DNA from: Escherichia phage BubbaBully
Length of the DNA: 51,209 nucleotides
Sequence record: OR896831.1
Reading direction: 5' to 3' (one strand)
Shown here: positions 1 through 51,209 of the stretch, one piece after another
Numbering within the stretch: the stretch's first letter is position 1
Layout of the letters: each line of letters opens with the position of its first letter
Notes under the pieces: generated by a model
Seen by the model: only the letters and a program-made list of their open reading frames with translations
Database searches by the model: none
Told to the model about the DNA's origin: nothing
Made by a program: the position numbers and the translations under genes

Positions 1-1572
1 ATGCTGATATGGGAAGATTTAACAGTGGCGCAGAAACGCGCCATTAAGGAAATGAGTGAATACTCGTTTGAGAAAATGATTCGAATCTGGTTCCAGTTGC
101 TCCAGGGTCAGAAATTCCTGGGTAACTGGCATTTCAGCTATTTGTGCCACGAAGTAGAGAAAATCATTTCCGGCGAGTCGCAAAACGTGATCTTTAACAT
201 CACGCCAGGCTCAGGTAAAACCGAGGTATTCTCGATCCATATGTCGCCTTATGCGTCACTGAAAAGCAAGAAGGTGCGAAACCTTAACCTGTCGTTCTCT
301 GATGGCCTTGTCCAGCAGAACAGCAACCGAATCAAGGAAATCATAGGCTCTCCAGAGTGGCAGGAGCTATGGCCTGGCAAGCTGGCGAAAGCGAGCGCGA
401 AAGATCTGATTGTGCAGGACGGAAACGGAAAGGTTAAGTTGCAAGTCAACTCCCGATCCATCGGCGGCCAGGTAACGGGTTTGCGTGGCGGTTACATGGA
501 TGATGGATTTACCGGAATGTTGGTACTTGACGATCCAGATAAACCTGACGACATGTTCTCAAAGGTGCGGCGCGAAGCGATTCACAACCGCCTTAAAAAC
601 ACCGTTCGCTCTCGTCGAATGAAGGACACCACGCCTATTGTGATGGTTCAGCAGCGCCTACACGTCAACGATTCGACGTGGTTTATGACAAGCGGCGGTA
701 TGGGCGGAATCGAGTTTAAGGTTGTGAGTATTCCCGCGCTGGTTACGAAAGAGTATGGCGAGACTCTCCCTGATTGGTTAAAGCCAGAGTTTGAGCGTGA
801 TGTGCTGAATAGCGAACCAGTTTACATTGACGGCGTGGCGCACTATTCATTCTGGCCTGCAAAGGAGAGCGCAAAGGACTTGCTCGCGCTGCGAGAAGCG
901 GATCCGTATACTTTTGCGTCACAGTACCAGCAGCAGCCGATAGCGCTGGGTGGCAACGTATTCAAGGTGGATTGGTTCCAGTTTTATGGCGACGGCGAGA
1001 AATGCACGCTGCCGAAACCGGATCGCTTTGAATACACGTTTATCACTGGCGATACGGCACAGAAAGCCGGAGAGCTTAACGACTATTCTGTTTTCTGTTA
1101 TTGGGGCATGTTCAAGAATCGTGTTTACTTTATCGACGGCATCCGTGGGAAATGGGAGGCTCCAGATCTGGAAACGAATTTTAAGGCTTTCGTCAATCAA
1201 TGCTGGAAGCGTAACAAAGAGTGCGGTAGCTTGCGCCGGATCCACATAGAGGATAAAGCGAGCGGAACAGGTTTGATTCAGGGCGCAAAAAAGAGTTTGC
1301 CTATTGACATAAATCCCGTTCAGCGCAGCACTGACAAAGTTACTCGCGCAATGGACGCAGCGCCAGTAATGCGAGCCGGACGCGTTGCGCTGCCAGAGAG
1401 TCACCCGATGCTAAACGAGATCCTCTCAGAGGTAGCGGCTTTCACTTTCGACGACTCGCACCCGAACGACGATATCGTAGATAACATCGTTGATGCGGTT
1501 AACGTTGAAATGAACCTGGCAGACGATCCAGTAGCGCGAATGAAAAAGCTTGCTGGGCTACGGAAGAAATAG
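1..1572 (+). CDS. terL: terminase large subunit
   Basis: 523-aa ORF beginning at window position 1; Walker A-like PGSGKT near N-terminus; follows putative TerS if the window is circularised. Confidence 0.8.
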   Translation: MLIWEDLTVAQKRAIKEMSEYSFEKMIRIWFQLLQGQKFLGNWHFSYLCHEVEKIISGESQNVIFNITPGSGKTEVFSIHMSPYASLKSKKVRNLNLSFSDGLVQQNSNRIKEIIGSPEWQELWPGKLAKASAKDLIVQDGNGKVKLQVNSRSIGGQVTGLRGGYMDDGFTGMLVLDDPDKPDDMFSKVRREAIHNRLKNTVRSRRMKDTTPIVMVQQRLHVNDSTWFMTSGGMGGIEFKVVSIPALVTKEYGETLPDWLKPEFERDVLNSEPVYIDGVAHYSFWPAKESAKDLLALREADPYTFASQYQQQPIALGGNVFKVDWFQFYGDGEKCTLPKPDRFEYTFITGDTAQKAGELNDYSVFCYWGMFKNRVYFIDGIRGKWEAPDLETNFKAFVNQCWKRNKECGSLRRIHIEDKASGTGLIQGAKKSLPIDINPVQRSTDKVTRAMDAAPVMRAGRVALPESHPMLNEILSEVAAFTFDDSHPNDDIVDNIVDAVNVEMNLADDPVARMKKLAGLRKK

Positions 1573-1587
1573 CACGAATTGCTAAAA
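1569..1587 (+). promoter_or_regulatory. conserved 19-bp box (ATAGCACGAATTGCTAAAA), copy without the canonical -10 arrangement
   Basis: Exact box sequence; TAG stop of terL lies inside the box; followed by a terminator hairpin instead of the usual 22-bp spacer plus -10. Confidence 0.5.
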
Positions 1588-1601
1588 GCGTGTACAATAA
1601 A

Positions 1602-1625
1602 GGCTGGACTTTTCCAGCCTTTTTT
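1602..1625 (+). terminator. intrinsic terminator-like hairpin between terL and portal
   Basis: GGCTGGA-cttt-TCCAGCC stem followed by T6. Confidence 0.55.
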
Positions 1626-1643
1626 ATTATGGGAGATCAGATA

Positions 1644-2918
1644 ATGACCGAGAAAACAAAACTCGTTAAGGCTGACGGCTACAACGAGATCTTTAAGGGA
1701 GATCAGCGAGTGGAGACGCCGTTTTACATGCAGGGCGGCGTTGCAAAGCAGAGTCTTGCAACATTCTACGAGCGTGACGGCATGGCAAAGCGAATCATCG
1801 ACGTGATCCCGGAGGACATGGTTACGCCAGGTTTTAACGTTGATGGCGTGAAAGACGAGGCGGCATTCCGATCCCTTTGGGATGAAAAGAAGCTAAACGC
1901 TAAAATCATTGATGCTCTTTGCTGGTCGCGCCTGTTTGGAGGCTCAGCGATTGTTGCCGTTATCAACGATGGGCGCATGTTGAAATCACCAGCAAAAGAA
2001 GGAGCGCCGCTTGAGGATATTCGCGTTTATGACCGATTCCAGATCCGAGTTGAGAAGCGAGAAACCAACGCGCGAAGCGTGCGCTACGGCGAGCCTGTTT
2101 TGTACACCATTATGCCAGGCGGCGAGATTCCAGAGTATCAGGTGCATTACACGCGAATCTGCATTATCGACGGCGAGCGCTTGCCTAACGAGCAGCGCCG
2201 AAAAAATGATGGCTGGGGCGCGTCAATTCTCAACAAAAAGCTGATCGAGGCAATCCATGATTATAACTATTGCGAGGAGCTAGCAACTCAGCTTTTACGA
2301 CGCAAGCAGCAAGCAGTTTGGAAGGCAAAAGGACTTGCGGATTTGTGCGACGATGAAGAAGGTGTTTCCGCTGCGCGGCTGCGATTGGCTCAAGTTGACG
2401 ACGAAGGCGGCGTGGGTCGGGCAATTGGTATTGACGCAACGGACGAGGAATACGAGGTGCTTAACTCTGACATTTCAGGCGTTGACACATTCCTTGAGAA
2501 GAAAATGGATCGCATCGTTTCGCTTACTGGCATCCATGAAATCATCTTGAAGAACAAAAACACCGGAGGCGTTAGCGCAAGCCAAAACACGGCGCTTGAC
2601 ACTTATCACAAACTGATCGAGCGCAAGCGTAAAGAGGACTACAAGCCGATCCTGGAATTCCTCTTGCCATTCATGGTGGCAGAGCAGGAGTGGTCTATTT
2701 CGTTTGATCCGCTTTCGGTTCCGAGCGACAAAGACCAGGCTGAAATCTTGAATAAAAATATTGACTCGATCAGCAAGGCGATTGAAGGTCAGTTTATGGA
2801 TGTTGAGGAAGGACGCGACACATTGCGCTCTATCGCCCCGTCTCTTAAACTGAAAGACGGCAACAAAATCAAGCTACCGGAACCGGAGCAGGAGCCGGAG
2901 CCAGGAACGGAGGTTTAA
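1644..2918 (+). CDS. portal protein
   Basis: Large ORF directly after terL; start moved to ATG at 1644 (GGGAGA RBS) from alt-start track ORF 1590; position and size typical of portal. Confidence 0.65.
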   Translation: MTEKTKLVKADGYNEIFKGDQRVETPFYMQGGVAKQSLATFYERDGMAKRIIDVIPEDMVTPGFNVDGVKDEAAFRSLWDEKKLNAKIIDALCWSRLFGGSAIVAVINDGRMLKSPAKEGAPLEDIRVYDRFQIRVEKRETNARSVRYGEPVLYTIMPGGEIPEYQVHYTRICIIDGERLPNEQRRKNDGWGASILNKKLIEAIHDYNYCEELATQLLRRKQQAVWKAKGLADLCDDEEGVSAARLRLAQVDDEGGVGRAIGIDATDEEYEVLNSDISGVDTFLEKKMDRIVSLTGIHEIILKNKNTGGVSASQNTALDTYHKLIERKRKEDYKPILEFLLPFMVAEQEWSISFDPLSVPSDKDQAEILNKNIDSISKAIEGQFMDVEEGRDTLRSIAPSLKLKDGNKIKLPEPEQEPEPGTEV

Positions 2919-2921
2919 TCC

Positions 2922-3671
2922 ATGAAGGTAAAAGGAATCGTTAAGCAGTGGAGATTTCCAGAAGCCAGCGAGCGGCAATTAAGCCGCTCCATTAAAGAGG
3001 CTGTAAGGGATCTGGTTGTGTTTATGCGCAGCAAAACAAGGGCGATGAAGTTTGACGCTACAGATCAGGAGATAAGCAGCGCGGAGGACGAGATCAAAGA
3101 TTTCGCAAAAGAGCTTGCGCTCTCCCTGATTGGTCTACTTCCGGCGCTTGCGTCTGCCGTGTACAAGTTCAACTCCAAGCAGTGGGTAAACGTGGCGAAA
3201 TCAACAGGTGGCGCGAACAATCCTGTTATCATCCTGCTAATCGCAGTCGGAGCCAATCAGAGCGAGGAATGGTATCAAACGCTTTACGGCGAGTGGAGCA
3301 ACATGAGCGCGGCCTCGTTTGATAAGCTTTTCACTAACATAATTAACGATTGGTCTGCTAACATCAGGCAAGCAAATTTCACCGGAAAGAAAGCCGAGCA
3401 AGTGAACGAGATCGCGGAGCGTCGATTCGCTGTTTACTCTTCATGGGCTGGAAACCGCGCAACGGGAATCATTGGATCGTGGAATAGTCGCCTTATGCGC
3501 CAGAGGTTGCTAGATGCTGGGGTGAATTCTTATTATTGGCATGGTATGCTAGACGAGCGCGAGCGACTCAAACACTTACAATGGGAGGGAAAGGAGATCG
3601 GGATTGACGAGATTCACCCCTTCCCTGGCGAGGAGTACGGTTGCAGATGTTGGGCTATTCCAAAATGGTAG
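2922..3671 (+). CDS. head morphogenesis protein (Mu F / SPP1 gp7-like)
   Basis: 249-aa ORF immediately after portal; position and size as in Mu-F-like minor head proteins. Confidence 0.55.
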   Translation: MKVKGIVKQWRFPEASERQLSRSIKEAVRDLVVFMRSKTRAMKFDATDQEISSAEDEIKDFAKELALSLIGLLPALASAVYKFNSKQWVNVAKSTGGANNPVIILLIAVGANQSEEWYQTLYGEWSNMSAASFDKLFTNIINDWSANIRQANFTGKKAEQVNEIAERRFAVYSSWAGNRATGIIGSWNSRLMRQRLLDAGVNSYYWHGMLDERERLKHLQWEGKEIGIDEIHPFPGEEYGCRCWAIPKW

Positions 3672-3682
3672 AGGAGAATTGA

Positions 3683-4798
3683 ATGAAAAAGGTACAGCGT
3701 TTTGATAGCGTTCAGGTCAAAGCAAAGATTGACGAGCACGGTTTTCTTGTAGACCGTCCGATTGTTGCCCGTATCGGGTTGCAGGTTTACAAGACTCCGT
3801 TTGGAGAGCGTCGAGAGTTTCGCCCCGCCTCAGAGGTTTTCAAAGCTGACTCACTGGCTACGTTTTCCGGTAAGCCGATCACTATCGGTCATGTAACCGT
3901 TACGCCGGAGAATGCAAAAGAGGTTGTTGTAGGCGCGTGCGCTGGCGCTGGCGTGCCAAACGGGATCGGTGTTGAGGTTCCTTTGAGCATTTACGACAAG
4001 CGAGCCATTCAGAGCGCGAAATCAAAACAGACCGCCGAGTTGTCAGTTGGTTACACCTCAGTTGACATTGATAAGCCAGGCTGGGGTAATAATGGCACTG
4101 GAGAATACTTTTTCGATGAAGATATGCCGGAGGGCTGGAAAGCCGACTCGGATGATTGGGTGCGATTCGATGCGGTTCAAACGAATATCAGCGTGAATCA
4201 TATCGCGATGGTGTTCAAAGGTCGCGCTGGCATCGCAAAATTAAATCTTGATAGCGAGCAGGAATTCCCGTATCATGACGAGGAATTTTCAAACAAAGAG
4301 GATGAAGTTATGACCGTAAAAATCAAATTAGACGGCGCGGTAGAATTTGATGTGCCAAAAGAGGTAGCCGCTCACATCAACGCGATCACCGCAAAAGCAG
4401 ATGAAGCAAACGCAAAAGCTGACAGCCTGGAAGCAGAGCGTGATGCGCTGCAAGCTAAGGTAGACGGTATTCCGGCGCAAATCGAGGCGGCAGTAGCACA
4501 AGCCAAGGCCGACGCAGAAGCCCACGCGGAACTGGTTGCCGTAGCTGGTGAGGCTGGCGTTAAGTGCGACGGCTTGGACGCAAAAGCGATCAAAGTCGCC
4601 TACGTCAAAGAGGTTACTGGTGCTGATATCGCAGAGAAAACCGACGCTTACATTGACGCCGCGTTTGATCTGGCGAAAAACTCTGATAAAATGGCAGCAC
4701 AGCGCAAAGCGATTAAAGGCGATGCGGAAAAGAAAGAGAAGCAAGACGGCGAAGATAAACCGCTGAATCCTGCGTCTCGTTTGGCTAAAGTACAGTAA
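3683..4798 (+). CDS. putative capsid scaffolding / maturation protein
   Basis: 371-aa ORF between head morphogenesis and capsid genes; C-terminal Ala/Lys/Glu-rich predicted coiled coil. Confidence 0.4.
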   Translation: MKKVQRFDSVQVKAKIDEHGFLVDRPIVARIGLQVYKTPFGERREFRPASEVFKADSLATFSGKPITIGHVTVTPENAKEVVVGACAGAGVPNGIGVEVPLSIYDKRAIQSAKSKQTAELSVGYTSVDIDKPGWGNNGTGEYFFDEDMPEGWKADSDDWVRFDAVQTNISVNHIAMVFKGRAGIAKLNLDSEQEFPYHDEEFSNKEDEVMTVKIKLDGAVEFDVPKEVAAHINAITAKADEANAKADSLEAERDALQAKVDGIPAQIEAAVAQAKADAEAHAELVAVAGEAGVKCDGLDAKAIKVAYVKEVTGADIAEKTDAYIDAAFDLAKNSDKMAAQRKAIKGDAEKKEKQDGEDKPLNPASRLAKVQ

Positions 4799-4810
4799 GG
4801 AGAAATAAAC

Positions 4811-5290
4811 ATGGCAATTCCAGCAACTTATCAAGCTACAATGGCTCGCGCACTGCCTGGCCAGGTTTCCGACACCTCAGCATATAACATTGACGGCGCG
4901 TGTGTTCTCGACGGCAGCGCTAACGTCCTTGTGGGCGTTGCGGTTCAGAATGGTGGTGTTGATTCTATGGGTAACAAACTGATCAAGCCTATGGCTGTAA
5001 GCGGCAAAGCTTACGGCGTTGCAATCCGCTCCCACTTCCAGACCGAAGCGGCAGACGGGCGAATGGTTTACGTTCCAGGCGGCGGCATCAACGTAATGAA
5101 TGAGGGTCGCGTTTGGATGCTGGCGGTAGATGGTCAGACTCAGAAGCCTTATGGTACTGCGATCAAGATCGAAGATTCCACTGGCAAGGTGGACACCGAA
5201 TCTGGCACTGTAGAGCCTAACTGGATCGCTACTGGTGACTTCACAGAGTTCCAGGGTCTTAAGTTGATTGAGGTTCAGGTTAAGCAGTAA
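4811..5290 (+). CDS. head-associated protein, paralog A (decoration-like)
   Basis: 159 aa; shares GRVW...WxxTGD pattern with the next ORF; upstream of major capsid gene. Confidence 0.45.
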   Translation: MAIPATYQATMARALPGQVSDTSAYNIDGACVLDGSANVLVGVAVQNGGVDSMGNKLIKPMAVSGKAYGVAIRSHFQTEAADGRMVYVPGGGINVMNEGRVWMLAVDGQTQKPYGTAIKIEDSTGKVDTESGTVEPNWIATGDFTEFQGLKLIEVQVKQ

Positions 5291-5296
5291 TAAAAT

Positions 5297-5321
5297 GGCG
5301 CTCGGTTGAGCGCCTTTTTTT
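5297..5321 (+). terminator. intrinsic terminator-like hairpin
   Basis: GGCGCTC-ggtt-GAGCGCC followed by T7; between the two paralogous head genes. Confidence 0.55.
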
Positions 5322-5333
5322 ATGGAGGTAAGA

Positions 5334-5795
5334 ATGATTGACTACGGCGTTATATCTGGATGCGCTAATCCTGGCTTTCTCGTTGATTCAACAATCAGCA
5401 CGATAAACGGCGGTGGGGTTGTCGTTGGTGATCGAGTGTTTGCTGGGTTTGCAGTCTCAAACTACGGAATGATTGATCTGTATCAAACATACGGAGAGTT
5501 TGATCAGGCGAAGGGGGCTTGCGGTATAGTGATCGCAAGCTTGCACGGCTGCGCTGGCTATGGAATACCAGAGGGTGAAGAGGTTAGCGTTATAACCAAA
5601 GGCAGGGTTTGGGCTGTCATTTTACCGGATGAAGATAAGCCGAGAGAGGGGGATAGCGTTATGATTTCGGATGGCGGAATAATCACCTCGCTACCTGAGC
5701 GGTTGGCGCAGTCTCCAAGGGGCTGGGTTTTCACTGGAGACTACGAGAGATATTCACACGATTTATCACTTGCTGGGGTGTGGATTATCGGATAA
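5334..5795 (+). CDS. head-associated protein, paralog B
   Basis: Start at second ATG after GGAGGT RBS; paralogous to 4811-5290. Confidence 0.45.
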   Translation: MIDYGVISGCANPGFLVDSTISTINGGGVVVGDRVFAGFAVSNYGMIDLYQTYGEFDQAKGACGIVIASLHGCAGYGIPEGEEVSVITKGRVWAVILPDEDKPREGDSVMISDGGIITSLPERLAQSPRGWVFTGDYERYSHDLSLAGVWIIG

Positions 5796-5807
5796 CACAA
5801 AAATCTA

Positions 5808-5835
5808 TTGCACGTTTAACAAAAAGTGCTATCAT
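5808..5835 (+). promoter_or_regulatory. sigma70-like promoter for major capsid gene (TTGCAC-16-TGcTATCAT)
   Basis: -35 TTGCAC 5808-5813, 16-bp spacer, extended -10 TG-n-TATCAT 5827-5835; the reversed box lies within the spacer and -10. Confidence 0.45.
5815..5832 (-). promoter_or_regulatory. conserved box, reversed orientation, overlapping capsid promoter
   Basis: TTTAACAAAAAGTGCTAT is the reverse complement of the box; followed by 8-bp hairpin 5839-5859 and strong RBS. Confidence 0.5.
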
Positions 5836-5876
5836 TGAGGCTGTTAATCGCTAACAGCCTTTAAGGAGAAAGAAAC

Positions 5877-6839
5877 ATGACTAAAAAGTATGACGAATTT
5901 GACGCCAGCGTTGTAACCGCTCACCTGCAAATGCAGGGCGTTAAAAATGACGCTTCCGATATGGGTATCTGGACTGCGCAGGAGCTTCACAAGATCCGCT
6001 CCTCTGCATACGAAAAAGAATACCCTGTAGGCTCCGCGCTGCGAGTGTTCCCTGTCACCAACGAACTGAGCGACACTGACAAGACTTTCGAATACCAGAC
6101 TTTCGATAAAGTTGGCTACGCTAAAATCATCGCTGATTATACCGACGACCTGCCAACCGTTGACGCGCTGATGTCAACCGAGTTTGGTAAAGTGTTCCGC
6201 TTGGGTAACGCTTTCCTGATCTCCATTGACGAAATCAAAGCAGGTCAACGCACTGGTAAGAGCCTGAGCGCTCGCAAGGCAAACGCCGCGCAGAATGCTC
6301 ACGACCAGCTTGTAAACTTCCTGGTGTTCAAGGGTTCCAAGCCGCACAAAATTCTGAGCGTGTTTGAACACCCTAACCTGACCAAGATCGTAGCCGCTAA
6401 AAAATGGTACGACTCAAGCTCAAAAGCCAAAGAGCCAGAGCAAGCTTTCGACGATCTGACTGCGGCAATCGAAGCGCTGGAGACTCAGACCAACGGGCAG
6501 CACCGCGCTACCCACATTCTGATCCCGCCAAGCGTCCGTAAAGTTCTGATGGTTCGCATGGAAAATACCACTGAGAGCTACCTGGAATACTTCCAGAAGC
6601 AAAACGGCGGTATCACCATTGAAGCAATCGCAGAGCTTGAAGATATCGACGGTTCCGGCGGCAAGGGCGTACTGGTGTACGAAAAAGATCCAATGAATAT
6701 GTCCATTGAGATCCCCGAAGCATTCAATATGCTGCCAGCGCAGCCTAAAGACCTGCATTTCAAAGTGCCTTGCACCTCTAAATGCACTGGTCTGACAATC
6801 TATCGCCCATTAACTCTTGTGTTAATCACTGGCGTGTAA
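5877..6839 (+). CDS. major capsid protein
   Basis: 320 aa; own promoter, strong RBS AAGGAGAAAG, terminator downstream; position after scaffold and decoration genes. Confidence 0.65.
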   Translation: MTKKYDEFDASVVTAHLQMQGVKNDASDMGIWTAQELHKIRSSAYEKEYPVGSALRVFPVTNELSDTDKTFEYQTFDKVGYAKIIADYTDDLPTVDALMSTEFGKVFRLGNAFLISIDEIKAGQRTGKSLSARKANAAQNAHDQLVNFLVFKGSKPHKILSVFEHPNLTKIVAAKKWYDSSSKAKEPEQAFDDLTAAIEALETQTNGQHRATHILIPPSVRKVLMVRMENTTESYLEYFQKQNGGITIEAIAELEDIDGSGGKGVLVYEKDPMNMSIEIPEAFNMLPAQPKDLHFKVPCTSKCTGLTIYRPLTLVLITGV

Positions 6840-6845
6840 TATTAT

Positions 6846-6874
6846 GGGAGCCTCTTACGAGGTTCCCATTTTTT
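6846..6874 (+). terminator. intrinsic terminator after capsid gene
   Basis: GGGAGCCTC-ttac-GAGGTTCCC followed by T6. Confidence 0.6.
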
Positions 6875-6890
6875 GTTTAGGAGATAAACA

Positions 6891-7163
6891 ATGGCTAAAG
6901 AAAAAACTGTAACGCTGGTAAACTCTGGTGTTTGCTCAATCTTCATCAAAGGTGATCGCTATGTTCCAGGTGATGAAATTGAAGTTTTCGAGTCCGATCT
7001 GGAGACTTCCGGCATTGAAATGCTAATCGCTCGCGGCGACTTAAAAGTTAAGAACGACGACGAAAAAACCGAAGCTGTTAAAGCGCGTGTAAACAAGCGC
7101 AAGAAAGCAAGCCCTACCGAGGGCAAGACGAAAAATGAGCTTGAGGACGGCGGCGAATATTAA
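6891..7163 (+). CDS. hypothetical small structural-region protein
   Basis: 90 aa, strong RBS, flanked by terminator hairpins on both sides. Confidence 0.5.
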   Translation: MAKEKTVTLVNSGVCSIFIKGDRYVPGDEIEVFESDLETSGIEMLIARGDLKVKNDDEKTEAVKARVNKRKKASPTEGKTKNELEDGGEY

Positions 7164-7169
7164 TCATGA

Positions 7170-7195
7170 GGGAGCCTAGTGCTCCCTTTTCTTTT
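7170..7195 (+). terminator. intrinsic terminator-like hairpin
   Basis: GGGAGC-ctagt-GCTCCC followed by a T-rich run. Confidence 0.55.
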
Positions 7196-7206
7196 AGGAG
7201 GAAACC

Positions 7207-7605
7207 ATGAATCAAGAAGTGATAAATCAGATCGTAAAAATCGCACCTCCTTTTGCTGGTGTAGATCCGGCTCTTATTCAGGCATGGATTGAGCTAGCAG
7301 AGGAATTCGTTTGCAAGAAGCGATTCAAAGACTCATACACAAAAGCTGTAGCTCTCTATACATTGCACCTCATGACTCTCGACGGAGCGATGAAACAGGA
7401 AGGGGAGGCGGTAGAGTCATACTCCCAGCGCGTTGCATCATTCTCCCTGAGCGGTGAATTCTCGCAGACGTTTGACCGCGTTTCTTCCGATTCATCCGGC
7501 AAGGAAATCCGACAAACTCCGTGGGGTAAAATGTACGAGGCATTGAACCGCAAGCGCGGAGGAGGTTTTGGGCTTGTAACTGGATTGCGTCGGAGGACTT
7601 GCTAA
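7207..7605 (+). CDS. putative head-tail connector / adaptor protein
   Basis: 132 aa; position between capsid and tail genes; function assigned by synteny only. Confidence 0.4.
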
Positions 7606-7976
7606 TGAATTATGCTAACATTGCACGAATGGCTAAATCTGGCATTGCATTTTTTAGTGATCGCAATGGCGTGTTTAAGCTTATCACTAGCGGAGGTGGC
7701 GTTGAGATTGTCGGCGGCGTTGAGGTTGAAAAGCCGGAGCAGTCAACAACAATTAAGGGGCTTATCCGAGCGCCAAAGGTTCGAGAGGTTGACGGCGAAA
7801 CAATCCGCGTAACTGACAAGCTCGGAGTTTTTGACGCTGATGTTGAAATCATGAACGGAAACCATATCGATGTTGATGGTGAGCGCTACGTTGTTGTTGA
7901 GGCAAGACCAATCAGGCCAACAGGGATCACAGTTGCTTATCGTCCAATCCTGCGGAGGGTTGCTGTTCATGGCTAA
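7599..7976 (+). CDS. putative head closure protein
   Basis: 125 aa; overlapping start with upstream gene; synteny only. Confidence 0.35.
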
Positions 7977-8409
7977 CTACTCGATCCGAGAATTTCACGG
8001 CAATATTGACAAGTGGATAAACGCGGTTGAGAGCGGCCTTACTGATTGCATTGAGATTTTCGGCGGGAAAGTGCAGGAGGCACTCGTTAAAGGCTCGCCA
8101 GTTGATACGGGAAGATTCCGAGGAAACTGGCAAGTAACAGCAAACGAGCCTCCGCTTTACGCGCTGAACCAATACGACAAGGACGGCAGCAAAACAATCG
8201 CATACGGAGAGCGGGCAATTCGCGCTATAATGCGCGGCGGCGGCGCGGTTCGTGCTATCTACTTTTCAAACATGCTTATCTACGCCAACGCGCTAGAGTA
8301 CGGGCATTCAAAACAGGCTCCCGCTGGTGTTGTTGGCATCGTTGCAATTCGCTTACGCTCATTCATGGCGGAGGCTATTAGAGAGTCGAGGGCTAAAAAT
8401 GGATTATGA
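7969..8409 (+). CDS. putative neck / tail completion protein
   Basis: Start at ATG 7969 overlapping upstream stop (ATGGCTAA); synteny only. Confidence 0.4.
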   Translation: MANYSIREFHGNIDKWINAVESGLTDCIEIFGGKVQEALVKGSPVDTGRFRGNWQVTANEPPLYALNQYDKDGSKTIAYGERAIRAIMRGGGAVRAIYFSNMLIYANALEYGHSKQAPAGVVGIVAIRLRSFMAEAIRESRAKNGL

Positions 8410-8800
8410 TCTCATGCTGGCGGCACGCAAGGCATTCGCCGCTGAATACGAAAACAGATACGCAATCGCTTATGAAAACGTGGAGTTTACGCCTCCTGGT
8501 GATGGCTCTATGTGGTTGGCGTTCCATTATGTTGAGTCAGAACCGTTGAGGTTATCACTTGATCGCAAATGCGTTTCCTATATGGGGATGGTGCAAATCA
8601 ATGTCACGTTTGCGCCTGGAACCGGAACGGATAAGCCGCGCAAGCTGGCAAAAGAGATTGCTGATTTTTTCAAAGATGGTAAAATGCTGGACGTGGGCTA
8701 CATCTACGAGGGCGCTAGCGTCCGGTCAGTCCAGAAATCAGAAACGGGCTGGATTGTTCCGATCCGGTTTGTTGTAAGAGTTGACACAAAAGGAGAATAA
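8399..8800 (+). CDS. putative tail terminator protein
   Basis: Start at ATG 8399; synteny only. Confidence 0.4.
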   Translation: MDYDLMLAARKAFAAEYENRYAIAYENVEFTPPGDGSMWLAFHYVESEPLRLSLDRKCVSYMGMVQINVTFAPGTGTDKPRKLAKEIADFFKDGKMLDVGYIYEGASVRSVQKSETGWIVPIRFVVRVDTKGE

Positions 8801-8801
8801 A

Positions 8802-9461
8802 ATGCATCTTCCAAACGGTTCACAGATTTTTATCGAAGCCTCTCGCGGCACAGAGCTTTCAGCTAGCGCGATCACCAATGCAGAAAAACCAGTTTTCACA
8901 ATGAGCGACACTGACGATCTAGCAAAAGGTGATTACGTTATTGTAACGGAGTCCTCATGGGGTAAACTGCTAGATCGCGTCCTGCGGGTGAGCGAGGTTT
9001 CCAGCAACTCAAGCGCCACCCTTGAAGGTATCGACACCACCGACACTAACGTTTTCCCTAACGGCGCAACTGCAAAGATCGCAAAGATTAAAGCATGGTC
9101 TGAAATCCCTTGCGTTCAGGATCTTGCACAGGACGGCGGCGAGCAGCAATACTATACTTACCAGTGCCTGTCCGACGACCAGGAGCAGCAGCTACCTACC
9201 TACAAGAGCGCCGTTTCCCTGACGTACACCTTTGCGCACGAGTACGATAACGCAATCTATCCTCTGCTGCGTAAGGCAGATGAAAACGGTGAAGTCACCG
9301 CAATGCGCATGTACGTGCCGAAAGCGAAAGAAATGCGTTGCTGGGCTGGCGTGCTGTCATTCAACGAGATCCCGCAAACTGCGGTTAACGAAATGGAAAC
9401 CGTTTCCCTTTCTTGCTCGCTGAAAGGCCGCTACACATTCCTTCCTGCATCACAGGACTAA
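8802..9461 (+). CDS. major tail protein
   Basis: 219 aa after RBS AAAGGAGAA; directly upstream of the G/GT chaperone and tape measure genes; terminator follows. Confidence 0.6.
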   Translation: MHLPNGSQIFIEASRGTELSASAITNAEKPVFTMSDTDDLAKGDYVIVTESSWGKLLDRVLRVSEVSSNSSATLEGIDTTDTNVFPNGATAKIAKIKAWSEIPCVQDLAQDGGEQQYYTYQCLSDDQEQQLPTYKSAVSLTYTFAHEYDNAIYPLLRKADENGEVTAMRMYVPKAKEMRCWAGVLSFNEIPQTAVNEMETVSLSCSLKGRYTFLPASQD

Positions 9462-9467
9462 TCACAA

Positions 9468-9502
9468 GGGGCGTTGCGCCCCTTTTTTTATTCCTGTAAA
9501 AT
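9468..9502 (+). promoter_or_regulatory. terminator-promoter fusion unit (hairpin + T7 + TTGCGC-17-TAAAAT)
   Basis: GGGGCG-ttg-CGCCCC stem, T-run 9483-9489; -35 TTGCGC formed by loop and 3' arm (9474-9479), -10 TAAAAT 9497-9502. Confidence 0.5.
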
Positions 9503-9528
9503 CACTCTACCAAATTCAAACAATCCAC

Positions 9529-9547
9529 TTTTAACAAAAAGTGCTAT
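9529..9547 (-). promoter_or_regulatory. conserved box, reversed orientation, in tail-operon leader
   Basis: TTTTAACAAAAAGTGCTAT immediately upstream of the RBS of gene G. Confidence 0.5.
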
Positions 9548-9562
9548 TTAGGAGAAAGAGCA

Positions 9563-9880
9563 ATGGCAAAGATGAAACTTACGCTTGCACCACTTCCAGA
9601 CTTCAAACTTCCAGTATCTTTTGTTATGCCTAACGGCGACGAGGGTCAAATCACCTTCACCGTGCGCCACCTGAAAGCGAAAGAAGTTCAGGAGCTTTAC
9701 GAAAGCGAAAACATCGTCACCGATTCAGATTTCATCATGAAGCTTGCGACGGGCTGGAACCTTGAGGAAGAATTCAACGAGGAAAACGCAAAGACTCTTG
9801 TCGAGTTCTACCCAGGCGCTGCGCTTGCCCTGACTGGTGCATATCTTTCCGCGCTGGCTGGTCAACGAGTAAAAAACTAA
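9563..9880 (+). CDS. tail assembly chaperone (G-like)
   Basis: 105 aa between major tail and tape measure genes; ends at slippery heptamer. Confidence 0.7.
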   Translation: MAKMKLTLAPLPDFKLPVSFVMPNGDEGQITFTVRHLKAKEVQELYESENIVTDSDFIMKLATGWNLEEEFNEENAKTLVEFYPGAALALTGAYLSALAGQRVKN

Positions 9881-10194
9881 AACGCGCCGTCTACCTGTTT
9901 TATCAAAAGCCGCCTACTGATGCAGAATTAGAGGCGGTTGGCCTCACAAGGGCAGACTATGAAGGCGAGGAACCGCCAGAAGTTATATTTGATGAATCAA
10001 TGATGCAGTCATGGGATGTATTCTGCGCAATGCAGACTCAATGGCGATCTGCTGGTGGCGGCGCTTATGGCCTTGATTACAACGTCCTCCCGATGCTCTT
10101 TGAAATATACAAGATCACAGATCGGGAAATGGCATTGAATGACCTGCGGATCATGGAAAGTAAAGCGCTCGAAATGATGCACGCAGGAAAATAA
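9563..10194 (+). CDS. tail assembly chaperone G-T fusion (via -1 frameshift at 9871-9877)
   Basis: -1 frame after the heptamer translates without stops into track ORF 10000-10194; conserved G/GT arrangement upstream of tape measure. Confidence 0.65.
9871..9877 (+). other. -1 programmed ribosomal frameshift slippery heptamer A_AAA_AAC
   Basis: Heptamer in frame at last two sense codons of G; -1 frame stays open to 10194. Confidence 0.7.
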
Positions 10195-10196
10195 AC

Positions 10197-10221
10197 GAGC
10201 GCCTTTTGGCGCTCTTTTCTT
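10197..10221 (+). terminator. terminator-like hairpin before tape measure gene
   Basis: GAGCGCC-tttt-GGCGCTC followed by a T-rich run. Confidence 0.45.
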
Positions 10222-10237
10222 ATCTGGAGGTAACTTA

Positions 10238-12949
10238 ATGGCGGAACAATACGCGGGTTTAACGTTAGGCGTTGACGTTCAGCAGGTAAACAACGCAGTT
10301 AAATCACTGAGGGATTTTAAGACCGCTTCCGAGGGCGCGGCTGATGGTCTTGAGTCTTTCGTCAATGAGGAGCAGATTGCACGACAGAGAGCCAAAGATC
10401 TGGCCTCAGAGCTTGCGAAGCAGAGAAAGGAGTTTCAGAGCGTACAGGCGGCGATAGATCCGACTGCTGCAAAAATGGAGCGCTTAAAGGCTGCGGCGGC
10501 TGGCCTAGATAAGCTTTGGAAAAAAGGTATAGTTCCTGACGAAACATTTTTCCAACTCGGAGAAATGCTTGAGACTCAAGCGAATAAACTCGCAGCCAAC
10601 AGAAAAGCGTTAACGGCTGAGGGCAGGGCAGCAATCGAGGAGTCAAAGCAGAAAGCGAAAGCGGCGGCTGAGGCTCAGAAATTCATTGCGGCACTGGAGG
10701 CGCAAGCGGCTGCGGCGGGTAAAACTCAATCCGAACTGATGGAAATGAAAGCTGCGCAGCTTGGAGTTTCGGCACAGGCGGCTCCATTCATTGAGAGAAT
10801 GCGCCAGCAGGAGCAAGCAACGGAAAAGCTTGGGATCTCAATGGGTCAGTATCGGCAGGCTATGCGAATGCTTCCGGCTCAAATCACGGACGTTGCAACA
10901 TCACTAGCTAGCGGTATGCCGATCTGGTTGGTTGCAATACAGCAGGGCGGTCAGATTAAGGACTCTTTCGGCGGGATTATCCCAACGTTTAAGGCGCTTT
11001 TGAGCTTGATTAGCCCTCTGAAAGTTGGCTTTGGTGCGGTTGTCGGTGTGCTTGGTTACATGGCTTACAGCGCATATAGCGCACGAAAAGAACTGAAAGA
11101 GATCTCAAAAACCATTCAGGATGCGACGGGCTTCACTTCTGACTTCTCAAACAAGCTTGCTGTTTCGGTTCAGGAACTGGCTAGCGTTTCGGGCAAATCA
11201 TCCGAGGAGCTTGTTAAATCGTTCGCCACAACGAAGGACACAGCCGGATCACTGATCAAGAAGCTTGTTGATCTCGGAGTGTCATACTCTGATGCGGCAG
11301 ATATGGCTCGACAGTACCAGCGCGACGGCGATATCTCAAAGCTTAACGGAAAGATTGCTGAGCATATGCAGAAGGTTGCAGAGCTTGAAAAAACATGGTG
11401 GGATGTAGCAAAGGCTCGATTAAAAGCGATGGGTGGCGTGCTTACTGGCGATGTTGAGGGAACGGAATACGCCGGAAAGAAAGACACACGACGAAAGAGC
11501 AACCTGGAAAACGCGCTCGAAATCATGACCGAGTACGGCAAGAAGAACAAGGAGATCGCAGACCTAAACTCTAAAGCTTTGGCTGAGGCGACTGCTGAGA
11601 TTGAAAAGCAATATTTCAACACTAACAGGGTTGCAAACGCTCAACAAGAACTTAACCAACTGATTGCAAATCAGAAGAAGCTTGAAAAGTCGAATAACGA
11701 GGAGGCGAAGCAACAAGCCGCTTATCTTATCAAGGCGAAGAAACAGGAGATTGAAGATCTCAAAAAACTTGAGGAGAAGAAGGGCAAAACAACCTCAAAA
11801 GGCGGTGGCGGCGGTGGCGTAGTCGAACAGCTTGATAAAGAGCTTTACGTGCTGCAAGCGCAGTTAAAAACCCTGAAAGAACATCGCACCGTTAACGATG
11901 TTATCTCAAGCCAGCGCCGTTCTTTGTGGAGCATTGAGAAGCAAATCGAGATCCTGGAGGAAGCGCAAAGCAAGCGACAGCTAACGGCTGGAGAGAAAAA
12001 ACTTCTTGCCGAGCAAAAGAGAGCGATTGAGCTTGCGCGGCAAAAAGCGGAGATTGGCGATCAGATTGTTCTACAGGAGCGGAGCAACAAGCTTTACCAA
12101 AACTCCCTTGAGTTCATCCGAAACACTCAGTCCGAGATTGACATTCTCAACCTGAAACAGCAGGGAATGACAGATGATCAGATTCGCAGAGAGCAGGAGC
12201 TACAGAAAATCAAGAATGATTATCTTGCGAAGGGTGGAAGCGTTGACGATCAGGTTTATCAGGACATGATCAAGAAAAGGACGGAGTATTACCAGACGGA
12301 GGACGCGCTGAGGGATAACTGGCTGGCTGGTGCAAAAAATGCTTGGGCTGAGTATGCACGAGACGCAACGGACATGTACGGCAACGTGCAGGAGATTGCA
12401 AGTAGCGCCCTGAGTGGTTTAACTGATCAAATGACTGAATTCTTAACGACAGGAAAGGCAAACTTTGCAGACTTTGCAAACAGCATTCTCAAGATGATTG
12501 TCCAGATGATCAGTAAGATGGTTATCTTTAACGCGCTGTCTGGATTGACCGGAGGCTCAACGTGGACTATGGGATCTCTAATGAGCGGTTTCTCGTCTGG
12601 TGGGTACACTGGCGACGGCGGCAAATATGATCCGGCTGGCATCGTTCACAAGGGTGAATTTGTTTTCACCAAAGAGGCAACGCAACGAATCGGTGCGCGG
12701 AATCTTTACAGACTCATGCGTGGATATGCAAACGGCGGCAGTGTTGGCGGTTCGTCATACTCTCGCGGCGCGTCGGCTGGCGGTGTTGGATCTCAATTCA
12801 ATTTCGGTGATATCATGGTTGACGTGAACAACGGCAACGATCCAAAAGGGATGGAAACCGGAATCAAGATGATTTTCACAGAAATGATTCAGCGGTCTTG
12901 CTCGCAAGGAGGAGAGGTTTATAACTTTGTTAATAGTAAGAGGGGGTAA
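10238..12949 (+). CDS. tail tape measure protein
   Basis: 903 aa, long coiled-coil-rich protein with Gly run, between chaperone and minor tail genes. Confidence 0.85.
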   Translation: MAEQYAGLTLGVDVQQVNNAVKSLRDFKTASEGAADGLESFVNEEQIARQRAKDLASELAKQRKEFQSVQAAIDPTAAKMERLKAAAAGLDKLWKKGIVPDETFFQLGEMLETQANKLAANRKALTAEGRAAIEESKQKAKAAAEAQKFIAALEAQAAAAGKTQSELMEMKAAQLGVSAQAAPFIERMRQQEQATEKLGISMGQYRQAMRMLPAQITDVATSLASGMPIWLVAIQQGGQIKDSFGGIIPTFKALLSLISPLKVGFGAVVGVLGYMAYSAYSARKELKEISKTIQDATGFTSDFSNKLAVSVQELASVSGKSSEELVKSFATTKDTAGSLIKKLVDLGVSYSDAADMARQYQRDGDISKLNGKIAEHMQKVAELEKTWWDVAKARLKAMGGVLTGDVEGTEYAGKKDTRRKSNLENALEIMTEYGKKNKEIADLNSKALAEATAEIEKQYFNTNRVANAQQELNQLIANQKKLEKSNNEEAKQQAAYLIKAKKQEIEDLKKLEEKKGKTTSKGGGGGGVVEQLDKELYVLQAQLKTLKEHRTVNDVISSQRRSLWSIEKQIEILEEAQSKRQLTAGEKKLLAEQKRAIELARQKAEIGDQIVLQERSNKLYQNSLEFIRNTQSEIDILNLKQQGMTDDQIRREQELQKIKNDYLAKGGSVDDQVYQDMIKKRTEYYQTEDALRDNWLAGAKNAWAEYARDATDMYGNVQEIASSALSGLTDQMTEFLTTGKANFADFANSILKMIVQMISKMVIFNALSGLTGGSTWTMGSLMSGFSSGGYTGDGGKYDPAGIVHKGEFVFTKEATQRIGARNLYRLMRGYANGGSVGGSSYSRGASAGGVGSQFNFGDIMVDVNNGNDPKGMETGIKMIFTEMIQRSCSQGGEVYNFVNSKRG

Positions 12950-12951
12950 TA

Positions 12952-13305
12952 ATGGCGGCGCTTGATGAATTTACATGGTGTACGCAAATTCAGAGCAGCG
13001 GCGGCGCAATGACCACGACGAATAACGACAGGGAGGTTGTTTTCGGCAATGGTTACACGCAAGTTGCATCGTCTGGATTTAACACGGTACGGCGTGAGTT
13101 TTCCATTGCCTACGTTGGACTTGATTACAAAGACGTGCTCAAGTTCATGAACGATCACAGGCTAAAGCCGTTTTTGTGGATTACGCCGGACGGCTCGCCA
13201 GGGTTGTTTAGAGTGAAAAGCGGAAGCGTTGCAGCAACGCCGATTTCGCCAGCCGTTCAGGAAGTGAAAGCAACTTTCACGGAGCAGTTTACGAGCATGA
13301 AGTAA
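12952..13305 (+). CDS. minor tail protein (lambda M-like)
   Basis: 117 aa immediately after tape measure; lambda-like order M-L-K-I-J. Confidence 0.6.
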   Translation: MAALDEFTWCTQIQSSGGAMTTTNNDREVVFGNGYTQVASSGFNTVRREFSIAYVGLDYKDVLKFMNDHRLKPFLWITPDGSPGLFRVKSGSVAATPISPAVQEVKATFTEQFTSMK

Positions 13306-13308
13306 GAC

Positions 13309-13346
13309 AAGCCGCCTTTGCGCGGCTTTTTTATTGGTGCTATAAT
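13309..13346 (+). promoter_or_regulatory. terminator-promoter fusion unit (hairpin + T6 + TTGCGC-17-TATAAT)
   Basis: AAGCCGC/GCGGCTT stem; -35 TTGCGC 13318-13323 in loop and 3' arm; -10 TATAAT 13341-13346. Confidence 0.5.
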
Positions 13347-13373
13347 TCGCACACCAAAAGAGGAGAAATTCAA

Positions 13374-14129
13374 ATGGCTACAGACTTAAACAAAGACTTT
13401 GCCAACTGCTTACAAAGCCTTTACCCTGGAGAAATCATCACGCTTGTTGAGGTTGACGGCACAAAGTTTGGCGCTAACGTTTATCGGTTCCACGCTGAGA
13501 ATTTGCAGTACACAGCAGAGGAATTAATGATCGCGAGAGAAACCGGAGTGCTACCGCCAAAAGACATTGTTTTTCAGGGTGAGGTTTACGGTGCGCGGCC
13601 TTTCGGTATTAGCGGGATCAGTTTCACCAGTAACGGAAAGGCTGATAAGCCGCAATTAACGCTTTCGAATCTTGATAGCCAAGTTAGCGCAATGATTCGC
13701 GCCTACAACGGCATGATGCAAGCGAAGGTTACGATCTGGATTACGGCGGCTGACTTCCTGCAAGCAGACGGAAGCGTTGCAGATGGCGCTTACAGGAAAC
13801 TTGTTTATTACATTGAGCGCCCAAATTTTTGCAATCAATCTGTTGCACGATTCGATCTCACATCGCCTTATGATATGGATGGGATCATGATACCGCCACG
13901 CATTAGCCAAAGCGTTTGTTATTGGGCGCAACGCGGCTGGTACAGGAGCGGTAAGGGTTGCGGGTATAATGGCGCGGCTATGTTCGACAAAGACAATAAC
14001 CCCGTAACAGATCCGGCGCAGGACTATTGCGCAGGAACAGCAACAGCTTGCAAAATTCGTTTCGGGTTTGATCAGCCATTAGATTTTGGCGGTTGCGCCG
14101 TCGCTTCACTATTGAGGAAAAACCAATGA
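13374..14129 (+). CDS. minor tail protein (lambda L-like)
   Basis: 251 aa; synteny with lambda-like tail tip module. Confidence 0.65.
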   Translation: MATDLNKDFANCLQSLYPGEIITLVEVDGTKFGANVYRFHAENLQYTAEELMIARETGVLPPKDIVFQGEVYGARPFGISGISFTSNGKADKPQLTLSNLDSQVSAMIRAYNGMMQAKVTIWITAADFLQADGSVADGAYRKLVYYIERPNFCNQSVARFDLTSPYDMDGIMIPPRISQSVCYWAQRGWYRSGKGCGYNGAAMFDKDNNPVTDPAQDYCAGTATACKIRFGFDQPLDFGGCAVASLLRKNQ

Positions 14130-14851
14130 TTAACGCAAAAATCAAACTTGAAATCATGCAGCACGCGCAAGACGTTTACCCCAATGAATGTTGCGGGGTG
14201 GTAACGCAAAAAAGCAGAGTGCAAAAATATCATCGGATCGATAACGTTCACGCAGACCCTAAAAATCATTTCGAAATGGATGCGTCAGAATACGCACAGG
14301 CGCTTGATAGCGGCGAACTAATTGCGGTGGTGCATTCGCACACTGGCGACGGCGCAACAACGCTACCGAGCGCGCACGACACTTGTATGTGTGATGAAAT
14401 GGGCGTGACGTGGGTTATAGTTTCATTGCCAGAGGGTGACATGAGAATGATAGAGCCGGAATCAAGACCGCTGACTGGTCGACCTTGGGCTTTAGGCTCT
14501 TATGATTGCTGGGGGCTGGTGATGGCATGGCACAAAGAGCAGGGCGTGATCTTGAATGATTTCCGCAAGCCATATGAATGGTGGAAGCCGGAACATGGTG
14601 AAAACCTTTATCAAGATAATTACTTGAAAGAGGGATTCGAACCAACAGGACAACCGCCACAGCCTGGAGACATGATCATCATGCAATTGCAATCGCAGGT
14701 GTGGAATCACGCAGGGATTTACCTTGGGAGCAATCAGCTATTGCATCACGCTTACGGTAAGTTGTCCCGCGTTGATTTATATTCCGGCTGGTATCAAGAG
14801 CACACGAAAATGATTTGCAGACATAAGGATCTGATTTATGGAAACAGTTAA
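14126..14851 (+). CDS. tail assembly protein (lambda K-like; JAB/MPN + NlpC/P60)
   Basis: JAMM motif HSHTGDGATTLPSAHD and NlpC/P60-like Cys (DCWG); ATGA overlap with upstream gene. Confidence 0.8.
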   Translation: MINAKIKLEIMQHAQDVYPNECCGVVTQKSRVQKYHRIDNVHADPKNHFEMDASEYAQALDSGELIAVVHSHTGDGATTLPSAHDTCMCDEMGVTWVIVSLPEGDMRMIEPESRPLTGRPWALGSYDCWGLVMAWHKEQGVILNDFRKPYEWWKPEHGENLYQDNYLKEGFEPTGQPPQPGDMIIMQLQSQVWNHAGIYLGSNQLLHHAYGKLSRVDLYSGWYQEHTKMICRHKDLIYGNS

Positions 14852-15437
14852 AACAATCAAACTTTCCGGCTCCCTGGGGCGGCGCTTTGGTGTCTTTCAT
14901 CGTTTCGCCGTCGATAGCTTTCCAGAGGCAATTCGAGCGCTATCAAGCCAGGTTGAAGGATTCAAAGACTACATGCAAAGCGAAATCGGATCGCGCATGA
15001 AATACGCAATCTTTGTTGACGGCGTTAACGTTGGAGAGCATAACGATAAAGCATGGCAATGCAGCAAAGAGATCAGGATTTTGCCTATTCCAACAGGTTC
15101 AAAATCTGGCGGTTTGTTTCAGGTAGTTTTGGGCGCTGTTATTATGGCGACTGCGTTTTTCACTGGTGGTGCATCGCTGGCGGCTATGGGTGCGCTAGCA
15201 TCCTCCGCTTTCATGATGGGCGGCGCAATGGTGCTGGGTGGAGTAATGCAGATGATTTCACCGCAGCAAGGCGGCTCTATGATGGAAATGCAGAGCGCAG
15301 AAAACAAACCTTCTTATGCGTTCGGCGGAGCGGTAAACACAACGGCGGCTGGATATCCTATCCCGTTACCGTATGGAGAGAGAACCGTTGGCGGCGCTAT
15401 CTGGTCGGCAGGTAGTTACGCAGAGGACAAAGTTTAA
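14838..15437 (+). CDS. tail assembly protein (lambda I-like)
   Basis: 199 aa with hydrophobic Gly/Ala/Met-rich C-terminal region; synteny. Confidence 0.6.
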   Translation: METVKTIKLSGSLGRRFGVFHRFAVDSFPEAIRALSSQVEGFKDYMQSEIGSRMKYAIFVDGVNVGEHNDKAWQCSKEIRILPIPTGSKSGGLFQVVLGAVIMATAFFTGGASLAAMGALASSAFMMGGAMVLGGVMQMISPQQGGSMMEMQSAENKPSYAFGGAVNTTAAGYPIPLPYGERTVGGAIWSAGSYAEDKV

Positions 15438-15443
15438 AGCACA

Positions 15444-15479
15444 CCCCGCCTTGCGCGGGGTTTTTTGCGCCAGTATAAT
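15444..15479 (+). promoter_or_regulatory. terminator-promoter fusion unit (hairpin + T6 + TTGCGC-17-TATAAT)
   Basis: CCCCGC-cttgc-GCGGGG stem; -35 TTGCGC 15451-15456; -10 TATAAT 15474-15479. Confidence 0.5.
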
Positions 15480-15515
15480 GTGCAAACCGATAAACAGCAC
15501 AAAAGGTTAAAAGAT

Positions 15516-18500
15516 ATGGCTAAAAATGTGATAAGCGGCAGTAAAGGCGGTTCATCAAAACCGTATGTGCCAAAGGAAATGGAAGATAACCTGATTTCGA
15601 TAAACAAAATCAAGATCTTACTTGCTGTTTCCGATGGTGAGTGCGACGAAACGTTTTCATTACGTGACCTGTATCTTGATGACGTTCCGGTTATGAATGA
15701 CGATGGCACTTATAACTATAGCGGCGTTTCGGCTGAGTTCAGGCCAGGGACTCAAGATCAAGATTACATCCAGGGATTCACTGACACCTCAAGCGAAATA
15801 ACAGTGTCGCGAAATCTTGAAACAGACACGCCATATGTGATTGCAGTAACCAACAAAAACCTATCTGCGATCAGAATAAAAATTCTTATGCCTACTGGTG
15901 TAAAGCAAGAGGACAACGGCGATCTCGTTGGTGTAAGCGTAACATATGCCGTTGATATGGCTGTTGATGGCGGCTCATACAATGAGATTTTGAGCGACAC
16001 GATAAGCGGTAAAACTCGCAGCGGTTACGACAGAAGCCGCCGAATTGATTTACCAGCTTTTAACGAGCAAGTATTGTTGCGCGTTCGCCGTGTTACTCCT
16101 GATAGCACATCGGCAAAGGTTACGGATCTGATTAAGTTGCAGAGCTACGCGGAAGTTGTAGACGCTAAATTTCGTTATCCGCTGACAGGTCTTGTTTATG
16201 TGGAATTTGATTCCGAGTTATTCCCGAACCAGATCCCACGAATAGCGGTAAAAAAGAAATGGAAGATCATAAACGTTCCGAGTAATTACGATCCTGTTTT
16301 GCGTGAATACCACGGCGCGTGGGATGGAACCTGGAAAAAAGCATGGTCTAACAATCCGGCTTACATCTTACACGATTTGATAACCAATCAGCGATACGGA
16401 CTAGATCAACGTGAGTTGGGAATTCCACTTGATAAGTGGAGCATTTACGAGGCTGGGCAATATTGCGATCAGATGGTTCCAGATGGAAAAGGCGGAACAG
16501 AGCCGCGTTACCTTTGCGACGTTGTGATCCAAAGCCAGATTGAAGCATACCAGCTTGTAAGGGATATTTGTTCAATCTTCCGTGGAATGAGTTTCTGGAA
16601 CGGTGAGAGCCTTTCAATTGTCGTTGATAGGCCGCGCGAGCCGTCTTACATCTTCACAAATGATAACGTTGTTAATGGTGATTTTAGCTACACATTCGCC
16701 AGCGAAAAGAGCATGTATACACAATGCAATGTGACTTTCGACGACGAACAAAACATGTATCAACAGGACGTTGAAGGGGTTTTTGAAACGGAGGCGGCGT
16801 TACGGTTTGGCTACAATCCAACGAGCATTACAGCGATTGGATGCACACGACGCAGCGAAGCAAACCGCCGCGGGCGATGGGTTCTGAAAACCAACTTGCG
16901 CAGCACAACGGTAAACTTTGCAACAGGTCTTGAGGGCATGATCCCGTCAATCGGTGATGTGGTGGCGATTGCGGATAACTTCTGGAACAGCGCATTAACG
17001 CTCAACCTTTCGGGGCGCGTTATGGAGGTATCCGGTCTGCAAGTTTTCCTACCGTTTAAAGTAGATGCGCGGCCAGGCGATTTCATCATGGTAAATAAGC
17101 CAGATGGGAAGCCAGTAAAACGCACCATTGCCAACGTGAGCGCAGACGGAAAAACCATTGAGCTAAACATAGGTTTTGGCTTTGACGTTCAGCCCGATAC
17201 GGTGTTTGCGATTGACCGCACAGATATTGCATTGCAGCAATACGTTGTAACGACAATCACAAGAGGAGACAACGATGACGAGTTTACTTACTCAATCACC
17301 GCTGTTGAATACGATCCGAACAAATACGACGAGATTGATTACGGCGTTAACATCGACGACAGGCCAACAAGCATTGTGCAACCGGACGTAATGCAACCTC
17401 CAGAGAATGTTGCCGTTTCCTCTTACTCTCGCATTGTTCAGGGTGTTAGCGTTGAAACGATGGTTGTTAGCTGGGATAAAGTGCCTTACGCGAGCTTATA
17501 CGAGGTTCAATGGAGGAAAGACAACAGCAACTGGTTAAACGTCCCACAGACGGCAAACAAAGAGATTGAGGTGGAGGGGATTTACGCTGGAGTTTATTAC
17601 GTTCGCGTGCGATCCGTTTCTGCTTCCGGCTCTACGTCGCCCTGGTCTGGAATAGTTACCGCATCGCTGACGGGTAAAGTTGGCGAGCCTGGGAAGCCTA
17701 TAAACCTTACTGCATCAACAAATGAGGTTTTCGGAATCCGCGTTAAATGGGGAATGCCAGATGGAACCGGAGACACGGCCTATATTGAGTTGCATCAATC
17801 ACCAGATGGAACGGCTGAAAACTCAAGCCTTTTAACGCTTGTCCCATATCCGCAGTTTGAATACTGGCACAGCACGTTACCAGCGGGGAAAGTTGTGTGG
17901 TATCGCGTGCGAAGTGTTGACAGGATCGGCAACGTTTCCGGTTGGTCTGATTTTGTGCGCGGCATGGCTTCCGATGATGTGACAGATATCATTGGCGACA
18001 TTTTAGATGACATCTGGAATACGGAGGGCGGAAAGGAAATCAAGGAAAACGCCATTGACAGCGCAAACAAGATTAAGGATCAGGCACAAAGCATCATTCA
18101 AAACGCACTGGCGAATGATACGGACGTTAGGATCATGAGGAAGGAAAACGGAAAGCGCAAAGCCGAATTTAGGCAATCAATCCAATTGATCGCAGATGAA
18201 ACGGAGGCTCGCGTTACCGCAATGACGCAACTCAAGGCTGAATTTGACGAGGAGATCACTAGCGAAGTAACGAGACTTGATCAGGCAATTGCAACAGAAT
18301 CAGAAACGCGAGCAACAGCTATTGAGGAATTGAAATCACAGATTGGTGATGATATCCAGGGGCAGTTAACGCGAGTTGAGGAGGCGATTGCAAACGAAAC
18401 AGAGGCGCGTGTTTCTGCTGATACGGCATTAACAGCAAAGTTTGGCGATGTTGAATCAGCGCTGACTGAAAAACTTGATTCATGGGCTGGCGTTAATGGA

Positions 18501-18941
18501 GTTGGCGCACAGTACGCAATGAAATTGGGATTGACCTACAACGGGCAGAAGTACAGCGCCGGAATGGTCATGCAGTTATCAAACAGCCCTCAAGGGTTGA
18601 TTTCACAAATCCTGTTTGATGCCGGAAGATTTGCGATCATGACGAGTTCGACGGGCGGAACGTATACATTGCCTTTTGTGGTGGAGAATAACCAAGTTTT
18701 CATTAACAGCCTGTTAGTGAAAGACGGTTCAATCACAAACGCCATGATCGGTAACTTCATCCAATCAAACAACTACGTTTGGAACCAATCAGGATGGAGG
18801 CTGGATAAAAACGGAACGTTTGAAAACTATGGCTCTACTCCTGGCGAGGGCGCTATGAAAATGACAAACGAAACGATCAGCGTTAGGGATGCAAACGGCG
18901 TTTTGCGTGTTCAGATTGGACGTATTACAGGTTATTGGTAA
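15516..18941 (+). CDS. host specificity protein J (central tail fibre / tip)
   Basis: About 1140 aa; N-terminus (SKGGSSKPYVP...) resembles lambda J; last gene of tail tip module. Confidence 0.85.
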   Translation: MAKNVISGSKGGSSKPYVPKEMEDNLISINKIKILLAVSDGECDETFSLRDLYLDDVPVMNDDGTYNYSGVSAEFRPGTQDQDYIQGFTDTSSEITVSRNLETDTPYVIAVTNKNLSAIRIKILMPTGVKQEDNGDLVGVSVTYAVDMAVDGGSYNEILSDTISGKTRSGYDRSRRIDLPAFNEQVLLRVRRVTPDSTSAKVTDLIKLQSYAEVVDAKFRYPLTGLVYVEFDSELFPNQIPRIAVKKKWKIINVPSNYDPVLREYHGAWDGTWKKAWSNNPAYILHDLITNQRYGLDQRELGIPLDKWSIYEAGQYCDQMVPDGKGGTEPRYLCDVVIQSQIEAYQLVRDICSIFRGMSFWNGESLSIVVDRPREPSYIFTNDNVVNGDFSYTFASEKSMYTQCNVTFDDEQNMYQQDVEGVFETEAALRFGYNPTSITAIGCTRRSEANRRGRWVLKTNLRSTTVNFATGLEGMIPSIGDVVAIADNFWNSALTLNLSGRVMEVSGLQVFLPFKVDARPGDFIMVNKPDGKPVKRTIANVSADGKTIELNIGFGFDVQPDTVFAIDRTDIALQQYVVTTITRGDNDDEFTYSITAVEYDPNKYDEIDYGVNIDDRPTSIVQPDVMQPPENVAVSSYSRIVQGVSVETMVVSWDKVPYASLYEVQWRKDNSNWLNVPQTANKEIEVEGIYAGVYYVRVRSVSASGSTSPWSGIVTASLTGKVGEPGKPINLTASTNEVFGIRVKWGMPDGTGDTAYIELHQSPDGTAENSSLLTLVPYPQFEYWHSTLPAGKVVWYRVRSVDRIGNVSGWSDFVRGMASDDVTDIIGDILDDIWNTEGGKEIKENAIDSANKIKDQAQSIIQNALANDTDVRIMRKENGKRKAEFRQSIQLIADETEARVTAMTQLKAEFDEEITSEVTRLDQAIATESETRATAIEELKSQIGDDIQGQLTRVEEAIANETEARVSADTALTAKFGDVESALTEKLDSWAGVNGVGAQYAMKLGLTYNGQKYSAGMVMQLSNSPQGLISQILFDAGRFAIMTSSTGGTYTLPFVVENNQVFINSLLVKDGSITNAMIGNFIQSNNYVWNQSGWRLDKNGTFENYGSTPGEGAMKMTNETISVRDANGVLRVQIGRITGYW

Positions 18942-18947
18942 AAGCAA

Positions 18948-18973
18948 AGGGAGGCGCATTGCCTCCCTTTTTT
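18948..18973. terminator. bidirectional terminator hairpin at convergent junction
   Basis: AGGGAGGC/GCCTCCCT stem flanked by A-run and T-run. Confidence 0.6.
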
Positions 18974-18974
18974 A

Positions 18975-19631
18975 TTAGTCATATTTTGATGCGTCTATAG
19001 CAAGTATTGATGAAGAATAATAAACCCCAAGCGGCCCAGGCGTTTGAGCCACCTGCTTTGATATTGAGTAAATATTTGATCCAGATGCGCCGGATTGTGA
19101 TTCAAATATCATGTGACCTCCAAGTTGAGGGTTTGGAACGGAGTTTATTGCCGTTTGAAATGGCGTTACAGCGCATGTGTAACCCAAATGAACATCAAAT
19201 GTTATTCCGCTAACTGGTATTTGGTGAGCCTCTAAAGGCTTCATTTTTCCGTGGTATGTCATTTGACCAGCAGAATTATAAAAAGCTATTCCGTGACTCC
19301 CAGGACTTGTTACCATATCGCTAAAAGCGTAAACCCTAATCCATCCAGGGTTGTCCGTCCTATCAATTCTAAGTGCATGATAACCACCATTGTTTATTTG
19401 AGAAAATGCAGTGTATGCACGCGATCCCATTCTCACAAAGAAAAAGCATACCCGATCAAATGGTATTGATGTTTGATAAATGGAACCGTTATAAACACCC
19501 ATATCACCGCGATTAATTAAATTAACAGGCGTAAAATCAGGACTTAGCCAAATTGACCCATCCGGCTTTGTGATCTGCATTCCGTACATGTTACCCCCAA
19601 AACGTATATATATATCTTGACTCGCCAGCAT
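18975..19631 (-). CDS. hypothetical protein (possible C-terminal part of a receptor-binding protein)
   Basis: 218-aa ORF; its 5' end overlaps the upstream ORF in another frame at a (TA)5 tract. Confidence 0.45.
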   Translation of the reverse strand: MLASQDIYIRFGGNMYGMQITKPDGSIWLSPDFTPVNLINRGDMGVYNGSIYQTSIPFDRVCFFFVRMGSRAYTAFSQINNGGYHALRIDRTDNPGWIRVYAFSDMVTSPGSHGIAFYNSAGQMTYHGKMKPLEAHQIPVSGITFDVHLGYTCAVTPFQTAINSVPNPQLGGHMIFESQSGASGSNIYSISKQVAQTPGPLGVYYSSSILAIDASKYD

Positions 19632-19866
19632 TAAGACCAGACCACGAAACAGTATTCCCGCTAACGTTTATTGTTGGCGCTCCCCAATTAACGCCAGCCC
19701 ACGTCTGCGTTCCAATATATCCAGCCTTTAATGTCTTGCCTGGCGGCTGATTGTAATATGTCTTGCTTCCTGATGGTTGTGTGAATCTATCCAAGAAGAA
19801 TACAGGAGTTAATAAACCAGTAACATCCCTTCCTTGTTCGTCGTAAATTGCGTAACCGTATGCCAT
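19591..19866 (-). CDS. hypothetical protein (possible N-terminal part of the same protein)
   Basis: 91-aa ORF translationally coupled (TAATG) to the Cor-like gene; ends just after a (TA)5 tract. Confidence 0.45.
   Translation of the reverse strand: MAYGYAIYDEQGRDVTGLLTPVFFLDRFTQPSGSKTYYNQPPGKTLKAGYIGTQTWAGVNWGAPTINVSGNTVSWSGLNAGESRYIYTFWG
19605..19614. repeat. (TA)5 dinucleotide tract at the frame junction of the two ORFs
   Basis: TATATATATA lies in the 41-bp overlap of ORFs 19591-19866 and 18975-19631. Confidence 0.6.
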
Positions 19867-20132
19867 TATTTACACCTCACATCATAGAAATATTCTGATG
19901 GTTGCCACCTGTTAACAAAGCGAACGCTTTTATTATCAGCGCTCATGCGGTATTGCTTTTGACCGAATCGGTTTTCGCGAACGCCGCTAATATTTACTTC
20001 ATAAGCGCCAGCGACGACAAAGGTCTTTATGTCGTATTTCGCCGTGCATTCGACCTCTCTGAAATTTCCCGTCGCAGGTGCGCCGCAACTGCTCAGGAGT
20101 GCCGCGGCGATTAAAGCCGCAAATCTTTTCAT
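19866..20132 (-). CDS. cor: outer-membrane lipoprotein, Cor/Llp-like superinfection exclusion candidate
   Basis: 88 aa with lipoprotein signal and lipobox (LLSSC); first gene of the leftward unit next to receptor-binding-like ORFs. Confidence 0.55.
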   Translation of the reverse strand: MKRFAALIAAALLSSCGAPATGNFREVECTAKYDIKTFVVAGAYEVNISGVRENRFGQKQYRMSADNKSVRFVNRWQPSEYFYDVRCK

Positions 20133-20564
20133 AATTAATTCCTCGCTTCATTAGTGAGTAATAACAATACCATAAATGGAGATTATTTCACAACCAAAAT
20201 CATCTTTGTTCTTTTTGTTTCTCGTTGTTCACGACAGCACCCACCGTAGAATCGCGCAACGTTTTAGAACAGAAAAAACAAAATAAATCATCTATAATAT
20301 ATAATAAAATCAATAGTTTAGTTTATATGTATTTGTATATTGTTATTTATTGTTTCCACTGTTTCAGTGTTAATTGATGTATTGGCTTGCTTTCGTCTGG
20401 ATATCTCTATTAGCCATTTTATGTGTGTATTTGTACAAACCCCACCGCAAATCCGTGAACAATGAAACAGAAAATAACGACGTTTAAAATCATGCACTTA
20501 AGCGCTGATTTTGTTATCTAGGTGGAAAGATGCGTTTCGAGAACAGAAAAAACAATTGATGGTA

Positions 20565-20592
20565 TTGACTAAACGCCATAAATGGCTACAAT
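20565..20592 (+). promoter_or_regulatory. canonical sigma70-like promoter (TTGACT-16-TACAAT) for recombination operon
   Basis: Near-consensus hexamers preceded by an A-tract; about 30 nt upstream of the exonuclease RBS. Confidence 0.55.
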
Positions 20593-20622
20593 GCACGTAT
20601 ACCAACACACAGGAGTAAGAAA

Positions 20623-21681
20623 ATGAGTGAGTTTAAGGTTTTCACGAGCGCAGAAATGCCGAACAGTGTTTATCACGATCCGAATAGTTGGACTGCTGAG
20701 TACACAAGCGGATCGAATCTGGCTGAGGTTTTCCAATCCTCCCCTGCTTCCTGGAAATTCAAGGAGCGAGACGAAAACGCAAAGCCTCTTGTTTTCGGCA
20801 CGCAGTCGCACACTAATTTTGAGAGCAAGGCACTTTTTGAGGCGCAATATCGCAGAGCGCCAGCGCCGGAGGACTTCAAGGATCTGATTACCAGCCAAAC
20901 GGCTCTCGCTGCGAAATTGAAATCTTTCGGCCTGAAAGGTACAAGCGGGAAGCAATATCCAGAACTGATCAAGATGATGGTTGATTGCGGTGAAGATTTG
21001 CAGGTGCAATGGCTAATAGAAATGATCGCAGAGGCCGAAGCGCGTGCGTCTGGAGTCGAGCTTATCAACGCGAAAGATTACGATGCTTGCGTAGCGATGC
21101 GCCAGGTTCTTGAGTCGATACCAGAGCATAACGCGTGCATGAATAGCCCAACCGCTCAGAGAGAGCTTTCGATTTTCGGCGTTATCAATGGCGTTAAGGT
21201 TAAAGTACGACTTGATCACATTGACGAATGCGAGAATGTAGAGTTTACGCTTATTACTGGCTATGACGACAAAGGGCAGCCGATTTGTGAGGATGTTGTT
21301 TATCCTGATGCGATTGTTATCACGGACTACAAGACCACAATGAGCGCAAATCCTCTAGAATTTGAGCGCCTGGCCTTTAATCACGGCTACTATCTGAAAA
21401 TGTCATTGCAGCACGATCTATTCCGCAAGGCTTACCCTAACGAGAAGCGGCCTGTGGTTGTTAGACTGCTGGCTCAGGAGAAGAAAAAGCCTTACCTTCC
21501 GCTTGCGTACCGCATGAACAGCGAGCAACTCAAGATCGGGCGCATTCAGTACATGAGCGTGATCAATCAGTTTGCAATGTGCCAGGCGCATAACATCTGG
21601 CCTTCATACGCAAACGGAGCGCCGGAGGTTTCGCTTACTACTCCTGATTGGGTGCGCCGCCAATACAAAGAATTTCTGTAA
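20623..21681 (+). CDS. PD-(D/E)XK recombination exonuclease (RecE / lambda Exo-like)
   Basis: 352 aa; D...E.K-type motif (VITDYKTT); adjacent to annealing protein and SSB genes. Confidence 0.55.
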   Translation: MSEFKVFTSAEMPNSVYHDPNSWTAEYTSGSNLAEVFQSSPASWKFKERDENAKPLVFGTQSHTNFESKALFEAQYRRAPAPEDFKDLITSQTALAAKLKSFGLKGTSGKQYPELIKMMVDCGEDLQVQWLIEMIAEAEARASGVELINAKDYDACVAMRQVLESIPEHNACMNSPTAQRELSIFGVINGVKVKVRLDHIDECENVEFTLITGYDDKGQPICEDVVYPDAIVITDYKTTMSANPLEFERLAFNHGYYLKMSLQHDLFRKAYPNEKRPVVVRLLAQEKKKPYLPLAYRMNSEQLKIGRIQYMSVINQFAMCQAHNIWPSYANGAPEVSLTTPDWVRRQYKEFL

Positions 21682-21724
21682 ACAGCACAAATAGCTAAAC
21701 AAATGAAAATGGAGGTGTTATAAT
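21682..21724 (+). promoter_or_regulatory. degenerate box promoter with extended -10 inside a hairpin loop
   Basis: ACAGCACAAATAGCTAAAC matches the box at 15 of 19 positions; TGtTATAAT 21716-21724 lies in the loop of ATGGAGG/CCTCCAT (21709-21732). Confidence 0.45.
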
Positions 21725-21758
21725 GCCTCCATCAAGTAAACAAAGAGAGGGTTTTAAA

Positions 21759-22052
21759 ATGGATCGTATCACTAATGAAGAAATGATTAGCGCAGTCTGC
21801 GAAGCACATATGCGTATTTTTGTTCAGCGAATCACTTTCGCGATGAAGGATTTCGTTAAGCCGCTGAATCCGGCAGACGGAGAGGAAGAAATGAAATACA
21901 TCCGTGACGTTATGGAATCTGTTGATAACGTTGTAGCGACTGCGCTGATGGTCAAAGAGGATCCAGAAGCAATCAAGATGATGAAGGAATCCACCGATAA
22001 GCTGATCAATCAGCTTATCGAGATCCACAACGGCGGCGAAGTAAAACACTAA
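21759..22052 (+). CDS. hypothetical protein
   Basis: Start at ATG 21759 after GAGGG RBS; 97 aa. Confidence 0.5.
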   Translation: MDRITNEEMISAVCEAHMRIFVQRITFAMKDFVKPLNPADGEEEMKYIRDVMESVDNVVATALMVKEDPEAIKMMKESTDKLINQLIEIHNGGEVKH

Positions 22053-22091
22053 TCAATGACGGCGGCGAAAGCCGCCTTTAAGGAGAAAGTA

Positions 22092-22739
22092 ATGAAGTTG
22101 TCCGAAAAGTTCGACGAGATTTTGCCAGCGCTGCACAAAGCACGCAGCCAGTTTGTTAAGGTAAAGAAAGATCGCCAAAACACACACCTAAAAAACAAAT
22201 ACGCCACGCTTGACAGCGTTCTTGACGCAATCACGCCAGCATTGACTGAAAACAAATTGATGATCATGCAGGACGGCGAGCGCATCGAAAGCACAATGCG
22301 CGTTGAAACTACTGTGATCCACATTTCCGGTCAATGGGCTAAATTTTACTTTGATATACCAATCGTAAAAAACGATCCTCAAGGCGTTGGCTCCGCTTTC
22401 ACTTACGGGCGACGTTATGCGCTGGCGGCTGCTTTCGGATTAAGCCAGGCTGACGACGACGCGCAAATTGCCGTTAAGTCTGCGCAAGATTGGAAGCGCG
22501 ATCTGGATAAGTGCGAAAGTGTAGACGACCTGCAAAGCGTTCTGCGCGATGCGTGGAAGTCAAGCGACAAAGCAAATCAGGTTATCATTAAAGAGCACTA
22601 CGAGAAGCGCAAAGCTGAGATTGAGATCGGAAGCGCTCGCGGATTCAGCGCGGCGGCTCCAAAGCAAAACCTTGCCTCCAAGGTTGACGAGCCACAAAAG
22701 CAAGCTGTAGAATCACAGCCAATCACAAGTTTTGAATGA
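22092..22739 (+). CDS. single-strand annealing protein (Erf / Rad52-like)
   Basis: Start at ATG 22092 after AAGGAGAAAG RBS; sits between exonuclease and SSB; family call from recollection. Confidence 0.55.
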
Positions 22740-22781
22740 TAACGCGGGGCGCTAGCCGCCCCAATTTTACAGGAGAAAGCA

Positions 22782-23204
22782 ATGCACATTATTACCGGAG
22801 AAATTCGAAAAGAGCCGCGAATCAAGCAGACTCAAAACGGCACGCTTTACGTAGTTGAGTTGTCAGAGCGCTACAAAGACCGTGAAGGAAACGCTCAGTA
22901 CACAAATTACACGTTTTTCTTTAATGCTCGCGCCGGATCTGAGGGTATGAAAAACTGGTATGATGAGGCGTTCCAGGTCGGCAAGGTGATCTCTGTTTCT
23001 TGCGAAGTGCTAAAGGCAGAATTGCGAGAGTATGAGGGGAAGACGTATGTCACCATGCAAGCGGCAGACTTCCCGAAACTGCTGTTTAGCCAGCGCGGAA
23101 TCGCAGCGCCACAACAGCAAAGCCAACCACGGCAGCAAAGCCAAATCCAGCCACGGCAGAGCCAAGAGCCGCCAATCGACTTTGACGACGATATCCCATT
23201 CTAA
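22782..23204 (+). CDS. ssb: single-stranded DNA-binding protein
   Basis: 140 aa; Q/P-rich linker and acidic C-terminal tail DFDDDIPF typical of SSB. Confidence 0.75.
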   Translation: MHIITGEIRKEPRIKQTQNGTLYVVELSERYKDREGNAQYTNYTFFFNARAGSEGMKNWYDEAFQVGKVISVSCEVLKAELREYEGKTYVTMQAADFPKLLFSQRGIAAPQQQSQPRQQSQIQPRQSQEPPIDFDDDIPF

Positions 23205-23210
23205 AAATAA

Positions 23211-23233
23211 AGGAGCCTTTCGGCTCCTTTTTT
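23211..23233. terminator. bidirectional terminator hairpin
   Basis: AGGAGCC-tttc-GGCTCCT flanked by A-run and T-run at a convergent junction. Confidence 0.6.
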
Positions 23234-23483
23234 ATTTTGCTTGTTCTGTAATTCCGAGAAATGCGATCACCTTAACCGCAAGGCGCTCGGCTAGCTCTCG
23301 CTGCTTTGCGCTCAAGTCTCCAGTTGTCATTATTGACAGCATACCGCCAACACCGCCAAGAGCTTTAAGATCTGACATTGCTGACTTTAGAATGTCAGTT
23401 TTGCTATAGCCATCATCGGCAATCTTACGCGCTCGCGCTGATAGGTGATCCACAACGTTTGTTACTCCATCTGATCTTGTCAT
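23232..23483 (-). CDS. hypothetical protein
   Basis: 83-aa ORF, last gene of leftward unit. Confidence 0.45.
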   Translation of the reverse strand: MTRSDGVTNVVDHLSARARKIADDGYSKTDILKSAMSDLKALGGVGGMLSIMTTGDLSAKQRELAERLAVKVIAFLGITEQAK

Positions 23484-23993
23484 TTATTTTTCCTCTCTCT
23501 TTTCCTGTTTTGGTTCCGGCGATATTTCCGGCGTTTGGTTTTGAGTTGCCATATTAGGCCACGGGCTGATACTTTCCCTTTCAGTGACAGACCGCTCAGG
23601 CTCCAAGCCGAGGAATTTACCTACAAACTCGCTAACAAAATTCGATCCGTCGCTGACATAAACATGCATTCTGTCAAGGTCTGCGGCTGTAACTGCGTGC
23701 TGGGCGATCATAATTCTCTGCTGGTGGAATCCGATATACATCACATTTACAGGGCGCTCAAGCGTGCCAGGAGCCGGAGCAATAACACCCATAATCCAGC
23801 AGTAATGGATTTTCCCATCGCCTAGCGGCTCGCATCCGGCATTCAGCCAGCTAACCTTTTGATGTGGAAACATCATTGACGCATCGGTAGCATCACGGCG
23901 AAGACTCCATGTTACACCGCCGATGTTGATGCTGTTTTTCGGGCGCATACCGTTGAACTGAGTCACGCCAACGCCATTGCTAATGCTTTGCAT
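23484..23993 (-). CDS. hypothetical protein
   Basis: 169-aa ORF in leftward unit downstream of tail fibre gene. Confidence 0.5.
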   Translation of the reverse strand: MQSISNGVGVTQFNGMRPKNSINIGGVTWSLRRDATDASMMFPHQKVSWLNAGCEPLGDGKIHYCWIMGVIAPAPGTLERPVNVMYIGFHQQRIMIAQHAVTAADLDRMHVYVSDGSNFVSEFVGKFLGLEPERSVTERESISPWPNMATQNQTPEISPEPKQEKREEK

Positions 23994-24006
23994 ATCGGAT
24001 CACCTC

Positions 24007-24339
24007 TTACATTTCTTTCATCTTTTCAAGCGCAACGATACAAGCGGCGGCTAATTCCTCCATCTCTTTCCGTATGTCGGATTTTGAGCCGGAGGCTTTT
24101 TTCTCCATTAGCTCTTTGTACTCCATTTCAACAATTTGCATCATCCCATCTGGCTTACCCATATGAGCCGCCCAAGTTTGAGGCTTATTGTCGATTTTTT
24201 CCATTACATGAGCTATAGGAGAGTCGCCGTAATAACTATCGCGCTTGTGCTTCACACTTCTGCTTTCATCATCACCGCCAATGTGAATGCGCGGCAAATG
24301 AATCTTAGGCATGTGGTAGCCAGCAATTACAATTCTCAT
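24007..24339 (-). CDS. hypothetical protein
   Basis: 110-aa ORF with RBS AGAGGTG. Confidence 0.5.
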   Translation of the reverse strand: MRIVIAGYHMPKIHLPRIHIGGDDESRSVKHKRDSYYGDSPIAHVMEKIDNKPQTWAAHMGKPDGMMQIVEMEYKELMEKKASGSKSDIRKEMEELAAACIVALEKMKEM

Positions 24340-24380
24340 TTCGCACCTCTTGAGTTAGCGCCCCTTTCGGGGCGCTTTTG

Positions 24381-25082
24381 TTATGCAACCGGAGGAGTTG
24401 CAGGAGTTGGGAGCTTGAAGTTGACAAGCTGGTAGATCTGCCCGATCTGGTTGGTCAATGCGGCAGTCTGCGCAAGCTGGCTGTTTTCAAACTCTTTAGC
24501 GCGAAGCTGATCCTTCAGGTCGCAGATCAGAGTTGCCTGCTGCTGTGCGAACTGGTCGCGGATCAGAGCGCGGGTTGCTTCCGCTTCCGTAGCAATAGTG
24601 CGATTAGTCTCGCAGCAACAAGCCTGATCACGAAGTTGTGCCTCGTAAGCCAAGCGTTGAGCCTCGTAGGACTGCGCACATATCGCATTGCCGATGGTGT
24701 TAACGCCGGAGGTGATCGCGGTGTTCACACCAGCGAAGCCCTGGACGCTAGCCAGGAGGTTTTGCGTGTTCTGGCTTGTCAAGCCGTTGAAGGTTGACGC
24801 AGCAGAGCGCTCAATGGTCAGGTTAGTGCCGTTCTGCCCCTGAATGGTTTGCAATCCGATGTTGTTTACGCTGGTTTGCAGGTTATTGATCCCATCAAGT
24901 ACGGCGTTAGCACCGACTGCAACAGCCGCGCCGTCACCGTAGCCATAACCAGGGCCGAATCCACGACCGCCGAAGCCGTTACCGAACCATGAACCTAACA
25001 GGCCACCTACAGCACCGCCAAGACCAGCCGCGCCAGCCTCGCCGCCCATACCGCTAGTTGGTAATAGAGTCATATCAGACAT
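24381..25082 (-). CDS. glycine-rich hypothetical protein
   Basis: 233 aa; Gly-rich N-terminal third, Gln-rich C-terminal part; downstream of tail fibre gene. Confidence 0.5.
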   Translation of the reverse strand: MSDMTLLPTSGMGGEAGAAGLGGAVGGLLGSWFGNGFGGRGFGPGYGYGDGAAVAVGANAVLDGINNLQTSVNNIGLQTIQGQNGTNLTIERSAASTFNGLTSQNTQNLLASVQGFAGVNTAITSGVNTIGNAICAQSYEAQRLAYEAQLRDQACCCETNRTIATEAEATRALIRDQFAQQQATLICDLKDQLRAKEFENSQLAQTAALTNQIGQIYQLVNFKLPTPATPPVA

Positions 25083-25217
25083 TTTTGTTTCCTCTTTGTT
25101 GTTACGTAGCCCCTCGCTACAAACTCAATTCTACGCCGATAAAAACTATTGACAACGAAAGAAAGGTATGGTTACGCATTGCTTTGTACTGTCATGTGAA
25201 TATATGTAAGCGGCAAC

Positions 25218-25242
25218 AAAAAAGCGCAGCCGTAGCCGCGCT
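25218..25242 (-). terminator. terminator-like hairpin after tail fibre gene
   Basis: Imperfect GC-rich stem followed by a U-run on the - strand. Confidence 0.45.
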
Positions 25243-25253
25243 TTGTGGTTAGT

Positions 25254-27392
25254 TTACTGCAACGCTTTGATTAGCAATTTAAGATCTTCAATCTCTGCTT
25301 TCAGGTTGTCGATCTCCTCTTGTTGCTTGTTAACTATCTCCTTTTGCTCTTTGAATGCGTTAACCAAAAGTGCAACAACGCCGTTATAGTTAACACCTTT
25401 AATTGCCTCTCCTTTTGGATCTGGCTCTCCATCGTTATTCAAAGAATGAACCGCTTCCGGTAAAACTCTTTCAACATCTTGCGCTATCAGTCCAGCCTCA
25501 ATACTATAAACGCTGTTTTCATCTTCAATCAGATTGTTTCGTTTGTAGTAAGTGTAACCAGTTAGATAGTCAATTTTGTCGGATGCCGTTTCGATCTCTT
25601 TTAGATTTGCTTTCATCCTTATGTCAGATGTGCTAACCCATTGGTTACAAACTGCACCTCCAGCGTTATTGAAAATGAAGTCTGCACCCTTTACATAAAG
25701 GTGAGTTTCAGCGCCGCCAGCAGACCAGTTAACACAATCCAATCCGGTGATCCAATCGTGACCCCAATGAACAGCCTTAAAAATACTTATTGCAGCATCA
25801 TGTGACGGAATTTCGCACAAAACACCAGTCGCCCTATCACGCCAAGCTGAAAAACTACCAGCTTGCAACTTACCACCAATAAAAAATGAACCAGAACCAG
25901 TCCTAGTACCTTCAACATACGCAAAGCGAGTGTTTTCCGGCGCATATGATGTAATTGGCTTGTATGCCGCAAGTTGCTCTGGAGTCCACGCTATAATATT
26001 TTGACCGTCAGAAACAGCCTGGATAACTCCGTCACTACTCCACCTTAAACCGCTATCGCTATCGCCAATCGCAATCGCATTTGCACCAAGCACATGATCA
26101 GACATGCCTATAGCTAGAGATGAAAAGTTTGAAAGATATCCGCGCTCATCTATCTGCAAATAACTATTACCCCCTCCAGGCCTGAATGTATGAATTGTTG
26201 TTTTAGACAACCCACCTTTGATCTCGTTATAAATTCTAGAGTTTGAAACATCGTTTCCGTTTGCATGTCTATTTGTAAGGTAAATTAAACCAGAGTTAGC
26301 ACCATTCTTTTCAATAAGATGCACGCCCCTAAAAACAGGAATATCAGCCTCACCAATGCCAAAATTGTTTCTTGCTTGACTTATGTTTGTTGCACCAGTT
26401 CCGCCCTGTTGAACACCAAGAGGAATAAACTGTTGCGATGCGGTATTCCAGTAACCCCAACCATCGTTACCAACTGTAAGGTATTTGATCTTATCCGGCG
26501 AATGAATAAACGTTTCACCATCGCCCTGATTAAATCGGTCAACCTTCAACGCCTCCCTTGCAAGGTCTTTGTTTGCAAGATCATTAAGGTTTTGATCTTT
26601 ATGCAGAAGATTTTCAGGCTGTACCTGTTGCACCAATTGGCGAGCTTCATCACGCGCAGTTTCAGCACCAGACTTTGCGTTATTGGCATCAGCGGCATGA
26701 TTTCCAGCCGCATCACGCGCCAATTCAGCCTGATCGCGAGCGCCGAAAGCCTCTTGCTTAATGGCTTCCGTTTCGGTTACGGCTGAATCTTTAATCTGTT
26801 CTGTTTGCGCCTTTATTGCGTCAGTATCTGCCTTAATCTGGTTTGTTTCAGCGACAGCAGAATCCTTTATCTGTTCTGTTTGCGCCTTTATTGCGTCAGT
26901 ATCTGCCTTAATCTGGTTTGTTTCAGCGACAGCAGAATCCTTTATCTGTTGAGTGTCGTTTTTAAGTTGTTCAGTTGCAGCGAGATTGGCGGCTGTTTTT
27001 TCTGCATCACCTTTAACCTGGTTAACCAAATCCTGCAAAGCTTTCAGGTCAAAGTTTTTGAAAAATTCAATAGCTTCCTCGATCTGAGTCTCTTTGCTTT
27101 GATAGTAGCGCAGAGTTTCCGCAACATCTTGCGCGAGGCCATCAACCGTGATTGAGTCATGCAGCAAAATGATGTAATTGCTTCGCCCAATTTCAGCGCC
27201 GCCAGTTGTGATGGCGCGGATTTGTGTGTCACTGATAACTTCACTGATCACAGCCGCTTGAAAAGGAGCATCAATAAAAAAGATTGTTGCACCAGGGCGG
27301 ATTAGTGAAAGTTGCTCACGCCATTTTGTATCATATCCGGTGATGTATCCTTGAGCGTCCATAGACGCTTGACCCTTGCGGTAAATAGCCAT
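25254..27392 (-). CDS. tail fibre protein with C-terminal intramolecular chaperone (peptidase S74-like)
   Basis: 712 aa; C-terminal SDIRMK...YNGVVALLVNAFKEQ chaperone-type segment; internal 25-aa tandem repeats. Confidence 0.8.
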   Translation of the reverse strand: MAIYRKGQASMDAQGYITGYDTKWREQLSLIRPGATIFFIDAPFQAAVISEVISDTQIRAITTGGAEIGRSNYIILLHDSITVDGLAQDVAETLRYYQSKETQIEEAIEFFKNFDLKALQDLVNQVKGDAEKTAANLAATEQLKNDTQQIKDSAVAETNQIKADTDAIKAQTEQIKDSAVAETNQIKADTDAIKAQTEQIKDSAVTETEAIKQEAFGARDQAELARDAAGNHAADANNAKSGAETARDEARQLVQQVQPENLLHKDQNLNDLANKDLAREALKVDRFNQGDGETFIHSPDKIKYLTVGNDGWGYWNTASQQFIPLGVQQGGTGATNISQARNNFGIGEADIPVFRGVHLIEKNGANSGLIYLTNRHANGNDVSNSRIYNEIKGGLSKTTIHTFRPGGGNSYLQIDERGYLSNFSSLAIGMSDHVLGANAIAIGDSDSGLRWSSDGVIQAVSDGQNIIAWTPEQLAAYKPITSYAPENTRFAYVEGTRTGSGSFFIGGKLQAGSFSAWRDRATGVLCEIPSHDAAISIFKAVHWGHDWITGLDCVNWSAGGAETHLYVKGADFIFNNAGGAVCNQWVSTSDIRMKANLKEIETASDKIDYLTGYTYYKRNNLIEDENSVYSIEAGLIAQDVERVLPEAVHSLNNDGEPDPKGEAIKGVNYNGVVALLVNAFKEQKEIVNKQQEEIDNLKAEIEDLKLLIKALQ
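26782..26949. repeat. 75-bp tandem direct repeat (about 2.2 copies) inside tail fibre gene
   Basis: Near-identical 75-nt units in phase with the reading frame, encoding TEQIKDSAVAETNQIKADTDAIKAQ repeats. Confidence 0.8.
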
Positions 27393-27458
27393 ATTTAAAT
27401 TCTCCTAAATATCACGTTTTGTTAATGACAAGCTGGATTATAGCATTGCGCAAGGCAT

Positions 27459-27481
27459 AAAAAAACCCCGCCGTAGCGGGG
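27459..27481 (-). terminator. intrinsic terminator after primase gene
   Basis: CCCCGC-cgta-GCGGGG preceded on + strand by A7 (U-run on - strand). Confidence 0.6.
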
Positions 27482-27496
27482 CAAGAAAGCAATGGT

Positions 27497-28453
27497 TTAC
27501 CGTGTCGGGAGTAAAGTTTCCGGCTTGTAAAGCTTTCGCTCTATCCCTTGCCGGAAATTATCGTTAATGGGGAGCATCACGTCAAGCCCTCTCTCCTCAG
27601 CGGCGATTATTACATCCTGATCGGTTGACTTACACACCACGCGCATCTTGCGATCTCCTTTGTATCGGTGCGCAACAATCTCAACGTTATAACTTGAGAA
27701 GCAAGCCCACACCTCTTGGCCTGTAGACAGGTGTATGTGTTGAGCATCGACCCAATCAACGCACAGATAGATCGTGTTGTCAGTCTTACCAGTCACCGCA
27801 ACAGAGCCTCGCGTATAGTCCTTTGCATAAAAAATCTTCTCTCCTAACTCGTCAATCATGAGGATGTTACACATTTCATCATCAAGACCATCGTCATTCA
27901 CGAGGTAGCAAGGGATTGCGTGAATAAGCGACTCTCCGCCATTCTCCAGCGTTTTCACGCCTACAGAGTACATTTCATCATCTGGCGGCGCGATGCCCTC
28001 AAAAACGCTTAGGGGAGTTTTAGGCACGCCTTTCGTTCTTTCCATTACTGCAACACAGTTTTCATGCGGAGCCTGTGAACCGAAAGAGTAACCTGATGCG
28101 CGGGAGGCTCGCTTGTTTGCCTTGACTATATACTCCTGCGGAACCTTTCCGAGAAAGCGGCCTAAAATGTTGATACACTCGCTATAAGGCTCACCAGTTA
28201 GCTTCATTAACCAGCCAATGCCGCTATCATTTCCGCAACCGTTGCACACTGCGCCTCCGTCGCCGTCAGTGCTAAGTTTGTCAGTCCAACGGAATCGGTC
28301 TTTCCCTCCGCAATGAGGGCATGGCTGGTGTTTCTTGTTGAAAACGTCATTACTCAAACCGCAAATGCTTTGAAGCGCATCGCGCCACATTCCTTTCATG
28401 TACGGCAATACATCCTCTTTCTGAAACATCATGTTTGGGTGTACTTCTTGCAT
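27497..28453 (-). CDS. DNA primase (zinc-ribbon type)
   Basis: CPHCGGKDRFRW...CNGCG zinc-binding motif; start set at ATG 28453 with GGAGA RBS (track ORF uses TTG at 28465). Confidence 0.6.
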   Translation of the reverse strand: MQEVHPNMMFQKEDVLPYMKGMWRDALQSICGLSNDVFNKKHQPCPHCGGKDRFRWTDKLSTDGDGGAVCNGCGNDSGIGWLMKLTGEPYSECINILGRFLGKVPQEYIVKANKRASRASGYSFGSQAPHENCVAVMERTKGVPKTPLSVFEGIAPPDDEMYSVGVKTLENGGESLIHAIPCYLVNDDGLDDEMCNILMIDELGEKIFYAKDYTRGSVAVTGKTDNTIYLCVDWVDAQHIHLSTGQEVWACFSSYNVEIVAHRYKGDRKMRVVCKSTDQDVIIAAEERGLDVMLPINDNFRQGIERKLYKPETLLPTR

Positions 28454-28510
28454 GGCTTTCTCCAATAAAAAATCGCGTAGCCGGATGATACCAGATACGC
28501 GATCTTTGGT

Positions 28511-28951
28511 TTAGCTATTCGTGCTGTTTATGAAGTCCGACTCTTTCACGACGCGCAGCATTTCGTATCGGTCGCATTTCGTCGTTAGCGCTTTTCCGTT
28601 GGAGTCAAATCTCAGGTCAGGACGGCAGAATGAAGCTCGATATCCCTTGCAGCCGTTTCGCTTATAGTCGGCGTGAACCTTTTCGGCTCCAGAAACTGAA
28701 ATCATCCCGCGCTTGCGCCACTGCTGAATAACTTGGTGAGTAACCTTTAAACGCCTTGTCATTTCCGCCTGAGATCCGTAATATTCGCAAACGGCATCTA
28801 GACGAGCACGCAATCCGGCTTTGACTTCATCCTTTAGAACGTAGTAGCCTGTTTTGCGCTTGCGTTTTTTCTTGTCTTTACCGCGCTTTACCCCGTTGTT
28901 GCCATTGATTGTGCGCTTGTCAATTTCGCCAGTTGATGCAGCAATTTTCAT
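28511..28951 (-). CDS. putative HTH DNA-binding protein with basic N-terminus and Cys cluster
   Basis: Start at internal ATG 28951 (GGAGG RBS); track ORF N-terminus overlaps the box of the divergent promoter; HTH-like segment MTRRLKVTHQVIQQWRKRGMIS. Confidence 0.45.
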   Translation of the reverse strand: MKIAASTGEIDKRTINGNNGVKRGKDKKKRKRKTGYYVLKDEVKAGLRARLDAVCEYYGSQAEMTRRLKVTHQVIQQWRKRGMISVSGAEKVHADYKRNGCKGYRASFCRPDLRFDSNGKALTTKCDRYEMLRVVKESDFINSTNS

Positions 28952-28964
28952 ATTAAAACCTCCG

Positions 28965-29008
28965 ATAGCACTTTTTGCTAAAAACATTCAAAACGTAGGC
29001 GCTATTAT
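28965..29008 (+). promoter_or_regulatory. box promoter (box + 22-bp spacer + TATTAT) for helicase gene
   Basis: ATAGCACTTTTTGCTAAAA 28965-28983; -10 TATTAT 29003-29008; 32 nt upstream of the helicase start. Confidence 0.55.
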
Positions 29009-29040
29009 ACATTCAATCGGTTAACGAATAAAGGTTAAAA

Positions 29041-31041
29041 ATGGCAATTCCAAACATTGATAAACAGCTTTCCGCTTTGGGTGAGGCGGTTATTAAGGCG
29101 ATCCAGGATCGCTTCACGTTTGGCGAAATCACCCCATACCCTTACCAGTGCGTTGCATACACTGAGATCGCAAAGCGCATGAAGAACTATGAGCACCCTT
29201 TCTTTGTGAAAGCGTCCGTATCTGCTGGCAAAACAATGATTTTTGCAATGGTCGCGGCTCAGTGCCAGAGGATGGGGCTTAAAATGATGGTTCTTGCTCG
29301 CCAGGGTGAGATCGTGGATCAGGATTCAGAAGAGATCAGCAACTTCGGAGTGCCTAACTCCGTTTACTGCGCCGCTCTGAAACTCAAGGGCGTACACTTC
29401 CCCATCGTGGTTGGCTCTGAGGGAACCGTTTCAAACGGGCTGTTTAAGGCGCTGGGCGACTACGTGCCGCACGTTATCGGGATTGACGAATGCCACCAGG
29501 TAGATTGGGAGGATTTAGCCGAGGCTATCGAGAACGAGGAGCCTTGGGAGCAAATGACCACGAAAAAAGGCGAGATTGTCCTGAATGGTGACGGCTCCCG
29601 CGCTCTCAACAATGACGGTGAACCAATGGAGGGAACAGGTCGCACGCAATACACGCTTATCATTCGAGAAATGCAGCGCCGATGCAAAGAGACATACGGG
29701 CATGAGTTGCGCATTTTTGGAATGACCGGATCTGAGTTTCGCGGAGTTGTTCCAATCCTGGTAGAAGATAAGCGCCAGCGCGGTTTCTGGCGCGAGCAGG
29801 TAACGAACATTGATACCAACTACCTGATCAAGTTTGGCTCCGTTGTTCCGACAAACTTTGGCGGCGTAGATGGATTGGGTTATGACCTTTCAGAGTTCAC
29901 TGCATCCAGCGAGGACGGCGTAGCAGACTTTGACCAGAAAACTCTGCGCAAGATGGAGGAGAAGATACATAAAGATGCAACCATGACGCAAAAAATCATG
30001 GCACGCGTGCATGAGATCTGCAAAAACCGCAACGGCGTTCTGGTAACTTGCGCGGGTGAGCGTCACTGTAAAGAGGCCGCCGCCGCACTTCCGCCAGGCG
30101 CAACATACAGAATCATCACTGGCAAGACCGGAGAGAAACAGCGTAAGGAGTGGCTGAAAGAAGCATTCGAGGGAAAAGTAAAATACATTTTCCAGGTTCA
30201 GGCTTTGACCACTGGCGTAAACGTTCCTTATTGGGATACGTCCGTCATACTGCGCAAAATCGGCTCGCTTACACTGCTTATTCAGCTTTTGGGGCGCGGT
30301 ATGCGACTGTTAAAGAAATGGCACATTGAGCAAGGATTTAAGAAAGATGATCACCTTGTTCTCGACTTTGCCGGATGTATGGACGAATTAGGACAGCTTT
30401 ACTTTGATCCGATTCTGGAGCAAGCGCAGTATCAGCGCCGTGGCGACAACGGAAAAGATCCTAAATTCTGCCCTGACTGCGGCACGGAAAACTCATTCTA
30501 TGCACGCCGCTGTGTTAAAGTTGACGAGAGCGGCAACCGCTGCGAGTATTTTTGGAAGTATCGAGAGTGCGAGGATCAGGTAGACCCGCGCACGAAAAAG
30601 GTTATCGTAAAAGGCTGCGGAACCAAAAACGATATAGCCGCAAGGGTGTGCCGCTGCTGCGATGTTTCGCTCGTTGACCCTAACGAAAAGTTATCCGGCA
30701 AGCACTACACAAAAAACGATTGGTGCAATGTGAAATCGTTCCGTGTCGATATGACAAAAAACCAGCGCGGAATCGTGTTCTGTTATGAGCTTGAGGCGCA
30801 CGGGGAAACGTTCAAAGCTTATGAGCGATTCTTCCCTGAGTCTGACAATCAGATCTGTAAAACACTATGGAGGCAAACGGTTCTCAAGCACATTGCAGAT
30901 CGCAGGATTGCAGGTGTTACGGCGAGCTATCGCAACGCACGCAAGATTATGCAAAATGCGCATCACATTATGGCTCCGAAGCGCGTTACGCATCGCAAAA
31001 ACGCGAAAGGAGAGGACATTATTTATCATCGGGAGTTTTGA
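29041..31041 (+). CDS. ATP-dependent helicase (DEAD/DEAH-type) with C-terminal zinc ribbons
   Basis: 666 aa; Walker A SAGKT, DECH box, helicase C motifs, C-terminal CxxC pairs. Confidence 0.8.
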   Translation: MAIPNIDKQLSALGEAVIKAIQDRFTFGEITPYPYQCVAYTEIAKRMKNYEHPFFVKASVSAGKTMIFAMVAAQCQRMGLKMMVLARQGEIVDQDSEEISNFGVPNSVYCAALKLKGVHFPIVVGSEGTVSNGLFKALGDYVPHVIGIDECHQVDWEDLAEAIENEEPWEQMTTKKGEIVLNGDGSRALNNDGEPMEGTGRTQYTLIIREMQRRCKETYGHELRIFGMTGSEFRGVVPILVEDKRQRGFWREQVTNIDTNYLIKFGSVVPTNFGGVDGLGYDLSEFTASSEDGVADFDQKTLRKMEEKIHKDATMTQKIMARVHEICKNRNGVLVTCAGERHCKEAAAALPPGATYRIITGKTGEKQRKEWLKEAFEGKVKYIFQVQALTTGVNVPYWDTSVILRKIGSLTLLIQLLGRGMRLLKKWHIEQGFKKDDHLVLDFAGCMDELGQLYFDPILEQAQYQRRGDNGKDPKFCPDCGTENSFYARRCVKVDESGNRCEYFWKYRECEDQVDPRTKKVIVKGCGTKNDIAARVCRCCDVSLVDPNEKLSGKHYTKNDWCNVKSFRVDMTKNQRGIVFCYELEAHGETFKAYERFFPESDNQICKTLWRQTVLKHIADRRIAGVTASYRNARKIMQNAHHIMAPKRVTHRKNAKGEDIIYHREF

Positions 31042-31043
31042 TT

Positions 31044-31460
31044 ATGGTTACTGACAAAGGCGATTATCTGGAATACTACGAACGGGATCCGAGCGATACG
31101 CGCAAGGAGGATTCGCACCAGGTTGATTGTGTGGCGTGGTTGCGCCACCACTACCCGCACTTGCTTTTCTGGCACACTGTCAACGAGGGGAGCAAGACAA
31201 TAACCGCCGCTCTGCGTGACGAACAGGCCGGATTGCTCAAGGGTGTTTCCGATTTCGTTATCCTGATTGGTTCCGGTAAATATCCGTTTGCAGCCATAGA
31301 GCTAAAGCAAGCCAACAAATCAGGGAAGCGCAAAGCTTCACCAGTCAGCGATAACCAGAAAGCTTTCTTGAGCAAGGTTAGGGCGCTGGGTGGATTTGCC
31401 GCTGTGTGTTATGGCGTGAAGCAATTCAAACTTGCAATTGCAGATCTCTTGCAGGAATAG
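31044..31460 (+). CDS. VRR-NUC domain nuclease
   Basis: Start ATG 31044 just after helicase stop; D...ELK PD-(D/E)XK-type motif. Confidence 0.6.
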   Translation: MVTDKGDYLEYYERDPSDTRKEDSHQVDCVAWLRHHYPHLLFWHTVNEGSKTITAALRDEQAGLLKGVSDFVILIGSGKYPFAAIELKQANKSGKRKASPVSDNQKAFLSKVRALGGFAAVCYGVKQFKLAIADLLQE

Positions 31461-31500
31461 CACTTTTTGTTAAAACCCGCTTAGGCTGGTTTTGTATTAT
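31457..31500 (+). promoter_or_regulatory. box promoter (box + 22 bp + TATTAT)
   Basis: Box starts inside the TAG stop of upstream gene; -10 at 31495-31500; CA-rich leader to ATG 31530. Confidence 0.55.
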
Positions 31501-31529
31501 GCACACAACAAACAAACACGGAGAACGAA

Positions 31530-31979
31530 ATGAAAAAACAAATTGTAGGCGCTGCGATAATAATCGCATCTGTATTGGTGGCATGGAAAGCACCATCATT
31601 AATAGAGAGCATGGTTAAAGATCCGATTGACATTGATCTTAATCGAAAGGCTTGCATTATGGCATCAAAGAAATCAGTTAATGATTTCGTTATCACTAAC
31701 GAATATGAACTAAGCGATAAGGCAAGGCGAAAGGCTTATCTTGTTATTTCTCAGCAGTGTAAGCTTTCTGTTTATTCCGAGAACGGAGAGCACGCAAGAG
31801 AGCCTAAAACCTTAAAAACAGCAGGAAGTATGTTTATTGATGGACTTGATTATGAGGAATCATTGACGGTTCGATATGCCAAAAAGCGCTCAGACTTTAA
31901 CGGAAAAATTGTTGCAAAAATGGGAGTCAAGGAAGTCTCAAAGTGGATAGAAAACTTTGAGGACGCAAACAGAAAATAG
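31530..31979 (+). CDS. hypothetical exported protein (N-terminal signal peptide / anchor)
   Basis: 149 aa; hydrophobic N-terminal segment IVGAAIIIASVLVAW. Confidence 0.5.
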   Translation: MKKQIVGAAIIIASVLVAWKAPSLIESMVKDPIDIDLNRKACIMASKKSVNDFVITNEYELSDKARRKAYLVISQQCKLSVYSENGEHAREPKTLKTAGSMFIDGLDYEESLTVRYAKKRSDFNGKIVAKMGVKEVSKWIENFEDANRK

Positions 31980-32019
31980 CACGAATTGCTAAAACGCCGG
32001 ATGATGAATCCGGCATAAT
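31976..32019 (+). promoter_or_regulatory. box promoter (box + hairpin + CATAAT)
   Basis: Box overlaps TAG stop; 7-bp stem GCCGGAT/ATCCGGC 31996-32014; -10 at 32014-32019. Confidence 0.55.
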
Positions 32020-32050
32020 ACACCCAACGAAAACAAATGAGGATTTGAAA

Positions 32051-32305
32051 ATGTTAAAAGATATCTCTAAAGCGGTTTACTGGATTTTTGTTGTTCTTAT
32101 CGCTCTCTTTATTGTTTCGCTGATAATCTCTCTTGTTGCGTTTGGTGTTGATATAATCTTTGGTGTTGTTGGAATCTTCCTTGCTGTTATATTTGCCCCA
32201 ATGCTATTAACAAAGGCCGCCGCAAGTGATGCGGAAATCGAAGCGCCAAAGACTGAGGTCAAATCTGACACTAGCAACGCAGCTAAATTCTACATGATGA
32301 AATAA
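32051..32305 (+). CDS. hypothetical membrane protein
   Basis: Start ATG 32051; two predicted transmembrane segments. Confidence 0.5.
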   Translation: MLKDISKAVYWIFVVLIALFIVSLIISLVAFGVDIIFGVVGIFLAVIFAPMLLTKAAASDAEIEAPKTEVKSDTSNAAKFYMMK

Positions 32306-32315
32306 GGATCGAAAA

Positions 32316-33062
32316 ATGGCTAAAGACATTCTGGATAACTCAACAATCGACGGTATCGAGCAGGTTGATGAAATGGACTTTCACGAATTGCAGCACGGAA
32401 AATATTCAGATATAGCTCTGCGTTCGGGTGGTCATTACCAGGCCGTGAAGCCTTGCCAGTATTACAAGGTTACAGGCAACCGCTATGCTGGGAGCAAAAC
32501 TCCAGATGTTGTCCGTGACCTTTGGGCTACACCTCGCGATGTTGTTGCGTACATGGAGGAGCGCTACGGAAAATATGACCTTGACGCAGCAGCCAGCGAG
32601 GATAATAAGGTATGTGACAAATTCTACAGCAAGGAAACAAACTGCTTAAAGCGCTGGTGGGGAAGTAAAAAGCACGTATGGTTGAATCCTCCATACAGCA
32701 ATCCAGATCCGTTTGTGCTAAAGGCAATTGAGCAGATGGAGCACGATAATCAGATCGATATCTTGCTTGCAGCCGACAACTCAACAGCATGGTTTAGCGA
32801 CGCGCAGAAACACGCGGCGGAAATTATCTGGATCACTGGCGAAACCTGGAAAGATGAAGATGGGCGCGAGTATTCGCGAACCGGACGCCTAGCGTTTATT
32901 TCCGGTCTGACAGGTGAGCCAGTTAGCGGCAACAATAAAGGCAGCGTCATTTTCGTCATGCGCAAATTGAAAGAGGGCGAAACGCAACAAACTCACTACG
33001 TGAAAATCAGCGATATTTGCCCGTCAGTTAAAAACAAACGAGCCAAAGCAAGGAGCTTTTAA
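32316..33062 (+). CDS. dam: DNA N6-adenine methyltransferase (Dam-like)
   Basis: 248 aa with NPPY motif (WLNPPYS) characteristic of N6-adenine methyltransferases. Confidence 0.75.
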   Translation: MAKDILDNSTIDGIEQVDEMDFHELQHGKYSDIALRSGGHYQAVKPCQYYKVTGNRYAGSKTPDVVRDLWATPRDVVAYMEERYGKYDLDAAASEDNKVCDKFYSKETNCLKRWWGSKKHVWLNPPYSNPDPFVLKAIEQMEHDNQIDILLAADNSTAWFSDAQKHAAEIIWITGETWKDEDGREYSRTGRLAFISGLTGEPVSGNNKGSVIFVMRKLKEGETQQTHYVKISDICPSVKNKRAKARSF

Positions 33063-33172
33063 TGAAATATGATATTGCAGCACTTGGAATACTTTGTGCA
33101 TTCATGATCGTAGGTGGCTTTTGTTCTTATGCACTCCTGGCGTTAATCATCAAAATAGGGGAGTTGATCTAA
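33062..33172 (+). CDS. small hydrophobic protein (36 aa), not in ORF track
   Basis: ATG overlaps dam stop (TAATG) and its stop overlaps the next ATG (TAATG); one predicted TM helix. Confidence 0.35.
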   Translation: MKYDIAALGILCAFMIVGGFCSYALLALIIKIGELI

Positions 33173-33420
33173 TGAGTGAGAGAAATGTAGCACTAAACGA
33201 GGTTGGGTTATTCCTTCTGTATCGCGCTATGGTGTGCCAGGCTGTCGATCTAAACCCGCATATCAAGGATGCAATAGAGGTTGACCCGTGGGAGTTTTCC
33301 AGCGCCCTAGACATGAGCTTTGAGGAAACCGCAAAACTACCTCTTGAGAAGTGGCACATCAAGATTGCTGATGATCTCGATGAAATGTGGCAAGACCTTA
33401 AAAAGCGAACGGCTCACTAA
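33172..33420 (+). CDS. hypothetical protein
   Basis: Start at ATG 33172 (translational coupling); 82 aa. Confidence 0.5.
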   Translation: MSERNVALNEVGLFLLYRAMVCQAVDLNPHIKDAIEVDPWEFSSALDMSFEETAKLPLEKWHIKIADDLDEMWQDLKKRTAH

Positions 33421-33464
33421 ATAGCACTTTTTGTTAAAAATGCCCGGCGAAAGTCGGGCATAAT
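33421..33464 (+). promoter_or_regulatory. box promoter (box + hairpin + CATAAT)
   Basis: Box begins directly after TAA stop; stem GCCCGGC/GTCGGGC; -10 at 33459-33464. Confidence 0.55.
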
Positions 33465-33496
33465 CATTTCCAACGAAAACCACTGAGGAAAACGAA

Positions 33497-33706
33497 ATGA
33501 AAATCTACAGCAAAGCAGCTTTGGAAATCGCACAGCAAGCAGCACGCGAGGCGGTGGAGTTAGGGGTGAAAAACGGCGGTGATTTTGATTGGGGTATGGC
33601 TATGATCTGGCTGAAAATCGCAACCGGACACGCGCCAGTTTTCAAGTATGAGGAGCGCGGGATTCGCTCAATCGTAGCGGCTATGGAGGGCAAAGATGAA
33701 GGTTGA
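33497..33706 (+). CDS. hypothetical protein
   Basis: 69-aa ORF with CA-rich leader and GAGGA RBS. Confidence 0.5.
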   Translation: MKIYSKAALEIAQQAAREAVELGVKNGGDFDWGMAMIWLKIATGHAPVFKYEERGIRSIVAAMEGKDEG

Positions 33707-33944
33707 GCAAGGCCGCGAGGCCGTTTGGAATCACGCCAAAGAAACAGGAATGGCAGACGATATAGCACGAATTGCTAAAATATTTGATCTGGCTGATGTT
33801 AGTATTATCAGCAACGGGAAAATGACTTACTTACACGAGAGGCCGCGCAAAATGCACCGTGTGCCAGCAATCCCGACAAAAATCGACTTCAAAGAAGCAA
33901 TGGCAAAAATCAGAGAGCCGAAAAAGTATTACAAAGGAGAATAG
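33696..33944 (+). CDS. hypothetical protein (contains an in-frame copy of the box)
   Basis: 82-aa ORF; codons for IARIAK are the box sequence. Confidence 0.5.
   Translation: MKVEQGREAVWNHAKETGMADDIARIAKIFDLADVSIISNGKMTYLHERPRKMHRVPAIPTKIDFKEAMAKIREPKKYYKGE
33762..33805 (+). promoter_or_regulatory. intragenic box promoter (box + 22 bp + TG-n-TAGTAT)
   Basis: Exact box inside CDS 33696-33944 with extended -10 at 33797-33805. Confidence 0.45.
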
Positions 33945-33949
33945 TTATC

Positions 33950-34021
33950 ATGTGGCGCTTGCTTGTTCTTCCAATGCCCGTTATCATTGCCGCCGTTGTT
34001 ATGTACGCACTTGTTATGTAA
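33950..34021 (+). CDS. very small hydrophobic peptide (23 aa), not in ORF track
   Basis: ATG after AAAGGAGAA RBS; single hydrophobic stretch. Confidence 0.25.
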   Translation: MWRLLVLPMPVIIAAVVMYALVM

Positions 34022-34038
34022 TTTAAGAGGAAAAGTTA

Positions 34039-35157
34039 ATGATTCAGAAAATGACAGACCAGCAGTTTAAAGAAGCACGAGCAGAGGGCAAAACCTACAA
34101 GCAGATCGCGGAGGAGTTCGGCTTGAATGTTCGCACCGTTGAGCGCCGCGCGGCACGACTTGCCCGCCAAGGTGAAACTAACACGAAAGGCGCACCAGGT
34201 TTTGCGGTTGTTCGTGAGTCAGTCCTGACCCGCGCAAACGGCGAAGAAGTGATGCGCTGGACTATCACCAACAAAGATAAAGAGCAGTTGGAAGCGCTCA
34301 TGCAAGCCGCGATGGAGGCATTCGCTGAGGAAGTGCCACGCCTTGAGCCTCAGCCGGAAAGCCACAAAGACTACAGCGAAAGCCTTGCGCTATATCCGAT
34401 CTTTGATATGCACATTGGTGCAATGGCTCATAAGCACGAGTGCGGCGAGAATTGGGACACGGCAACCGCCGAGAAGGTCATGAATGACTTCTTTGATTAT
34501 GCTGTAGAGTGTGCGCCAAACAGCGAAAAGGCTGTGCTCCTGATTGGTGGCGATATGCTTCACAGTGACGGCCTTGAGGCTGTAACACCTGCTAGCGGTC
34601 ACGTTCTTGATCAGGATAGCCGCTATGCCAAACTGGTTTATGTCGCAATCCGAGCTACTCGTCGCGCTATCTCCTTGATGTTGACCAAACACAAAGAGAT
34701 TGAGGTTCAGGTTATCGAGGGCAATCATGACCAGTCAGGGATGATCTGGCTACGCGCAGCAATGGCGGCGGCATACGAGAACGAGCCACGCGTGACGGTT
34801 GATGTTTCTCCTCGCGTAGTGCATCACACGCAGTACGGAAAAACCTTCCTTGCTTATCACCACGGGCACACTGTGCGCAAGCCGGAGGCGTTGTTGATGA
34901 TGTGCGCGTCGGATTGGCGAGAGGACTTCGGGATCTCAAAATCAATGTATGCTCACGTTGGACATTGGCATCACCAGACCGTAACAGAAACCAGCCTGGG
35001 GATTGTTGAAGTTCACAGCACAATGGCGGCTAAAGATGCATATGCAGCTCGCGGAGGTTGGCGCTCTCGTCGTCGCGCGGCGGTTATCATCTACGACAAA
35101 GAGCACGGCGAGATCGGGCGCTTCATGTTCTACCCTGAAATGATGGAGTCAAAATAA
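34039..35157 (+). CDS. metallophosphoesterase (calcineurin-like) with N-terminal HTH-like region
   Basis: 372 aa; motifs DMH, GGDMLHSD, GNHD, HHGH; N-terminal KTYKQIAEEFGLNVRTVERR resembles an HTH. Confidence 0.65.
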   Translation: MIQKMTDQQFKEARAEGKTYKQIAEEFGLNVRTVERRAARLARQGETNTKGAPGFAVVRESVLTRANGEEVMRWTITNKDKEQLEALMQAAMEAFAEEVPRLEPQPESHKDYSESLALYPIFDMHIGAMAHKHECGENWDTATAEKVMNDFFDYAVECAPNSEKAVLLIGGDMLHSDGLEAVTPASGHVLDQDSRYAKLVYVAIRATRRAISLMLTKHKEIEVQVIEGNHDQSGMIWLRAAMAAAYENEPRVTVDVSPRVVHHTQYGKTFLAYHHGHTVRKPEALLMMCASDWREDFGISKSMYAHVGHWHHQTVTETSLGIVEVHSTMAAKDAYAARGGWRSRRRAAVIIYDKEHGEIGRFMFYPEMMESK

Positions 35158-35327
35158 TGAAAGTGAAATGCGTTGAGAATTCATCTAAAACACTGCCTTA
35201 CTACGAGGGCTTTGTGTACGAGGCTGAGCCATTGCCTGGCGGGATGTACAAGATTAAAGATGAATCAGGGCAGCATATCATTGCGCCGCTAAAAGGACAT
35301 TATCTGGAGTTTTTACAGATTGATTAA
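35157..35327 (+). CDS. small hypothetical protein (56 aa), not in ORF track
   Basis: ATG overlaps upstream stop (TAATG); open frame to TAA at 35325-35327; terminator follows. Confidence 0.4.
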   Translation: MKVKCVENSSKTLPYYEGFVYEAEPLPGGMYKIKDESGQHIIAPLKGHYLEFLQID

Positions 35328-35351
35328 CATTTAATTTCATAAGCTTACAAA

Positions 35352-35378
35352 GGGTTAGCATTTGCTAACCCTTTTTTT
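35352..35378 (+). terminator. intrinsic terminator upstream of lysis cassette
   Basis: GGGTTAGC/GCTAACCC stem followed by T7. Confidence 0.6.
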
Positions 35379-35454
35379 ATTGTTTTGTTTTTGCTCATTG
35401 ATGGTTAACATAAACTCGCTTAACTATTGACATTTGACACAAGGAGATCGGATT

Positions 35455-35670
35455 ATGAGAGAATTTTTAAACGCAGCAACTACAGGAACCGGAGGCGCAT
35501 CATTGACGGGAGCGGCGACGGGGCAAATGACAATCGCGGTTGCTGGTCTTATCCTAATGGCGGCTTTTGGTTTTTGGGGCGCTTATCTGCGCTGGAAGGA
35601 TAGCAAGGCGCTGCGAGAGGCTTTGGATCGTGAAGATATCAAAGAGGCAATTAGAATCAGGGGGAAATAA
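35455..35670 (+). CDS. holin (pinholin-like)
   Basis: 71 aa from ATG 35455 (AAGGAG RBS); two hydrophobic segments and charged C-terminus; immediately upstream of SAR endolysin. Confidence 0.6.
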
Positions 35671-35672
35671 TC

Positions 35673-36167
35673 ATGAGTTTACAGAGGAGCGCGGCATACG
35701 CTTTATTTGGCGCAGCGCTCTCGTTGACTCCTCCGCTCCTGGAGGAGATCGAGGGCATTCGCTACAAGCCATATAAAGATATCGCTGGAGTCTGGACGGT
35801 CTGCGCGGGTATTACCGGATCTGATGTTGTGCTGGGTAAGACGTACACGCAGAGAGAATGTGATGCACTTCTTGCCAAGCATATCGGGATTGCAAAGGCA
35901 GAAGTCGATAAGAGAGTGAAGGTTGAGATCCCGGACACAATGAGGGCGGCGATGTATAGCTTCACTTACAACGCTGGCACTGGAGCGTTTCGCAAGTCAA
36001 CCATGCTCAAGAAGATCAACAATGGTGATCTTTATGGAGCGTGCGACGAGCTTTGGAAATGGACGTATTATTACAATCCAAAAACGGGCAAGCGCGAGAA
36101 GTCCAAAGGACTAAAAAACCGTCGCGCGGTTGAGTACAAATATTGCACTAAGGATCTGAAAAAATGA
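35673..36167 (+). CDS. SAR endolysin (GH24 lysozyme)
   Basis: T4-lysozyme-like catalytic pattern EGxRxKxYxD...T; N-terminal weakly hydrophobic signal-anchor-release-like segment. Confidence 0.75.
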
Positions 36168-36559
36168 AACGATTAGCTTTGGCGGTACTGGTTGCCGCCT
36201 CTCTTTCTGGTTGTTCAGCGTCAAGCGCTCTGAGTGATCTTATCGGCAGCAAGCCGGAAATCACAGCACAGGCCGGATCCGAAAACGTAAAGCAGACAGT
36301 AGGCGTTACGGCTAAAAATGACGAGAGCAGCAAGCAGGAAAACACGATCAAGGATTCGCAGGTTGGAAAGGTTGACTCCTCCAACAAAAAGAAAGTGAGC
36401 ACATCAAGCATCCAGGCTGAGACAATCACAGCCGACAAGATCGAGATCAGAAACAGCGATAGTGATTTGTATGTGATGTTCTTTGCGCTGGCTTGCTTTT
36501 TTGTTGCTGGCTTTGCGGCTGGCGTTGTTTGGAATTGCAGAAAAAATAAAGGGGCATAA
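36164..36559 (+). CDS. unimolecular spanin
   Basis: 131 aa with N-terminal lipobox (LSGCS) and C-terminal transmembrane helix; last gene of lysis cassette. Confidence 0.65.
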
Positions 36560-36570
36560 TGCCCCTTTTT
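36551..36570. terminator. bidirectional terminator hairpin containing the spanin stop codon
   Basis: GGGGCA-taa-TGCCCC flanked by A-run and T-run. Confidence 0.6.
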
Positions 36571-36762
36571 CTATTCTAGGAGTCGGACGTTAATCAATAC
36601 TACGCCGTCCTCGTCGTGCAGATTGTGCTCCTTTGCTGGATTGGCTCTCATGTCGCTATACAGGATCAGGAGTAGCGCCGCAATCATTTCGTCATGCGAT
36701 ACCGAATTTACGGCGCAATGCTTCATAATCGCATCTATTAGATTTTGTGTTGAATAATTCAT
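36571..36762 (-). CDS. hypothetical protein (doubtful)
   Basis: 63-aa ORF overlapping the 3' end of the upstream ORF in another frame. Confidence 0.3.
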   Translation of the reverse strand: MNYSTQNLIDAIMKHCAVNSVSHDEMIAALLLILYSDMRANPAKEHNLHDEDGVVLINVRLLE

Positions 36763-37084
36763 CGTCGCTTAACTCGTCAAGATGAAACAGATCGTAAATG
36801 TATTTGTTGCTTTCACCTTCAAGGCTATACAACTCAAACCCAAACGGCCTCTTGCGCGAGCCTTTGCACGTCACCACGCCTTTATCTATCCCAAGATATC
36901 CCAATGTAGCCATTCGCGGTATAAACTCAAGAGAAACGCTTGAGGCGAATTTACGAGGCGTCATATTGGCGGCTCTCGCGAGCCGCTCACATTCTTTGTG
37001 CTTAAAAACAAATCTCGCTAAGTGCTGGCGATTAAACCAATCGTAACTTTCGCAAAACTTATACAGATCCAGCAGAAACATCAT
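36692..37084 (-). CDS. hypothetical protein
   Basis: 130-aa ORF immediately downstream of the P-loop NTPase gene. Confidence 0.45.
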   Translation of the reverse strand: MMFLLDLYKFCESYDWFNRQHLARFVFKHKECERLARAANMTPRKFASSVSLEFIPRMATLGYLGIDKGVVTCKGSRKRPFGFELYSLEGESNKYIYDLFHLDELSDDELFNTKSNRCDYEALRRKFGIA

Positions 37085-37087
37085 TTA

Positions 37088-38665
37088 TCACCCCATTAAA
37101 GCAGGATTCACAAATACGCGCCCATTTGTGAGGCATACGTAATTCAGATCTTCAAGGATTGGAAGCAAGTGCCCCTCAATTCGCTTCATTACGCCAGACT
37201 GACCCAAGAACGGACGAACCTTACGCACAGACTCATAAATAGCTCGCGCAGTGATAGCGCCTTTATTGGCCTTTCCGAGTCTGGTTATCGTGTCGATAAT
37301 CTTGATCAACTCTGCATCCTGACCAGCATGACCTGATGCGTTTGCCGCGCTAATGTAGGTCTTGCTCAACTCCTGGAACATCAAGAGAGCCTCCTGCATA
37401 GTCTCAACGTCAATCTCCCGTGACTTTGTGGCGGTTCCGTTAACGTCCTGCCAGTTTCGGATCGTGTGGATAACGGAGGCCAGGCGAATAACCTGCTTAT
37501 CCATTTTACCCAACGCACCACGTAGCATTGTGTGAGAATATTCTCCGCCGTCTGCTAGTTTTGGCTCCATTTCCTGACGAGCCATGTTTAGCACGCGCAT
37601 AGCGGAGCGGCTAACTTTCAATGAAACGGATTGCTCCATCATGATATTGTGGATCAGCTTGTAATAGTCTGCTTTAAGACCTGCATCAACTGGCGTATAA
37701 GTTGTGTCTCCGTTGTCGTCAACGAATTTACGGCGGCCTAAGAATGACTCCTCGCGAACCAGCAAGAAACGCTCCGAAACACCGATACCACGAGCGCCAG
37801 CCTCCATAATGCCGCTGATTGTCTCGTCCTGCGCAATCACAGCCATGCAACCAAGAGCCGTAAAGCTCATGTTGTTTTCTGCATTTGCACGGGAAATGGA
37901 AACGTGACCGCTATCCCAAGCCTTTAGCACCAATTCACTGTTAGTCTTTCGCTCGCTATTTGCGTAAGTCAGCCCGAGCAGTGAGTTTATACTGGTTGCC
38001 TCGTCCGAGATAACAGCAAAGTTACCCTGGCGGAAGTTGATTTTAGCCAAACCCTCTGGAGTTGTGTCTGAAACCGGAAACACAACGTCGCACAGCTTTG
38101 CGAGCTTTTCCTCGTACTCCTCTTTTTCCTCGTAAAGCGCAGCGTACTCAGTACCTGAGCGCTCTGATTTTAACTCCTTTGCAATGCCGTTGAGTTTTGA
38201 CTGAATCTTTTTGCGCTCTTTCTTGCGTTGCTCGTTGATGCGCTCAACCTCTGCAACAATCGGGGCAATCGCCATTGAGTTAATGGCTGATTTACCAGTT
38301 GAAGGAGGCTGGCTTGTCACAACGTACAGCGCCGTTGGCTGATCGGTTCCGTGGTATTCCACGGTAAATCGCCCGAGCATCGCGGCAGACACACAGCCTA
38401 CGAAATGCATGTAGGCAGATGAAACAGGGAATTGAACGGATTCCGCCAAGCTGCGAGACAGCTTTCCTACAACGTCGCAATCGTTGCCGAGGGAAATAAC
38501 AGGATACTTGTCATTTCCGCTGTTAATGTCTTTAACATCACCCCAAAAACCAGACGAGCGAGAGTAGCCGTTTGCCTGGATTGCAACCTTAACGGCGCTC
38601 AAGCCTTGAGCCTCAGCCGTTGAAATGATTTGTTGTGGTGTCAGCGTGGATTGTTCAAAAAACAT
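37088..38665 (-). CDS. P-loop NTPase of unknown function
   Basis: 525 aa; Walker A-like PPSTGKS and Walker B-like AVISDE; own box promoter. Confidence 0.6.
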   Translation of the reverse strand: MFFEQSTLTPQQIISTAEAQGLSAVKVAIQANGYSRSSGFWGDVKDINSGNDKYPVISLGNDCDVVGKLSRSLAESVQFPVSSAYMHFVGCVSAAMLGRFTVEYHGTDQPTALYVVTSQPPSTGKSAINSMAIAPIVAEVERINEQRKKERKKIQSKLNGIAKELKSERSGTEYAALYEEKEEYEEKLAKLCDVVFPVSDTTPEGLAKINFRQGNFAVISDEATSINSLLGLTYANSERKTNSELVLKAWDSGHVSISRANAENNMSFTALGCMAVIAQDETISGIMEAGARGIGVSERFLLVREESFLGRRKFVDDNGDTTYTPVDAGLKADYYKLIHNIMMEQSVSLKVSRSAMRVLNMARQEMEPKLADGGEYSHTMLRGALGKMDKQVIRLASVIHTIRNWQDVNGTATKSREIDVETMQEALLMFQELSKTYISAANASGHAGQDAELIKIIDTITRLGKANKGAITARAIYESVRKVRPFLGQSGVMKRIEGHLLPILEDLNYVCLTNGRVFVNPALMG

Positions 38666-38693
38666 CTTAAAGTCTCCTTGTTGGTTGACCCGT

Positions 38694-38737
38694 ATTATAG
38701 GTCAACCATCTTACAGCCTTTTAGCAATTCGTGCTAT
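38694..38737 (-). promoter_or_regulatory. box promoter (box + 22 bp + TATAAT in hairpin loop)
   Basis: Box 38719-38737 overlaps TAG stop of upstream gene; TATAAT 38694-38699 in loop of GGTTGACC/GGTCAACC. Confidence 0.55.
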
Positions 38738-38979
38738 TTTAAACGTTCAACTTTTGCAAGCAATCTTCCATCTACAATGCTATGGCACTCAAGAGTTTCT
38801 GGATCGAAGTCTAGCGATCGATGGAATGAGTGACCAATCAGCAGATATCCGCCGCGCTGCCTTACCTGATAAACCGTTTCTCCTACTGAGAAAAGCGATA
38901 TGTCGCTAAACGTCACACGGAATCGGTTTTGAGCCATGCTCTTTGGAATGTGTTTTGTGTACTCTACGCCTTGAATCAT
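38734..38979 (-). CDS. hypothetical protein
   Basis: 81-aa ORF, ATGA overlap with upstream gene. Confidence 0.5.
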   Translation of the reverse strand: MIQGVEYTKHIPKSMAQNRFRVTFSDISLFSVGETVYQVRQRGGYLLIGHSFHRSLDFDPETLECHSIVDGRLLAKVERLK

Positions 38980-39341
38980 GAGTATTTCGCCTCGAACAAG
39001 TAAGCCCCACCAGCAGAGAAACCAACCTCCTCGCGGTACAGAGTAAAGCGGTCTCCGTCCTCGTCAAACACATAACCTGCAACGCCACCCAGTACGCGCC
39101 CTTGCTCGATCTGGTAGCGCTTGCCAGCCTTAAACGTTTTCTTGTGCTTCATGCTATGGTCTACCCAAGTGCATTTAATTGTTTTGGTTTTGATTTCTCG
39201 GAAATCGTTAAAATTTGCGTGCTCCCACTTTGAGCCTTTGGTTAATTCCTTAACCTGGAAAGCTCCAGTTTCAAAGAATTGAATCTCGTCAACAATTCGA
39301 CCTTTCATTAGTTTATTGTCGGCGTTGCGGATAACTTTCAT
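38976..39341 (-). CDS. hypothetical protein
   Basis: 121-aa ORF. Confidence 0.5.
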   Translation of the reverse strand: MKVIRNADNKLMKGRIVDEIQFFETGAFQVKELTKGSKWEHANFNDFREIKTKTIKCTWVDHSMKHKKTFKAGKRYQIEQGRVLGGVAGYVFDEDGDRFTLYREEVGFSAGGAYLFEAKYS

Positions 39342-39523
39342 TATTTGCTCCTTATATTTGAATAAGCTTTCAAAGTGTCAATCAATTTATCTTTGCCGCG
39401 TGCTGAAACCCTAAAACCAGCATATTGTTCGAATCTTTGTTTTGCCTCCTTCACTGAAAGCCCTTTGTTTTCAAGGGCATATATTAAGCTGGTGCAAATC
39501 TTGTTTAAGCCTTTGACCTTCAT
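39341..39523 (-). CDS. hypothetical protein
   Basis: 60-aa basic ORF downstream of a box promoter. Confidence 0.45.
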   Translation of the reverse strand: MKVKGLNKICTSLIYALENKGLSVKEAKQRFEQYAGFRVSARGKDKLIDTLKAYSNIRSK

Positions 39524-39553
39524 TTATTATCCTCAATTCGTTTCGTTGAGATA

Positions 39554-39597
39554 ATAATAGCGGATCTTATCGACCCGCTTTTAACAAAAAGTGCTAT
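39554..39597 (-). promoter_or_regulatory. box promoter (box + hairpin + TATTAT)
   Basis: Box 39579-39597 (- strand), stem AGCGG/CCGCT, -10 at 39554-39559. Confidence 0.55.
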
Positions 39598-39681
39598 TTA
39601 CAGAAAGGGCATGAGCTTTTATCTCCACTCCCTCCGTGGTGAGGGCAGCAAATTTTTTCGATTGGTGTCATGTTGTTCTCC

Positions 39682-40395
39682 TTATTTTGAATTAGCCAGC
39701 CATACAGCAATCGCCAGGCCGCGTGGAGTTAGTGAGCGAATCAGTTTTGTTCTCTCTGATTTGCCGCCTAATTTCTTCCAGCCTGGATTGTCGTTTCCTA
39801 CTGGATCAACTGGTAGCGGTTCAGGCATTACAAATCCGTTTCCCGTCCAAAGACATGTATTCTTATTGTATGCGTCGCTCGCCGGAATAATGTCAGGGAA
39901 GGCTGGGTGCGCCTCGTCTTTCAAATGAATGTAGCCGCCATAGTCGCACGGATGGAATTTGTGATCCGGCTTGCGCCATAGCGTTGACAGCTTGCCTACA
40001 GGGTTTTCGATCATGTACGGAGCGCCAAAATGATCAGCAATCTCCGCCGCAATCTTGCAGGTAGCTGCCGCTTTAACCTGGAAATCTGGATCGATCTCAG
40101 CTTTGCGCTTCCAGTGGCGCGAGCCTGAGTTTGCCAGGTCTGTACATGGAGGAAACGCCATAACAAAATCAGGCTTACCCCAAAGCAGGTTACATGCGCT
40201 CACCTTGAAATCGTCGTCAATCCATGCGTTAACATAGCGAATGTTGGGATGCGTTACGCGCACTGATTGGTACGAGCCGTGATCACCTTCATCGGCATTG
40301 AAACAGATAACCTTGTAACCAGCTTTAGCCCACGGCAGCGCCGCGTAGCCGGAACCGTCGAACATTGAGAAAACAAGACCTTTGATGTTGTTCAT
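39682..40395 (-). CDS. compact C5-cytosine methyltransferase-like protein
   Basis: 237 aa; motif I-like FDGSGYAALPWAKAG, PC motif FPPCTDLANSG, ENV-like motif ENPVG; no obvious target-recognition domain. Confidence 0.5.
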   Translation of the reverse strand: MNNIKGLVFSMFDGSGYAALPWAKAGYKVICFNADEGDHGSYQSVRVTHPNIRYVNAWIDDDFKVSACNLLWGKPDFVMAFPPCTDLANSGSRHWKRKAEIDPDFQVKAAATCKIAAEIADHFGAPYMIENPVGKLSTLWRKPDHKFHPCDYGGYIHLKDEAHPAFPDIIPASDAYNKNTCLWTGNGFVMPEPLPVDPVGNDNPGWKKLGGKSERTKLIRSLTPRGLAIAVWLANSK

Positions 40396-40405
40396 TTCTT
40401 AATCC

Positions 40406-40630
40406 TCAGAATGGGAAGCAACGATTGCAAGCTGGATCAAATTCACAGCCGCAGTCATTCACAATCATTGTTGGATCAGCAAACGCCGCGCCGCTCTCCA
40501 TATCCATATCCATATCGCCAAGCGCCTCGTCAAGCGTGCGCAGTTTATAAGCAACCTCAAGCGCTGCCTCTTTGTTCAGTCCAGCAGCTTCCGCCTCTTG
40601 CAGACGGGCAAAGAAACCATCTTGTGACAC
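40406..40630 (-). CDS. small acidic protein with C-terminal Cys cluster
   Basis: 74 aa ending NDCGCEFDPACNRCFPF. Confidence 0.45.
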   Translation of the reverse strand: MSQDGFFARLQEAEAAGLNKEAALEVAYKLRTLDEALGDMDMDMESGAAFADPTMIVNDCGCEFDPACNRCFPF

Positions 40631-40684
40631 AATTCACTCCTTTAAAACTGGCGGCGCAATTGCCGCCTTTAAACCAATCAGGGG

Positions 40685-40915
40685 TTACCAAGCTTTCCAC
40701 GTTTCGATATACATCGAATTTTCATCCAGGAAATCGATCACATCCTGCTTGCTATACTGGCGCAGCGTGCAGCGCGGCGACGTTCCAACGGTATAGCAGC
40801 CTTTACCCTCGGTGATGGTCACTTGCTTGATTTTCTCACCTGGGATGTCGCACTTGATGATCACGCGGTGGTGGCTATCCAGGGTTTTCATGATGTTTTC
40901 GGTTTTGAGTTTCAT
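40685..40915 (-). CDS. hypothetical protein
   Basis: 76-aa ORF downstream of a box promoter. Confidence 0.5.
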   Translation of the reverse strand: MKLKTENIMKTLDSHHRVIIKCDIPGEKIKQVTITEGKGCYTVGTSPRCTLRQYSKQDVIDFLDENSMYIETWKAW

Positions 40916-40946
40916 ACGTTTGTCCTCGTTTGTTGTCGATGGCGCT

Positions 40947-40990
40947 ACTATACCAGGCCGCAGCGCCGGAGTTTTAACAAAAAGTGCTAT
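40947..40990 (-). promoter_or_regulatory. box promoter (box + 22 bp + TG-n-TATAGT in hairpin loop)
   Basis: Box 40972-40990; TATAGT at 40947-40952 within GGCGCT/AGCGCC hairpin. Confidence 0.55.
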
Positions 40991-41068
40991 CAGTTCCAGA
41001 ATGAGTGGCGGGGCGCACGTTTACCATCACCGCCGTAGTGGTCATTGGAAACAGCAATCATCCAGGCG

Positions 41069-41350
41069 TTAGCGAATATCAGCAGTCGCATAAATCACCC
41101 CTTTAATCTTCTTGATCTCGTCAACTAACTCTTGCTCGTTGTGAATCATGGCGGGTGAGCACTCCCAACAAGCTGATGGCAGTTTCTTGTTCTTGCCCTT
41201 AATCAGAAATCCGCCCATCAACTCCCAATTACAGATAAGGCGATCATCACGCACATCGTACAGGTTAAACAGATTGCGACGCTCGCCGCCAACGTAAATC
41301 TTCATTCCATTATTGCGGCAGAATCCGCGTAATTCTTTCGTAACTCGCAT
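41069..41350 (-). CDS. hypothetical Cys-containing protein
   Basis: 93-aa ORF with CxxC-like pairs. Confidence 0.5.
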   Translation of the reverse strand: MRVTKELRGFCRNNGMKIYVGGERRNLFNLYDVRDDRLICNWELMGGFLIKGKNKKLPSACWECSPAMIHNEQELVDEIKKIKGVIYATADIR

Positions 41351-41544
41351 TATTCACTCTCCAGTACAGTAACAGGATCCAGGCGCTCCAGCACAACTTT
41401 GAAGTCGGCAAAGAATGTCGGCCTACGTTCGGTTAACTCCGTATAGGTGTCAGTCGCCAGCGTTGCGCGATCACCTTCATAGCACACCACACGCTTTCCG
41501 TTCTCGCGGCTGATTGCCACCACGCGATATGTGTTTTTGGTCAT
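41350..41544 (-). CDS. hypothetical protein
   Basis: 64-aa ORF, TAATG coupling to the downstream gene. Confidence 0.45.
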   Translation of the reverse strand: MTKNTYRVVAISRENGKRVVCYEGDRATLATDTYTELTERRPTFFADFKVVLERLDPVTVLESE

Positions 41545-41562
41545 GCGTTACCTCCTGGTTGG

Positions 41563-41841
41563 TTAAAAGCATTGAGGGCAAGAGCTTGCGATAAACTTGA
41601 TCACATTGCGCAGTTGGCGCTCGTCAAAGATTGTCGCTGGCAATTCCTCTTTCACTTCCTGGCGCAGATAAACGTTGCCGTGCCATGTGAGCTTGTCGTG
41701 TTCAATGCGATAGCTGCACATCCATTCACAATCGTTGTCAGCCTCCCAAATGCAAAGAGCGGTGTAGTCGCCCAAGTCCTCAACGGTCAATTCAATGCCG
41801 CGTTTCTTTGCCATGTTGAAAGTGGTCTTGCTGATGTTCAT
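41563..41841 (-). CDS. hypothetical Cys-rich protein
   Basis: Start set at ATG 41841 (GAGGAA RBS); first gene of the leftward accessory block. Confidence 0.5.
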   Translation of the reverse strand: MNISKTTFNMAKKRGIELTVEDLGDYTALCIWEADNDCEWMCSYRIEHDKLTWHGNVYLRQEVKEELPATIFDERQLRNVIKFIASSCPQCF

Positions 41842-41872
41842 AGTAAATTCCTCAGTTCGTTTCGATGAATGC

Positions 41873-41916
41873 ATTATGCCGAAATCAGATCAGTCTGTTT
41901 TAGCAAAAAGTGCTAT
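41873..41916 (-). promoter_or_regulatory. box promoter (box + 22 bp + CATAAT) driving the leftward accessory block
   Basis: Box 41898-41916; -10 at 41873-41878; CA-rich leader. Confidence 0.55.
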
Positions 41917-41994
41917 TTAATCGGTAGTCAGTGATTTTGATGATTGCTTGACCAGTTTTGTAAGGTTGTTTTTGATGCCCGTCAACTTTTGTGT

Positions 41995-42035
41995 GATTGT
42001 GATGATTGTTGATTAGATTTGATTGGATTTGATTG
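41995..42035. repeat. iteron-like array of GATTG direct repeats
   Basis: GATTG at 41995, 42004, 42021, 42031 and GATTA at 42011, spaced 7-10 bp, in the AT-rich divergent region. Confidence 0.5.
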
Positions 42036-42503
42036 TGGGAATCAGCATGGCCTGACGATGCCGTTTTTGCGCTCTCTAAAACTCCACTCTGTTATCTTCT
42101 GTTTACAATCGTTTCCTCTTGTTACCAAAAGTACGGTGGCGTAGTTTGTTCGCGTTTTTCGCGTGGCAGAAACAAAAAAAAACTTTTAATCTCCCTATAA
42201 ACAACTAATAAAATCAATAGTTTATTTTATATATATTATATTTGTTTTCACTACGTTATACTTGTTCCATATGGTATAGGGTGGTTATGGGATTTTATTA
42301 TTGGTGGTATTGGTTAATTTATAGGCATGTTCCGCTCAGGATGTTTACGATTCATCATTTCGTTGTGGTTGCTTTGGGTGACATATACATATTCATTATG
42401 GCCTCCGAAAAAACTGTAACGGCTGTAACATGCAAAAAACAGAATTTATCATCATGTAAATCAACAACTTACGACAAATTTTGTTTTTCGGCTCAAAAAA
42501 AAC

Positions 42504-42532
42504 TTGTGGAAACCGATTGTAACATGCATAAT
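42504..42532 (+). promoter_or_regulatory. sigma70-like promoter (TTGTGG-17-CATAAT) for first rightward early genes
   Basis: Hexamers with 17-bp spacer and upstream A-tract; no box; CA-rich leader before ATG 42565. Confidence 0.45.
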
Positions 42533-42564
42533 GCACACCGAAATGAACAAACGGAGGTAAAACG

Positions 42565-42990
42565 ATGTCAGATCAATCATTTGGCGATCAATTGCGTGCA
42601 GCGGCACGAATGCTGGCGAGCGGCGAGCGTGACGAAATCATCATGACCGACTACCAGTTACAGCAAGCGTCGGGAAAGGAGAAAATCAACCCAAGCCATA
42701 TCCGTACAACTATGGCGCGAGAGGTTCGCACCTTGGGAGCTATCAGCGTGAAGCGAATCACGGATCCGGTTGGATACGTTTGCACGTTCAACCCTGACCC
42801 AAAGAAACGAGCGATTGCCAGCGACGAGCTACCAGCAATCAAGGCGCGTGCGGCAAACAAGGCTCTAAAATCAATCGCTGAGGTGATGCCGAGCCTAACA
42901 GACCTGCAAGGCGAGCAGCTACAGGGAGCAATGATTGCAATTCAGCGCTACCAGGATTTAATAAAGAAGCAAATCAACGAGGAGGTTTAA
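42565..42990 (+). CDS. hypothetical early protein
   Basis: 141-aa first ORF of rightward early block; weak HTH-like segment. Confidence 0.5.
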   Translation: MSDQSFGDQLRAAARMLASGERDEIIMTDYQLQQASGKEKINPSHIRTTMAREVRTLGAISVKRITDPVGYVCTFNPDPKKRAIASDELPAIKARAANKALKSIAEVMPSLTDLQGEQLQGAMIAIQRYQDLIKKQINEEV

Positions 42991-42992
42991 TT

Positions 42993-43253
42993 ATGTGCAA
43001 CGAGAAAATCGATCAGCTTGTGGACGAAATCATTGAGACGCACGACCGCGCCGGATTCAACTCTATCTTTATGGTGTGCCCTGACGCGTGCGGCGTGACA
43101 GAAATCGAGCTTAAAGAAGCGGTTGAGCAGGTGGAGTCCGTGCTTCGAACCGATAACCCTGGTGACGAAATCTTTGCGGCCTTGACCGCTTGTGATGGTG
43201 GCGGAGTGTTTGCCCTTTCGTTTGTTAACGCAAACACGATCCTGACCATCTGA
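42993..43253 (+). CDS. small acidic early protein
   Basis: 86 aa, rich in Asp/Glu; second gene after the canonical early promoter. Confidence 0.5.
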   Translation: MCNEKIDQLVDEIIETHDRAGFNSIFMVCPDACGVTEIELKEAVEQVESVLRTDNPGDEIFAALTACDGGGVFALSFVNANTILTI

Positions 43254-43260
43254 TCGGTAA

Positions 43261-43304
43261 ATAGCACTTTTTGTTAAAAACGCCCCGCGCGAGTGGGGCA
43301 TAAT
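43261..43304 (+). promoter_or_regulatory. box promoter (box + hairpin + CATAAT)
   Basis: Box 43261-43279; stem GCCCC/GGGGC; -10 at 43299-43304. Confidence 0.55.
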
Positions 43305-43334
43305 GCACCCAACGAAACAACACGGAGAAATGAA

Positions 43335-43529
43335 ATGGCTATCAGATTCAACGCTGACTACCCAGGCTTTAAATCTGGCAAGACCTATCAGGCAAAATAT
43401 GCAGCGCACCCATTCTACGGCTACCTTGCAATCAAGGTTGTAGACGATGACGGCGACACGCGATACCTGGCGCTTAATCTGCTTGAGGACGGCTCAATCG
43501 TGGAGGTTGATGAAGATGAAGATCACTAA
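43335..43529 (+). CDS. small acidic protein
   Basis: Start at ATG 43335 after GGAGA RBS; 64 aa ending VEVDEDEDH. Confidence 0.45.
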   Translation: MAIRFNADYPGFKSGKTYQAKYAAHPFYGYLAIKVVDDDGDTRYLALNLLEDGSIVEVDEDEDH

Positions 43530-43866
43530 TCAAGCGCGAAACTATGCATTGAAGCACGGAGTGCATGTCTACGGACTGACAAACGAGCAAAGCCGCGCCC
43601 TGGTTTTCTACGATATCGCCAGCGGCACAAAGCTATGCACTTACAAGAGCTACAGCGATGATAACCCATTGCAGAAGTCGCTCAACTACAAGATGAAGCC
43701 GGAAACCTGGCAAGCGATGCCGGATGATATCCGCACGGCTCAGGGTGTGCAGAAAGCAATTGAGGCGATGGTTGCAACTGGCACGGCTCGACTGCTGGAC
43801 GAGGACGAGCTAGCGGAAGCACGCAACAAGATCCTCAAGCGGTCAACGGGAGTTGAGATCCTATGA
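43516..43866 (+). CDS. hypothetical protein
   Basis: Start at ATG 43516, 8 nt after GGAGG; 116 aa. Confidence 0.5.
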   Translation: MKITNQARNYALKHGVHVYGLTNEQSRALVFYDIASGTKLCTYKSYSDDNPLQKSLNYKMKPETWQAMPDDIRTAQGVQKAIEAMVATGTARLLDEDELAEARNKILKRSTGVEIL

Positions 43867-43958
43867 GCAACTTCCACAACGAGCACGTCATGCAGTGGTG
43901 GCGGCATCGCGTAAAGAATTTCGAACTGTATCGCCACGAGTGGAAATTTAGCGAATAG
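43863..43958 (+). CDS. small basic protein (31 aa), not in ORF track
   Basis: ATGA overlap with upstream stop; TAG stop lies inside the next box. Confidence 0.3.
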   Translation: MSNFHNEHVMQWWRHRVKNFELYRHEWKFSE

Positions 43959-43998
43959 CACGAATTGCTAAAAACTTGATCGGGTGTGCTGGTATAGT
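43955..43998 (+). promoter_or_regulatory. box promoter (box + 22 bp + TG-n-TATAGT in hairpin loop)
   Basis: Box 43955-43973; TATAGT 43993-43998 inside GGGTGT/ACACCC hairpin. Confidence 0.55.
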
Positions 43999-44030
43999 AC
44001 ACCCATCAACAACGAACCAAGGACTTAACA

Positions 44031-44198
44031 ATGAAATCTCGTAAATATCGCAACATCTTCAACAACCTGGCCTACTGGCTGGAGGACGGAGCTGTAATGG
44101 TTAGCAACGGCGAGCAAACAAAGAAATCGCTGTTAAGCGCAGAGGAGTTTTTCATTGCGGTCGCTCGTGACATTCTGGTGCTGATCGAGGAGGAATAA
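44031..44198 (+). CDS. small acidic protein (55 aa), not in ORF track
   Basis: ATG after CA-rich leader and AAGGA RBS; ends 3 nt before next ATG. Confidence 0.4.
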   Translation: MKSRKYRNIFNNLAYWLEDGAVMVSNGEQTKKSLLSAEEFFIAVARDILVLIEEE

Positions 44199-44201
44199 TA
44201 C

Positions 44202-44444
44202 ATGCTTTCAATTCGCAACTGGTTTATGCGTTTCATCGGAAAAGAGGTTGAGGCTTTCGGGATCAACATTCCGGCAAACTTCAAGCGCGCTTGCCCTGGA
44301 AACGCGGCTGGTGTGTATTGGGAAATGCCGGACGGCACATACTGGTTCACAATTTGCTCAGGATACAAGATGGAAGTAAGCCAGCGAGACTATGAGCGCG
44401 GAACATTCTTTAAAGCAATGCAAGAAATCGGGGAGGAGTTTTGA
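44202..44444 (+). CDS. hypothetical protein
   Basis: 80-aa ORF. Confidence 0.5.
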   Translation: MLSIRNWFMRFIGKEVEAFGINIPANFKRACPGNAAGVYWEMPDGTYWFTICSGYKMEVSQRDYERGTFFKAMQEIGEEF

Positions 44445-44611
44445 AGTTCTATCGCAACCCAACGATTCACGGACTGATTTACTTTATCAAGGACGGTAAA
44501 GCTATGTACTTTCCTGCTGGTTCGCCTTGGACTGAGGCTGAGGAATCAGGGCTAACTGCTCAGCAACTGCAACTAGGAATTATCTCAGGCGTATTTGTGG
44601 AGGCTAACTAA
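44441..44611 (+). CDS. possible small protein (TTG start at 44441 or ATG at 44504), not in ORF track
   Basis: Open frame fills the 166-bp gap and ends in TAATG overlap with the next gene; start codon uncertain. Confidence 0.25.
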   Translation: MKFYRNPTIHGLIYFIKDGKAMYFPAGSPWTEAEESGLTAQQLQLGIISGVFVEAN

Positions 44612-45147
44612 TGATTAAATTTGAGCTTTGGGGTCACACATACCATCTGCGCGGCACTTATGGTGTCGCAATTGTAGACCTGGACGGCACACTATCGGAC
44701 GGCACGCATCGCTTGCACTTGCTGCCAACGAAAGACCTGCACCTAACTGAAAGCTGGAGCGAGTTTAACAGGGCGGCGCAGAATGACGCGCCAATCCAGG
44801 ATACGATTGATATCGTCAACGCACTTTGGAAGGCGGGAATGGGCGTGGTTATCCTGACTGGTCGCAGTGACGAGGTTGAAACAGACACTATCCTTTGGCT
44901 AGACCGCCACAAGGTGAAATATGACTGGCTTATCATGCGCCGCTCCGAGGATAACCGCAAGGACACAGTTATCAAAGAAGAGGTGTTGCGTGCAATCGGT
45001 CTGCAGTACATTACGTGCGCCTTTGATGATTCGCCAAACGTGATCAAGCATTTCCGCAGCCTGGGGGTTACGACCTATCAGGTAACGGAATACGACAAGC
45101 CGCACGCTAGTTTGCAGAGTCACGGCGTGGAGGAGTTGAGCAAATGA
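44611..45147 (+). CDS. HAD-superfamily phosphatase (polynucleotide-kinase-phosphatase-like)
   Basis: 178 aa with DxDGT motif (VDLDGTL) near N-terminus. Confidence 0.6.
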   Translation: MIKFELWGHTYHLRGTYGVAIVDLDGTLSDGTHRLHLLPTKDLHLTESWSEFNRAAQNDAPIQDTIDIVNALWKAGMGVVILTGRSDEVETDTILWLDRHKVKYDWLIMRRSEDNRKDTVIKEEVLRAIGLQYITCAFDDSPNVIKHFRSLGVTTYQVTEYDKPHASLQSHGVEELSK

Positions 45148-45359
45148 TTATCACGCACAACGTAGAGCCGAGCGCAAACACCGCACAGGATATGATTGCT
45201 GGAATGCCGCCAAAATCGCACAGAATGGTGCGTGTGTGGGGATTTCAGGGCAATGTAAGCCAAACGCTCAAGGAAATTTTAGCCCTGCCAGAAGTCGATG
45301 CAGCGCTTGTGGGGGTGCATACAAATGAATATGTTTCTTTCCACATCGTGACAAAATAG
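45144..45359 (+). CDS. hypothetical protein
   Basis: 71-aa ORF; TAG stop inside the next box. Confidence 0.45.
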   Translation: MIITHNVEPSANTAQDMIAGMPPKSHRMVRVWGFQGNVSQTLKEILALPEVDAALVGVHTNEYVSFHIVTK

Positions 45360-45399
45360 CACGAATTGCTAAAACGCGCTCCGAGAGGGGCGCTATAAT
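45356..45399 (+). promoter_or_regulatory. box promoter (box + hairpin + TATAAT)
   Basis: Box 45356-45374; imperfect stem GCGCTCC/GGGGCGC; TATAAT 45394-45399. Confidence 0.55.
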
Positions 45400-45430
45400 G
45401 CACCCATACCAACCAACGAGGGAAAACAAA

Positions 45431-45664
45431 ATGCGAGCAAAGATTAAAGCAACTGGCGGCTACACCGGAATGAAAAACGTCAAGCTTCCGCTGACACTAA
45501 AAGCGGTTTCCAGTGGTTATGGCACGGTCGATGTTAGCCTTGCCGAGTTGATTTATCACGGCTACGACTTTGCAGCAGGACAGGCAGACGAGATCCCGGA
45601 CTGCGAATTTAATTCTCAGACACTGACTTTCATTATTGGCGTAGAGGCGGAGATTGTAGAATGA
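45431..45664 (+). CDS. hypothetical protein
   Basis: Start at ATG 45431 after GAGGGAAAA RBS; 77 aa. Confidence 0.45.
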   Translation: MRAKIKATGGYTGMKNVKLPLTLKAVSSGYGTVDVSLAELIYHGYDFAAGQADEIPDCEFNSQTLTFIIGVEAEIVE

Positions 45665-45894
45665 AATATCAGATCTTTAAGGCAGTAGACAAAATCGACG
45701 GCGAGCTTTCACTTTTCCTCTTTGACGAGGAGAACGGCTACACAGTCATTGACTATTCACCGGAAATGATGGGGCGCTTGATTAGTGATATCAAGGCTGG
45801 CGGCAGTTGCCACTGGAGCGATAACGAAGGAGAAACTTCGCGCCGTGATGATATGCTTGATGCGGTCTTAATGTGTGAGTTCGAGGCTGAATAA
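45661..45894 (+). CDS. small acidic protein
   Basis: 77-aa ORF, ATGA overlap. Confidence 0.45.
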   Translation: MKYQIFKAVDKIDGELSLFLFDEENGYTVIDYSPEMMGRLISDIKAGGSCHWSDNEGETSRRDDMLDAVLMCEFEAE

Positions 45895-46085
45895 TGAAGT
45901 GCATCCGGTCAACATACGATCTATTCAAGGCGGGTGAAAGTTACCCGCTCATTGAGAAAGGCCAGGTCGGGCGGTTCACGGTATACGAATACACCGACGT
46001 GCAAGGTTGGGTTTATACTTTCGGACTCGACGAGAACGGAGAGAACGAAACAGACGGCAATTTCATGAAGTTTACAAAGGAGTAA
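45894..46085 (+). CDS. hypothetical protein
   Basis: 63-aa ORF, TAATG overlap. Confidence 0.45.
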   Translation: MKCIRSTYDLFKAGESYPLIEKGQVGRFTVYEYTDVQGWVYTFGLDENGENETDGNFMKFTKE

Positions 46086-46146
46086 CACAATGATTGAGAA
46101 CAAATTCAGCGGCAACAAAGACGACGCAGAGATCACAGAGTTCTAA

Positions 46147-46191
46147 ATAGCACTTTTTGCTAAAGACTTTCCGCAAGGCCATTGGTATAGT
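46147..46191 (+). promoter_or_regulatory. box promoter (box + 23 bp + TG-n-TATAGT in hairpin loop)
   Basis: Box ATAGCACTTTTTGCTAAAG 46147-46165; TATAGT 46186-46191 within AAGGCCA/TGGCCTT hairpin. Confidence 0.55.
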
Positions 46192-46229
46192 GGCCTTATT
46201 GAAAGCAACCACGCAAACAGGAGATAAAA

Positions 46230-46385
46230 ATGCGTAACTTTGAGAAAATCCGCACCAACAAAGACCGCCGCGCCGCTGGTGAGATTGTGGACTCACACCG
46301 TCGCCGCAAGAAAACTCAAAAACGCGGTAGTGCGGCAAAGCGCATGGATTGGGATCAACTTCAAACTAACTACAGGTCTAAATAA
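46230..46385 (+). CDS. small basic protein (51 aa), not in ORF track
   Basis: ATG after CAGGAGA RBS; Arg/Lys-rich; TAATG overlap with next gene. Confidence 0.4.
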   Translation: MRNFEKIRTNKDRRAAGEIVDSHRRRKKTQKRGSAAKRMDWDQLQTNYRSK

Positions 46386-46573
46386 TGTTTACACTACGTG
46401 ACCACAGCGAATTGCAGGGCAAAACGGCGGAGTACCTCCGCCAACTTGCAGACGACATAGAGAGCGGTAAAGTGTGCGTTGACCGCATGACCATCGAATC
46501 ATCAATCGAATGGTTCAAGATCGAGAAGCGCGAAATCATCATTAACACAATGGAGGCAACTGACAATGAGTAA
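46385..46573 (+). CDS. hypothetical protein
   Basis: 62-aa ORF. Confidence 0.45.
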   Translation: MFTLRDHSELQGKTAEYLRQLADDIESGKVCVDRMTIESSIEWFKIEKREIIINTMEATDNE

Positions 46574-47135
46574 AAAGGTTATTATTCTCAACGCTCCACC
46601 AGGTGCAGGTAAAGACACCATCGGAAATCTGATTTGCAAGCACGCGCCGCGATACGTTGTTAAGCGCTCATTCAAAGAGCCGATGTTTAAGATCGCTAAG
46701 GCAATGCTGGGCGATTATCGTTTCGGCCTGTTTATGCAAGCGTATGAAGACAGGGAGCAGAAAGAAAAAGCGCAACCTTTCCTGAATGGTAAATCACCTC
46801 GCCAGTTTATGATCTGGATTAGCGAGGATGTGATAAAACCTCAGTTTGGGGATCAGTATTTCGGCGTAGTCATGGCTGAGGCGGTGCGAGATAGTCAAGT
46901 TCCGGTTGTTATCACTGACGGCGGTTTTCCTGATGAAGTCAAGCCACTGGTCAGTGCAGGGATTCAGGTAAACATTTGCCGCCTACATCGAGACGGATAC
47001 ACGTTTGATGGTGATAGCCGGAATTACCTAAACCTTGAGGGCTACCATCACCGAATCGTGACGCGAGATTACATTCTTGTGCATGGCGATCCGATGCATA
47101 CCGTAGACCATATTTGTGAGGATGTTCTCAAATGA
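46566..47135 (+). CDS. dNMP-kinase-like P-loop kinase
   Basis: 189 aa; N-terminus KKVIILNAPPGAGKDT resembles the T4 gp1 deoxynucleotide monophosphate kinase P-loop (recollection). Confidence 0.55.
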   Translation: MSKKVIILNAPPGAGKDTIGNLICKHAPRYVVKRSFKEPMFKIAKAMLGDYRFGLFMQAYEDREQKEKAQPFLNGKSPRQFMIWISEDVIKPQFGDQYFGVVMAEAVRDSQVPVVITDGGFPDEVKPLVSAGIQVNICRLHRDGYTFDGDSRNYLNLEGYHHRIVTRDYILVHGDPMHTVDHICEDVLK

Positions 47136-47235
47136 TATCAACGCCGCAAGATCCGAAAGAGCCTTTCAACGCGCACAAGGCGCTAATGGTTCTACTGACC
47201 ATCATGATAATCGGTTACACTGTAAGGGGTATTTT

Positions 47236-47433
47236 ATGGCTGGTAACACACTGAAAACTATCGGCGCAGTCCTGTTAATCGTTGGCGGCTCACTGCTTAC
47301 TGAGCCAGGTTTCTTTAACTCAGTAGGCACATTTGCGGTGTTGTGTGGCGGTCTTATCGGCGGCTACATGGACGGCAGGAGAGCTGGGCGGCGCGAGGCT
47401 TTCGGCGGTGAAGATAAAAATCCGATAAAATAG
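47236..47433 (+). CDS. small membrane protein
   Basis: Start at ATG 47236 (AAGGGG RBS) within track ORF 47116-47433; two hydrophobic segments. Confidence 0.4.
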   Translation: MAGNTLKTIGAVLLIVGGSLLTEPGFFNSVGTFAVLCGGLIGGYMDGRRAGRREAFGGEDKNPIK

Positions 47434-47473
47434 CACGAATTGCTAAAACTTCCGCGAGGGCATTTGGTATAGT
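47430..47473 (+). promoter_or_regulatory. box promoter (box + 22 bp + TG-n-TATAGT in hairpin loop)
   Basis: Box 47430-47448 overlapping TAG stop; TATAGT 47468-47473 within GAGGGCA/TGCCCTC hairpin. Confidence 0.55.
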
Positions 47474-47515
47474 GCCCTCATTGAAGCAAAGCAACCAATC
47501 AAAGGAGATAACGAA

Positions 47516-47794
47516 ATGGCTACTATCCGCAAACACCTTGTAAACGCATTCGAAAACGTAGGCAAGGAGTATGGCTGGGATGATGGACTGAAAACACCGT
47601 ACACGGCACGCCGCCAGGGATTCAACTCTTTGAGAGAATGGGCGCGTTGCATGGCTGCAAACTACATGCCTGAAAATCATATTCTCATGCCGGATTCGCT
47701 GCTAGAAATGATCGAAGATGCACAGCGAGCAGGTATTCCACTGACTCAACATGATTTCGACGCATACGCAGAGGAGGAAGTAAACGCATGGTGA
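47516..47794 (+). CDS. hypothetical protein
   Basis: 92-aa ORF with AAAGGAGA RBS. Confidence 0.5.
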   Translation: MATIRKHLVNAFENVGKEYGWDDGLKTPYTARRQGFNSLREWARCMAANYMPENHILMPDSLLEMIEDAQRAGIPLTQHDFDAYAEEEVNAW

Positions 47795-48000
47795 GCGACA
47801 AGCCGGAATCGGTCAAAATCCGCACTGATTATGACGGCTCGCCGTGGATTAAGGCCGGAAAGGTTTACGACGCAACGCTTGAGAAATCGGGCAAGTTTGC
47901 AGGGTGTTACAAAGCTGGTGGGGAATTGGGTTCCCCATTTTACACAAGGCTGAAAAATTCAGTTCACTTAAACGGTAAAGATTGGGAGATTGTAGAATGA
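47788..48000 (+). CDS. hypothetical protein
   Basis: 70-aa ORF. Confidence 0.45.
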   Translation: MVSDKPESVKIRTDYDGSPWIKAGKVYDATLEKSGKFAGCYKAGGELGSPFYTRLKNSVHLNGKDWEIVE

Positions 48001-48611
48001 AATATGTAAAACCAACGACAAGCGGTTTCGGTTACACGGCTGGCAAACTATATCAGATCCTGTTGACCTATGAGGGCGGTCAATTTGTTGTTAAGAACGA
48101 CAAAGGGGTTAATCAGATTATTCGCGGCGACGGCAAGCCGTCATTACGGTTAGAGCGTGGCGGAAAGTTTGAGATTGTGGATATTCCAGAACCTGGCGAG
48201 GCTCAAGAGTACGCAGTTGAAACAGCAAAAAAGACAAGCGAGGCTCTACGCGAGCACGTCAAAGGGATTGTGAAAGATTCTATTGTTAGCGCGGCGTTGC
48301 CTGGTGGCGTGCTTCATAAGGCAGTAAGCGAAAGCGATCACTTGCGAGCAGTGCGCCAAATCGCAGCAAACGCAACAGAGCTTGCAAGCGAGATTGCATC
48401 AGGTCGATATGATGCAAGTCTCTATATGAGACTTGAAAAGGCAGAACGCGAGGCGGAGCAGCACAAAGCGGATTGCATCAAAGCGGAAGCAATTGTTGAT
48501 CAGCTTTATGACATATTCCCGCAGGTGCGCAATCCAGAGCAATTGATTGCAGCAGTTCGCAGTTCGAAAATCTTTGCTGATGCGTTTTTGGAACTGCAAA
48601 AGGTTAAATAG
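47997..48611 (+). CDS. hypothetical protein
   Basis: Start at ATG 47997 overlapping upstream stop; 204 aa. Confidence 0.5.
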   Translation: MKYVKPTTSGFGYTAGKLYQILLTYEGGQFVVKNDKGVNQIIRGDGKPSLRLERGGKFEIVDIPEPGEAQEYAVETAKKTSEALREHVKGIVKDSIVSAALPGGVLHKAVSESDHLRAVRQIAANATELASEIASGRYDASLYMRLEKAEREAEQHKADCIKAEAIVDQLYDIFPQVRNPEQLIAAVRSSKIFADAFLELQKVK

Positions 48612-48651
48612 CACTTTTTGTTAAAGCTTCCGCGAGGACATTTGTTAAAGT
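48608..48651 (+). promoter_or_regulatory. box promoter (box + 22 bp + TAAAGT in hairpin loop)
   Basis: Box 48608-48626 overlapping TAG stop; TAAAGT 48646-48651 within GAGGACA/TGTCCTC hairpin. Confidence 0.5.
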
Positions 48652-48685
48652 GTCCTCATTGAAGCGAAACACGGAGATTTAGGAA

Positions 48686-48895
48686 ATGGCTGTATACACT
48701 GGCAAGATGTTTGAAAGCGAAAACCCGATTTACGGCGGCACTTATGAGCTAATCATTGATGAAGATCGCGTAATTCTGGCTGATGACTATAACCAAGAAT
48801 ATTACGAAGTAGAAGCCGATAAATGGGATGACGACGTTATGTTTCTTGTTGATAATAGCCGCATCAAGTTTTATGCAGTGGAGGAAGAAGAATGA
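48686..48895 (+). CDS. small highly acidic protein
   Basis: 69 aa, Asp/Glu-rich, ends VEEEE. Confidence 0.5.
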   Translation: MAVYTGKMFESENPIYGGTYELIIDEDRVILADDYNQEYYEVEADKWDDDVMFLVDNSRIKFYAVEEEE

Positions 48896-49143
48896 TCACA
48901 ATTAACCTATCAGAAGAACAAGCGAAATCATTGTTGCGCGGCCTGGGCTGGCGAATGGGTAGCGGTAGCGAGGCGGTTGTAAACATCAAAGAGGAAGTAG
49001 CAAGAGAGCTTTTTGCACAGCTTGAGCATAAACTGATGCCAGCCTCAACAAGCGCGGCGGAGCTTGCTGTGTGGCGGCATGAAAACGGCCTTAATGAAAT
49101 GGATGTTGAGAAGTGGAAGCGTAAAAACGAGGTGATGAAATGA
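48892..49143 (+). CDS. hypothetical protein
   Basis: 83-aa ORF, ATGA overlap. Confidence 0.45.
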   Translation: MITINLSEEQAKSLLRGLGWRMGSGSEAVVNIKEEVARELFAQLEHKLMPASTSAAELAVWRHENGLNEMDVEKWKRKNEVMK

Positions 49144-49478
49144 TTTATATTCATAGCTACGGTGTCGGCAAGTTTGGCAACAAACAGATCCGAAATATTC
49201 ACGACACGCTCGATGAAGCAATGGCACAGCAACGCGTTTTAGGTGGAGTGGTTAAGGCGTTTGAGTCAGTGGAAAACTTAGAAAGCGAATGGATGGAGCG
49301 CGAGCACATAAAGGATTTGATTGTTGATGAGGTGTCATGCCTGATTGACGATCTCACAACTGACGCGCCAGGCTCGCCGCGAAACTATGAGCATGGTTCG
49401 TCTCAGTGGGATAGCTGGAAGGTTAAAACGCTTAACAACCTCCGCAATATCCTTGATGGAAAATTTAACGAAATTTAA
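49140..49478 (+). CDS. hypothetical protein
   Basis: 112-aa ORF, ATGA overlap. Confidence 0.5.
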   Translation: MIYIHSYGVGKFGNKQIRNIHDTLDEAMAQQRVLGGVVKAFESVENLESEWMEREHIKDLIVDEVSCLIDDLTTDAPGSPRNYEHGSSQWDSWKVKTLNNLRNILDGKFNEI

Positions 49479-49516
49479 TAGTGTTTAAAGCGCCTCAGAG
49501 CGATTATAGGAGGCGC
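49478..49516 (+). promoter_or_regulatory. degenerate (internally deleted) box with hairpin carrying a TATAG element
   Basis: ATAG-TGTTTAAAG resembles the box with about 7 nt missing; stem GCGCCTC/GAGGCGC 49490-49516 with TTATAG in loop. Confidence 0.3.
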
Positions 49517-49537
49517 AAAAATCGGAGGTGCGATTGC

Positions 49538-49666
49538 ATGGATAACTACGAAAAACCGTCTCAGTGGTGCGCACGTAAGCAGGAGGAGGCACTTGAGCGC
49601 GGCGACCAGAAAGCAGCTTTAAACTATTTCCAGATGTTCCAACTTTGGCAGAGCAGAGGGCTATAA
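49538..49666 (+). CDS. small hypothetical protein (42 aa)
   Basis: Start at ATG 49538 after GGAGG RBS, inside alt-start track ORF 49481-49666. Confidence 0.3.
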   Translation: MDNYEKPSQWCARKQEEALERGDQKAALNYFQMFQLWQSRGL

Positions 49667-49667
49667 A

Positions 49668-49898
49668 ATGTTCGGATTGAATGAGGCAGAATTCAACATT
49701 GTAAAACGTGCGACAAAAGACTGCGTAAACGAGATCGCTGATCGCATTGAGCAGAAGGACGAGAAATATGATCACATCGCGGCTGGCATTATCTGCAAAC
49801 ACTATCAGCCAGTTAGCACTCTATTAACAAAAACGCAATTTATTTGGCTTGCCGGATACCTGAGAGGGCGCTGGGGAAAGAATTTTGACAGAGAATGA
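49668..49898 (+). CDS. hypothetical protein
   Basis: 76-aa ORF. Confidence 0.45.
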   Translation: MFGLNEAEFNIVKRATKDCVNEIADRIEQKDEKYDHIAAGIICKHYQPVSTLLTKTQFIWLAGYLRGRWGKNFDRE

Positions 49899-50040
49899 TT
49901 GACGTCATGCGCCTGATTGGTTAACCTAAACCTCGTAAACATAAGAGGCTCATTCGAGCAACGCGCCAGGCGATACTGGCAACCACAGCGCCGCGCTGGT
50001 TGTTCAACCGTAAGACGCGGCGTTTTTACAGGAGAAAGCA

Positions 50041-50208
50041 ATGAAACGATATCCAGAAGAAACAGCCAAAGTGACTATCATCGTGGAACGAAACGGCGTA
50101 AAGACTCGCTACAAAAAACGATTCAAGAAAGGCGAGGCAATGCTAGGCCGAATCTCTGATTTCATGATCAAGATTCAAGAGGATAAGCCAGATGAAATGG
50201 AAGGTTAA
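50041..50208 (+). CDS. small basic protein (55 aa), not in ORF track
   Basis: ATG after strong RBS CAGGAGAAAGCA (same 20-nt context as the ssb start); overlaps the next ORF start. Confidence 0.4.
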   Translation: MKRYPEETAKVTIIVERNGVKTRYKKRFKKGEAMLGRISDFMIKIQEDKPDEMEG

Positions 50209-50377
50209 GCTGACTATCAGGCGCATGGGGCGACAATGCCGCTCATGCAAGCAAGTTTTCGAATGCGAGGTTTCAGCGTCAAACGAGGTAGAGGCGGCGC
50301 AGTTTGCAAAAGAGCTTTCTGGTGCAGATCCAGAAACCCACAAGTTTTCAATTGATTATTTAAGGAGTTTATCATGA
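50192..50377 (+). CDS. hypothetical protein
   Basis: 61-aa ORF with GAGGA RBS. Confidence 0.4.
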   Translation: MKWKVKLTIRRMGRQCRSCKQVFECEVSASNEVEAAQFAKELSGADPETHKFSIDYLRSLS

Positions 50378-50607
50378 TCTTAGGCTTTGTTATTGGTTTC
50401 ATTGCCGCTATCGCAATGGTTATGGTTGTTGGCGGTGCAGCGCAGAAATACGCAATCAAAAATGGCTGGTACGCCTCCGCGATCTGGATTGAGAAAGAGA
50501 AGTGTTGGAAAGTGCGCGGTCGATTCCTCAGTGTGGCATCAAGGATTCATGCTGGCATCCTTGAAGAATACCGCTCAGGACGGAAAACCGTCAAATACGT
50601 AGATTAA
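50374..50607 (+). CDS. small membrane protein
   Basis: 77 aa with N-terminal hydrophobic helix. Confidence 0.45.
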   Translation: MILGFVIGFIAAIAMVMVVGGAAQKYAIKNGWYASAIWIEKEKCWKVRGRFLSVASRIHAGILEEYRSGRKTVKYVD

Positions 50608-50613
50608 CAGAAG

Positions 50614-50650
50614 CCCCGCGTTTGCGGGGTTTTTTTGTGCCTGTTATAAT
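50614..50650 (+). promoter_or_regulatory. terminator-promoter fusion unit (hairpin + T7 + TTGCGG-17-TG-n-TATAAT)
   Basis: CCCCGC-gttt-GCGGGG stem; -35 TTGCGG 50622-50627; extended -10 50642-50650; upstream of putative TerS. Confidence 0.5.
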
Positions 50651-50676
50651 TGGCCTCCAACAAGAGGAGGTTAACC

Positions 50677-51207
50677 ATGAGCAGAGAAGAAAAGCAAAAG
50701 CCATTCACGGCTTACAACTTTAAGAAACTATATAACAAGCAGTATGGCGATATCGCCACGCTAGGAAAGCAACACCGATACACGCCGGAGCAGGTTTTTA
50801 ACCTTGCCGTCAAATACTTTGAGTGGGCGGAGTCCAACGCACTAAAGGCGGCTGAATCTTCATCGTTCCAGGGGCGCACGTACCAGGACGAGGTAAACAA
50901 GCCGCGCGTTTTCACTTTCAACGGTCTGCGCCTGTTTTGCGGCTGGTCGCGATGCGCGATGGAGAAATGGAAGAAAGAGCCAGGTTTCTCCGAGGTTATG
51001 GAGTTTATCGAGTCTGTGATCTATGAGCAGAAATTCCAGCTTGCGGCTAACGGCGTGATTAACGCTGCATTCATCGCCAAAGATTTAGGAGTTGACCAGC
51101 CGACGCAAATCAACGTTAGCGCAAACTCCGAGTCAAGCGCTGCAATCGCAGAGGTTGGAGCCGACGAGGTGCGCGAGGCGGTTCGTGATATTCTTGCGGA
51201 GATCTGA
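50677..51207 (+). CDS. putative terminase small subunit
   Basis: 176 aa from ATG 50677 (GAGGAGG RBS); ends 2 nt before window end and, circularised, sits directly upstream of terL; call by position only. Confidence 0.5.
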   Translation: MSREEKQKPFTAYNFKKLYNKQYGDIATLGKQHRYTPEQVFNLAVKYFEWAESNALKAAESSSFQGRTYQDEVNKPRVFTFNGLRLFCGWSRCAMEKWKKEPGFSEVMEFIESVIYEQKFQLAANGVINAAFIAKDLGVDQPTQINVSANSESSAAIAEVGADEVREAVRDILAEI

Positions 51208-51209
51208 TT

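Follow-up and report, generated by a model that had tools for sequence, protein, structure and literature searches.

The marbox is an asymmetric 20-bp site to which MarA, SoxS, or Rob (in Klebsiella and Enterobacter also RamA) binds as a monomer. In class II promoters, as described in the literature, a forward box overlaps the -35 region and is centred at -41.5. The E. coli class II MarA/SoxS/Rob promoters micF, sodA, nfo, lpxC P2, and lpxL P1 have 18 bp between this site and the -10 hexamer and no good -35, and the phage units described below are alike in both respects. These units also resemble the PeSLs of T4-type phages, which are short composite units of a promoter and a stem-loop repeated between small early genes, and both kinds can move between genomes (PMC2839356, PMC4122927). 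PeSLs, however, have a sigma70 -35/-10 (or MotA box) promoter and a separate stem-loop, whereas the units found here have a marbox in place of the -35 and the stem-loop inside the promoter.

The repeat on which the units are built is not new as such, as it is the same element as the 21-nt intergenic direct repeats (aaATAGCACnnnTTGnTAAAA) reported for phage TLS in 2024 and noted too in T1, Rtp, and Rogue1 (PMC11447400). The TLS repeats are oriented with transcription, ~76 nt ahead of start codons, and can be grouped by their middle triplet (TTT, GAA, or AAA); a stoperator, an enhancer site, or an UP element was offered as a possible role. That paper mentions no fixed -10, hairpin, marbox match, or reversed copies.

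The DNA analysed here (the window, 51,209 nt) is the complete genome of the T1-like phage BubbaBully of the Drexlerviridae, and is ~91% identical to Henuseptimavirus. Using ATAGCACNNNTTGYTAAAA with up to 2 mismatches, the 19-nt box was found 18 times in the whole window, relative to 0.11 matches expected from shuffled controls. The initial annotation had listed 15 loci in which the box is followed by a fixed gap and a -10 hexamer, and all of them were recovered at the annotated positions and strands. The annotated gap of 22 bp from TTGYTA to the -10 corresponds to 19 nt when counted from the box end and was found in 13 of the 15 units. The unit at 46147 is the one longer-spaced case already recognized (20 nt from box end to -10), and the gap did not hold at 33762, where the -10 is either a weak TAGTAT, at 19 nt, or a TATTAT that is 22 nt away. 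In strict copies the middle triplet is TTT or GAA only. The initial annotation had also described a frequent overlap with the TAG that ends the upstream gene; such overlaps with the stop of the preceding ORF were found at 1572, 31460, 31979, 45359, 47433, 48611, and 38734. The individual copies are as follows.

28965..29015 (+): unit upstream of the DNA helicase gene; marbox 28965-28983, -10 TATTAT 29003-29008, predicted +1 ~29015.
31457..31507 (+): unit; marbox 31457-31475, its TAG being the stop codon of the VRR-NUC gene; -10 TATTAT 31495-31500.
31976..32026 (+): unit; marbox 31976-31994, hairpin GCCGGAT/ATCCGGC, -10 CATAAT 32014-32019.
33421..33471 (+): unit; marbox 33421-33439, hairpin GCCCGGC/GTCGGGC, -10 CATAAT 33459-33464.
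33762..33812 (+): unit with an ambiguous -10; marbox 33762-33780, TAGTAT 33800-33805 or TATTAT 33803-33808.
43261..43311 (+): unit; marbox 43261-43279, hairpin CCCCGC/GTGGGG, -10 CATAAT 43299-43304.
43955..44005 (+): unit; marbox 43955-43973, TGgTATAGT as an extended -10 (hexamer 43993-43998) in a GGGTGT/ACACCC loop.
45356..45406 (+): unit; marbox 45356-45374, hairpin GCGCTCC/GGGGCGC with one T·G pair, -10 TATAAT 45394-45399.
46147..46198 (+): unit with 20-nt spacing; marbox 46147-46165, -10 TATAGT 46186-46191 in an AAGGCCA/TGGCCTT loop.
47430..47480 (+): unit; marbox 47430-47448, TGgTATAGT (hexamer 47468-47473) in a GAGGGC/GCCCTC loop.
48608..48658 (+): unit; marbox 48608-48626, TGtTAAAGT (hexamer 48646-48651) in a GAGGAC/GTCCTC loop.
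38687..38737 (-): unit upstream of the DUF3987 helicase gene; marbox 38719-38737, -10 TATAAT 38694-38699 in a GGTTGACC/GGGTCAACC loop.
39547..39597 (-): unit; marbox 39579-39597, hairpin GCGGGTC/GATCCGC, -10 TATTAT 39554-39559.
40940..40990 (-): unit; marbox 40972-40990, TGgTATAGT (hexamer 40947-40952) in a GGCGCT/AGCGCC loop.
41866..41916 (-): unit at the divergent early control region, without a strong hairpin; marbox 41898-41916, -10 CATAAT 41873-41878.
21682..21731 (+): degenerate unit; ACAGCACAAATAGCTAAAC, -10 TATAAT 21719-21724 at 18 nt, in a TGGAGG/CCTCCA loop.
28478..28527 (-): degenerate unit upstream of the primase gene; ACAGCACGAATAGCTAAAC 28509-28527, TGgTATCAT (hexamer 28485-28490) within a hairpin.
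1569..1622 (+): exact box, flanked by the large terminase and portal genes; intrinsic terminator 1599-1622 downstream.
49478..49516 (+): remnant unit; ATAGTGTTTAAAG without GCAC, followed by hairpin GCGCCTC/GAGGCGC.

The -10 of the helicase unit (29003-29008) overlaps a divergent minus-strand TATAAT that faces the gene for a Cro-like regulator. The degenerate boxes at 21682-21700 and 28509-28527(-) belong to the ACAGCAC...AGCTAAAC variant type, and in both the gap to the -10 is 18 nt; ACAGCACAAATAGCTAAAC has 0 mismatches to the marbox consensus. In the 28478..28527(-) unit the hairpin around the -10 is followed by a T-run, and terminator and promoter therefore overlap. The copy at 1569-1587, previously listed as variant or partial, is present, but the box itself is exact. 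It is probably not a class II promoter, because a terminator lies downstream and no correctly spaced -10 was found there.

The unit is kept in related genomes. In BubbaBully, T1, TLS, and JohannLBurckhardt together, 82 units were counted; 56 have their best -10 at 19 nt, and in 12 the distance is 18 or 20 nt. The units have no usable -35, and the box centre is near -41, the class II activator position, both in line with the annotation; canonical sigma70 sites were indeed no commoner than chance in the early region (19 versus 24 ± 5 expected). Two features had been missed: a G at -14 in 85% of the units, and a C-A dinucleotide 6-7 nt past the -10 that is conserved at 74% (C) and 89% (A). The G at -14 gives many units an extended -10 that needs no -35, and one could propose that no dedicated factor is involved, the box being passive or UP-like and kept uniform through cassette spread and recombination. 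PeSLs are composite promoter/stem-loop cassettes of this type linked to gene shuffling, the units have moved as cassettes into the T4-like phages KP15 and RB16, and an UP element was raised by the TLS authors (PMC11447400). We consider this proposal quite improbable. The box spans about -50 to -31 instead of -40 to -60, GCAC and not an A/T tract forms its invariant core, and the GAA variants are without a T-tract. The adjoining spacer varies freely while the box is nearly invariant across subfamilies, which argues for selection on the box over gene conversion.

The box was found to fit the enterobacterial marbox consensus AYnGCACnnWnnRYYAAAYn in the forward orientation, 18 bp from the -10. With the consensus AYNGCACNNWNNRYYAAAYN and ≤1 mismatch, 23 matches were obtained versus 1.1 expected, and the marbox pattern GCAHWWWWTGYYAAA (PMC6900184) gave 20 matches versus 1.5 expected. 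The variable positions of the phage box (8-10, 14, and 19) are the degenerate positions of the marbox. The micF promoter of E. coli consists of ACAGCACTGAATGTCAAAAC + 18 bp + TAGAAT, sodA and nfo likewise have a forward marbox, 18 bp, and a -10, and the modal phage spacing is identical to that of all three. With the conserved C-A at positions 50/51 set as -1/+1, the phage G4, A6, G13, Y14, A16, and A17 fall at -47, -45, -38, -37, -35, and -34, respectively. These six positions are exactly the bases contacted by Rob in the cryo-EM complex of the class II micF promoter, and the GCAC and YYAAA elements occupy the same coordinates in both. As judged by sequence comparison, the box matches the host site for MarA, SoxS, and Rob at base-pair resolution. 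The occurrence of about twenty units with a near-perfect marbox at the activating position suggests that the phage borrows these host activators for its early genes.

The phage units differ in several respects from the E. coli class II marbox promoters. They are carried by a virulent phage at ~15-20 copies per 50 kb, their boxes are near-identical to one another and nearer to the consensus than host sites, most of them adjoin or run into the stop codon that ends the preceding gene, they have an RNA hairpin inside the spacer/discriminator, and their binding by the host regulators is a prediction. The box is also more conserved than the host consensus demands (A3, T11, T12, A19, and the AA just upstream), and its reader could be more specific than MarA, SoxS, or Rob. 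The phage has T at position 15, in contrast to the C of many host sites, but the mar promoter's own marbox has T as well. No exact phage box was found in enterobacterial chromosomes. Unstressed cells contain little MarA and SoxS, Rob is largely sequestered, and T1-like phages grow well in ordinary broth, all of which counts against a host activator.

The initial annotation attributed the box to a phage-specific factor, which would activate or repress the units. The candidates are the Cro/YdaS-like regulator (28511-28951(-)), the winged-helix protein (36692-37084(-)), and an unrecognised small protein. Such a factor would account for a conservation that exceeds the host consensus, the Cro-like regulator is conserved across T1-like phages with its gene start adjoining the helicase unit, and the annotated TAGCA-N5-TGCTA core is partly palindromic, as in dimeric HTH operators. 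However, box conservation is asymmetric, and the palindrome looks incidental, because the ACAGCAC...AGCTAAAC copies break 2 of its 5 pairs yet fit the asymmetric marbox. No MarA homologue was found in the six-frame ORFs of four phages (phmmer; best E 2), and no AraC-type domain was found in 25 non-structural ORFs (Pfam). The 130-aa HTH protein models as a winged helix and not as the MarA fold. The same units are found in the podoviruses IME_EC2 and C130_2, which are unrelated to BubbaBully; profile HMMs of both T1-type HTH proteins had no match in either (best E 0.27), and no regulator common to the window and these two phages was found. The cassettes also persist in T4-like phages without any of these genes, and the match to the host site in base and position would have to be coincidence. 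A phage-encoded reader is thus unlikely. Since there is neither an AraC-type protein nor a regulator shared with the unit-carrying podoviruses, we favor, with some reservation, a host activator as the likeliest box-binding factor.

The reading that we prefer, with moderate confidence for the whole including the roles of the hairpin and reversed boxes, is that the units are class II activator-dependent sigma70 promoters with a near-consensus marbox. The host activator would bind the forward box, centred near -41, and would contact region 4 of sigma70 and the alpha C-terminal domain in place of the missing -35 contact. RNA polymerase would then open the -10 (often TGnTATAGT) and start at the conserved A seven nucleotides on. 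About 15-17 units would drive early and replication genes in this manner on both arms of the genome.

A third feature missed by the initial annotation is a sequence-variable hairpin between the box and the start site. Its mean MFE is -10.2 kcal/mol, relative to -4.5 kcal/mol in random windows (p = 4e-19). Among copies that are related and thus non-independent, 193 compensatory changes were counted versus 25 in a slid control, and in-stem mismatches were G·T in 78 cases versus A·C in 5, and the hairpin therefore folds as sense-strand RNA. These data also fit a joint action of box and hairpin in RNA, as a processing, stability, or antitermination signal like boxA and boxB of nut sites; the box is part of the untranslated 3' end of the preceding gene, and within the box arms only one base varies, a C or T that faces a G, in line with G-C or G-U pairing. 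We regard this as highly improbable. The box stem has five weak pairs that are broken in variant copies, and the unconserved sequences and loops of the hairpins imply no specific RNA-binding protein. The rigid 19-nt gap to the -10, the G at -14, and the C-A start are features of a DNA promoter, and in IME_EC2 the hairpin is past the start site with the box-to-(-10) spacing unchanged. Under the class II promoter reading, the hairpin would form only in read-through RNA from the upstream gene, where it most likely marks or stabilises the 3' end of that transcript; new transcripts would start past the hairpin or within it and so escape it.

Two boxes, 5814-5832(-) and 9529-9547(-), point against the direction of the late genes.

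5806..5838 (+): predicted late promoter upstream of the major capsid gene; TTGCAC 5806-5811, 16-bp spacer, TGcTATCAT to 5835.
9460..9547 (-): reversed unit, flanked by the major tail and chaperone genes; marbox 9529-9547, TGgTAGAGT (hexamer 9504-9509).

The spacer of the capsid promoter is filled by the reversed marbox, which is a repression-type position, and a terminator-like hairpin (5838-5863) is found downstream. A marbox within the promoter spacer is a known repression geometry, as in pbpG, and MarA/SoxS/Rob repression through a core-promoter marbox has also been reported for rob, purA, and hdeA. The phage box occupies the -35/-10 spacer as the pbpG marbox does; unlike pbpG, the capsid promoter is a prediction, and the end of the box supplies its -10. 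The host activator proposed for the early units would also hold this late promoter down. The layout is kept in T1 (TTGACG-16-TATTAT), TLS, and JohannLBurckhardt. The reversed unit at 9460..9547(-) would produce a short antisense RNA that runs into the bidirectional terminator at 9466-9484, and this arrangement is kept in T1.

The window was found to be the complete, circularly permuted genome of a T1-like siphophage (Drexlerviridae), with the large terminase gene first and the small terminase gene last. It is ~91-93% identical to Enterobacter phage N5822, Escherichia phages JohannLBurckhardt, IsaakIselin, and Henu7 (genus Henuseptimavirus), and Klebsiella phage Samwise. Searching the window with the 19-nt box, ATAGCAC-N3-TTGYTAAAA, returned 18 matches at ≤2 mismatches, compared with 0.11 expected. 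All 15 loci of the initial annotation were recovered, each directed toward its downstream gene. The fixed distance from box to -10 hexamer described there held at 19 nt for 13 of the 15; it is 20 nt in unit 46147 (units are named by start coordinate) and ambiguous in unit 33762. The forward orientation of a class II site was observed for the 15 canonical units and for 2 degenerate ones, which face the downstream gene on either strand. The variant and reversed copies are as follows.

1569: exact box; a real terminator comes next, and a usable -10 is lacking
21682: ACAGCAC...AGCTAAAC version of the box, with the -10 at 18 nt
28509, - strand: ACAGCAC...AGCTAAAC version of the box, with the -10 at 18 nt
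49478: box remnant without GCAC
5814-5832, - strand: reversed box in the 16-bp spacer of a predicted + strand promoter ahead of the major capsid gene, TTGCAC-16-TGcTATCAT
9529-9547, - strand: reversed box with a good extended -10, TGgTAGAGT, at 19 nt

The architecture is family-wide, and 82 units were collected from the window, T1, TLS, and JohannLBurckhardt. The repeat family as such is already published and is not new. The 2024 re-annotation of TLS described 18 intergenic copies of aaATAGCACnnnTTGnTAAAA, oriented with transcription ~76 nt ahead of start codons and sorted into TTT, GAA, and AAA groups, and stated similar repeats for T1, Rtp, and Rogue1; only three sigma70-like promoters were found in TLS (PMC11447400). 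The role of the repeat was guessed to be that of stoperators, enhancer sites, or UP elements, and its function was listed as an open question (PMC11447400).

By its sequence, the box matches the marbox, the asymmetric 20-bp site for monomeric MarA, SoxS, and Rob of enterobacteria. The classical marbox consensus, reportedly set out by Martin and colleagues in 1999, is AYnGCACnnWnnRYYAAAYn, and this pattern recovered the phage boxes with 23 matches versus 1.1 expected. A second form of the consensus, GCAHWWWWTGYYAAA (PMC6900184), recovered them with 20 matches versus 1.5 expected. The asymmetric 20-bp consensus match of a class II marbox is present in the phage units; boxes with TTT as the middle triplet fit 15 of 15 marbox positions and those with GAA fit 14 of 15. 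In a logo built on 317 distinct units from the window and related loci, the positions that the marbox specifies are the invariant ones, and the variable positions 8-10, 14, and 19 are those at which the marbox is degenerate. For comparison, the marbox of the E. coli mar promoter itself reads ATGCCACGTTTTGCTAAATC in the forward direction, and that of micF reads ACAGCACTGAATGTCAAAAC. The degenerate phage copies break the TAGCA-N5-TGCTA palindrome and fit the marbox with 0 mismatches. A separate match with 0 mismatches to the marbox consensus, ATTGCACGAATGGCTAAAT, lies at 7620-7638 inside a head-tail gene and is outside the phage repeat family.

Class II marbox promoters carry a forward box that overlaps the -35 region and is centered at -41.5. 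In micF, 18 bp separate the 20-bp box from TAGAAT, and the annotated RNA start comes 8 nt past that hexamer; sodA and nfo share the forward marbox, the 18-bp interval, and a good -10, and in fumC, the fourth host comparison, the position of the -10 is ambiguous. Counting the phage box as 20 bp instead of 19 nt turns the 19 nt that follow it into the same 18 bp. Of the 82 units, 56 have their best -10 at 19 nt from the end of the 19-nt box (18 bp from that of the 20-bp box), and 12 have it at 18 or 20 nt (17 or 19 bp). The logo also displays G at -14 in 85% of the units. Six and seven nucleotides past the -10 come C (74%) and A (89%), the usual appearance of -1/+1. With the start site inferred from this C-A, the box overlies the -35 region near -41.5, ~18 bp from the -10, and the class II geometry recognized in the initial annotation is upheld. 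With the same predicted start, phage positions G4, A6, G13, Y14, A16, and A17 fall at -47, -45, -38, -37, -35, and -34, and these six coordinates are the DNA contacts of Rob in the cryo-EM complex of class II micF.

The core promoter resembles that of an activator-dependent class II site in that the -35 is weak or absent: the sequence 17 bp from the -10 is AAAANN, and no -35 was found at 16-18 bp from the -10 in the units. A sigma70 scan picked up none of the units, and neither half of the genome was enriched in canonical sigma70 sites (19 versus 24 ± 5 and 16 versus 21.6 ± 5.1 expected). One promoter at 42494-42530, TTGTGG-17-CATAAT with an A-tract ahead, has a -10 of the box-unit type and a CA-rich leader but no marbox; it precedes the DUF7174 gene at 42565 and is a candidate activator-independent immediate-early promoter. 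At 28951-29015, the -10 of the helicase unit (TATTAT, 29003-29008, + strand) overlaps a perfect - strand TATAAT (TTTATT-17-TATAAT). The latter faces the gene for a Cro-like regulator, whose ribosome-binding site abuts the helicase-unit marbox, and would compete with the helicase unit promoter.

Several other identities for the box were considered and rejected. Sigma54 promoters (-24/-12, TGGCAC-N5-TTGCW) have GG and GC exactly 10 bp apart; the box, TAGCAC-N3-TTGCT, has AG in place of GG and a spacing that is 2 bp short. In T4 middle promoters the MotA box, TGCTT, is centered at -30, 11-13 bp from the -10, whereas TTGYTA of the phage box is 22 bp from the -10. The two-fold symmetry of a dimeric HTH operator is lacking, since ATAGCAC and TTGYTAAAA are asymmetric and variant copies break 2 of the 5 palindrome pairs. 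The Lrp site has the consensus YAGHAWATTWTDCTR, whose arms match the box, but only 11-13 of 15 positions agree, conserved flanks are left over, and the marbox fits better. The match to an IHF site was poor. A UP element would be A/T-rich and lie at about -40 to -60 for the alpha C-terminal domain; the box covers about -50 to -31, GCAC forms its invariant core, and its GAA variants have no T-tract. The related proposal that the units are passive cassettes, either UP-like or homogenized by recombination, is at odds with the position of the box, with its GC core, and with an invariant box beside a freely varying spacer.

The question of which protein reads the box was addressed by searching for a phage regulator. 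No AraC-type protein was detectable when MarA was compared by phmmer with all six-frame ORFs of four T1-like genomes (best E = 2), and Pfam gave no HTH_18 or AraC match among 25 non-structural ORFs. The conserved regulator adjoining the helicase unit is a single-HTH protein of the Cro/YdaS type. A 130-amino acid "HTH" protein (36692-37084, - strand), conserved in T1-like phages and labeled "YdbL" or "HTH domain" in their records, is a winged helix in its AlphaFold model (pLDDT 90) and not a MarA fold; a PDB fold search with this model gave no significant match to solved structures (best E 0.27).

Units with the box, 19 nt, and a -10 were also found in the podoviruses IME_EC2 (Murrayvirus) and C130_2 (Hungariovirus), and single or double cassettes were found in the T4-like phages KP15 and RB16. 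Replication and methylase genes are all that the window has in common with IME_EC2 and C130_2, and profile HMMs of both T1-type HTH proteins gave no match in either podovirus. The hosts of all of these box-bearing phages are Enterobacteriaceae, a family that has MarA, SoxS, Rob, and, in some genera, RamA. Since no AraC-type protein was detected in the T1-like phages, no regulator is shared with the podoviruses, and the hosts all carry MarA/SoxS/Rob, a host activator would be the most economical reader of the box. We consider it rather probable that host proteins of the MarA/SoxS/Rob type act at these sites.

The phage-specific box-binding factor proposed in the initial annotation is probably wrong, as the box matches the host site base for base and no regulator is common to the box-bearing phages. 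A phage-encoded reader is possible, given the extra conservation of the box and the nearby Cro-like gene, but it would have to explain away the match to the host site and the missing common regulator. The box was also compared with the stoperators of L5-type mycobacteriophages, asymmetric repeats that are oriented with transcription and bound by the phage repressor. The orientation fits; however, this phage is virulent, the box-bearing phages have no common regulator, and the fixed distance to the -10 would be unaccounted for.

The cassettes of KP15 (10042-10425; 743-1126 of comparison locus L133) and RB16 (8232-8330 of comparison locus L071) have a T1-type box, hairpin, -10, and leader ahead of small ORFs. 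Two of those in KP15 are annotated as "putative middle promoter; discovered using MEME", and their spacing is unlike that of MotA-type promoters. Scanning a genome collection for an exact box plus -10 gave 59 matches scattered over AT-rich taxa, with no match in any enterobacterial chromosome, a result that is uninformative. Three exact units (L183-L185) lie on NZ_VSMK01000220.1, a 46,669-bp contig as large as a phage genome and labeled Nitratidesulfovibrio liaohensis, which is probably T1-like phage sequence within the assembly and not bacterial chromosome.

An inverted repeat of variable sequence was nearly always found between the box and the predicted start site. One form of the hairpin is just ahead of the -10, and its 3' arm ends GC|ATAAT; the other form has the -10 in its loop, and its 3' arm fills the discriminator. 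The mean folding energy of the 35-nt region was determined to be -10.2 kcal/mol, compared with -4.5 kcal/mol in windows drawn at random from these genomes (p = 4e-19). Among these related units, which are not phylogenetically independent, compensatory stem changes numbered 193 versus 25 in a slid-partner control. Single mismatches within stems, counts that are likewise not phylogenetically independent, were G·T in 78 cases and A·C in 5 (p = 6e-18). Because the mismatches are strand-asymmetric, a DNA cruciform or protein-bound palindrome was rejected, and the asymmetry indicates that it is the sense strand that folds, most simply as RNA. The hairpin precedes the predicted start and so could be formed only by RNA reading through from the upstream gene. 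We infer that it would end or protect the transcript of the upstream gene, and new transcripts would start beyond it.

Most T1-type hairpins have no U-run. In the 28509 (- strand) variant and in the capsid promoter, the -10 lies within a full terminator hairpin that has a U-run, and the predicted start is inside the stem. In IME_EC2 the hairpin lies downstream of the predicted start and would form the 5' end of the transcript, with the same spacing from box to -10; the IME_EC2 units 59, 28267 (- strand), 36230 (- strand), and 37538 (- strand) (comparison locus L127) have a GC-rich 5'-terminal stem-loop just past the predicted start. Rfam and tRNA scans found nothing. A signal in which box and hairpin act together at the RNA level would leave the rigid distance to the -10, the G at -14, and the C-A start unaccounted for. 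The units resemble PeSL cassettes, a composite promoter and stem-loop between small early ORFs, in having a significant hairpin and in flanking small early ORFs, but differ in that the near-consensus sigma70 -35/-10 of the latter is replaced by a -10 with no -35 at 16-18 bp.

The reversed box in the capsid promoter is placed as in known cases of repression, such as pbpG, where the marbox is inside the promoter spacer. The T1 counterpart is TTGACG-16-TATTAT, at which a promoter is predicted in the GenBank record as well, and the arrangement of promoter and reversed box is conserved in TLS and JohannLBurckhardt. Reading the reversed boxes as class I sites (backward and upstream) was rejected, as the distance from box to start codon is only ~44 bp. 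The 9529-9547 (- strand) unit would start a short antisense RNA (~40 nt) that runs into the bidirectional terminator past the major tail gene. The arrangement at 9460-9547 (- strand), including the -10 and the GATTTTACAG start region, is conserved in T1 (comparison locus L002, 18790-18850).

It is conceivable, but doubtful, that the ~20 near-consensus marboxes per genome serve jointly as a sensor and as a sponge or timer. As a sensor, they would tie early transcription to the state of host MarA/SoxS/Rob/RamA, which responds to bile salts, salicylate, oxidants, and antibiotics. As a sponge, the replicating genomes would present thousands of high-affinity sites that soak up the activators, the loss of which would collapse the host efflux/stress regulon and turn down the early units. 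The capsid promoter, with its reversed marbox in the spacer, would then be freed, giving an early-to-late switch without a phage regulator.

Three points appear to be new: the identification of the box as a near-consensus host marbox with the class II geometry of micF, the putative RNA-level hairpin inside the promoter, and the reversed copy of the repression type. No paper linking the marbox, MarA, SoxS, or Rob to T1-like phages or to phage promoters was found in the incomplete body of literature searched. The marbox reading makes the stated open question on the T1-like repeats (PMC11447400) directly testable, and it bears on how a large, common phage family transcribes its genes with few sigma70 promoters. 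If true, it would link phage early expression to the antibiotic efflux/porin regulon, with a bearing on combinations of phage and antibiotic. It would also provide a promoter annotation rule for Drexlerviridae, Murrayvirus, and Hungariovirus and a set of compact, strong, activator-dependent promoter parts.

Two features of the window lie apart from the box units. Strong intrinsic terminators are enriched between the late genes at 1-20000 (37 found versus 21.9 ± 4.1 expected), for example at 1599, 5297, 6844, 9466, 13309, 15443, and 18946, and several run into -10-like TATTAT/TATAAT sequences. The 325-bp divergent region that separates the two early arms contains dense TGATTG/GATTG repeats at 41920-42040; it is the counterpart of the T1 genome ends and could be a packaging or replication site.

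Follow-up and report, generated by a model that had tools for sequence, protein, structure and literature searches.

The locus analysed here has its closest described relatives in gp49 and gp48, the cement proteins of phage T1 (PDB 9KZJ; Viruses 2025, PMC11945409). As resolved by cryo-EM, the T=7 head of T1 carries 80 gp49 homotrimers together with 60 heterotrimers, each combining two gp49 subunits with a single gp48; per head, there are 360 copies of gp49, 60 of gp48 and 415 of the major capsid protein (MCP) (PMC11945409). Both proteins adopt a beta-tulip fold. Whereas gp49 extends its N-terminus into the shell, gp48 is found on the surface only, its residues 2-153 forming the beta-tulip domain and residues 154-255 a flexible protrusion (PMC11945409). 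A near-identical pair is present in phage FCWL1 (PDB 9KMG/9KMH), under the names "cement protein II" and "decoration protein gp29", and the portal-vertex entry 9kmh contains five chains of the gp48-type protein; a literature search returned no usable structure paper for this phage. The HtjA/HdeC pair of phage Tls ("capsid decoration protein" and "IgG-domain-containing decoration protein") shows the same tandem arrangement.

Other cement proteins are grouped in the Pfam families PF22758 (Phage_cement; Pseudomonas phage E217 gp24 and cyanophage Pam3 gp6) and PF23982 (Vibrio phage XM1 gp53), and we know of no second paralogue reported for the cement proteins of E217, Pam3 or XM1. In phage lambda, gpD is a single protein that is added after expansion, for which, to our knowledge, neither a paralogue pair nor a heterotrimer has been described. 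According to the T1 study, lambda gpD and TW1 gp56 resemble the T1 proteins in forming a trimeric beta-tulip clamp at three-fold positions (PMC11945409).

The DNA analysed here, a stretch of 51,209 nucleotides from Escherichia phage BubbaBully (hereafter the window), appears to be a complete T1-like Drexlerviridae genome of Henuseptimavirus-like type. In megablast comparisons of the head region and the first 25 kb, its nearest relative is Enterobacter phage N5822 (88-91% identity), followed by Klebsiella phage Samwise and the Escherichia phages JohannLBurckhardt (Bas11), Henu7 and IsaakIselin (85-88%), these last four belonging to the genus Henuseptimavirus. Scans of the whole window revealed no tRNA genes and no Rfam families. 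Starting from the large terminase gene, the head genes are ordered as portal, Mu-F-like head morphogenesis protein, protease/scaffold, ORF A, ORF B and MCP, an arrangement shared with the annotated relatives (Table 1). An earlier note on this DNA had placed the two tandem ORFs upstream of a major capsid gene, and the downstream gene is indeed identified as that of the MCP by both Pfam and PHROG. The protease/scaffold protein shares 97-98% amino acid identity with its Henuseptimavirus relatives, and the MCP 98% with the same relatives and 75% with T1 gp47; a terminator-like site is found 3' of the MCP gene, at 6844-6869.

Table 1. Features of the cement gene region in the BubbaBully window
Feature	Position	Strand	Basis or details
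Prohead protease/scaffold fusion gene (upstream neighbour)	3683-4798	+	Pfam DUF2213, E 1.9e-26; PHROG 530 head maturation protease, E 9e-110
ORF A, predicted major cement protein, T1 gp49 orthologue, 159 aa	4811-5290	+	Pfam, PDB match, synteny
Intrinsic-terminator-like hairpin followed by T7	5297-5321	+	GGCGCTC-GGTT-GAGCGCC; 7 bp, 6 of them GC, loop GGTT
Shine-Dalgarno GGAGG of ORF B	5325-5329	+	Read from sequence
ORF B, predicted minor cement paralogue, 153 aa, no Ig-like domain	5334-5795	+	Pfam, PDB, AF2/Foldseek, tree
Promoter-like element TTGCAC-N16-(TGc)TATCAT	5808-5835	+	Read from sequence, upstream of the capsid gene
Conserved hairpin just 3' of the -10-like hexamer	5837-5861	+	RNAfold, 10-bp stem
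MCP gene, HK97 fold family	5877-6839	+	Pfam PF09950, E 1.9e-53; PHROG 264, E 3e-102

Both ORFs score above the Pfam gathering cut-off (27 bits) for the two cement families, ORF A with 93 bits for PF22758 and 52.5 bits for PF23982, and ORF B with 33.9 and 55 bits, respectively. This membership, together with T1 gp49 and gp48 as closest solved relatives, upholds the suggestion in the earlier note that these are decoration- or cement-like proteins. No sequence relationship to lambda gpD or TW1 gp56 was detectable for either ORF.

ORF A is the first gene after the protease/scaffold gene and corresponds to gp49. It aligns end to end with the cement chain (158 aa) of the T1 and FCWL1 structures (PDB 9kzj/9kmg; E 5.5e-38) and is 50% identical to T1 gp49 (ST49) over its full length, so that a beta-tulip fold can be predicted from its alignment with the solved chain. 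Its N-terminal segment MAIPATYQATMARALPG aligns with the N-terminus of T1 gp49, a conserved extended arm, and residues I3, Y7, M11, A14, L15, P16 and G17, which include the ALPG motif, are invariant among the 17 sequences of the family of proteins encoded at this first position (g1). ORF A has retained this gp49-type arm, and by homology to T1 it would insert into the shell.

The assignment of ORF B required a wider range of evidence. When it was searched against the PDB by sequence, matches were limited to the 255-aa chains of T1 and FCWL1 labelled "BIG2 domain-containing" or "decoration protein gp29", the gp48 chain 9kzj_H being matched over the first ~140 residues (E 2.3e-6), and the gp49 chain was not matched. 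The N-terminus of ORF B is of the shorter gp48 type (M-x-DYG...), and the insertion characteristic of the gp49 type (ADGRM) is absent; identity to the N-terminal domain of gp48 is about 26-29%. Used alone as a query against 5.8 billion proteins, ORF B retrieved only four metagenomic clusters with ~190 member sequences, and the alignment for structure prediction was therefore widened with the gp49-type and gp48-type matches. The resulting AF2 model (pLDDT 83.9, pTM 0.82) has T1 gp48 (9kzj_H) as its top PDB match in Foldseek (TM 0.77, E 9e-9), followed by the cement proteins of FCWL1, XM1, Pam3 and E217, with TM values of 0.64-0.80 across the range from T1 to E217. The matches to the myophage cement chains 7kmx_a, 8hdt_G and 8frs_f are made with only 13-14% sequence identity, and TW1 gp56 (5wk1_K) is a weak structural match. 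On the combined sequence and model evidence, ORF B is homologous to the beta-tulip domain at the N-terminus of T1 gp48, from which it has diverged.

The likeness to T1 extends to the whole arrangement, from the protease through the gp49-type gene, terminator, gp48-type gene and promoter-like element to the capsid gene, and to ORF B itself, with its gp48-type N-terminus and predicted beta-tulip fold. In contrast to gp48, which has 255 residues, ORF B has 153 and is missing Big_2, the C-terminal domain protruding from the head of T1. It ends exactly where the cement domain of gp48 ends, at the last strand, leaving no room for a Big_2 domain, and no Pfam match to Big_2 (PF02368) was obtained for it. 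A remnant of an Ig-like domain was also looked for after ORF B and rejected, the 81-nt gap to the MCP gene being occupied by the conserved promoter-like element and hairpin. As for the start codon, ATG 5334 lies 4 nt after the Shine-Dalgarno sequence and agrees with the annotated start in the relatives, in which GGAG-type boxes also precede the position-2 start; the in-frame ATG at 5322 was discarded, since it has no Shine-Dalgarno sequence and lies within the T-run of the terminator.

The earlier note had considered the two ORFs as paralogues from their similar length, shared motifs and Gly/Val-rich composition, and each of these observations proved correct. GRVW is found at residues 99-102 of ORF A and 90-93 of ORF B, WxxTGD at 138-143 (WIATGD) and 131-136 (WVFTGD), respectively, and the contents of Gly (12.6% in A, 15.7% in B) and Val (11.3% and 9.8%) are high in both. 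Formal pairwise comparison gave a similarity above chance by three methods. BLASTP aligned the C-terminal 60 residues with 27% identity (E 2e-4); the Smith-Waterman score was 82, compared with an average of 32 +/- 5.7 for shuffled sequences, and was reached by 0 of 2000 shuffles (z 8.8); and hhalign of the family profiles covered 143 columns with a probability of 96.7% (E 3.3e-10). Both ORFs match PHROG 1989. In an alignment of 38 sequences, ten columns are invariant, including G-R-x-W of the GRVW motif and the W of WxxTGD, and G14, D18, G38, G90, R91, W93 and W131 are invariant across the families encoded at the first and second positions (g1 and g2). These comparisons show that the homology between ORF A and ORF B spans the two proteins from end to end.

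In order to place the duplication, we compared 15 genomes in detail, comprising the window and those of T1, Tls, Vc1, slyngel, EC125, BEBK14, SECphi27, RCIP0096, BananaBelafonte, AS5, IsaakIselin, JohannLBurckhardt, Samwise and Henu7. One further Klebsiella phage was compared for gene order only, and N5822 for sequence identity only, because its annotation is fragmented. In a neighbour-joining tree of the 15 genomes, a single split separates the first proteins from the second proteins in 100/100 bootstraps, ORF A grouping with the first and ORF B with the second, and the duplication is therefore older than the sampled Drexlerviridae. A recent tandem duplication was rejected on this split and on the identity of 24% between ORF A and ORF B. 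The paralogy of the two ORFs proposed in the earlier note stands, by hhalign and shared families. Within the second group, ORF B forms a separate long branch with its counterparts in N5822, JohannLBurckhardt, Henu7 and Samwise.

The cement pair was present in 16/16 other Drexlerviridae examined, and the order protease, g1 (157-173 aa), g2 (138-280 aa) and MCP gene is common to the genomes compared. The complete succession of protease, g1, hairpin with T-run, g2, promoter-like element and MCP gene was found in 15/15 genomes, and the 16th relative has the same gene order. The second protein always contains the cement domain in the compared genomes, and the Big_2 domain varies. It was detected in the second proteins of T1-type phages, BananaBelafonte, AS5, BEBK14 and SECphi27, and Pfam did not detect it in those of EC125 (261 aa), Tls, slyngel, Vc1, RCIP0096 and the ORF B clade. 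Short second proteins (138-168 aa) in which Pfam recognises the cement domain alone are likewise encoded by Tls, slyngel, Vc1 and RCIP0096; they share only 34-40% identity with ORF B.

In IsaakIselin, the second cement gene carries an in-frame TAG (~2833-2835) at codon 166, where AS5 (gene 2338-3057) has GAA, and the record consequently annotates two ORFs, of 165 and 71 aa. The TAG is located exactly at the junction of the cement and Ig-like domains, a natural truncation that takes off the Ig-like part only. For N5822 (MW032452.1), the deposited record is circular and of 78 kb, compared with ~50 kb for the genomes of its group, and the annotation breaks its head genes, the two cement genes among them, into fragments, which suggests assembly or sequencing errors in the record.

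The two cement genes diverge much faster than the genes around them. In the comparison with JohannLBurckhardt, Samwise and Henu7, dN/dS is 0.17 for ORF B, 0.06-0.08 for ORF A, 0.04 for the MCP and 0.03 for the protease, and dN of ORF B is 0.20 against 0.01 for the capsid gene; its frame is intact in four relatives and in the four metagenomic clusters. ORF B is under purifying selection, at 73% amino acid identity where the flanking protease and MCP reach 98%. Synonymous divergence follows the same pattern, with a dS of 0.6-1.2 in the two cement genes, several times that of the flanking genes (0.24-0.39). In a sliding-window comparison, identity drops into a sharp valley close to the beginning of ORF A and recovers at the stop codon of ORF B. 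Within this valley (4811-5795) nucleotide identity is 60-86%, or 42-77% in the case of AS5, compared with 90-98% in the flanks (3683-4798 and 5877-6839). AS5 and IsaakIselin carry a different allele pair of both genes (69-72% and 37% identity) in a background that is 97-98% identical. Because of the valley and the higher synonymous divergence, we suggest that the two cement genes are exchanged between phages as one module or cassette. The distances of g1 and g2 co-vary beyond those of the flanking genes (partial r 0.59, Mantel p ~2e-4, 15 genomes), which fits such an exchange as well, although adjacency in one recombination block could by itself produce it.

The signals between these genes are conserved in position. 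The earlier note had described a terminator hairpin between the two ORFs, and a hairpin with a T-run is found there in 15/15 genomes, with differing stem sequences and with the g2 Shine-Dalgarno sequence directly after it. Its counterpart in T1 is annotated as a rho-independent terminator (NC_005833) and is the top terminator match in that genome. Between g2 and the MCP gene, 15/15 genomes have an element of the form TTG(C/A)A(C/G)-N16-TGcTAT(C/T/A)(A/T)T. The T1 version, TTGACG-16-TATTAT with the TG of an extended -10, matches at 10/12 positions and is the best promoter-like site of its region; that of BubbaBully has only 3/6 matches in the -35 and was for this reason not listed by the promoter scan. 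A hairpin follows the -10-like hexamer in 15/15 genomes, again with differing stem sequences, and in most relatives a T-run comes next, of 4-6 T in T1, Tls, Vc1, BEBK14 and SECphi27, compared with 3 T in BubbaBully. It starts only 2-4 nt after the hexamer (element and hairpin together at 5808-5861 in BubbaBully; the same place in the relatives), so close that a terminator for read-through and the capsid promoter appear to overlap. A role of this hairpin as a 5' stabiliser of the capsid mRNA was considered and abandoned for lack of support, since transcripts initiated ~7 nt past the hexamer would begin within the stem, and a putative terminator overlapping the promoter fits better. A literature search yielded nothing usable on transcription maps of Drexlerviridae.

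Taken together, it is very probable that ORF A and ORF B represent the paralogous pair of cement proteins of a T1-like siphophage, with trimers of two A and one B and an expression graded by transcription. This reading builds on the homology, fold, synteny, old duplication, purifying selection and conserved signals observed here, and, by analogy with T1, heterotrimers, similar copy numbers and terminator read-through would be expected in BubbaBully, the heterotrimers also in view of the co-variation of g1 and g2. ORF A would be the abundant subunit, its beta-tulip trimers occupying the three-fold and quasi-three-fold sites of the T=7 shell and clamping neighbouring capsomers, and its conserved N-terminal arm would extend into the shell. 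ORF B would replace one ORF A subunit in a subset of the trimers; for the 60 heterotrimers of T1, we infer a placement as five trimers around each vertex. As ORF B has no Ig-like (Big_2) domain, its role would be purely structural and site-specific. On the side of expression, the long upstream head transcript would end after ORF A at the conserved intrinsic terminator and ORF B would be reached only by read-through, which the second hairpin would end in turn. The MCP gene would have its own promoter, whose transcripts, starting inside the second hairpin, would escape it. ORF B would then be scarce and ORF A and MCP plentiful, in keeping with the 60 : 360 : 415 copies in T1. The differential expression proposed in the earlier note is likely, in agreement with the conserved terminator and the 360/60 copies in T1. 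Overall, the interpretation given there is supported in its essentials, with two refinements: the duplication predates the sampled Drexlerviridae, and the pair, although a pair of capsid accessory proteins, would not act as independent decorations, the T1 proteins co-assembling into heterotrimers.

Three observations count against parts of this reading. The Big_2 domain missing from ORF B is the part behind the proposed function of gp48 itself; the identity of ORF B is only ~26% to the N-terminal domain of gp48 and 24% to ORF A, so that its partner and stoichiometry could differ; and the capsid promoter-like element of BubbaBully has a weak -35 (3/6), with a core that belongs to a repeat of 12 copies, described below, which may be either a promoter part or an operator. 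More tentatively, and as a possibility that we would not favour outright, the cement domain of the second paralogue and not the Ig appendage may be what is selected, an Ig-less gp48-type subunit being required at the trimer sites adjacent to the five-fold vertices, with a ratio of ~1:6 to ORF A set by a conserved leaky terminator upstream and a terminator-overlapping promoter downstream, and with exchange of the two genes as a co-adapted, fast-evolving cassette within a nearly invariant head module.

We also considered that ORF B might not co-assemble with ORF A at all, either forming homotrimers of its own at particular sites of the capsid or acting transiently in assembly, like a scaffold or chaperone, and then being absent from mature virions. 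Its strong divergence from gp48 (26%), the missing Ig-like domain and the names "putative scaffolding protein" and "Scaffolding protein SbcC like" in some records would be in line with this. However, these names come without stated evidence, the actual scaffold function belongs to the protease/scaffold gene further upstream, and the only solved relatives of ORF B sit on mature capsids; its position, terminator and co-variation with g1 also match T1, where heterotrimers have been seen, and we regard such a protein as improbable.

Still less probable is that ORF B is a decaying gp48-like remnant, which lost its Ig-like domain and is drifting towards loss. Although its dN is far above that of the capsid gene and the IsaakIselin homologue is cut by a nonsense codon at the domain boundary, a dN/dS far below 1, a frame kept intact in all relatives and in the metagenomic sequences, a strong Shine-Dalgarno sequence and core residues that are invariant in both families argue for a functional gene, and Ig-less position-2 genes persist in Tls, slyngel, Vc1 and RCIP0096. 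That the two ORFs are unrelated, sharing motifs by chance in Gly/Val-rich sequence, could be argued from the pairwise BLASTP alignment, which covers only 60 residues at 27% identity, but this is already refuted by the z value, the hhalign result over 143 columns, the shared Pfam and PHROG families and the common fold, and we give it practically no weight.

The gp49/gp48 cement pair is, in our view, an ordinary feature of T1-like phages, already understood and structurally characterised, and what is particular to BubbaBully is the short, strongly diverged and Ig-less second subunit. The main value of these results lies in annotation, as proteins of the ORF B type, labelled "hypothetical", "putative scaffolding protein" or "Scaffolding protein SbcC like" in public records, are predicted by sequence and model to be minor capsid cement subunits. 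The pair is universal in the sampled Drexlerviridae, and the Ig-like domain of gp48 appears to be dispensable and is missing in a number of the second proteins. Within a head module that is conserved elsewhere, the two surface proteins diverge fastest, which is of use for the engineering of T1-like capsids for display, and the findings bear on the question of why a second cement paralogue is required in a T=7 shell.

The repeat that overlaps the capsid promoter-like element is a 22-nt element, TTTTAACAAAAAGTGCTATTTA, present in 12 copies in the window against 0.8 expected. Its core, AACAAAAAGTGCTAT, is found on the plus strand at 5818, 9533, 39583, 40976 and 41902, and on the minus strand at 27423, 28979, 31471, 33435, 43275, 46161 and 48622. 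JohannLBurckhardt has 11 copies of the element, and copies are present in T1 too. Some copies are located directly before late genes (those of the MCP, the tape-measure chaperone and the lateral tail fibre) and before the predicted transcriptional regulator of the phage (28511-28987, minus strand), in each case in the direction of the gene; the others lie in intergenic gaps of the early regions, opposite to the gene direction and near GC hairpins and -10-like hexamers. The element may be part of a promoter or the operator of a regulator; no mention of it was found in a literature search.

After the MCP gene there is a conserved ORF of 90 aa (6891-7163, plus strand) with a Lys-rich C-terminus, flanked by the terminator-like hairpins at 6844-6869 and 7168-7188. 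It is the counterpart of T1 ST46 and is labelled "hypothetical" in all the records seen. The window itself (1-51209) looks like a complete, permuted genome, in which the large terminase gene begins at base 1 and an ORF at 50650-51207 has the size of a small terminase.

Follow-up and report, generated by a model that had tools for sequence, protein, structure and literature searches.

Results

A repeated box in the BubbaBully genome

The window analysed here, 51,209 nt of Escherichia phage BubbaBully (OR896831.1), is a Drexlerviridae (T1-like) genome with 88-92% identity to Henuseptimavirus-like phages. Its late structural genes carry two reversed copies of a repeated box, one in the promoter of the major capsid gene (5815-5832) and one before the chaperone gene (9530-9547). 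The preliminary description had noted both copies in the capsid and tail region, and both match exactly (18/18); the second, given as 9529-9547, spans 9530-9547, position 9529 being a flanking T. In the window as a whole, the box ATAGCAC-N4-TGYTAAA occurs in 19 exact copies where 0.76 would be expected, and in 24 copies when up to two mismatches are allowed, while the 18-mer TTTAACAAAAAGTGCTAT with up to three mismatches gives 12 copies against 0.13 expected. When the exact copies are compared with the ORF list, 18 are intergenic by our own reading and the remaining one (33762) overlaps a called ORF.

The repeat itself has already been described in T1 and TLS, with its function unknown there. 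The box is the same element as the 21-nt direct repeats found between genes in T1-like phages (aaATAGCACnnnTTGnTAAAA), and the window boxes fit the T1/TLS consensus, including those at 5815-5832 and 9530-9547. Known also from Rtp and Rogue1, the repeat was numbered DR1-DR18 in TLS, where the authors posed its function as an open question. TLS repeats and window boxes share their consensus, the A, T and G subtypes of the centre, an intergenic location and a distance of ~76 nt to start codons. The TLS repeats were stated to run in the direction of transcription, whereas the window boxes at 5815, 9530 and 27409 run against the adjoining gene, as does DR7 of TLS (minus strand, 15044..15024), which is the capsid-site copy. 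The promoter embedded at the capsid site, the fixed 20-nt distance to a -10 hexamer and the facing promoters before the chaperone gene do not figure in the TLS paper.

Sixteen of the 19 exact boxes follow a single fixed order of box, 20 nt, -10 hexamer, leader and gene, in which the hexamer reads (T/C)AnnnT and no -35 element lies at 17 nt; T1, JohannLBurckhardt and Shelby have this layout in common with the window. On the assumption that transcription starts 7 nt past the -10 hexamer, the box centre falls at -42 in these promoters, which agrees with the position of about -42 proposed earlier for the early and middle promoters. The 16 copies thus have the layout of class II activator-dependent promoters, with a site near -41.5, a weak or absent -35 and a recognisable -10, and the 9530 copy has it too when read on the minus strand. 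For the Drexlerviridae, neither mapped transcription starts nor RNA-seq data were found. Of the box, a distant relative (L084) keeps only ATAGCAC..TTG, and the site may be asymmetric rather than a dimer palindrome.

The capsid promoter and its embedded box

The predicted promoter of the major capsid gene has the anatomy claimed for it: a -35 hexamer TTGCAC (5808-5813, plus strand), a 16-nt spacer and the extended -10 TGcTATCAT (5827-5835). TG at 5827-5828 falls at -15/-14, the hexamer TATCAT occupies 5830-5835, the predicted start is near 5842, and this sigma70-type architecture lies 42 nt 5' of the ATG. A simple sigma70 scan did not list the promoter because TTGCAC matches only three of the six -35 positions (four to five in relatives). 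Among relatives the -35 reads TTGCAC, TTGAAC, TTGACG or TTGACC, always at equal distance from the box, and the -10 reads TATCAT, TATATT, TATTCT or TATTAT. The reversed box ATAGCACTTTTTGTTAAA (5815-5832, minus strand) fills the spacer, at about -27 to -10, and provides the TG-n-TAT of the extended -10. Just 5' of the -35, at about -43 to -39, lies an A-tract (AAAAA, 5799-5803) which resembles the proximal part of an UP element; it is kept in 54 distinct relatives, with high information content at the tract and low content in its flanks.

Every related locus with a readable site, 80 in all (54 distinct sequences, capsid identity 55-99%), has the promoter and, within it, the reversed box; conservation there is limited to the A-tract, the TTG, the box and the TAT, and the flanks vary. 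Spacer sequences of sigma70 promoters are normally unconstrained. Here, the family as a whole keeps all 16 spacer positions at the box consensus, and the box centre changes as a block between two canonical subtypes, GAAT in Webervirus and TTTT in the other groups. These observations bear on the explanation that no phage factor is involved, the boxes being UP-like or displaced -35-like (TTGnTA) elements for host polymerase and the capsid box merely a good spacer that gives TGnTAT. The TLS authors named UP elements as one option, A-tracts flank the box, a conserved TTG lies inside it, and the reversed copy does make the extended -10 of the capsid promoter. However, UP elements do not resemble the best-conserved box positions, which contain G and C (AGCAC, TG), the TTGnTA at 22 nt from the -10 is too far for sigma70, and a good TGnTAT would need only 6 of the 16 positions that are conserved. 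We consider this explanation unlikely.

Could the capsid copy instead serve a minus-strand promoter? At +20 from the box that strand reads TATCCG, and no conserved -7 T was found on the minus strand of the site, this essential T being absent in most relatives, which argues that the copy is not its own promoter. With no usable minus-strand -10, it is best read as an operator within the spacer. The box lies between the -35 and +1 in all 80 loci, the geometry of an operator overlapping a core promoter, and a factor bound there would exclude polymerase, which is why the box would be an operator; the operator reading proposed earlier for this late promoter thus fits the anatomy well. MerR-type activation from within the spacer was considered and set aside, as it needs an over-long spacer of 19-20 nt that contains the dyad site and the capsid spacer has 16. 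By our own reading, the spacer is 17 nt in three relatives.

A conserved hairpin (5839-5859, plus strand) begins about 3 nt past the capsid -10 and has 9 pairs, 6 of them with compensatory changes (RNAalifold, 12 relatives). Since its 5' arm overlaps the predicted start, transcripts from the capsid promoter would miss part of the stem. The TLS authors label the equivalent hairpin as terminator T35.

Predicted opposed promoters before the chaperone gene

An intrinsic terminator (9466-9490, plus strand) lies 3' of the major tail gene. Its hairpin (9466-9484) has an 8-bp stem with 6 GC pairs and is followed by T7, and a hairpin with a T-run is seen at this position also in the relatives displayed in the comparison. 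Just 3' of the T-run is the predicted late promoter of the chaperone and tape-measure genes (TG plus TAAAAT, 9495-9502), with a predicted start at A9509. A T-run, 5-12 nt and TG/TAnAAT are found in 73 of 76 related loci, whether the box is present or absent, and the terminator-promoter design recurs in the window at 13338-13346, 15474-15479, 27437-27445 (minus strand) and 50642-50650. The reversed box (9530-9547, minus strand) lies between this unit and the chaperone RBS (9550-9554; ATG at 9563), and the terminator of the preliminary description is real.

Read on the minus strand, the box is followed by a second predicted promoter. An extended -10 TGgTAGAGT (9504-9512), with its hexamer TAGAGT at 9509..9504, leads to a predicted start at A9497, and the two promoters therefore face each other and overlap. 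The box would occupy -50 to -33 of the minus-strand promoter and about +22 to +39 of the chaperone leader. The pattern described previously as box, 22 bp and TGGTAGAGT is the same arrangement counted differently, namely box, 20 nt and TAGAGT preceded by TG.

Comparison among relatives supports this second promoter. In every one of the 18 distinct sequences that have the box, TAnnnT, with a background frequency of 1.1% per position, stands at exactly 20 nt from it, as 11 different hexamers, and TG precedes the hexamer in 15 of the 18. The spacer has no indels despite its diverged sequence, whereas the stretch between box and ATG is of variable length. The minus-strand promoter is thus complete whenever the box is present and faces the late promoter, so the antisense promoter, offered earlier as an alternative for 9504-9547, is better supported than a leader operator alone. 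A9504 and A9509, two of the three conserved minus-strand -10 positions, occur in box-less relatives too and could be constrained instead by the plus-strand promoter. As for the operator-like role first assigned to this copy, the box does lie in the leader, which is half the story; it is dispensable, since 56 of 76 loci lack it, close relatives among them, and 20 have it. Being missing from most relatives, it is not essential. It sits in a block of ~35 nt which T1 has and which TLS, Webervirus and JohannLBurckhardt lack.

It is possible that antisense RNA is all there is to both reversed copies, each acting as a minus-strand promoter whose transcript pairs with late mRNAs. The 9530 copy has the full promoter layout, kept by relatives, and the predicted 5' end of the RNA from 9497 folds more stably than shuffled sequence (z = -2.9). 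However, the capsid copy has no such layout, the RNA from 9497 would share no more than about 13 nt with the chaperone mRNA, and no conserved terminator or target was found for it, which makes this account improbable.

The optional block also invites comparison with the PeSLs of T4-like phages, promoter-stem-loop motifs proposed to mediate shuffling (PMC4122927). As described there, PeSLs resemble the boxes as repeated intergenic units of promoter and stem-loop whose presence differs among close relatives, and regulation through reversed copies does not enter that model. On this model the boxes would be mainly recombination linkers and the reversed late copies shuffling relics without a regulatory role. 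The chaperone box block is indeed present or absent between phages whose capsids are 98% identical (L001 versus L003, L029 and L080), and GC-rich stem-loops accompany many box promoters. Relics would decay, however, whereas the capsid copy is intact at every readable locus and the chaperone copy keeps its exact spacing and -10 positions in all 18 variants. We regard this as quite unlikely.

Other late and divergent sites

By our own reading, five of the seven predicted late promoters in the window, those of portal, capsid, chaperone, J and fibre, have a box over or just past the core promoter. At the portal site (1569-1598, plus strand) a forward box of the GAAT type is followed by 6 nt, TACAAT and a terminator hairpin (1602-1619). 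The box centre is near -28, over the -35 region, and the order of box, 6-7 nt, TATAAT/TACAAT and hairpin is common to 8 relatives. The site of the tail tip gene J (15474-15511, plus strand) has TATAAT (15474-15479) 3' of a terminator and a forward, degenerate box ACAGCACAAAAGGTTAAA in the leader (15494-15511), with equivalents at T1 25021, JohannLBurckhardt 16189 and TLS DR8. At the lateral tail fibre site (27409-27445, minus strand), TGcTATAAT (27445..27437) is followed by a box (27426..27409) and the RBS; the box is opposite in direction to the gene, at about +5 to +22, and its T1 equivalent is at 34902.

A divergent promoter pair occupies 28965-29009. The helicase promoter, presumed to depend on its box, has that box at 28965-28982 and TATTAT at 29003-29008, and the sigma70-type promoter of a regulator gene has TATAAT at 29009..29004; the two -10 hexamers overlap on opposite strands, and the box falls within the regulator leader. 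The divergent layout is common to the window, JohannLBurckhardt, T1 (TTGAAT-17-TATAAT) and Shelby (TTGTCA-16-TATAAT), with P57 and DR11 as the TLS counterparts.

Boxes in leaders raise the question of whether the reversed box acts as RNA, modulating translation or stability in the chaperone, fibre and regulator leaders. In the three window leaders (9530, 27409, 28965) the reversed box lies 1-3 nt 5' of the Shine-Dalgarno sequence, and its transcribed strand is A-rich. Against this, the capsid copy is upstream of the predicted start and would go untranscribed from the capsid promoter, and T1 does not keep the distance from box to RBS. Every forward copy lies at a fixed distance upstream of a -10, which indicates a role at the level of DNA, and we find an RNA role highly improbable.

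A candidate box-binding protein

The regulator encoded at 28511-28951 (minus strand, 146 aa) is a homologue of T1 gp23 with an all-alpha HTH fold of the Cro/CI type. In four genomes a sigma70-type promoter of its own precedes the gene and a box lies in the leader, and a scan of 18 other early ORFs gave no DNA-binding match. The predicted recognition helix takes different forms (THQVIQQW, SNQTVQGW, TTKVVTGW) alongside a constant box, so that the link between protein and box is weak; the invariant residues are mainly in the N-terminal basic arm. As judged from sequence, this Cro-like regulator is a plausible box binder.

Discussion

The box sequences, their fixed geometry and their conservation are visible directly in the genomes or on comparing them, and the layout kept in relatives suggests that one phage protein activates early genes and restrains late genes. 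From these patterns we infer the binding, activation, repression and timing, and the identity of the factor. The box would be the recognition site of a sequence-specific phage factor, most likely the Cro-like regulator, acting with host sigma70 RNA polymerase to activate through boxes at -42 and to block late promoters, an account to which we give about an even chance. The preliminary interpretation is partly supported as a whole: its anatomy is right and gains strength from the comparison with relatives, and its single-factor temporal switch, with activation from -42 and late repression, reads as an inference from sequence.

The factor could act in a few ways. First, at the ~16 early and middle promoters without a -35, a box centred at -42 would place it in the class II activator position. 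Second, late promoters would reuse the site, though host polymerase could probably work them unaided; at the capsid promoter, the bound spacer box would shut polymerase out. Finally, at the chaperone gene, box, 20-nt spacer and TGgTAGAGT would make up a full box-type promoter that reads against the gene, whose -10 (9509..9504) and start (9497) would interlock with the late -10 (9497-9502) and start (9509). With the factor present, the antisense promoter would attract polymerase and the late one would be occluded, and the bound box would also lie in the late leader. The putative antisense RNA carries no RBS, gene or leader motif and would meet the terminator hairpin from behind. Weighing against the account are the variable recognition helix, the reduced box of L084, the lack of the chaperone box in most relatives and the presence of A9504 and A9509 in relatives without it. 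No feature was found in the sequence that accounts for how repression would lift late in infection.

More speculatively, a single Cro-like protein could set the temporal programme of the T1 family by using one 18-bp site three ways: as an activator site for ~20 early and middle promoters, as an operator in late promoters, among them a capsid promoter that would be constitutive without it, and, at the chaperone gene, in a gene-less 'decoy' promoter that turns activation into repression of the chaperone and tape-measure genes by occlusion. Late genes would switch on when replicating box copies outnumber the self-limiting regulator. We put this forward tentatively and hold it to be doubtful.

Several known systems offer parallels. 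In lambda, CI bound at OR activates PRM through a site with its centre at -42 and represses PR by covering the core promoter. As with CI and the C proteins of restriction-modification systems, one HTH protein could activate, repress and autoregulate here, and the candidate is of the Cro/CI type; unlike lambda, the present phage is virulent, and its sites, about 20 in number, are single and dispersed rather than clustered in an operator. In T4, the MotA box replaces the -35 at many middle promoters that keep a sigma70 -10. Like that box, the present one is phage-specific and stands in for the -35, but the MotA box has its centre at -30 and depends on the sigma appropriator AsiA, whereas the box here is centred at -42. 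The TLS authors suggested a parallel with the stoperators of mycobacteriophage L5, which likewise are many copies of a short site, found inside promoters, immediately past them or in transcribed leaders. Stoperators belong to a temperate phage, act in a single orientation to transcription and serve for repression only, whereas the present boxes lie mostly at a fixed distance upstream of a -10, as activator sites do, and their leader copies occur in both orientations. Opposed close promoters, the use of one interfering with the other, are found in coliphage 186 (pR/pL) and P2 (Pe/Pc). The chaperone pair differs from these in that a mere 12 nt or so separate the predicted starts and that one of the two promoters has no gene to express; the sole role of that promoter would be as a decoy or in interference.

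The box family and its promoter layout

The box, an 18-bp repeat with the consensus ATAGCAC-N4-TGYTAAA, occurs in the window in numbers that far exceed chance. The 18-mer gives 12 matches at up to three mismatches against 0.13 expected, and the consensus gives 24 matches at up to two mismatches, where 0.76 would be expected, and 19 of the 24 are exact. The window represents all or nearly all of the genome of a T1-like siphovirus (Drexlerviridae), T1 being one of the seven classical T phages. Its gene order is that of JohannLBurckhardt and T1, and its capsid-to-tail segment is 88-92% identical to those of Enterobacter phage N5822, Klebsiella phage Samwise and Escherichia phages Henu7 and JohannLBurckhardt. 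The structural genes expressed late are on the plus strand, at about 1-19 kb, and the gene for the lateral tail fibre is on the minus strand (25254-27392); replication, recombination, lysis and numerous small early genes make up the remainder. For comparison, 79 loci were fetched via the capsid protein (55-99% identity), together with three full genomes.

The core of the box is near-palindromic (TAGCA-N5-TG(C/T)TA) and has two main centre subtypes, TTTT and GAAT. A rigid common layout is found in 16 of the 19 exact copies: the 18-nt box, exactly 20 nt (21 in one copy), a -10 hexamer (TATAAT, TATAGT, TATTAT or CATAAT), a leader some 30 nt long (often with CAACGAAA), a ribosome-binding site (RBS) and, on the same strand, a gene. 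None of these 16 box promoters has a -35 element at 17 nt, and TTGYTA within the box lies 22 nt from the -10. Assuming a start 7 nt past the -10, the box spans -50 to -33, with its centre at -42. The same consensus and layout are found in T1, JohannLBurckhardt and Webervirus Shelby. Three copies depart from the usual layout, one at the portal gene (1569), one at the capsid gene (5815) and one at the fibre gene (27409, with one mismatch); the copy at 9530 keeps to it, though on the strand opposite the genes. To our knowledge, the box fits none of the consensus sequences of CRP, IHF, Fis, LexA, DnaA or the lambda operators.

Two smaller features accompany the forward box promoters. A GC-rich inverted repeat is present in many of them, in some within the 20-nt spacer and in others around the -10, with the hexamer then in the loop (for example 33441-33458, 43281-43299, 46175-46198, 47452-47478 and 48630-48656; likewise in T1 and Shelby). 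These repeats could be terminators for upstream read-through built into the next promoter, or structures formed at the DNA level. In addition, the leaders of box-promoter transcripts repeatedly show a short motif, CAACGAAA or CATCGAAA, downstream of the predicted start and upstream of the RBS (for example 43311-43318 and 33470-33477).

The repeat itself has already been described and is not new. The re-annotation of TLS reports 18 intergenic 21-nt repeats with the same consensus and subtypes, mentions that they also occur in T1, Rtp and Rogue1, and suggests stoperators, enhancers or UP elements as explanations, listing their function as an open question. According to its text, all repeats are oriented with transcription and only three sigma70 promoters were found, whereas its table places the capsid-site copy, DR7, on the minus strand. 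In the literature covered, with the T1 genome paper outside its scope, no description was found of the embedded capsid promoter, the fixed 20-nt geometry or the opposed promoter pairs at the genes for the chaperone and the regulator. For Drexlerviridae it yielded no TSS or transcriptome data, and a search with the box sequence string returned nothing relevant.

A conserved box within the predicted capsid promoter

The preliminary description had reported two reversed copies of the box in the late structural operon, and both are real: TTTAACAAAAAGTGCTAT is exact at 5815-5832 and at 9530-9547. The first is embedded in the predicted plus-strand promoter of the capsid gene, which consists of an A-tract (AAAAA, 5799-5803), TTGCAC (5808-5813), a single G, the reversed box and TATCAT (5830-5835), with the box supplying the first three bases of the hexamer as well as the preceding TG. 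The same arrangement is present in all 80 loci with a readable capsid site (54 distinct sequences), in the kept order of A-tract, TTGCAC, TTGAAC, TTGACG or TTGACC, one base, the reversed box and a -10 that opens with the TAT of the box. Information content is high at the A-tract, the TTG, the box and the TAT, and drops to either side. The sequence of a sigma70 spacer is normally free to vary; because the whole spacer is conserved here, the box itself appears to be under selection. Its centre also changes as a block between lineages: it is GAATC/GAATT in Webervirus, as against AAAAA/G in the groups of T1, TLS and Henu7, and both forms are canonical subtypes at forward promoters of the same genomes.

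Two other roles for this copy were considered. As an antisense promoter it would require a minus-strand -10 at the usual distance, and in the window TATCCG stands 20 nt from the box; the -7 T is absent there and in most relatives, and the copy is therefore ruled out as a promoter in its own direction. Activation from within the spacer in the manner of MerR was rejected because the capsid spacer is 16 nt, in which this promoter differs from those of the MerR type. The best reading of the capsid copy is as a putative operator covering about -27 to -10 of a strong-looking host-type promoter. Should the regulatory model fail, an explanation would still be needed for an 18-bp sequence so deeply conserved in a promoter spacer.

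A hairpin (5839-5859) directly follows the capsid -10 and is conserved, with compensatory changes in six of its nine pairs. Its equivalent in T1 and TLS is followed by a T-run and is annotated in TLS as terminator T35; in Webervirus a terminator lies upstream of the capsid promoter instead.

Predicted opposed promoters before the tail-chaperone gene

The second reversed copy lies in a different setting. A terminator after the major tail gene (9466-9484, followed by T7) is succeeded within a few nucleotides by a predicted plus-strand late promoter, TG-TAAAAT (9495-9502), and this terminator-promoter unit precedes the chaperone gene (G) in 73 of 76 related loci. Similar late promoters in the window are TGcTATAAT at 13338-13346, TATAAT at 15474-15479, TGcTATAAT at 27445..27437 (minus strand) and TGtTATAAT at 50642-50650. 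Only 20 of the 76 loci have the roughly 35-nt block to which the box belongs. The block is present in T1 and absent from TLS, all Weberviruses, JohannLBurckhardt and Henu7, the last two despite capsid proteins 98% identical to that of the window.

Read on the minus strand, the block carries the box, exactly 20 nt and TAnnnT in all 18 distinct box-carrying sequences, in the form of 11 different hexamers, although two of the three key positions, A9504 and A9509, are shared with relatives that lack the box and may have a role in the plus-strand promoter. T9508, the TG (preceding TAnnnT in 15 of the 18) and the fixed spacing are confined to box carriers, and TAnnnT has a background frequency of 1.1% per position. 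The spacer has strongly diverged in sequence at constant length, while the stretch from box to ATG varies in length. Fixed spacing with varying sequence is the signature expected of a box-class promoter on the minus strand. An antisense promoter, which had been offered as an alternative to an operator at this site, is the reading better supported by these 18 sequences; the proposal of operators at both reversed copies is partly supported, with a putative operator at the capsid promoter and a putative antisense, occluding promoter here.

The -10 elements of the two promoters interlock, that of the plus strand at 9497-9502 with a predicted start at 9509 and that of the minus strand at 9509..9504 with a predicted start at 9497, and polymerase on one would be expected to exclude polymerase on the other. 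A minus-strand RNA begun at the predicted start at 9497 would lack the CAACGAAA motif, an RBS and any plausible ORF. The sole small minus-strand ORF in range (GTG, 9465..9385; 26 aa) has no RBS that could be seen before it. The path of this RNA enters the terminator hairpin from the reverse side, and a good U-run is missing in that direction.

Box copies at other predicted late promoters

At the portal gene (1569-1625), a forward GAAT box from 1569 is followed by 6 nt, TACAAT (1593-1598) and a terminator hairpin (1602-1619) with a T-run, a layout common to eight relatives. With its predicted start in the 5' arm of that hairpin, the portal promoter would give transcripts that escape termination, while read-through from the terminase gene would be halted. 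The capsid and portal sites are alike in design, each having a promoter just upstream of its own terminator. At the tail tip gene J (15474-15511), TATAAT is followed by a degenerate forward box, ACAGCACAAAAGGTTAAA, at about +9 to +26, as also in T1, TLS and JohannLBurckhardt. At the lateral fibre gene on the minus strand (27409-27445), TGcTATAAT is followed by a degenerate box reversed relative to the gene, ATATCACGTTTTGTTAAT, at about +5 to +22, as also in T1.

By our reading, a box lies over or just past the core promoter at five of the seven predicted late promoters, and copies outside the usual layout sit nowhere but at late promoters. The late promoters with a box in operator position look able to work unaided. 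Separately, several terminator-like hairpins in the late operon are directly followed by an RBS with no promoter between (5285-5320, 6844-6880, 7168-7200 and 10197-10235); such hairpins probably attenuate or stabilise transcripts and do not end them.

A candidate regulator

The candidate box-binding regulator is a 146-aa Cro-like helix-turn-helix (HTH) protein (28511-28951, minus strand) homologous to T1 gp23. Its gene has a sigma70-type promoter of its own (TTGAAT-17-TATAAT in T1, TTGTCA-16-TATAAT in Shelby, P57 in TLS). In the divergent pair at 28965-29009, the regulator -10 and the -10 of the box-dependent helicase promoter overlap on opposite strands within TATTATA, and the box lies at about +14 to +31 of the regulator leader; this divergent layout is common to four genomes. 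The regulator thus placed looks immediate-early and self-limiting, the box in its leader suggests negative autoregulation, and the locus would be a second case in which a box promoter opposes one of host type.

Conservation in the protein is highest in a basic N-terminal arm predicted to be disordered (residues 1-36; 28844-28951, minus strand), DKRTxNGNNGTxRGxDKKxRKR, in which NGNNG is invariant and which is better conserved than the HTH recognition helix. The predicted recognition helix differs (THQVIQQW, SNQTVQGW, TTKVVTGW) among phages with identical boxes. A variable helix facing a constant box counts against this protein as the box binder, although as a comparison of co-variation it neither supports nor excludes the candidate. 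A distant relative keeps only ATAGCAC..TTG of the box, and the site may therefore be read asymmetrically. Searches of 18 other early ORFs with Pfam and PHROGs gave no other DNA-binding candidate; about 40 small ORFs lay outside that scan.

A possible single-factor mechanism

The overall model, in which one early phage factor bound to the box helps early promoters and hinders late ones, has in our judgement about an even chance of being correct. The early factor would bind the box and, from -42, aid host polymerase on promoters that lack a -35. Within the capsid spacer and at the portal, fibre and J positions, the same factor would hinder polymerase. At the chaperone gene it would draw polymerase to a gene-less antisense promoter and so occlude the late promoter; an opposed pair of this kind could turn activation into repression. 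Our guess is that repression would be lifted by autoregulation together with titration by replicating boxes.

In its logic this scheme resembles several known systems. Lambda CI at OR and the controller proteins of restriction-modification systems likewise activate from about -42 and repress on the core promoter. The MotA boxes of T4, as the box promoters appear to do, place a phage box where a -35 would be, and the face-to-face promoter switches of phages 186 and P2 are comparable to the putative chaperone pair. The reversed copies would give the repeat a concrete logic of activator geometry early, operator positions late and an opposed promoter pair. If true, the model would describe a compact single-factor timing circuit in a large group of phages (of Escherichia, Klebsiella, Enterobacter and Salmonella) that are candidates for therapy, and would yield a set of phage promoters and operators that are portable.

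Additional sequence features

Two large AT-rich non-coding regions (20130-20620 and 41920-42565) lie where gene blocks diverge. They have in common a 32-nt element (20302-20333 and 42206-42237; 94% identical), and at the end of each lies a sigma70-type promoter without a box (TTGACT-17-TACAAT near 20567, TTGTGG-17-CATAAT near 42506). Both regions are candidate immediate-early promoters or replication origins. Finally, the lateral tail fibre gene holds three tandem 75-nt repeats (26752-26976) of 61-80% identity.

Follow-up and report, generated by a model that had tools for sequence, protein, structure and literature searches.

Terminator hairpins as probable carriers of the next −35 element in the late region of a T1-like phage

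Escherichia phage BubbaBully is a T1-like phage (Drexlerviridae), and its complete genome of 51,209 nt is the window analysed here. At several of its gene junctions one stretch of DNA appears to be used twice, as an intrinsic terminator when read as RNA and as a sigma70 promoter for the host RNA polymerase when read as duplex DNA, with the −35 TTG placed in the loop and 3' arm of the terminator hairpin. To this reading, drawn from sequence comparison, a probability of about 0.7 is given. The anatomy of the units is regular, occurs far more often than by chance, is conserved among relatives and is held under a constraint of spacing.

Anatomy of the overlapping units

Four hairpins of the plus strand, referred to as sites 1 to 4, have the form of canonical intrinsic terminators. 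Their stems of five or six G/C pairs are lengthened by A-T pairs and close loops of 3-6 nt, a T6-T7 tract adjoins the 3' side of the stem, and the folding energies range from −12.5 to −17.6 kcal/mol (z = −3.0 to −4.6). They are located 4-10 nt past the stop codons of the upstream genes, that is, those of the major tail protein (MTP), M, I and the last early gene. Terminators are annotated at all four orthologous places in the T1 sequence record, and the TLS terminators T28, T42, T46 and T49 likewise contain TTG(C/T)G. In each hairpin of BubbaBully TTGCG(C/G) spans loop and 3' arm, and TAAAAT (once) or TATAAT (three times) follows exactly 17 bp 3' of it at 4/4 sites. Terminator and downstream core promoter overlap, the −35 lying within the hairpin and the T-tract within the spacer. 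The −35 elements, TTGCGC or TTGCGG, agree with TTGACA at 3/6 positions.

Site 1 lies between the major tail protein gene and the downstream chaperone and tape-measure genes, hence within the tail module and not ahead of the tail operon, where a preliminary description had placed it. Its terminator (9468..9489) pairs GGGGCG (9468-9473) with CGCCCC (9477-9482) around the loop TTG (9474-9476) and ends in T7 (9483-9489); the hairpin has −13.4 kcal/mol (z = −3.5), and T1 has the orthologous terminator annotated at 18770-18796. The −35 TTGCGC (9474..9479) combines the loop with the CGC that begins the 3' arm, and a 17-nt spacer leads to the −10 TAAAAT (9497..9502), which has no TGn, a TG being directly adjacent instead. 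Relatives show TAAAAT, TAGAAT, TAATAT, TACAAT or TATAAT at the unchanged position. Site 2, after the gene of minor tail protein M (terminator 13311..13332), has the stem GCCGC (13311-13315)/GCGGC (13322-13326), the loop CTTTGC and T6 (13327-13332), with −12.5 kcal/mol and a T1 counterpart annotated at 22793-22816. Here TTGCGC (13318..13323) stands 17 nt from an extended −10, TGcTATAAT (13338..13346; TATAAT 13341-13346), upstream of gene L (ATG 13374).

Site 3 follows the gene of tail assembly protein I (15444..15466), with the stem CCCCGC (15444-15449)/GCGGGG (15455-15460), the loop CTTGC, T6 (15461-15466) and −15.0 kcal/mol; the T1 terminator is annotated at 24972-24994. Its TTGCGC (15451..15456) is separated by 17 nt from TATAAT (15474..15479), which carries cag in place of TGn and lies upstream of gene J (ATG 15516). 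Site 4 closes the rightward early gene block (50614..50636), with the stem CCCCGC (50614-50619)/GCGGGG (50624-50629), the loop GTTT, T7 (50630-50636), −17.6 kcal/mol (z = −4.6) and a T1 counterpart at 8322-8344. A candidate −35 of uncertain role, TTGCGG (50622..50627), is found 17 nt from the extended −10 TGtTATAAT (50642..50650; TATAAT 50645-50650), upstream of TerS (ATG 50677).

The pattern TTGCGN-N17-TAWAAT has 4 matches in the genome against 0.07 expected, and 0/100 shuffles reached 4. The looser TTGNNN-N16-18-TATAAT occurs just three times, every time at one of the four sites, and the plus strand holds only 11 TATAAT in all. The anatomy therefore agrees with the four terminators bearing TTGCG(C/G), 17 bp and TATAAT or TAAAAT that had been described beforehand; the accompanying statement that the T-run forms most of the spacer is incorrect, since it supplies only 6-7 of the 17 bases. 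A promoter scan did not list sites 1-4 because its cut-off required at least 4/6 matches in the −35, so that their omission is not counter-evidence. Rfam gave no family match across the entire genome.

Conservation and spacing at the tail-gene junctions

Relatives were compared at the junctions of sites 1, 2 and 3 (47, 44 and 45 distinct sequences, respectively, about 130 in total). A spacing of 17 bp between TTG and a TAnAAT hexamer is shared by 104 of these (38/47, 30/44 and 36/45 by site), counts that exceed the number of independent events because the relatives share phylogeny. The predicted stop-then-start layout is conserved across the phage family. Stem sequences differ among relatives yet, on direct inspection, always pair. 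The family profile of the −10 is sigma70-like, TA(n)AAT, with T1, A2 and T6 fixed and position 3 free (TATAAT, TAAAAT, TAGAAT, TACAAT), and the hexamer is kept while the flanking leader diverges. The M-L clades that have no −10 (L054, L055 and L056) have no TTG either.

The spacer is built from three components, the remainder of the arm, the T-run and the bases after the T-run, and all of them vary; nevertheless the sum is 17 in 85/98 sequences. The component lengths compensate each other (r = −0.84), and their sum has a variance of 0.45, smaller than those of the parts (0.99 and 1.48). At site 3 seven distinct combinations of lengths each total 17. The register of the TTG with respect to the stem also differs, since it may form a whole triloop, begin a tetraloop or give a TT loop with the G in the stem, and still the distance to the −10 stays at 17. 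This compensation among arm, T-run and post-T-run lengths is what argues that the TTG works as a −35. The few relatives with spacers of 13 or 19 may reflect homopolymer sequencing errors. Retention of the TTG for RNA loop stability, as in loops of the CUUG or UUCG type, was considered and rejected, because it is the register that shifts between clades and the −10 distance that does not, and because control terminators freely use UUCG, UACG and GAAA loops.

Extended −10 elements and the role of the loop TTG

Other terminators, the controls among them, are hairpins with a T-run and no promoter behind. In BubbaBully they lie on the plus strand at 5297..5321, where the Shine-Dalgarno sequence comes directly after, at 6844..6875 (after the major capsid gene), at 7168..7196 and at 10197..10222 (before the tape-measure gene). 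That such hairpins, given before as near 5297, 6846, 7170 and 10197, lack a −10 was borne out: a Shine-Dalgarno sequence follows within about 8-14 nt, and they are predicted to act as attenuators only. Loops of promoter-less terminators vary freely and contain TTG in 31/119 cases (26%), whereas the loops with a −10 behind contain it in 45/45, 37/42 and 38/42. One control junction has TTG in 14/22 loops, so that finding the triplet in a terminator loop is nothing unusual.

These frequencies bear on an alternative that accepts the promoters but gives them no −35. Each would depend on its −10, extended or plain, and would stand directly behind a terminator for compactness; the loop TTG would be a by-product of T-rich loops adjoining 3' arms that start with G. 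A background of 26% is in keeping with this, and so are the most divergent relatives (L057, L062, L063 and L065), outgroup sequences in which the I-J terminator lacks TTG and is still followed by TATAAT or TATACT. The pre-TerS junction also speaks for it. TGn together with TAnAAT or TATACT is present there in 41/41 relatives (about 20 more sequences were lost through a limitation of the hairpin finder), and TTG at 17-18 bp is confined to the clade of BubbaBully itself. Other clades have loops of TTCG, TACG, TCCG or TAAT, with the −10 8 bp further off; in most clades the extended −10 stands about 20 nt past the hairpin, so that the −35 position falls within the T-run. The same arrangement is seen in a fifth terminator-promoter unit, on the minus strand before the tail-fibre gene (27437..27481), where a hairpin (27481..27466) and T7 are followed by TGcTATAAT (hexamer 27442..27437) and the −35 position reads TTTTTT.

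Since sites 2 and 4 both carry TGn, their −35 may be dispensable. Promoter function at site 4, and probably at site 2 too, would depend mostly on the extended −10, and a −35 role of TTGCGG at site 4 is doubtful on these comparisons. However, sites 1 and 3 lack TGn, TTG is enriched in loops with a −10 behind, and a by-product would not be held at 17 bp from the −10 by compensating lengths. Hence promoters without a −35 are an unlikely explanation for the set as a whole, and the loop-borne −35 of the preliminary description stands for sites 1-3 and is in doubt for site 4.

Terminators alone and protein operators

A second alternative keeps the terminators and denies the promoters: TAnAAT would be AT-rich leader without promoter activity, and the downstream genes would be expressed by read-through. 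A literature search for mapping of transcript 5' or 3' ends in Drexlerviridae (Term-seq, RNA-seq) found none, a promoter was annotated at the I-J junction in 0/60 sampled GenBank records, and the 2024 re-annotation of TLS accepted just three sigma70 promoters, none of them at the tail or TerS junctions (PMC11447400). Against these absences stand the excess of matches over the 0.07 expected, the constrained spacing and the hexamer itself, which keeps a sigma70 position profile family-wide in a leader that otherwise diverges. In addition, promoter-less terminators go straight to the Shine-Dalgarno sequence, whereas sites 1-4 have an extra 20-60 nt. Terminators without promoters are accordingly very improbable.

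The notion that the GC-rich palindromes are DNA operators of a dimeric phage or host protein, neither terminators nor −35 elements, draws on the palindrome CCCGCCTTGCGCGGG, found at two T1 junctions and at a third junction in TLS, but is scarcely credible and was rejected, being countered by paired stem substitutions between clades (GCCGC/GCGGC, CCCGC/GCGGG, GCCCC/GGGGC, GGGAGAGC/GCTCTCCC and GGGGAAGC/GCTTCCCC), by the retention between clades of only pairing, T-tract and TTG, and by the co-orientation of the units with the genes, with a T-run on one side only.

Antisense promoter and marbox repeats

The picture available beforehand was also incomplete. Besides the fifth unit on the minus strand, it left out a conserved promoter that belongs to the major capsid gene and another, likewise conserved, that faces site 1 in antisense orientation. 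The latter (9504..9550, minus strand) comprises a copy of the direct repeat of the family (9550..9531; marbox 15-mer 9544..9530) and, 22 nt after TTGTTA, the hexamer TAGAGT (9509..9504), one base from the sense −10 of site 1. TAnnnT is found at exactly equal distance in 28/28 repeat-carrying relatives, with a spacer of varying sequence.

This direct repeat of 20-21 nt, so far unexplained in the family, is a perfect MarA/SoxS/Rob marbox, and it occupies the class II position at about 15 early promoters. Reversed marboxes overlap or oppose late promoters: one lies in the spacer of the capsid promoter, one at about +5 to +25 of the tail-fibre promoter, and one belongs to the antisense promoter facing site 1. 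A phage-encoded MarA-like protein was considered and rejected, the T1 gp23 homologue having only a weak Cro/YdaS-like HTH; tblastn with approximate MarA and SoxS queries gave no match in the genome of BubbaBully or in T1. A two-tier programme built on host factors could be imagined, in which the early and middle promoters, about 15 of them with a class II marbox, would be driven by host MarA, SoxS or Rob (RamA in Klebsiella), and the late genes would have terminator-embedded sigma70 promoters. The host activator would hold late genes down until titrated by replicated phage DNA, and the overlaps would pass polymerase released at the T-tract directly to the next promoter. As a whole this programme is speculative and rather improbable.

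Proposed stop and restart on the same bases

For the loop-borne −35, the events at sites 1-4, namely termination, initiation and the coupling of both, are those that we infer from the layout. As RNA, the GC-rich hairpin and U-tract would end the major tail protein, M, I and rightward early transcripts. As duplex DNA, the identical stretch would be recognized by the host polymerase with sigma70, the 17-bp spacer being made up of what is left of the 3' arm, the T-tract and 7-8 bases after it, with TAnAAT as the −10. The new transcript would start about 7 nt past the −10, with roughly 20 nt between it and the 3' end of the upstream one, and with space for a leader and for a Shine-Dalgarno sequence. 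Separate transcription units would in this way divide the late region, the level of each being determined chiefly by its own weak-to-moderate promoter rather than by read-through alone, and the head-gene terminators without a promoter behind would only attenuate. A reset of transcript levels at the units, as proposed earlier, may reasonably be inferred from this sequence layout. Because the T-tract is part of the promoter, occlusion should result when transcription arriving from upstream is heavy; alternatively, the promoter may recapture polymerase released there.

Such units would explain how tail and terminase genes are expressed behind strong terminators. They would also account for the late promoters absent from the TLS re-annotation, as a TTGCGC −35 fails a search that tolerates only two mismatches to the full consensus. 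The RNA hairpin and the DNA −35 using the same bases would make a clear natural example of dual coding, with a measurable signature in the compensating length changes that hold the spacer at 17 bp. The units may offer synthetic biology an insulating stop-restart element of roughly 35 bp, and they could serve to study, in a natural setting, how promoters are occluded or polymerase is recycled at terminators.

Comparison with known systems

Known principles are refined here, and no new mechanism is involved. Terminator-promoter overlap is already known from enterobacterial ribosomal-protein operons, while the geometry with the −35 in the loop is new. In the enterobacterial interoperon overlaps, as in the phage, the intrinsic terminator of one unit shares DNA with the sigma70 promoter of the unit that follows, and the overlap is conserved; promoter exclusion has been proposed to link the expression of both units, and modulation of downstream initiation by upstream transcription has been shown genetically for tufB-secE only. 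The elements are disposed differently. In the E. coli K-12 sequence the −35 TTGACG of tufB-secE lies 13 nt past the stop codon, with the hairpin extending over the −10/start region, the −10 TAGATT of spc-alpha is within the hairpin loop, and the −35 region of S10-spc abuts the T-tract, whereas in the phage the −35 is in the loop and the T-tract in the spacer. As the new start of a phage unit lies beyond the old 3' end, upstream and downstream transcripts would share no sequence. Unlike the enterobacterial overlaps, several such units are found inside one late gene cluster.

The nearest precedent within the phage family is that of the late-region 'transcriptons' of T1, proposed by Roberts, Martin and Kropinski in 2004 according to PMC11447400, which concern the same junctions, with T1 terminators at orthologous sites. 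The T1 sequence record has no promoter features, and the 2024 TLS analysis did not confirm the transcriptons (PMC11447400). Neither the −35-in-loop overlap nor the spacing constraint is mentioned in the text consulted.

Extended −10 promoters (TGnTATAAT) resemble sites 2 and 4, the minus-strand unit and the family-wide pre-TerS promoter in their TGn; sites 1 and 3 differ in having none and keep TTG at 17 bp instead. Reinitiation by polymerase that stays on the DNA after intrinsic termination, as described in PMC6978380, PMC10372574 and PMC11364550, provides an analogy only. Set beside those descriptions, a promoter that overlies the release site would offer the shortest possible distance for recapture.

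Anatomy of the units

The complete T1-like siphophage genome (Drexlerviridae) in the 51,209-bp window extends from the large terminase gene (TerL, 1-1572) at its left end to the small terminase gene (TerS, 50677-51207) at its right, and its closest records, Escherichia phages vB_EcoS_W011D and Henu7 and Enterobacter phage N5822, are 78-87% identical to it in the tail region. Four candidate terminator-promoter units occupy intergenic junctions on the + strand, and the genes flanking them were confirmed by PHROGs profiles. Site 1 (9468-9502) separates the major tail protein gene (MTP, 8781-9461) from a chaperone/tape-measure-family gene (9563-9880; the MTP-G junction), which is followed by the tape measure gene (10238-12949). 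Site 2 (13309-13346) lies between the minor tail protein gene M (12952-13305) and L (13374-14129), site 3 (15444-15479) between I (14838-15437) and J (15516-18941), and site 4 (50614-50650) precedes TerS.

The preliminary description of these sites, as terminators whose hairpin supplies a -35 element, agrees with the sequence base for base. At each of them a GC-rich hairpin is followed by a run of six or seven T; TTGCGC (sites 1-3) or TTGCGG (site 4) starts in the loop, continues into the 3' arm and is separated by exactly 17 bases, at all four sites, from TAAAAT (site 1) or TATAAT (sites 2-4). Two of its statements need amending: the T-run provides 6-7 of the 17 spacer bases rather than most of them, and site 1, placed before the tail operon, sits within the tail module, 3' of the major tail protein gene. 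The hairpins fold with energies of -12.5 to -17.6 kcal/mol, much stronger than shuffled sequence. A terminator scan returned sites 1-3 on the + strand and site 4 only as a reverse-strand reading, the + strand terminator of the latter being recovered by a separate custom scan. The pattern TTGCGN-N17-TAWAAT occurs four times in the window against 0.07 expected, and three of the 11 TATAAT hexamers on the + strand belong to the units. A fifth putative unit, on the - strand before the tail-fibre gene, consists of a hairpin at 27481..27466, T7 and then TGcTATAAT.

Conservation of the spacing

In the reference record of T1, each of the four orthologous junctions bears an annotated rho-independent terminator, as do the promoter-less ones, and promoter annotations are lacking; three T1 junctions read TTGCAC-17-TAAAAT, TTGCGC-17-TAGAAT and TTGCGC-17-TATAAT. 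Orthologous intergenic regions were excised from IMG/VR loci, 64 of them centred on gene L and 78 on TerS, and the distance from TTG to the best -10 hexamer was measured among distinct sequences. TTG stands at 17 bp in 38/47 sequences from MTP to G, 30/44 from M to L and 36/45 from I to J, counts that overstate the number of independent events because the relatives share descent. In the relatives' -10 hexamer the T of position 1, the A of position 2 and the T of position 6 are invariant and position 3 is free (TATAAT, TAAAAT, TAGAAT, TACAAT, TAATAT), which fits the sigma70 profile.

The components of the spacer differ by clade: mostly 7-10 bases lie between TTG and the first T of the T-run, the T-run has 4-9, and 3-10 separate its end from the -10. 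Of 98 sequences, 85 nevertheless have a spacer of 17 bp in total and seven have one of 16 bp, the two parts of the spacer being anticorrelated (r = -0.84), and the I-J junction alone has seven distinct length combinations, each totalling 17. This constraint on spacing is the decisive result for the units. The register of TTG against the stem also varies by clade, the trinucleotide forming the whole triloop, the start of a tetraloop, or a TT loop with G in the stem, while its distance to the -10 is constant. Preservation of TTG for the stability of the RNA loop was rejected on this behaviour, since shifts of register and length at a fixed distance are expected of a -35 element and not of a stabilized loop.

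Four late terminators directly followed by a Shine-Dalgarno sequence served as controls. Their loops vary freely (TTCG, TACG, GAAA, TTTT, CATGT and others) and contain TTG in 31/119 distinct sequences, one such junction having it in 14/22. The M-L clades devoid of a usable -10 (L054, L055 and L056) are also devoid of TTG. At two related loci, L005 (M-L and I-J) and L064 (I-J and MTP-G), the only difference lies in the T-run, whose length makes the spacer 19 or 13 rather than 17; such loci reflect either sequencing errors in a homopolymer or natural promoter-down variants.

The unit preceding TerS

Upstream of TerS, an extended -10 (TGn with TATAAT, TAAAAT or TATACT) is found in 41/41 analysable relatives. 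Most clades have it some 20 nt past the hairpin, which places the -35 position within the T-run, and their loops read TTCG, TACG, TCCG or TAAT. Only in the window's own clade is the -10 eight bases nearer, with a loop TTG at 17-18 bp, and in that clade a -35 contact may be contributed by the loop. Judged from the relatives, the conserved determinant at site 4 is the extended -10; TGn is also present at site 2 of the window and absent from sites 1 and 3. Comparative evidence thus makes the terminator-promoter interpretation well supported at sites 1-3 and weaker at site 4, where that extended -10 is what is conserved.

Proposed mechanism

Termination and initiation at the four units are inferred from sequence. 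Literature searches returned no mapped transcript ends for Drexlerviridae. Some 35 bp would be read twice: as RNA, the hairpin and U-tract would free the upstream transcript, and as duplex DNA the same segment would act as a sigma70 promoter. The new transcript would start about 20 nt past the old 3' end, and hence the two RNAs would share no sequence. Each downstream unit would have its own 5' end and leader, and the late cluster would be split into units whose levels are set largely by their own promoters; the head-gene terminators, with no promoter behind them, would only attenuate. Because the T-tract lies within the promoter, a polymerase terminating there would have to lie over both the -10 and the start site, and coupling is therefore to be expected, either by occlusion, like that proposed for tufB-secE, or by recapture of a polymerase still on the DNA after RNA release.

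Marbox repeats and neighbouring candidate promoters

The window carries a 20-bp repeat, TAAATAGCAC(TTT/GAA)TTG(T/C)TAA, the same as the 21-nt "direct repeat" of TLS, T1, Rtp and Rogue1, which has no assigned function (PMC11447400). The repeat agrees without mismatch with the marbox bound by the host activators MarA, SoxS and Rob, compared as AYnGCACnnWnnRYYAAAY and as the 15-mer gcannwwntgnnaaa. Perfect 15-mer matches number 18 against 1.27 expected, at 1572, 28968, 31460, 31979, 33424, 33765, 43264, 43958, 45359, 46150, 47433 and 48611 (+) and at 41913, 40987, 39594, 38734, 9544 and 5829 (-). Exactly 20 nt past the 15-mer there is a TAnnnT-type hexamer in 15/18 window copies and 14/20 T1 copies (CATAAT, TATTAT, TATAGT, TATAAT and TAAAGT among those of the window), which would centre a forward marbox near -40. 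This is a class II position, defined by forward orientation and a centre between -36 and -55 (about -41 in micF). Together with the reversed copies described below, the arrangement suggests, short of showing it, that early genes may be activated, and some late promoters impeded, by host factors that bind the marbox. A tblastn search of the window and T1 with approximate MarA and SoxS sequences yielded no MarA-like gene, and a literature search returned no paper tying marboxes to T1-like phages.

The 20 nt separating marbox from -10 often form a GC-rich hairpin, and a C/A-rich motif, CAACGAAAC...GAGGA, recurs in early-gene leaders between -10 and start codon (e.g. 43306-43335 and 33466-33496, +; 39530-39558, -). 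The repeat promoter at 28968 (+) overlaps the 5' end of the oppositely oriented homologue of the T1 gp23 "transcriptional regulator" (28511-28987, -), which has weak, sub-threshold matches to Cro/YdaS-like HTH domains (E = 3e-4). At 1572-1622, a perfect marbox shares its first base (1572) with the final base of the stop codon of TerL; TACAAT follows it after 6 nt rather than 20 and is itself followed by a terminator (1599-1622), a layout outside class II geometry. In the gene J leader, which separates the -10 of site 3 from the ATG, a degenerate forward repeat, ATAAACAGCACAAAAGGTTAAAAG (15490-15513), has one mismatch to the 15-mer, is kept in nearly all relatives and corresponds to TLS DR8; it has no -10 at class II distance and so is not a promoter of that type. 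A reversed marbox-like TTAACAAAACGTGATATTTA at 27425..27406 (-) spans about +5 to +25 of the tail-fibre promoter and adjoins the Shine-Dalgarno sequence.

Just downstream of site 1, a reversed copy of the repeat (9531-9550, -) forms part of a putative antisense promoter facing the unit (9504-9550, -), with TAGAGT (9509..9504) located 22 nt after TTGTTA. A TAnnnT hexamer occurs at exactly that distance in 28/28 relatives having the repeat there, while the intervening spacer diverges. A single base separates TAGAGT from TAAAAT, the -10 of the sense promoter; the two open complexes would exclude each other. In the region 5808-5862, a predicted promoter that is strongly conserved across the family serves the major capsid gene alone, with -35 TTGCAC (5808-5813), a 16-nt spacer that is a reversed marbox, and an extended -10 TGcTATCAT (hexamer 5830-5835); the T1 counterpart of TTGCAC-16-TGcTATCAT is TTGACG-16-TGcTATTAT. 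A leader hairpin and T-run (TLS terminator T35) follow. A factor bound to this marbox would occupy the promoter spacer.

Comparison with known systems

Late "transcriptons" of T1, with flanking terminators and internal RpoD promoters, go back to the 2004 genome paper, as cited in the 2024 TLS paper (PMC11447400), whose authors were unable to confirm them in TLS and give no more than three sigma70 promoters, all of them away from these junctions. TTG(C/T)G is nonetheless present in the loops of TLS terminators T28, T42, T46 and T49. A promoter is annotated at the I-J junction in 0/60 sampled GenBank records.

Terminator-promoter overlap as a kind has a precedent in the ribosomal-protein operons of Salmonella, where Brandis et al. 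(2019) reported conserved overlaps between operons and demonstrated regulatory coupling for tufB-secE. Placement of the -35 in the loop, the conservation of that geometry throughout the family and the constraint on spacing appear to be new with respect to the reachable literature, which includes the 2004 T1 paper at second hand. In the E. coli K-12 sequences read here, the hairpin of tufB-secE contains the -10/start region, the loop of spc-alpha holds the -10 TAGATT, and the -35 region of S10-spc adjoins the T-tract, whereas in the phage units the -35 is in the loop. The phage units are thus a new geometric version of a known type of overlap.

Follow-up and report, generated by a model that had tools for sequence, protein, structure and literature searches.

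Two overlapping reading frames lie between the tail tube and tape measure genes in the 51,209-nucleotide stretch of phage DNA analyzed here (the window), and the question that they raise is how the second frame is expressed. The first is gene G; the second contains a listed ORF of 64 aa, which begins at an ATG at position 10000 and ends at 10194. An initial annotation, made from the letters alone, had proposed that ribosomes join the two frames by slipping back one base on an A_AAA_AAC heptamer at the end of G, to give a G-T fusion. We analyzed the locus by frame analysis, domain and profile searches, and comparison with related phages, and consider it very probable that, in this T1-like phage, the gene for the tail assembly chaperone is subject to programmed −1 ribosomal frameshifting. 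The features of the locus are collected in Table 1.

Table 1. Coordinates of the G-T locus and its neighbors in the window
Feature	Coordinates	Strand	Basis or remark
Tail tube (major tail) protein gene, upstream neighbor	8802..9461	+	PF08813, E 8.8e-63
Terminator-like hairpin and T-run between tail tube gene and G	9466..9484	+	T1 terminator at equivalent place
Shine-Dalgarno (SD) AGGAG of chaperone gene G	9550..9554	+	8 nt 5′ of ATG; sequence read
Gene G, short tail assembly chaperone, 105 aa, Phage_TAC_4	9563..9880	+	ORF list, translation, Pfam, PHROG
Whole G-T unit, predicted 210-aa fusion via −1 shift	9563..10194	+	Fusion built at heptamer; relatives' alignment
Slippery heptamer A_AAA_AAC, candidate −1 shift site	9871..9877	+	0-frame register GT(A AAA AAC)
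T segment, −1-frame extension, 105 codons and stop, DUF1799	9877..10194	+	PF08809, PHROG, coding signature
G stop TAA	9878..9880	+	Directly 3′ of heptamer; same position in relatives
Terminator-like hairpin and T-run between T stop and tape measure gene	10197..10214	+	T1 terminator at equivalent place
Tape measure protein gene, 903 aa, downstream neighbor	10238..12949	+	PF06791, PF09718, phrog_24

The locus lies among the tail genes of a T1-like phage

Sequence comparison places the phage in the Drexlerviridae, as a Henuseptimavirus-like, T1-like siphophage. The region showed 96% identity to Enterobacter phage N5822, and its identity to Escherichia phage Henu7 and further members of Drexlerviridae, Tempevirinae, Henuseptimavirus was ∼82%. 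The closest G-T DNA sequences were an IMG/VR locus (L021, 97.6%) and N5822 (95.3%), and the first of these matches indicates that a known genus is represented here by a new isolate or contig. Identity to Henu7 was uneven between 9540 and 10239: it was 52–80% across G (9540–9939) and 92–100% over 9990–10089 and 10140–10239, with a dip to 70% at 10090–10139. The jump in identity inside the T segment looks like a mosaic recombination joint.

The gene order is tail tube (ending at 9461), G-T (9563–10194), and tape measure (starting at 10238), and a minor tail protein gene (PF05939) follows the tape measure gene. The tape measure protein matched PF06791 (E = 1.9e-37), PF09718 (E = 3e-25), and phrog_24 (E = 2e-195). 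With one half of the fusion matching PF08748 and the other DUF1799, and with the tape measure gene just downstream, the placing of a G-T fusion upstream of the tape measure gene in the initial annotation was borne out. In the mechanical ORF list, TTG 8781 is given as the tail tube start; ATG 8802 has an SD (AAGGAG at 8790–8795) and gives a protein of 219 aa, the length annotated in relatives, and is likely the true start. Both terminator-like hairpins that bracket the G-T unit (Table 1) have counterparts in the T1 record, where rho-independent terminators are annotated at the equivalent positions, and those in the window may be partial terminators that tune tail gene dosage.

Gene G ends directly on a slippery heptamer

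A direct reading of the sequence together with frame analysis confirmed the coordinates first given for G and for the heptamer. PF08748 (Phage_TAC_4, tail assembly chaperone) matched G over its full length (residues 1–105; E = 5.9e-36; 123.8 bits against a cutoff of 21.1; model positions 1–124 of 124), and G was also matched by phrog_569 and phrog_17368. The 0-frame codons at the 3′ end of the gene are GGT CAA CGA GTA AAA AAC TAA; A_AAA_AAC thus stands in the canonical X_XXY_YYZ register, with AAA and AAC as the final two sense codons of G. One detail had to be corrected: the stop of G had been placed two codons after the heptamer, and the TAA in fact abuts it directly. Read in the −1 frame, the bases of this stop are part of CTA AAA (Leu-Lys).

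The heptamer alone is weak evidence, since in-frame canonical heptamers are not rare in an A-rich genome: 37 were counted in the 15,306 codons of a crude set of 78 ORFs, and seven of these were AAAAAAC. The heptamer at 9871 was nevertheless unique among the 37, being followed by an open −1 frame of 105 codons (versus 56 for the runner-up), and it was the only one to adjoin its 0-frame stop. The comparative data described below place it far beyond chance. Further in-frame copies of A_AAA_AAC were found in long ORFs at 38657 (+ strand, followed by 56 open −1 codons), 22190, 22367, 30711, 30756, and 36113, and these probably reflect chance in an A-rich genome.

The slip site is conserved in register among relatives

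A tblastn search with the fusion matched 1143 phage records, 1108 of which cover at least 80% of it, and among the matches listed almost all records contained two pieces in different frames. We examined a comparative set of 18 GenBank and 80 IMG/VR loci, with 97 related loci falling into 34 clusters at 90% nucleotide identity. The IMG/VR loci showed the two-frame geometry in 79 of 80 cases, and the GenBank loci in 17 of 18. The full heptamer was found in the same place, with G ending NNA AAA AAC stop, in 28 of the 34 clusters. At the level of single IMG/VR loci, 79 of the 80 had one of three G endings, namely, NNA AAA AAC stop (55 loci), NNA AAA GTY or GCC stop (21 loci), and NNA AAG GTC stop (3 loci).

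A shorter element, A_AAR, was kept in all 34 clusters. The base 5′ of the Lys codon was A in every cluster and lay under Val, Ala, Glu, Thr, and Gln codons, although in this genome Val is encoded by GTA in only 17% of cases and Ala by GCA in only 30%. Throughout the family, the stop of G was found no more than one codon 3′ of A_AAR. The sequence at the slip position was GCA AAA GTY TAA (4 A) in Webervirus-type relatives, GCA AAG GTC TAA (3 A) in Rogunavirus-type relatives, and CAA AAG TAA in Taid. Loci L006, L013, L017, L019, and L055–L082, which belong to Webervirus, Rogunavirus, Taid, and ATCEA85, contained only A_AAA_G or A_AAG with the same two-frame geometry, which suggests a reduced, single-tRNA slip site in these lineages.

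The exact position of the slip site, as first proposed, was pinned by Dhillonvirus GeorgBuechner (L016). In this phage a −1-frame TGA lies directly 5′ of the heptamer, the first A of which is exactly where the −1 frame becomes open, and the two frames overlap by 10 nt. Since the TGA abuts the heptamer, the shift must happen on the heptamer itself.

The record of N5822 (MW032452; 78 kb, "circular," 216 features), the nearest relative in GenBank, departed from this pattern. Aligned with window positions 9563–9880, its G region (L001:1661–2016) had two single-base deletions, one at about window position 9815 and the other in the slippery A-run (A5 versus A6). G is thereby shortened to 89 aa, and tblastn reads G-T in one piece. 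These deletions are most likely sequencing or assembly errors and not biology, and they make the record uninformative for the slip site.

A run of six A also invites the explanation that RNA polymerase, and not the ribosome, makes the shift by adding one A at 9871–9876 in some mRNAs. Slippage is known to occur on homopolymers of A or T (PMC5009743; PMC4066793), the run is extended to seven A in relatives with GAA AAA AAC, and the product would be indistinguishable from the form of the fusion that has a K-K junction. However, it is A_AAR and not a long run that is conserved, and the run keeps a strict codon register, which is relevant to ribosomes and not to polymerase. Known cases of bacterial transcriptional slippage involve runs of about nine or more, and the A6 run falls short of that. 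The long, register-independent run that typifies this class of event was not what we found at the locus. A run that shrinks to 4 A in Webervirus-type and 3 A in Rogunavirus-type relatives while its register is kept fits slippage of tRNA-Lys, not stuttering of the polymerase. We consider transcriptional slippage very improbable as the source of the fusion, though it may contribute to a minor extent, beside the ribosomal frameshift, in variants with A6 or A7.

The −1 frame evolves as coding sequence from the heptamer onward

With stops at 9763 and 10192 and no other stop in the interval, the −1 frame is open from 9766 to 10194; the earlier statement that it runs without interruption from the heptamer through the 64-aa ORF was correct. 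Between 9766 and 10000 this frame contains no ATG, GTG, or TTG. PF08809 (DUF1799) matched extension residues 22–101 (E = 1.8e-12; 47.8 bits against a cutoff of 26; model positions 2–80 of 80), so that the match starts 20 codons 5′ of ATG 10000, and the extension was also matched by phrog_680. In phrog_17368, which has 213 positions, G corresponded to positions 1–107 and the extension to positions 109–210. Since this one family spans both halves, fused homologs exist in phage protein collections. NCBIfam gave no model match, and a sequence profile search of the PDB returned only a spurious match to ribosomal L20 (E = 0.41), with no solved structure detectable. The mean pLDDT of a single-sequence AlphaFold2 model of the fusion was 39, too low for the model to be of use.

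The fusion could be aligned end to end with 14 relatives, and from the slip site on, the motif K(N/K)LKRAVYL.YQ..PTD was conserved across Drexlerviridae. In 22 relatives, the 89 nt that follow the heptamer had entropies of 0.63, 0.50, and 1.38 at the three −1-frame codon positions, and the share of pairwise codon differences that were synonymous was 55% in the −1 frame versus 5% and 10% in the other frames. By these measures, it is solely in the −1 frame that this stretch evolves like coding DNA. Such a signature argues that the stretch after the heptamer is read in the −1 frame, yet it offers no start codon in the window.

If the two frames were instead independent genes, the 64-aa protein would be translated from its own ATG with no frameshift. 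An ATG-initiated ORF is present, and this 195-nt ORF has been annotated exactly so in Henu7, JohannLBurckhardt, K50_evo11, and others. However, ATG 10000 has no SD, and its anti-SD duplex, at −0.1 kcal/mol, is weaker than that of 78% of + strand ATGs; the corresponding values are −7.3 kcal/mol for the ATG of G and −10.6 kcal/mol for the tape measure gene. Pfam and PHROG matches begin 20 to 41 codons 5′ of ATG 10000. Both the homology and the coding signature start at the heptamer, 120 nt 5′ of this ATG, and the −1-frame signature is strong in the 120 nt that separate ATG 10000 from the stop of G. Furthermore, the first −1-frame start codon of relatives lies inside G or anywhere from 9 to 198 nt past the G stop, and LKRAVYL stays conserved as this codon moves.

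The weak anti-SD pairing, together with homology and coding signature upstream of ATG 10000, makes a separate 64-aa protein very unlikely. The initial annotation had set a functional start of this ORF against the fusion, and none was found. Two independent genes are, in our judgment, highly improbable, and it appears that the T segment is translated solely within the G-T fusion, of which it forms the C-terminal half. The idea that the T frame is an unexpressed, decaying remnant or a sequencing artifact can point to the single-base indels of N5822, which include the A-run and suggest that the run is error-prone in sequencing, but the recurrence of the same geometry in 79 of 80 IMG/VR and 17 of 18 GenBank loci, purifying selection on the −1 frame, and an intact DUF1799 domain leave it effectively refuted on the sequence evidence.

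A low-efficiency slip of host tRNA-Lys is proposed

From the sequence we infer a −1 ribosomal frameshift of the following kind. Most ribosomes would translate G and stop at TAA 9878, giving the 105-aa chaperone expected from standard decoding, and a minority would slip back by one base on A_AAA_AAC. The tRNA-Lys would re-pair from AAA 9872–9874 to AAA 9871–9873, either alone or jointly with a tRNA-Asn that moves from AAC to AAA. ARAGORN found no tRNA genes in the whole window, so any frameshift would rely on tRNAs of the host. After the slip, decoding would resume at CTA 9877 in the −1 frame and continue to TAA 10192–10194. The product would be a 210-aa G-T fusion with the junction ...QRVK(N/K)LKRAVYL...

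The binding partners of the two parts are suggested by analogy with lambda gpG/gpGT. The shared G part may bind the tape measure protein, which is encoded just downstream, and the T part (DUF1799) may recruit the tail tube protein, which is encoded just upstream. A low rate of shifting would set a high G:GT ratio, and both G and G-T would be absent from the virion.

Two candidate stimulators were considered and rejected. The first was a hairpin in the T coding region (9908–9939; −26.5 kcal/mol, z −2.7), which begins 31 nt after the heptamer; RNAalifold on 22 relatives gave zero conserved pairs downstream, and the hairpin was set aside for its distance and for this lack of a conserved pair. The second was an upstream SD-like stimulator of the dnaX type. 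This candidate was dismissed on inspection, since the AGGG of some relatives corresponds to Ala-Gly codons, the third positions of which vary freely.

With no conserved stimulator, the efficiency of the shift may be low, and this is compatible with a low-efficiency shift like that of lambda, with its G:GT ratio of about 30:1 (PMC5009743). Frameshifting at A_AAA_AAC is listed as proven for one IS cluster of E. coli (A_AAA_AAC_1), which lacks an established stimulator (PMC4066793). The tetramers A_AAG and A_AAA rank among those prone to shift (PMC4066793; PMC5009743), and in synthetic E. coli constructs A_AAA_AAC was much less shift-prone than A_AAA_AAG (PMC5009743).

The family-wide invariant is A_AAR with a nearby G stop, and not A_AAA_AAC. 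It is therefore conceivable, though we would put it as rather unlikely, that T1-type chaperones use a single P-site slip of tRNA-Lys, aided by an A site that is empty or slowly filled beside the stop, instead of a tandem slip. If this were true, the junction would be K-K and not the K-N of a tandem slip, and the G:GT ratio would respond to the charging of host tRNA-Asn and to release-factor levels.

The probable frameshift calls for a joined annotation

We regard the frameshift as real, ordinary, and already known, and current understanding is unchanged by the G-T finding. Its main value lies in annotation: a joined CDS (9563..9877, 9877..10194) should take the place of the 64-aa ORF at 10000–10194. 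Among the annotated GenBank relatives that we inspected, 18 of 19, including T1, list two ORFs or only G and have no join, and on this basis the same correction is due in most deposited Drexlerviridae genomes. The identification of A_AAR as the true invariant of the motif would be a modest, testable refinement for research on bacterial −1 frameshifting. Correct annotation of the isoforms also has some practical relevance, since an Avs-type defense sensor is newly reported to be triggered by tail assembly chaperones and binds the N-terminal core common to both isoforms (bioRxiv 10.64898/2026.01.04.697583).

Comparison with known systems

The initial annotation had called the arrangement well known, and the literature agrees. 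"A conserved translational frameshift" has been described for phage Stevie (PMC4319613), and the genome announcements of the T1-like phages Solomon (PMC8407766) and U136B (PMC8104045) state the same frameshift. Our literature search found no direct protein or reporter evidence for the frameshift in any T1-like phage. The record of Citrobacter phage Stevie (KM236241; CPT_Stevie15/16) has a two-piece CDS, 10144..10775, overlapping a short CDS, 10144..10458. This joined CDS is equivalent in length to the one proposed here, and the Stevie locus (L037) has GTA AAA AAC TAA. Stevie showed 88% best-segment tblastn identity to a profile query whose first sequence was the window fusion, and T1 (genes 40 and 39) showed 63% identity to the fusion in the alignment. 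As in the window, both phages have orthologous proteins of the same Pfam families and the identical heptamer in the same register directly before the G stop (GTA/GCA AAA AAC TAA). T1-like phages also share the order tail tube, terminator, G-T, terminator, tape measure. Their system shows no mechanistic difference from the one described here, which belongs to a distinct phage.

The resemblance to lambda is of another kind. Lambda too makes a short protein, gpG, and a form with a C-terminal extension, gpGT (PMC5009743). However, the slip site is G_GGA_AAG in lambda and A_AAA_AAC here, and the Pfam families differ. In lambda, six more codons of G follow the slip site, with G ending at 10133 and the T CDS starting at 10115, whereas here the stop abuts the heptamer. 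With a 15-sequence profile, hhalign gave probabilities of 0.2% against lambda G and 0.9% against lambda T, that is, no homology to either. The functional analogy with lambda therefore draws on the position of the locus, the Pfam name, and the conservation of the frameshift; by that analogy G-T appears to be a functional counterpart, and it falls outside the lambda G/T sequence families. The tape-measure-binding and tail-tube-binding roles have been demonstrated for lambda only.

The IS cluster A_AAA_AAC_1, which we take to be IS1 (insA-insB′ frameshift, E. coli), shares only the slip motif with the locus; one encodes a transposase and the other a tail assembly chaperone, and their biology is unrelated. 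Xu, Hendrix, and Duda reportedly defined, in 2004, a class of tail chaperones with a conserved G/GT-type −1 frameshift. As in that class, the window has two overlapping frames between the tail tube and tape measure genes, a slippery sequence in register with an open second frame, and a conserved site and geometry with a coding downstream frame that lacks a start of its own.
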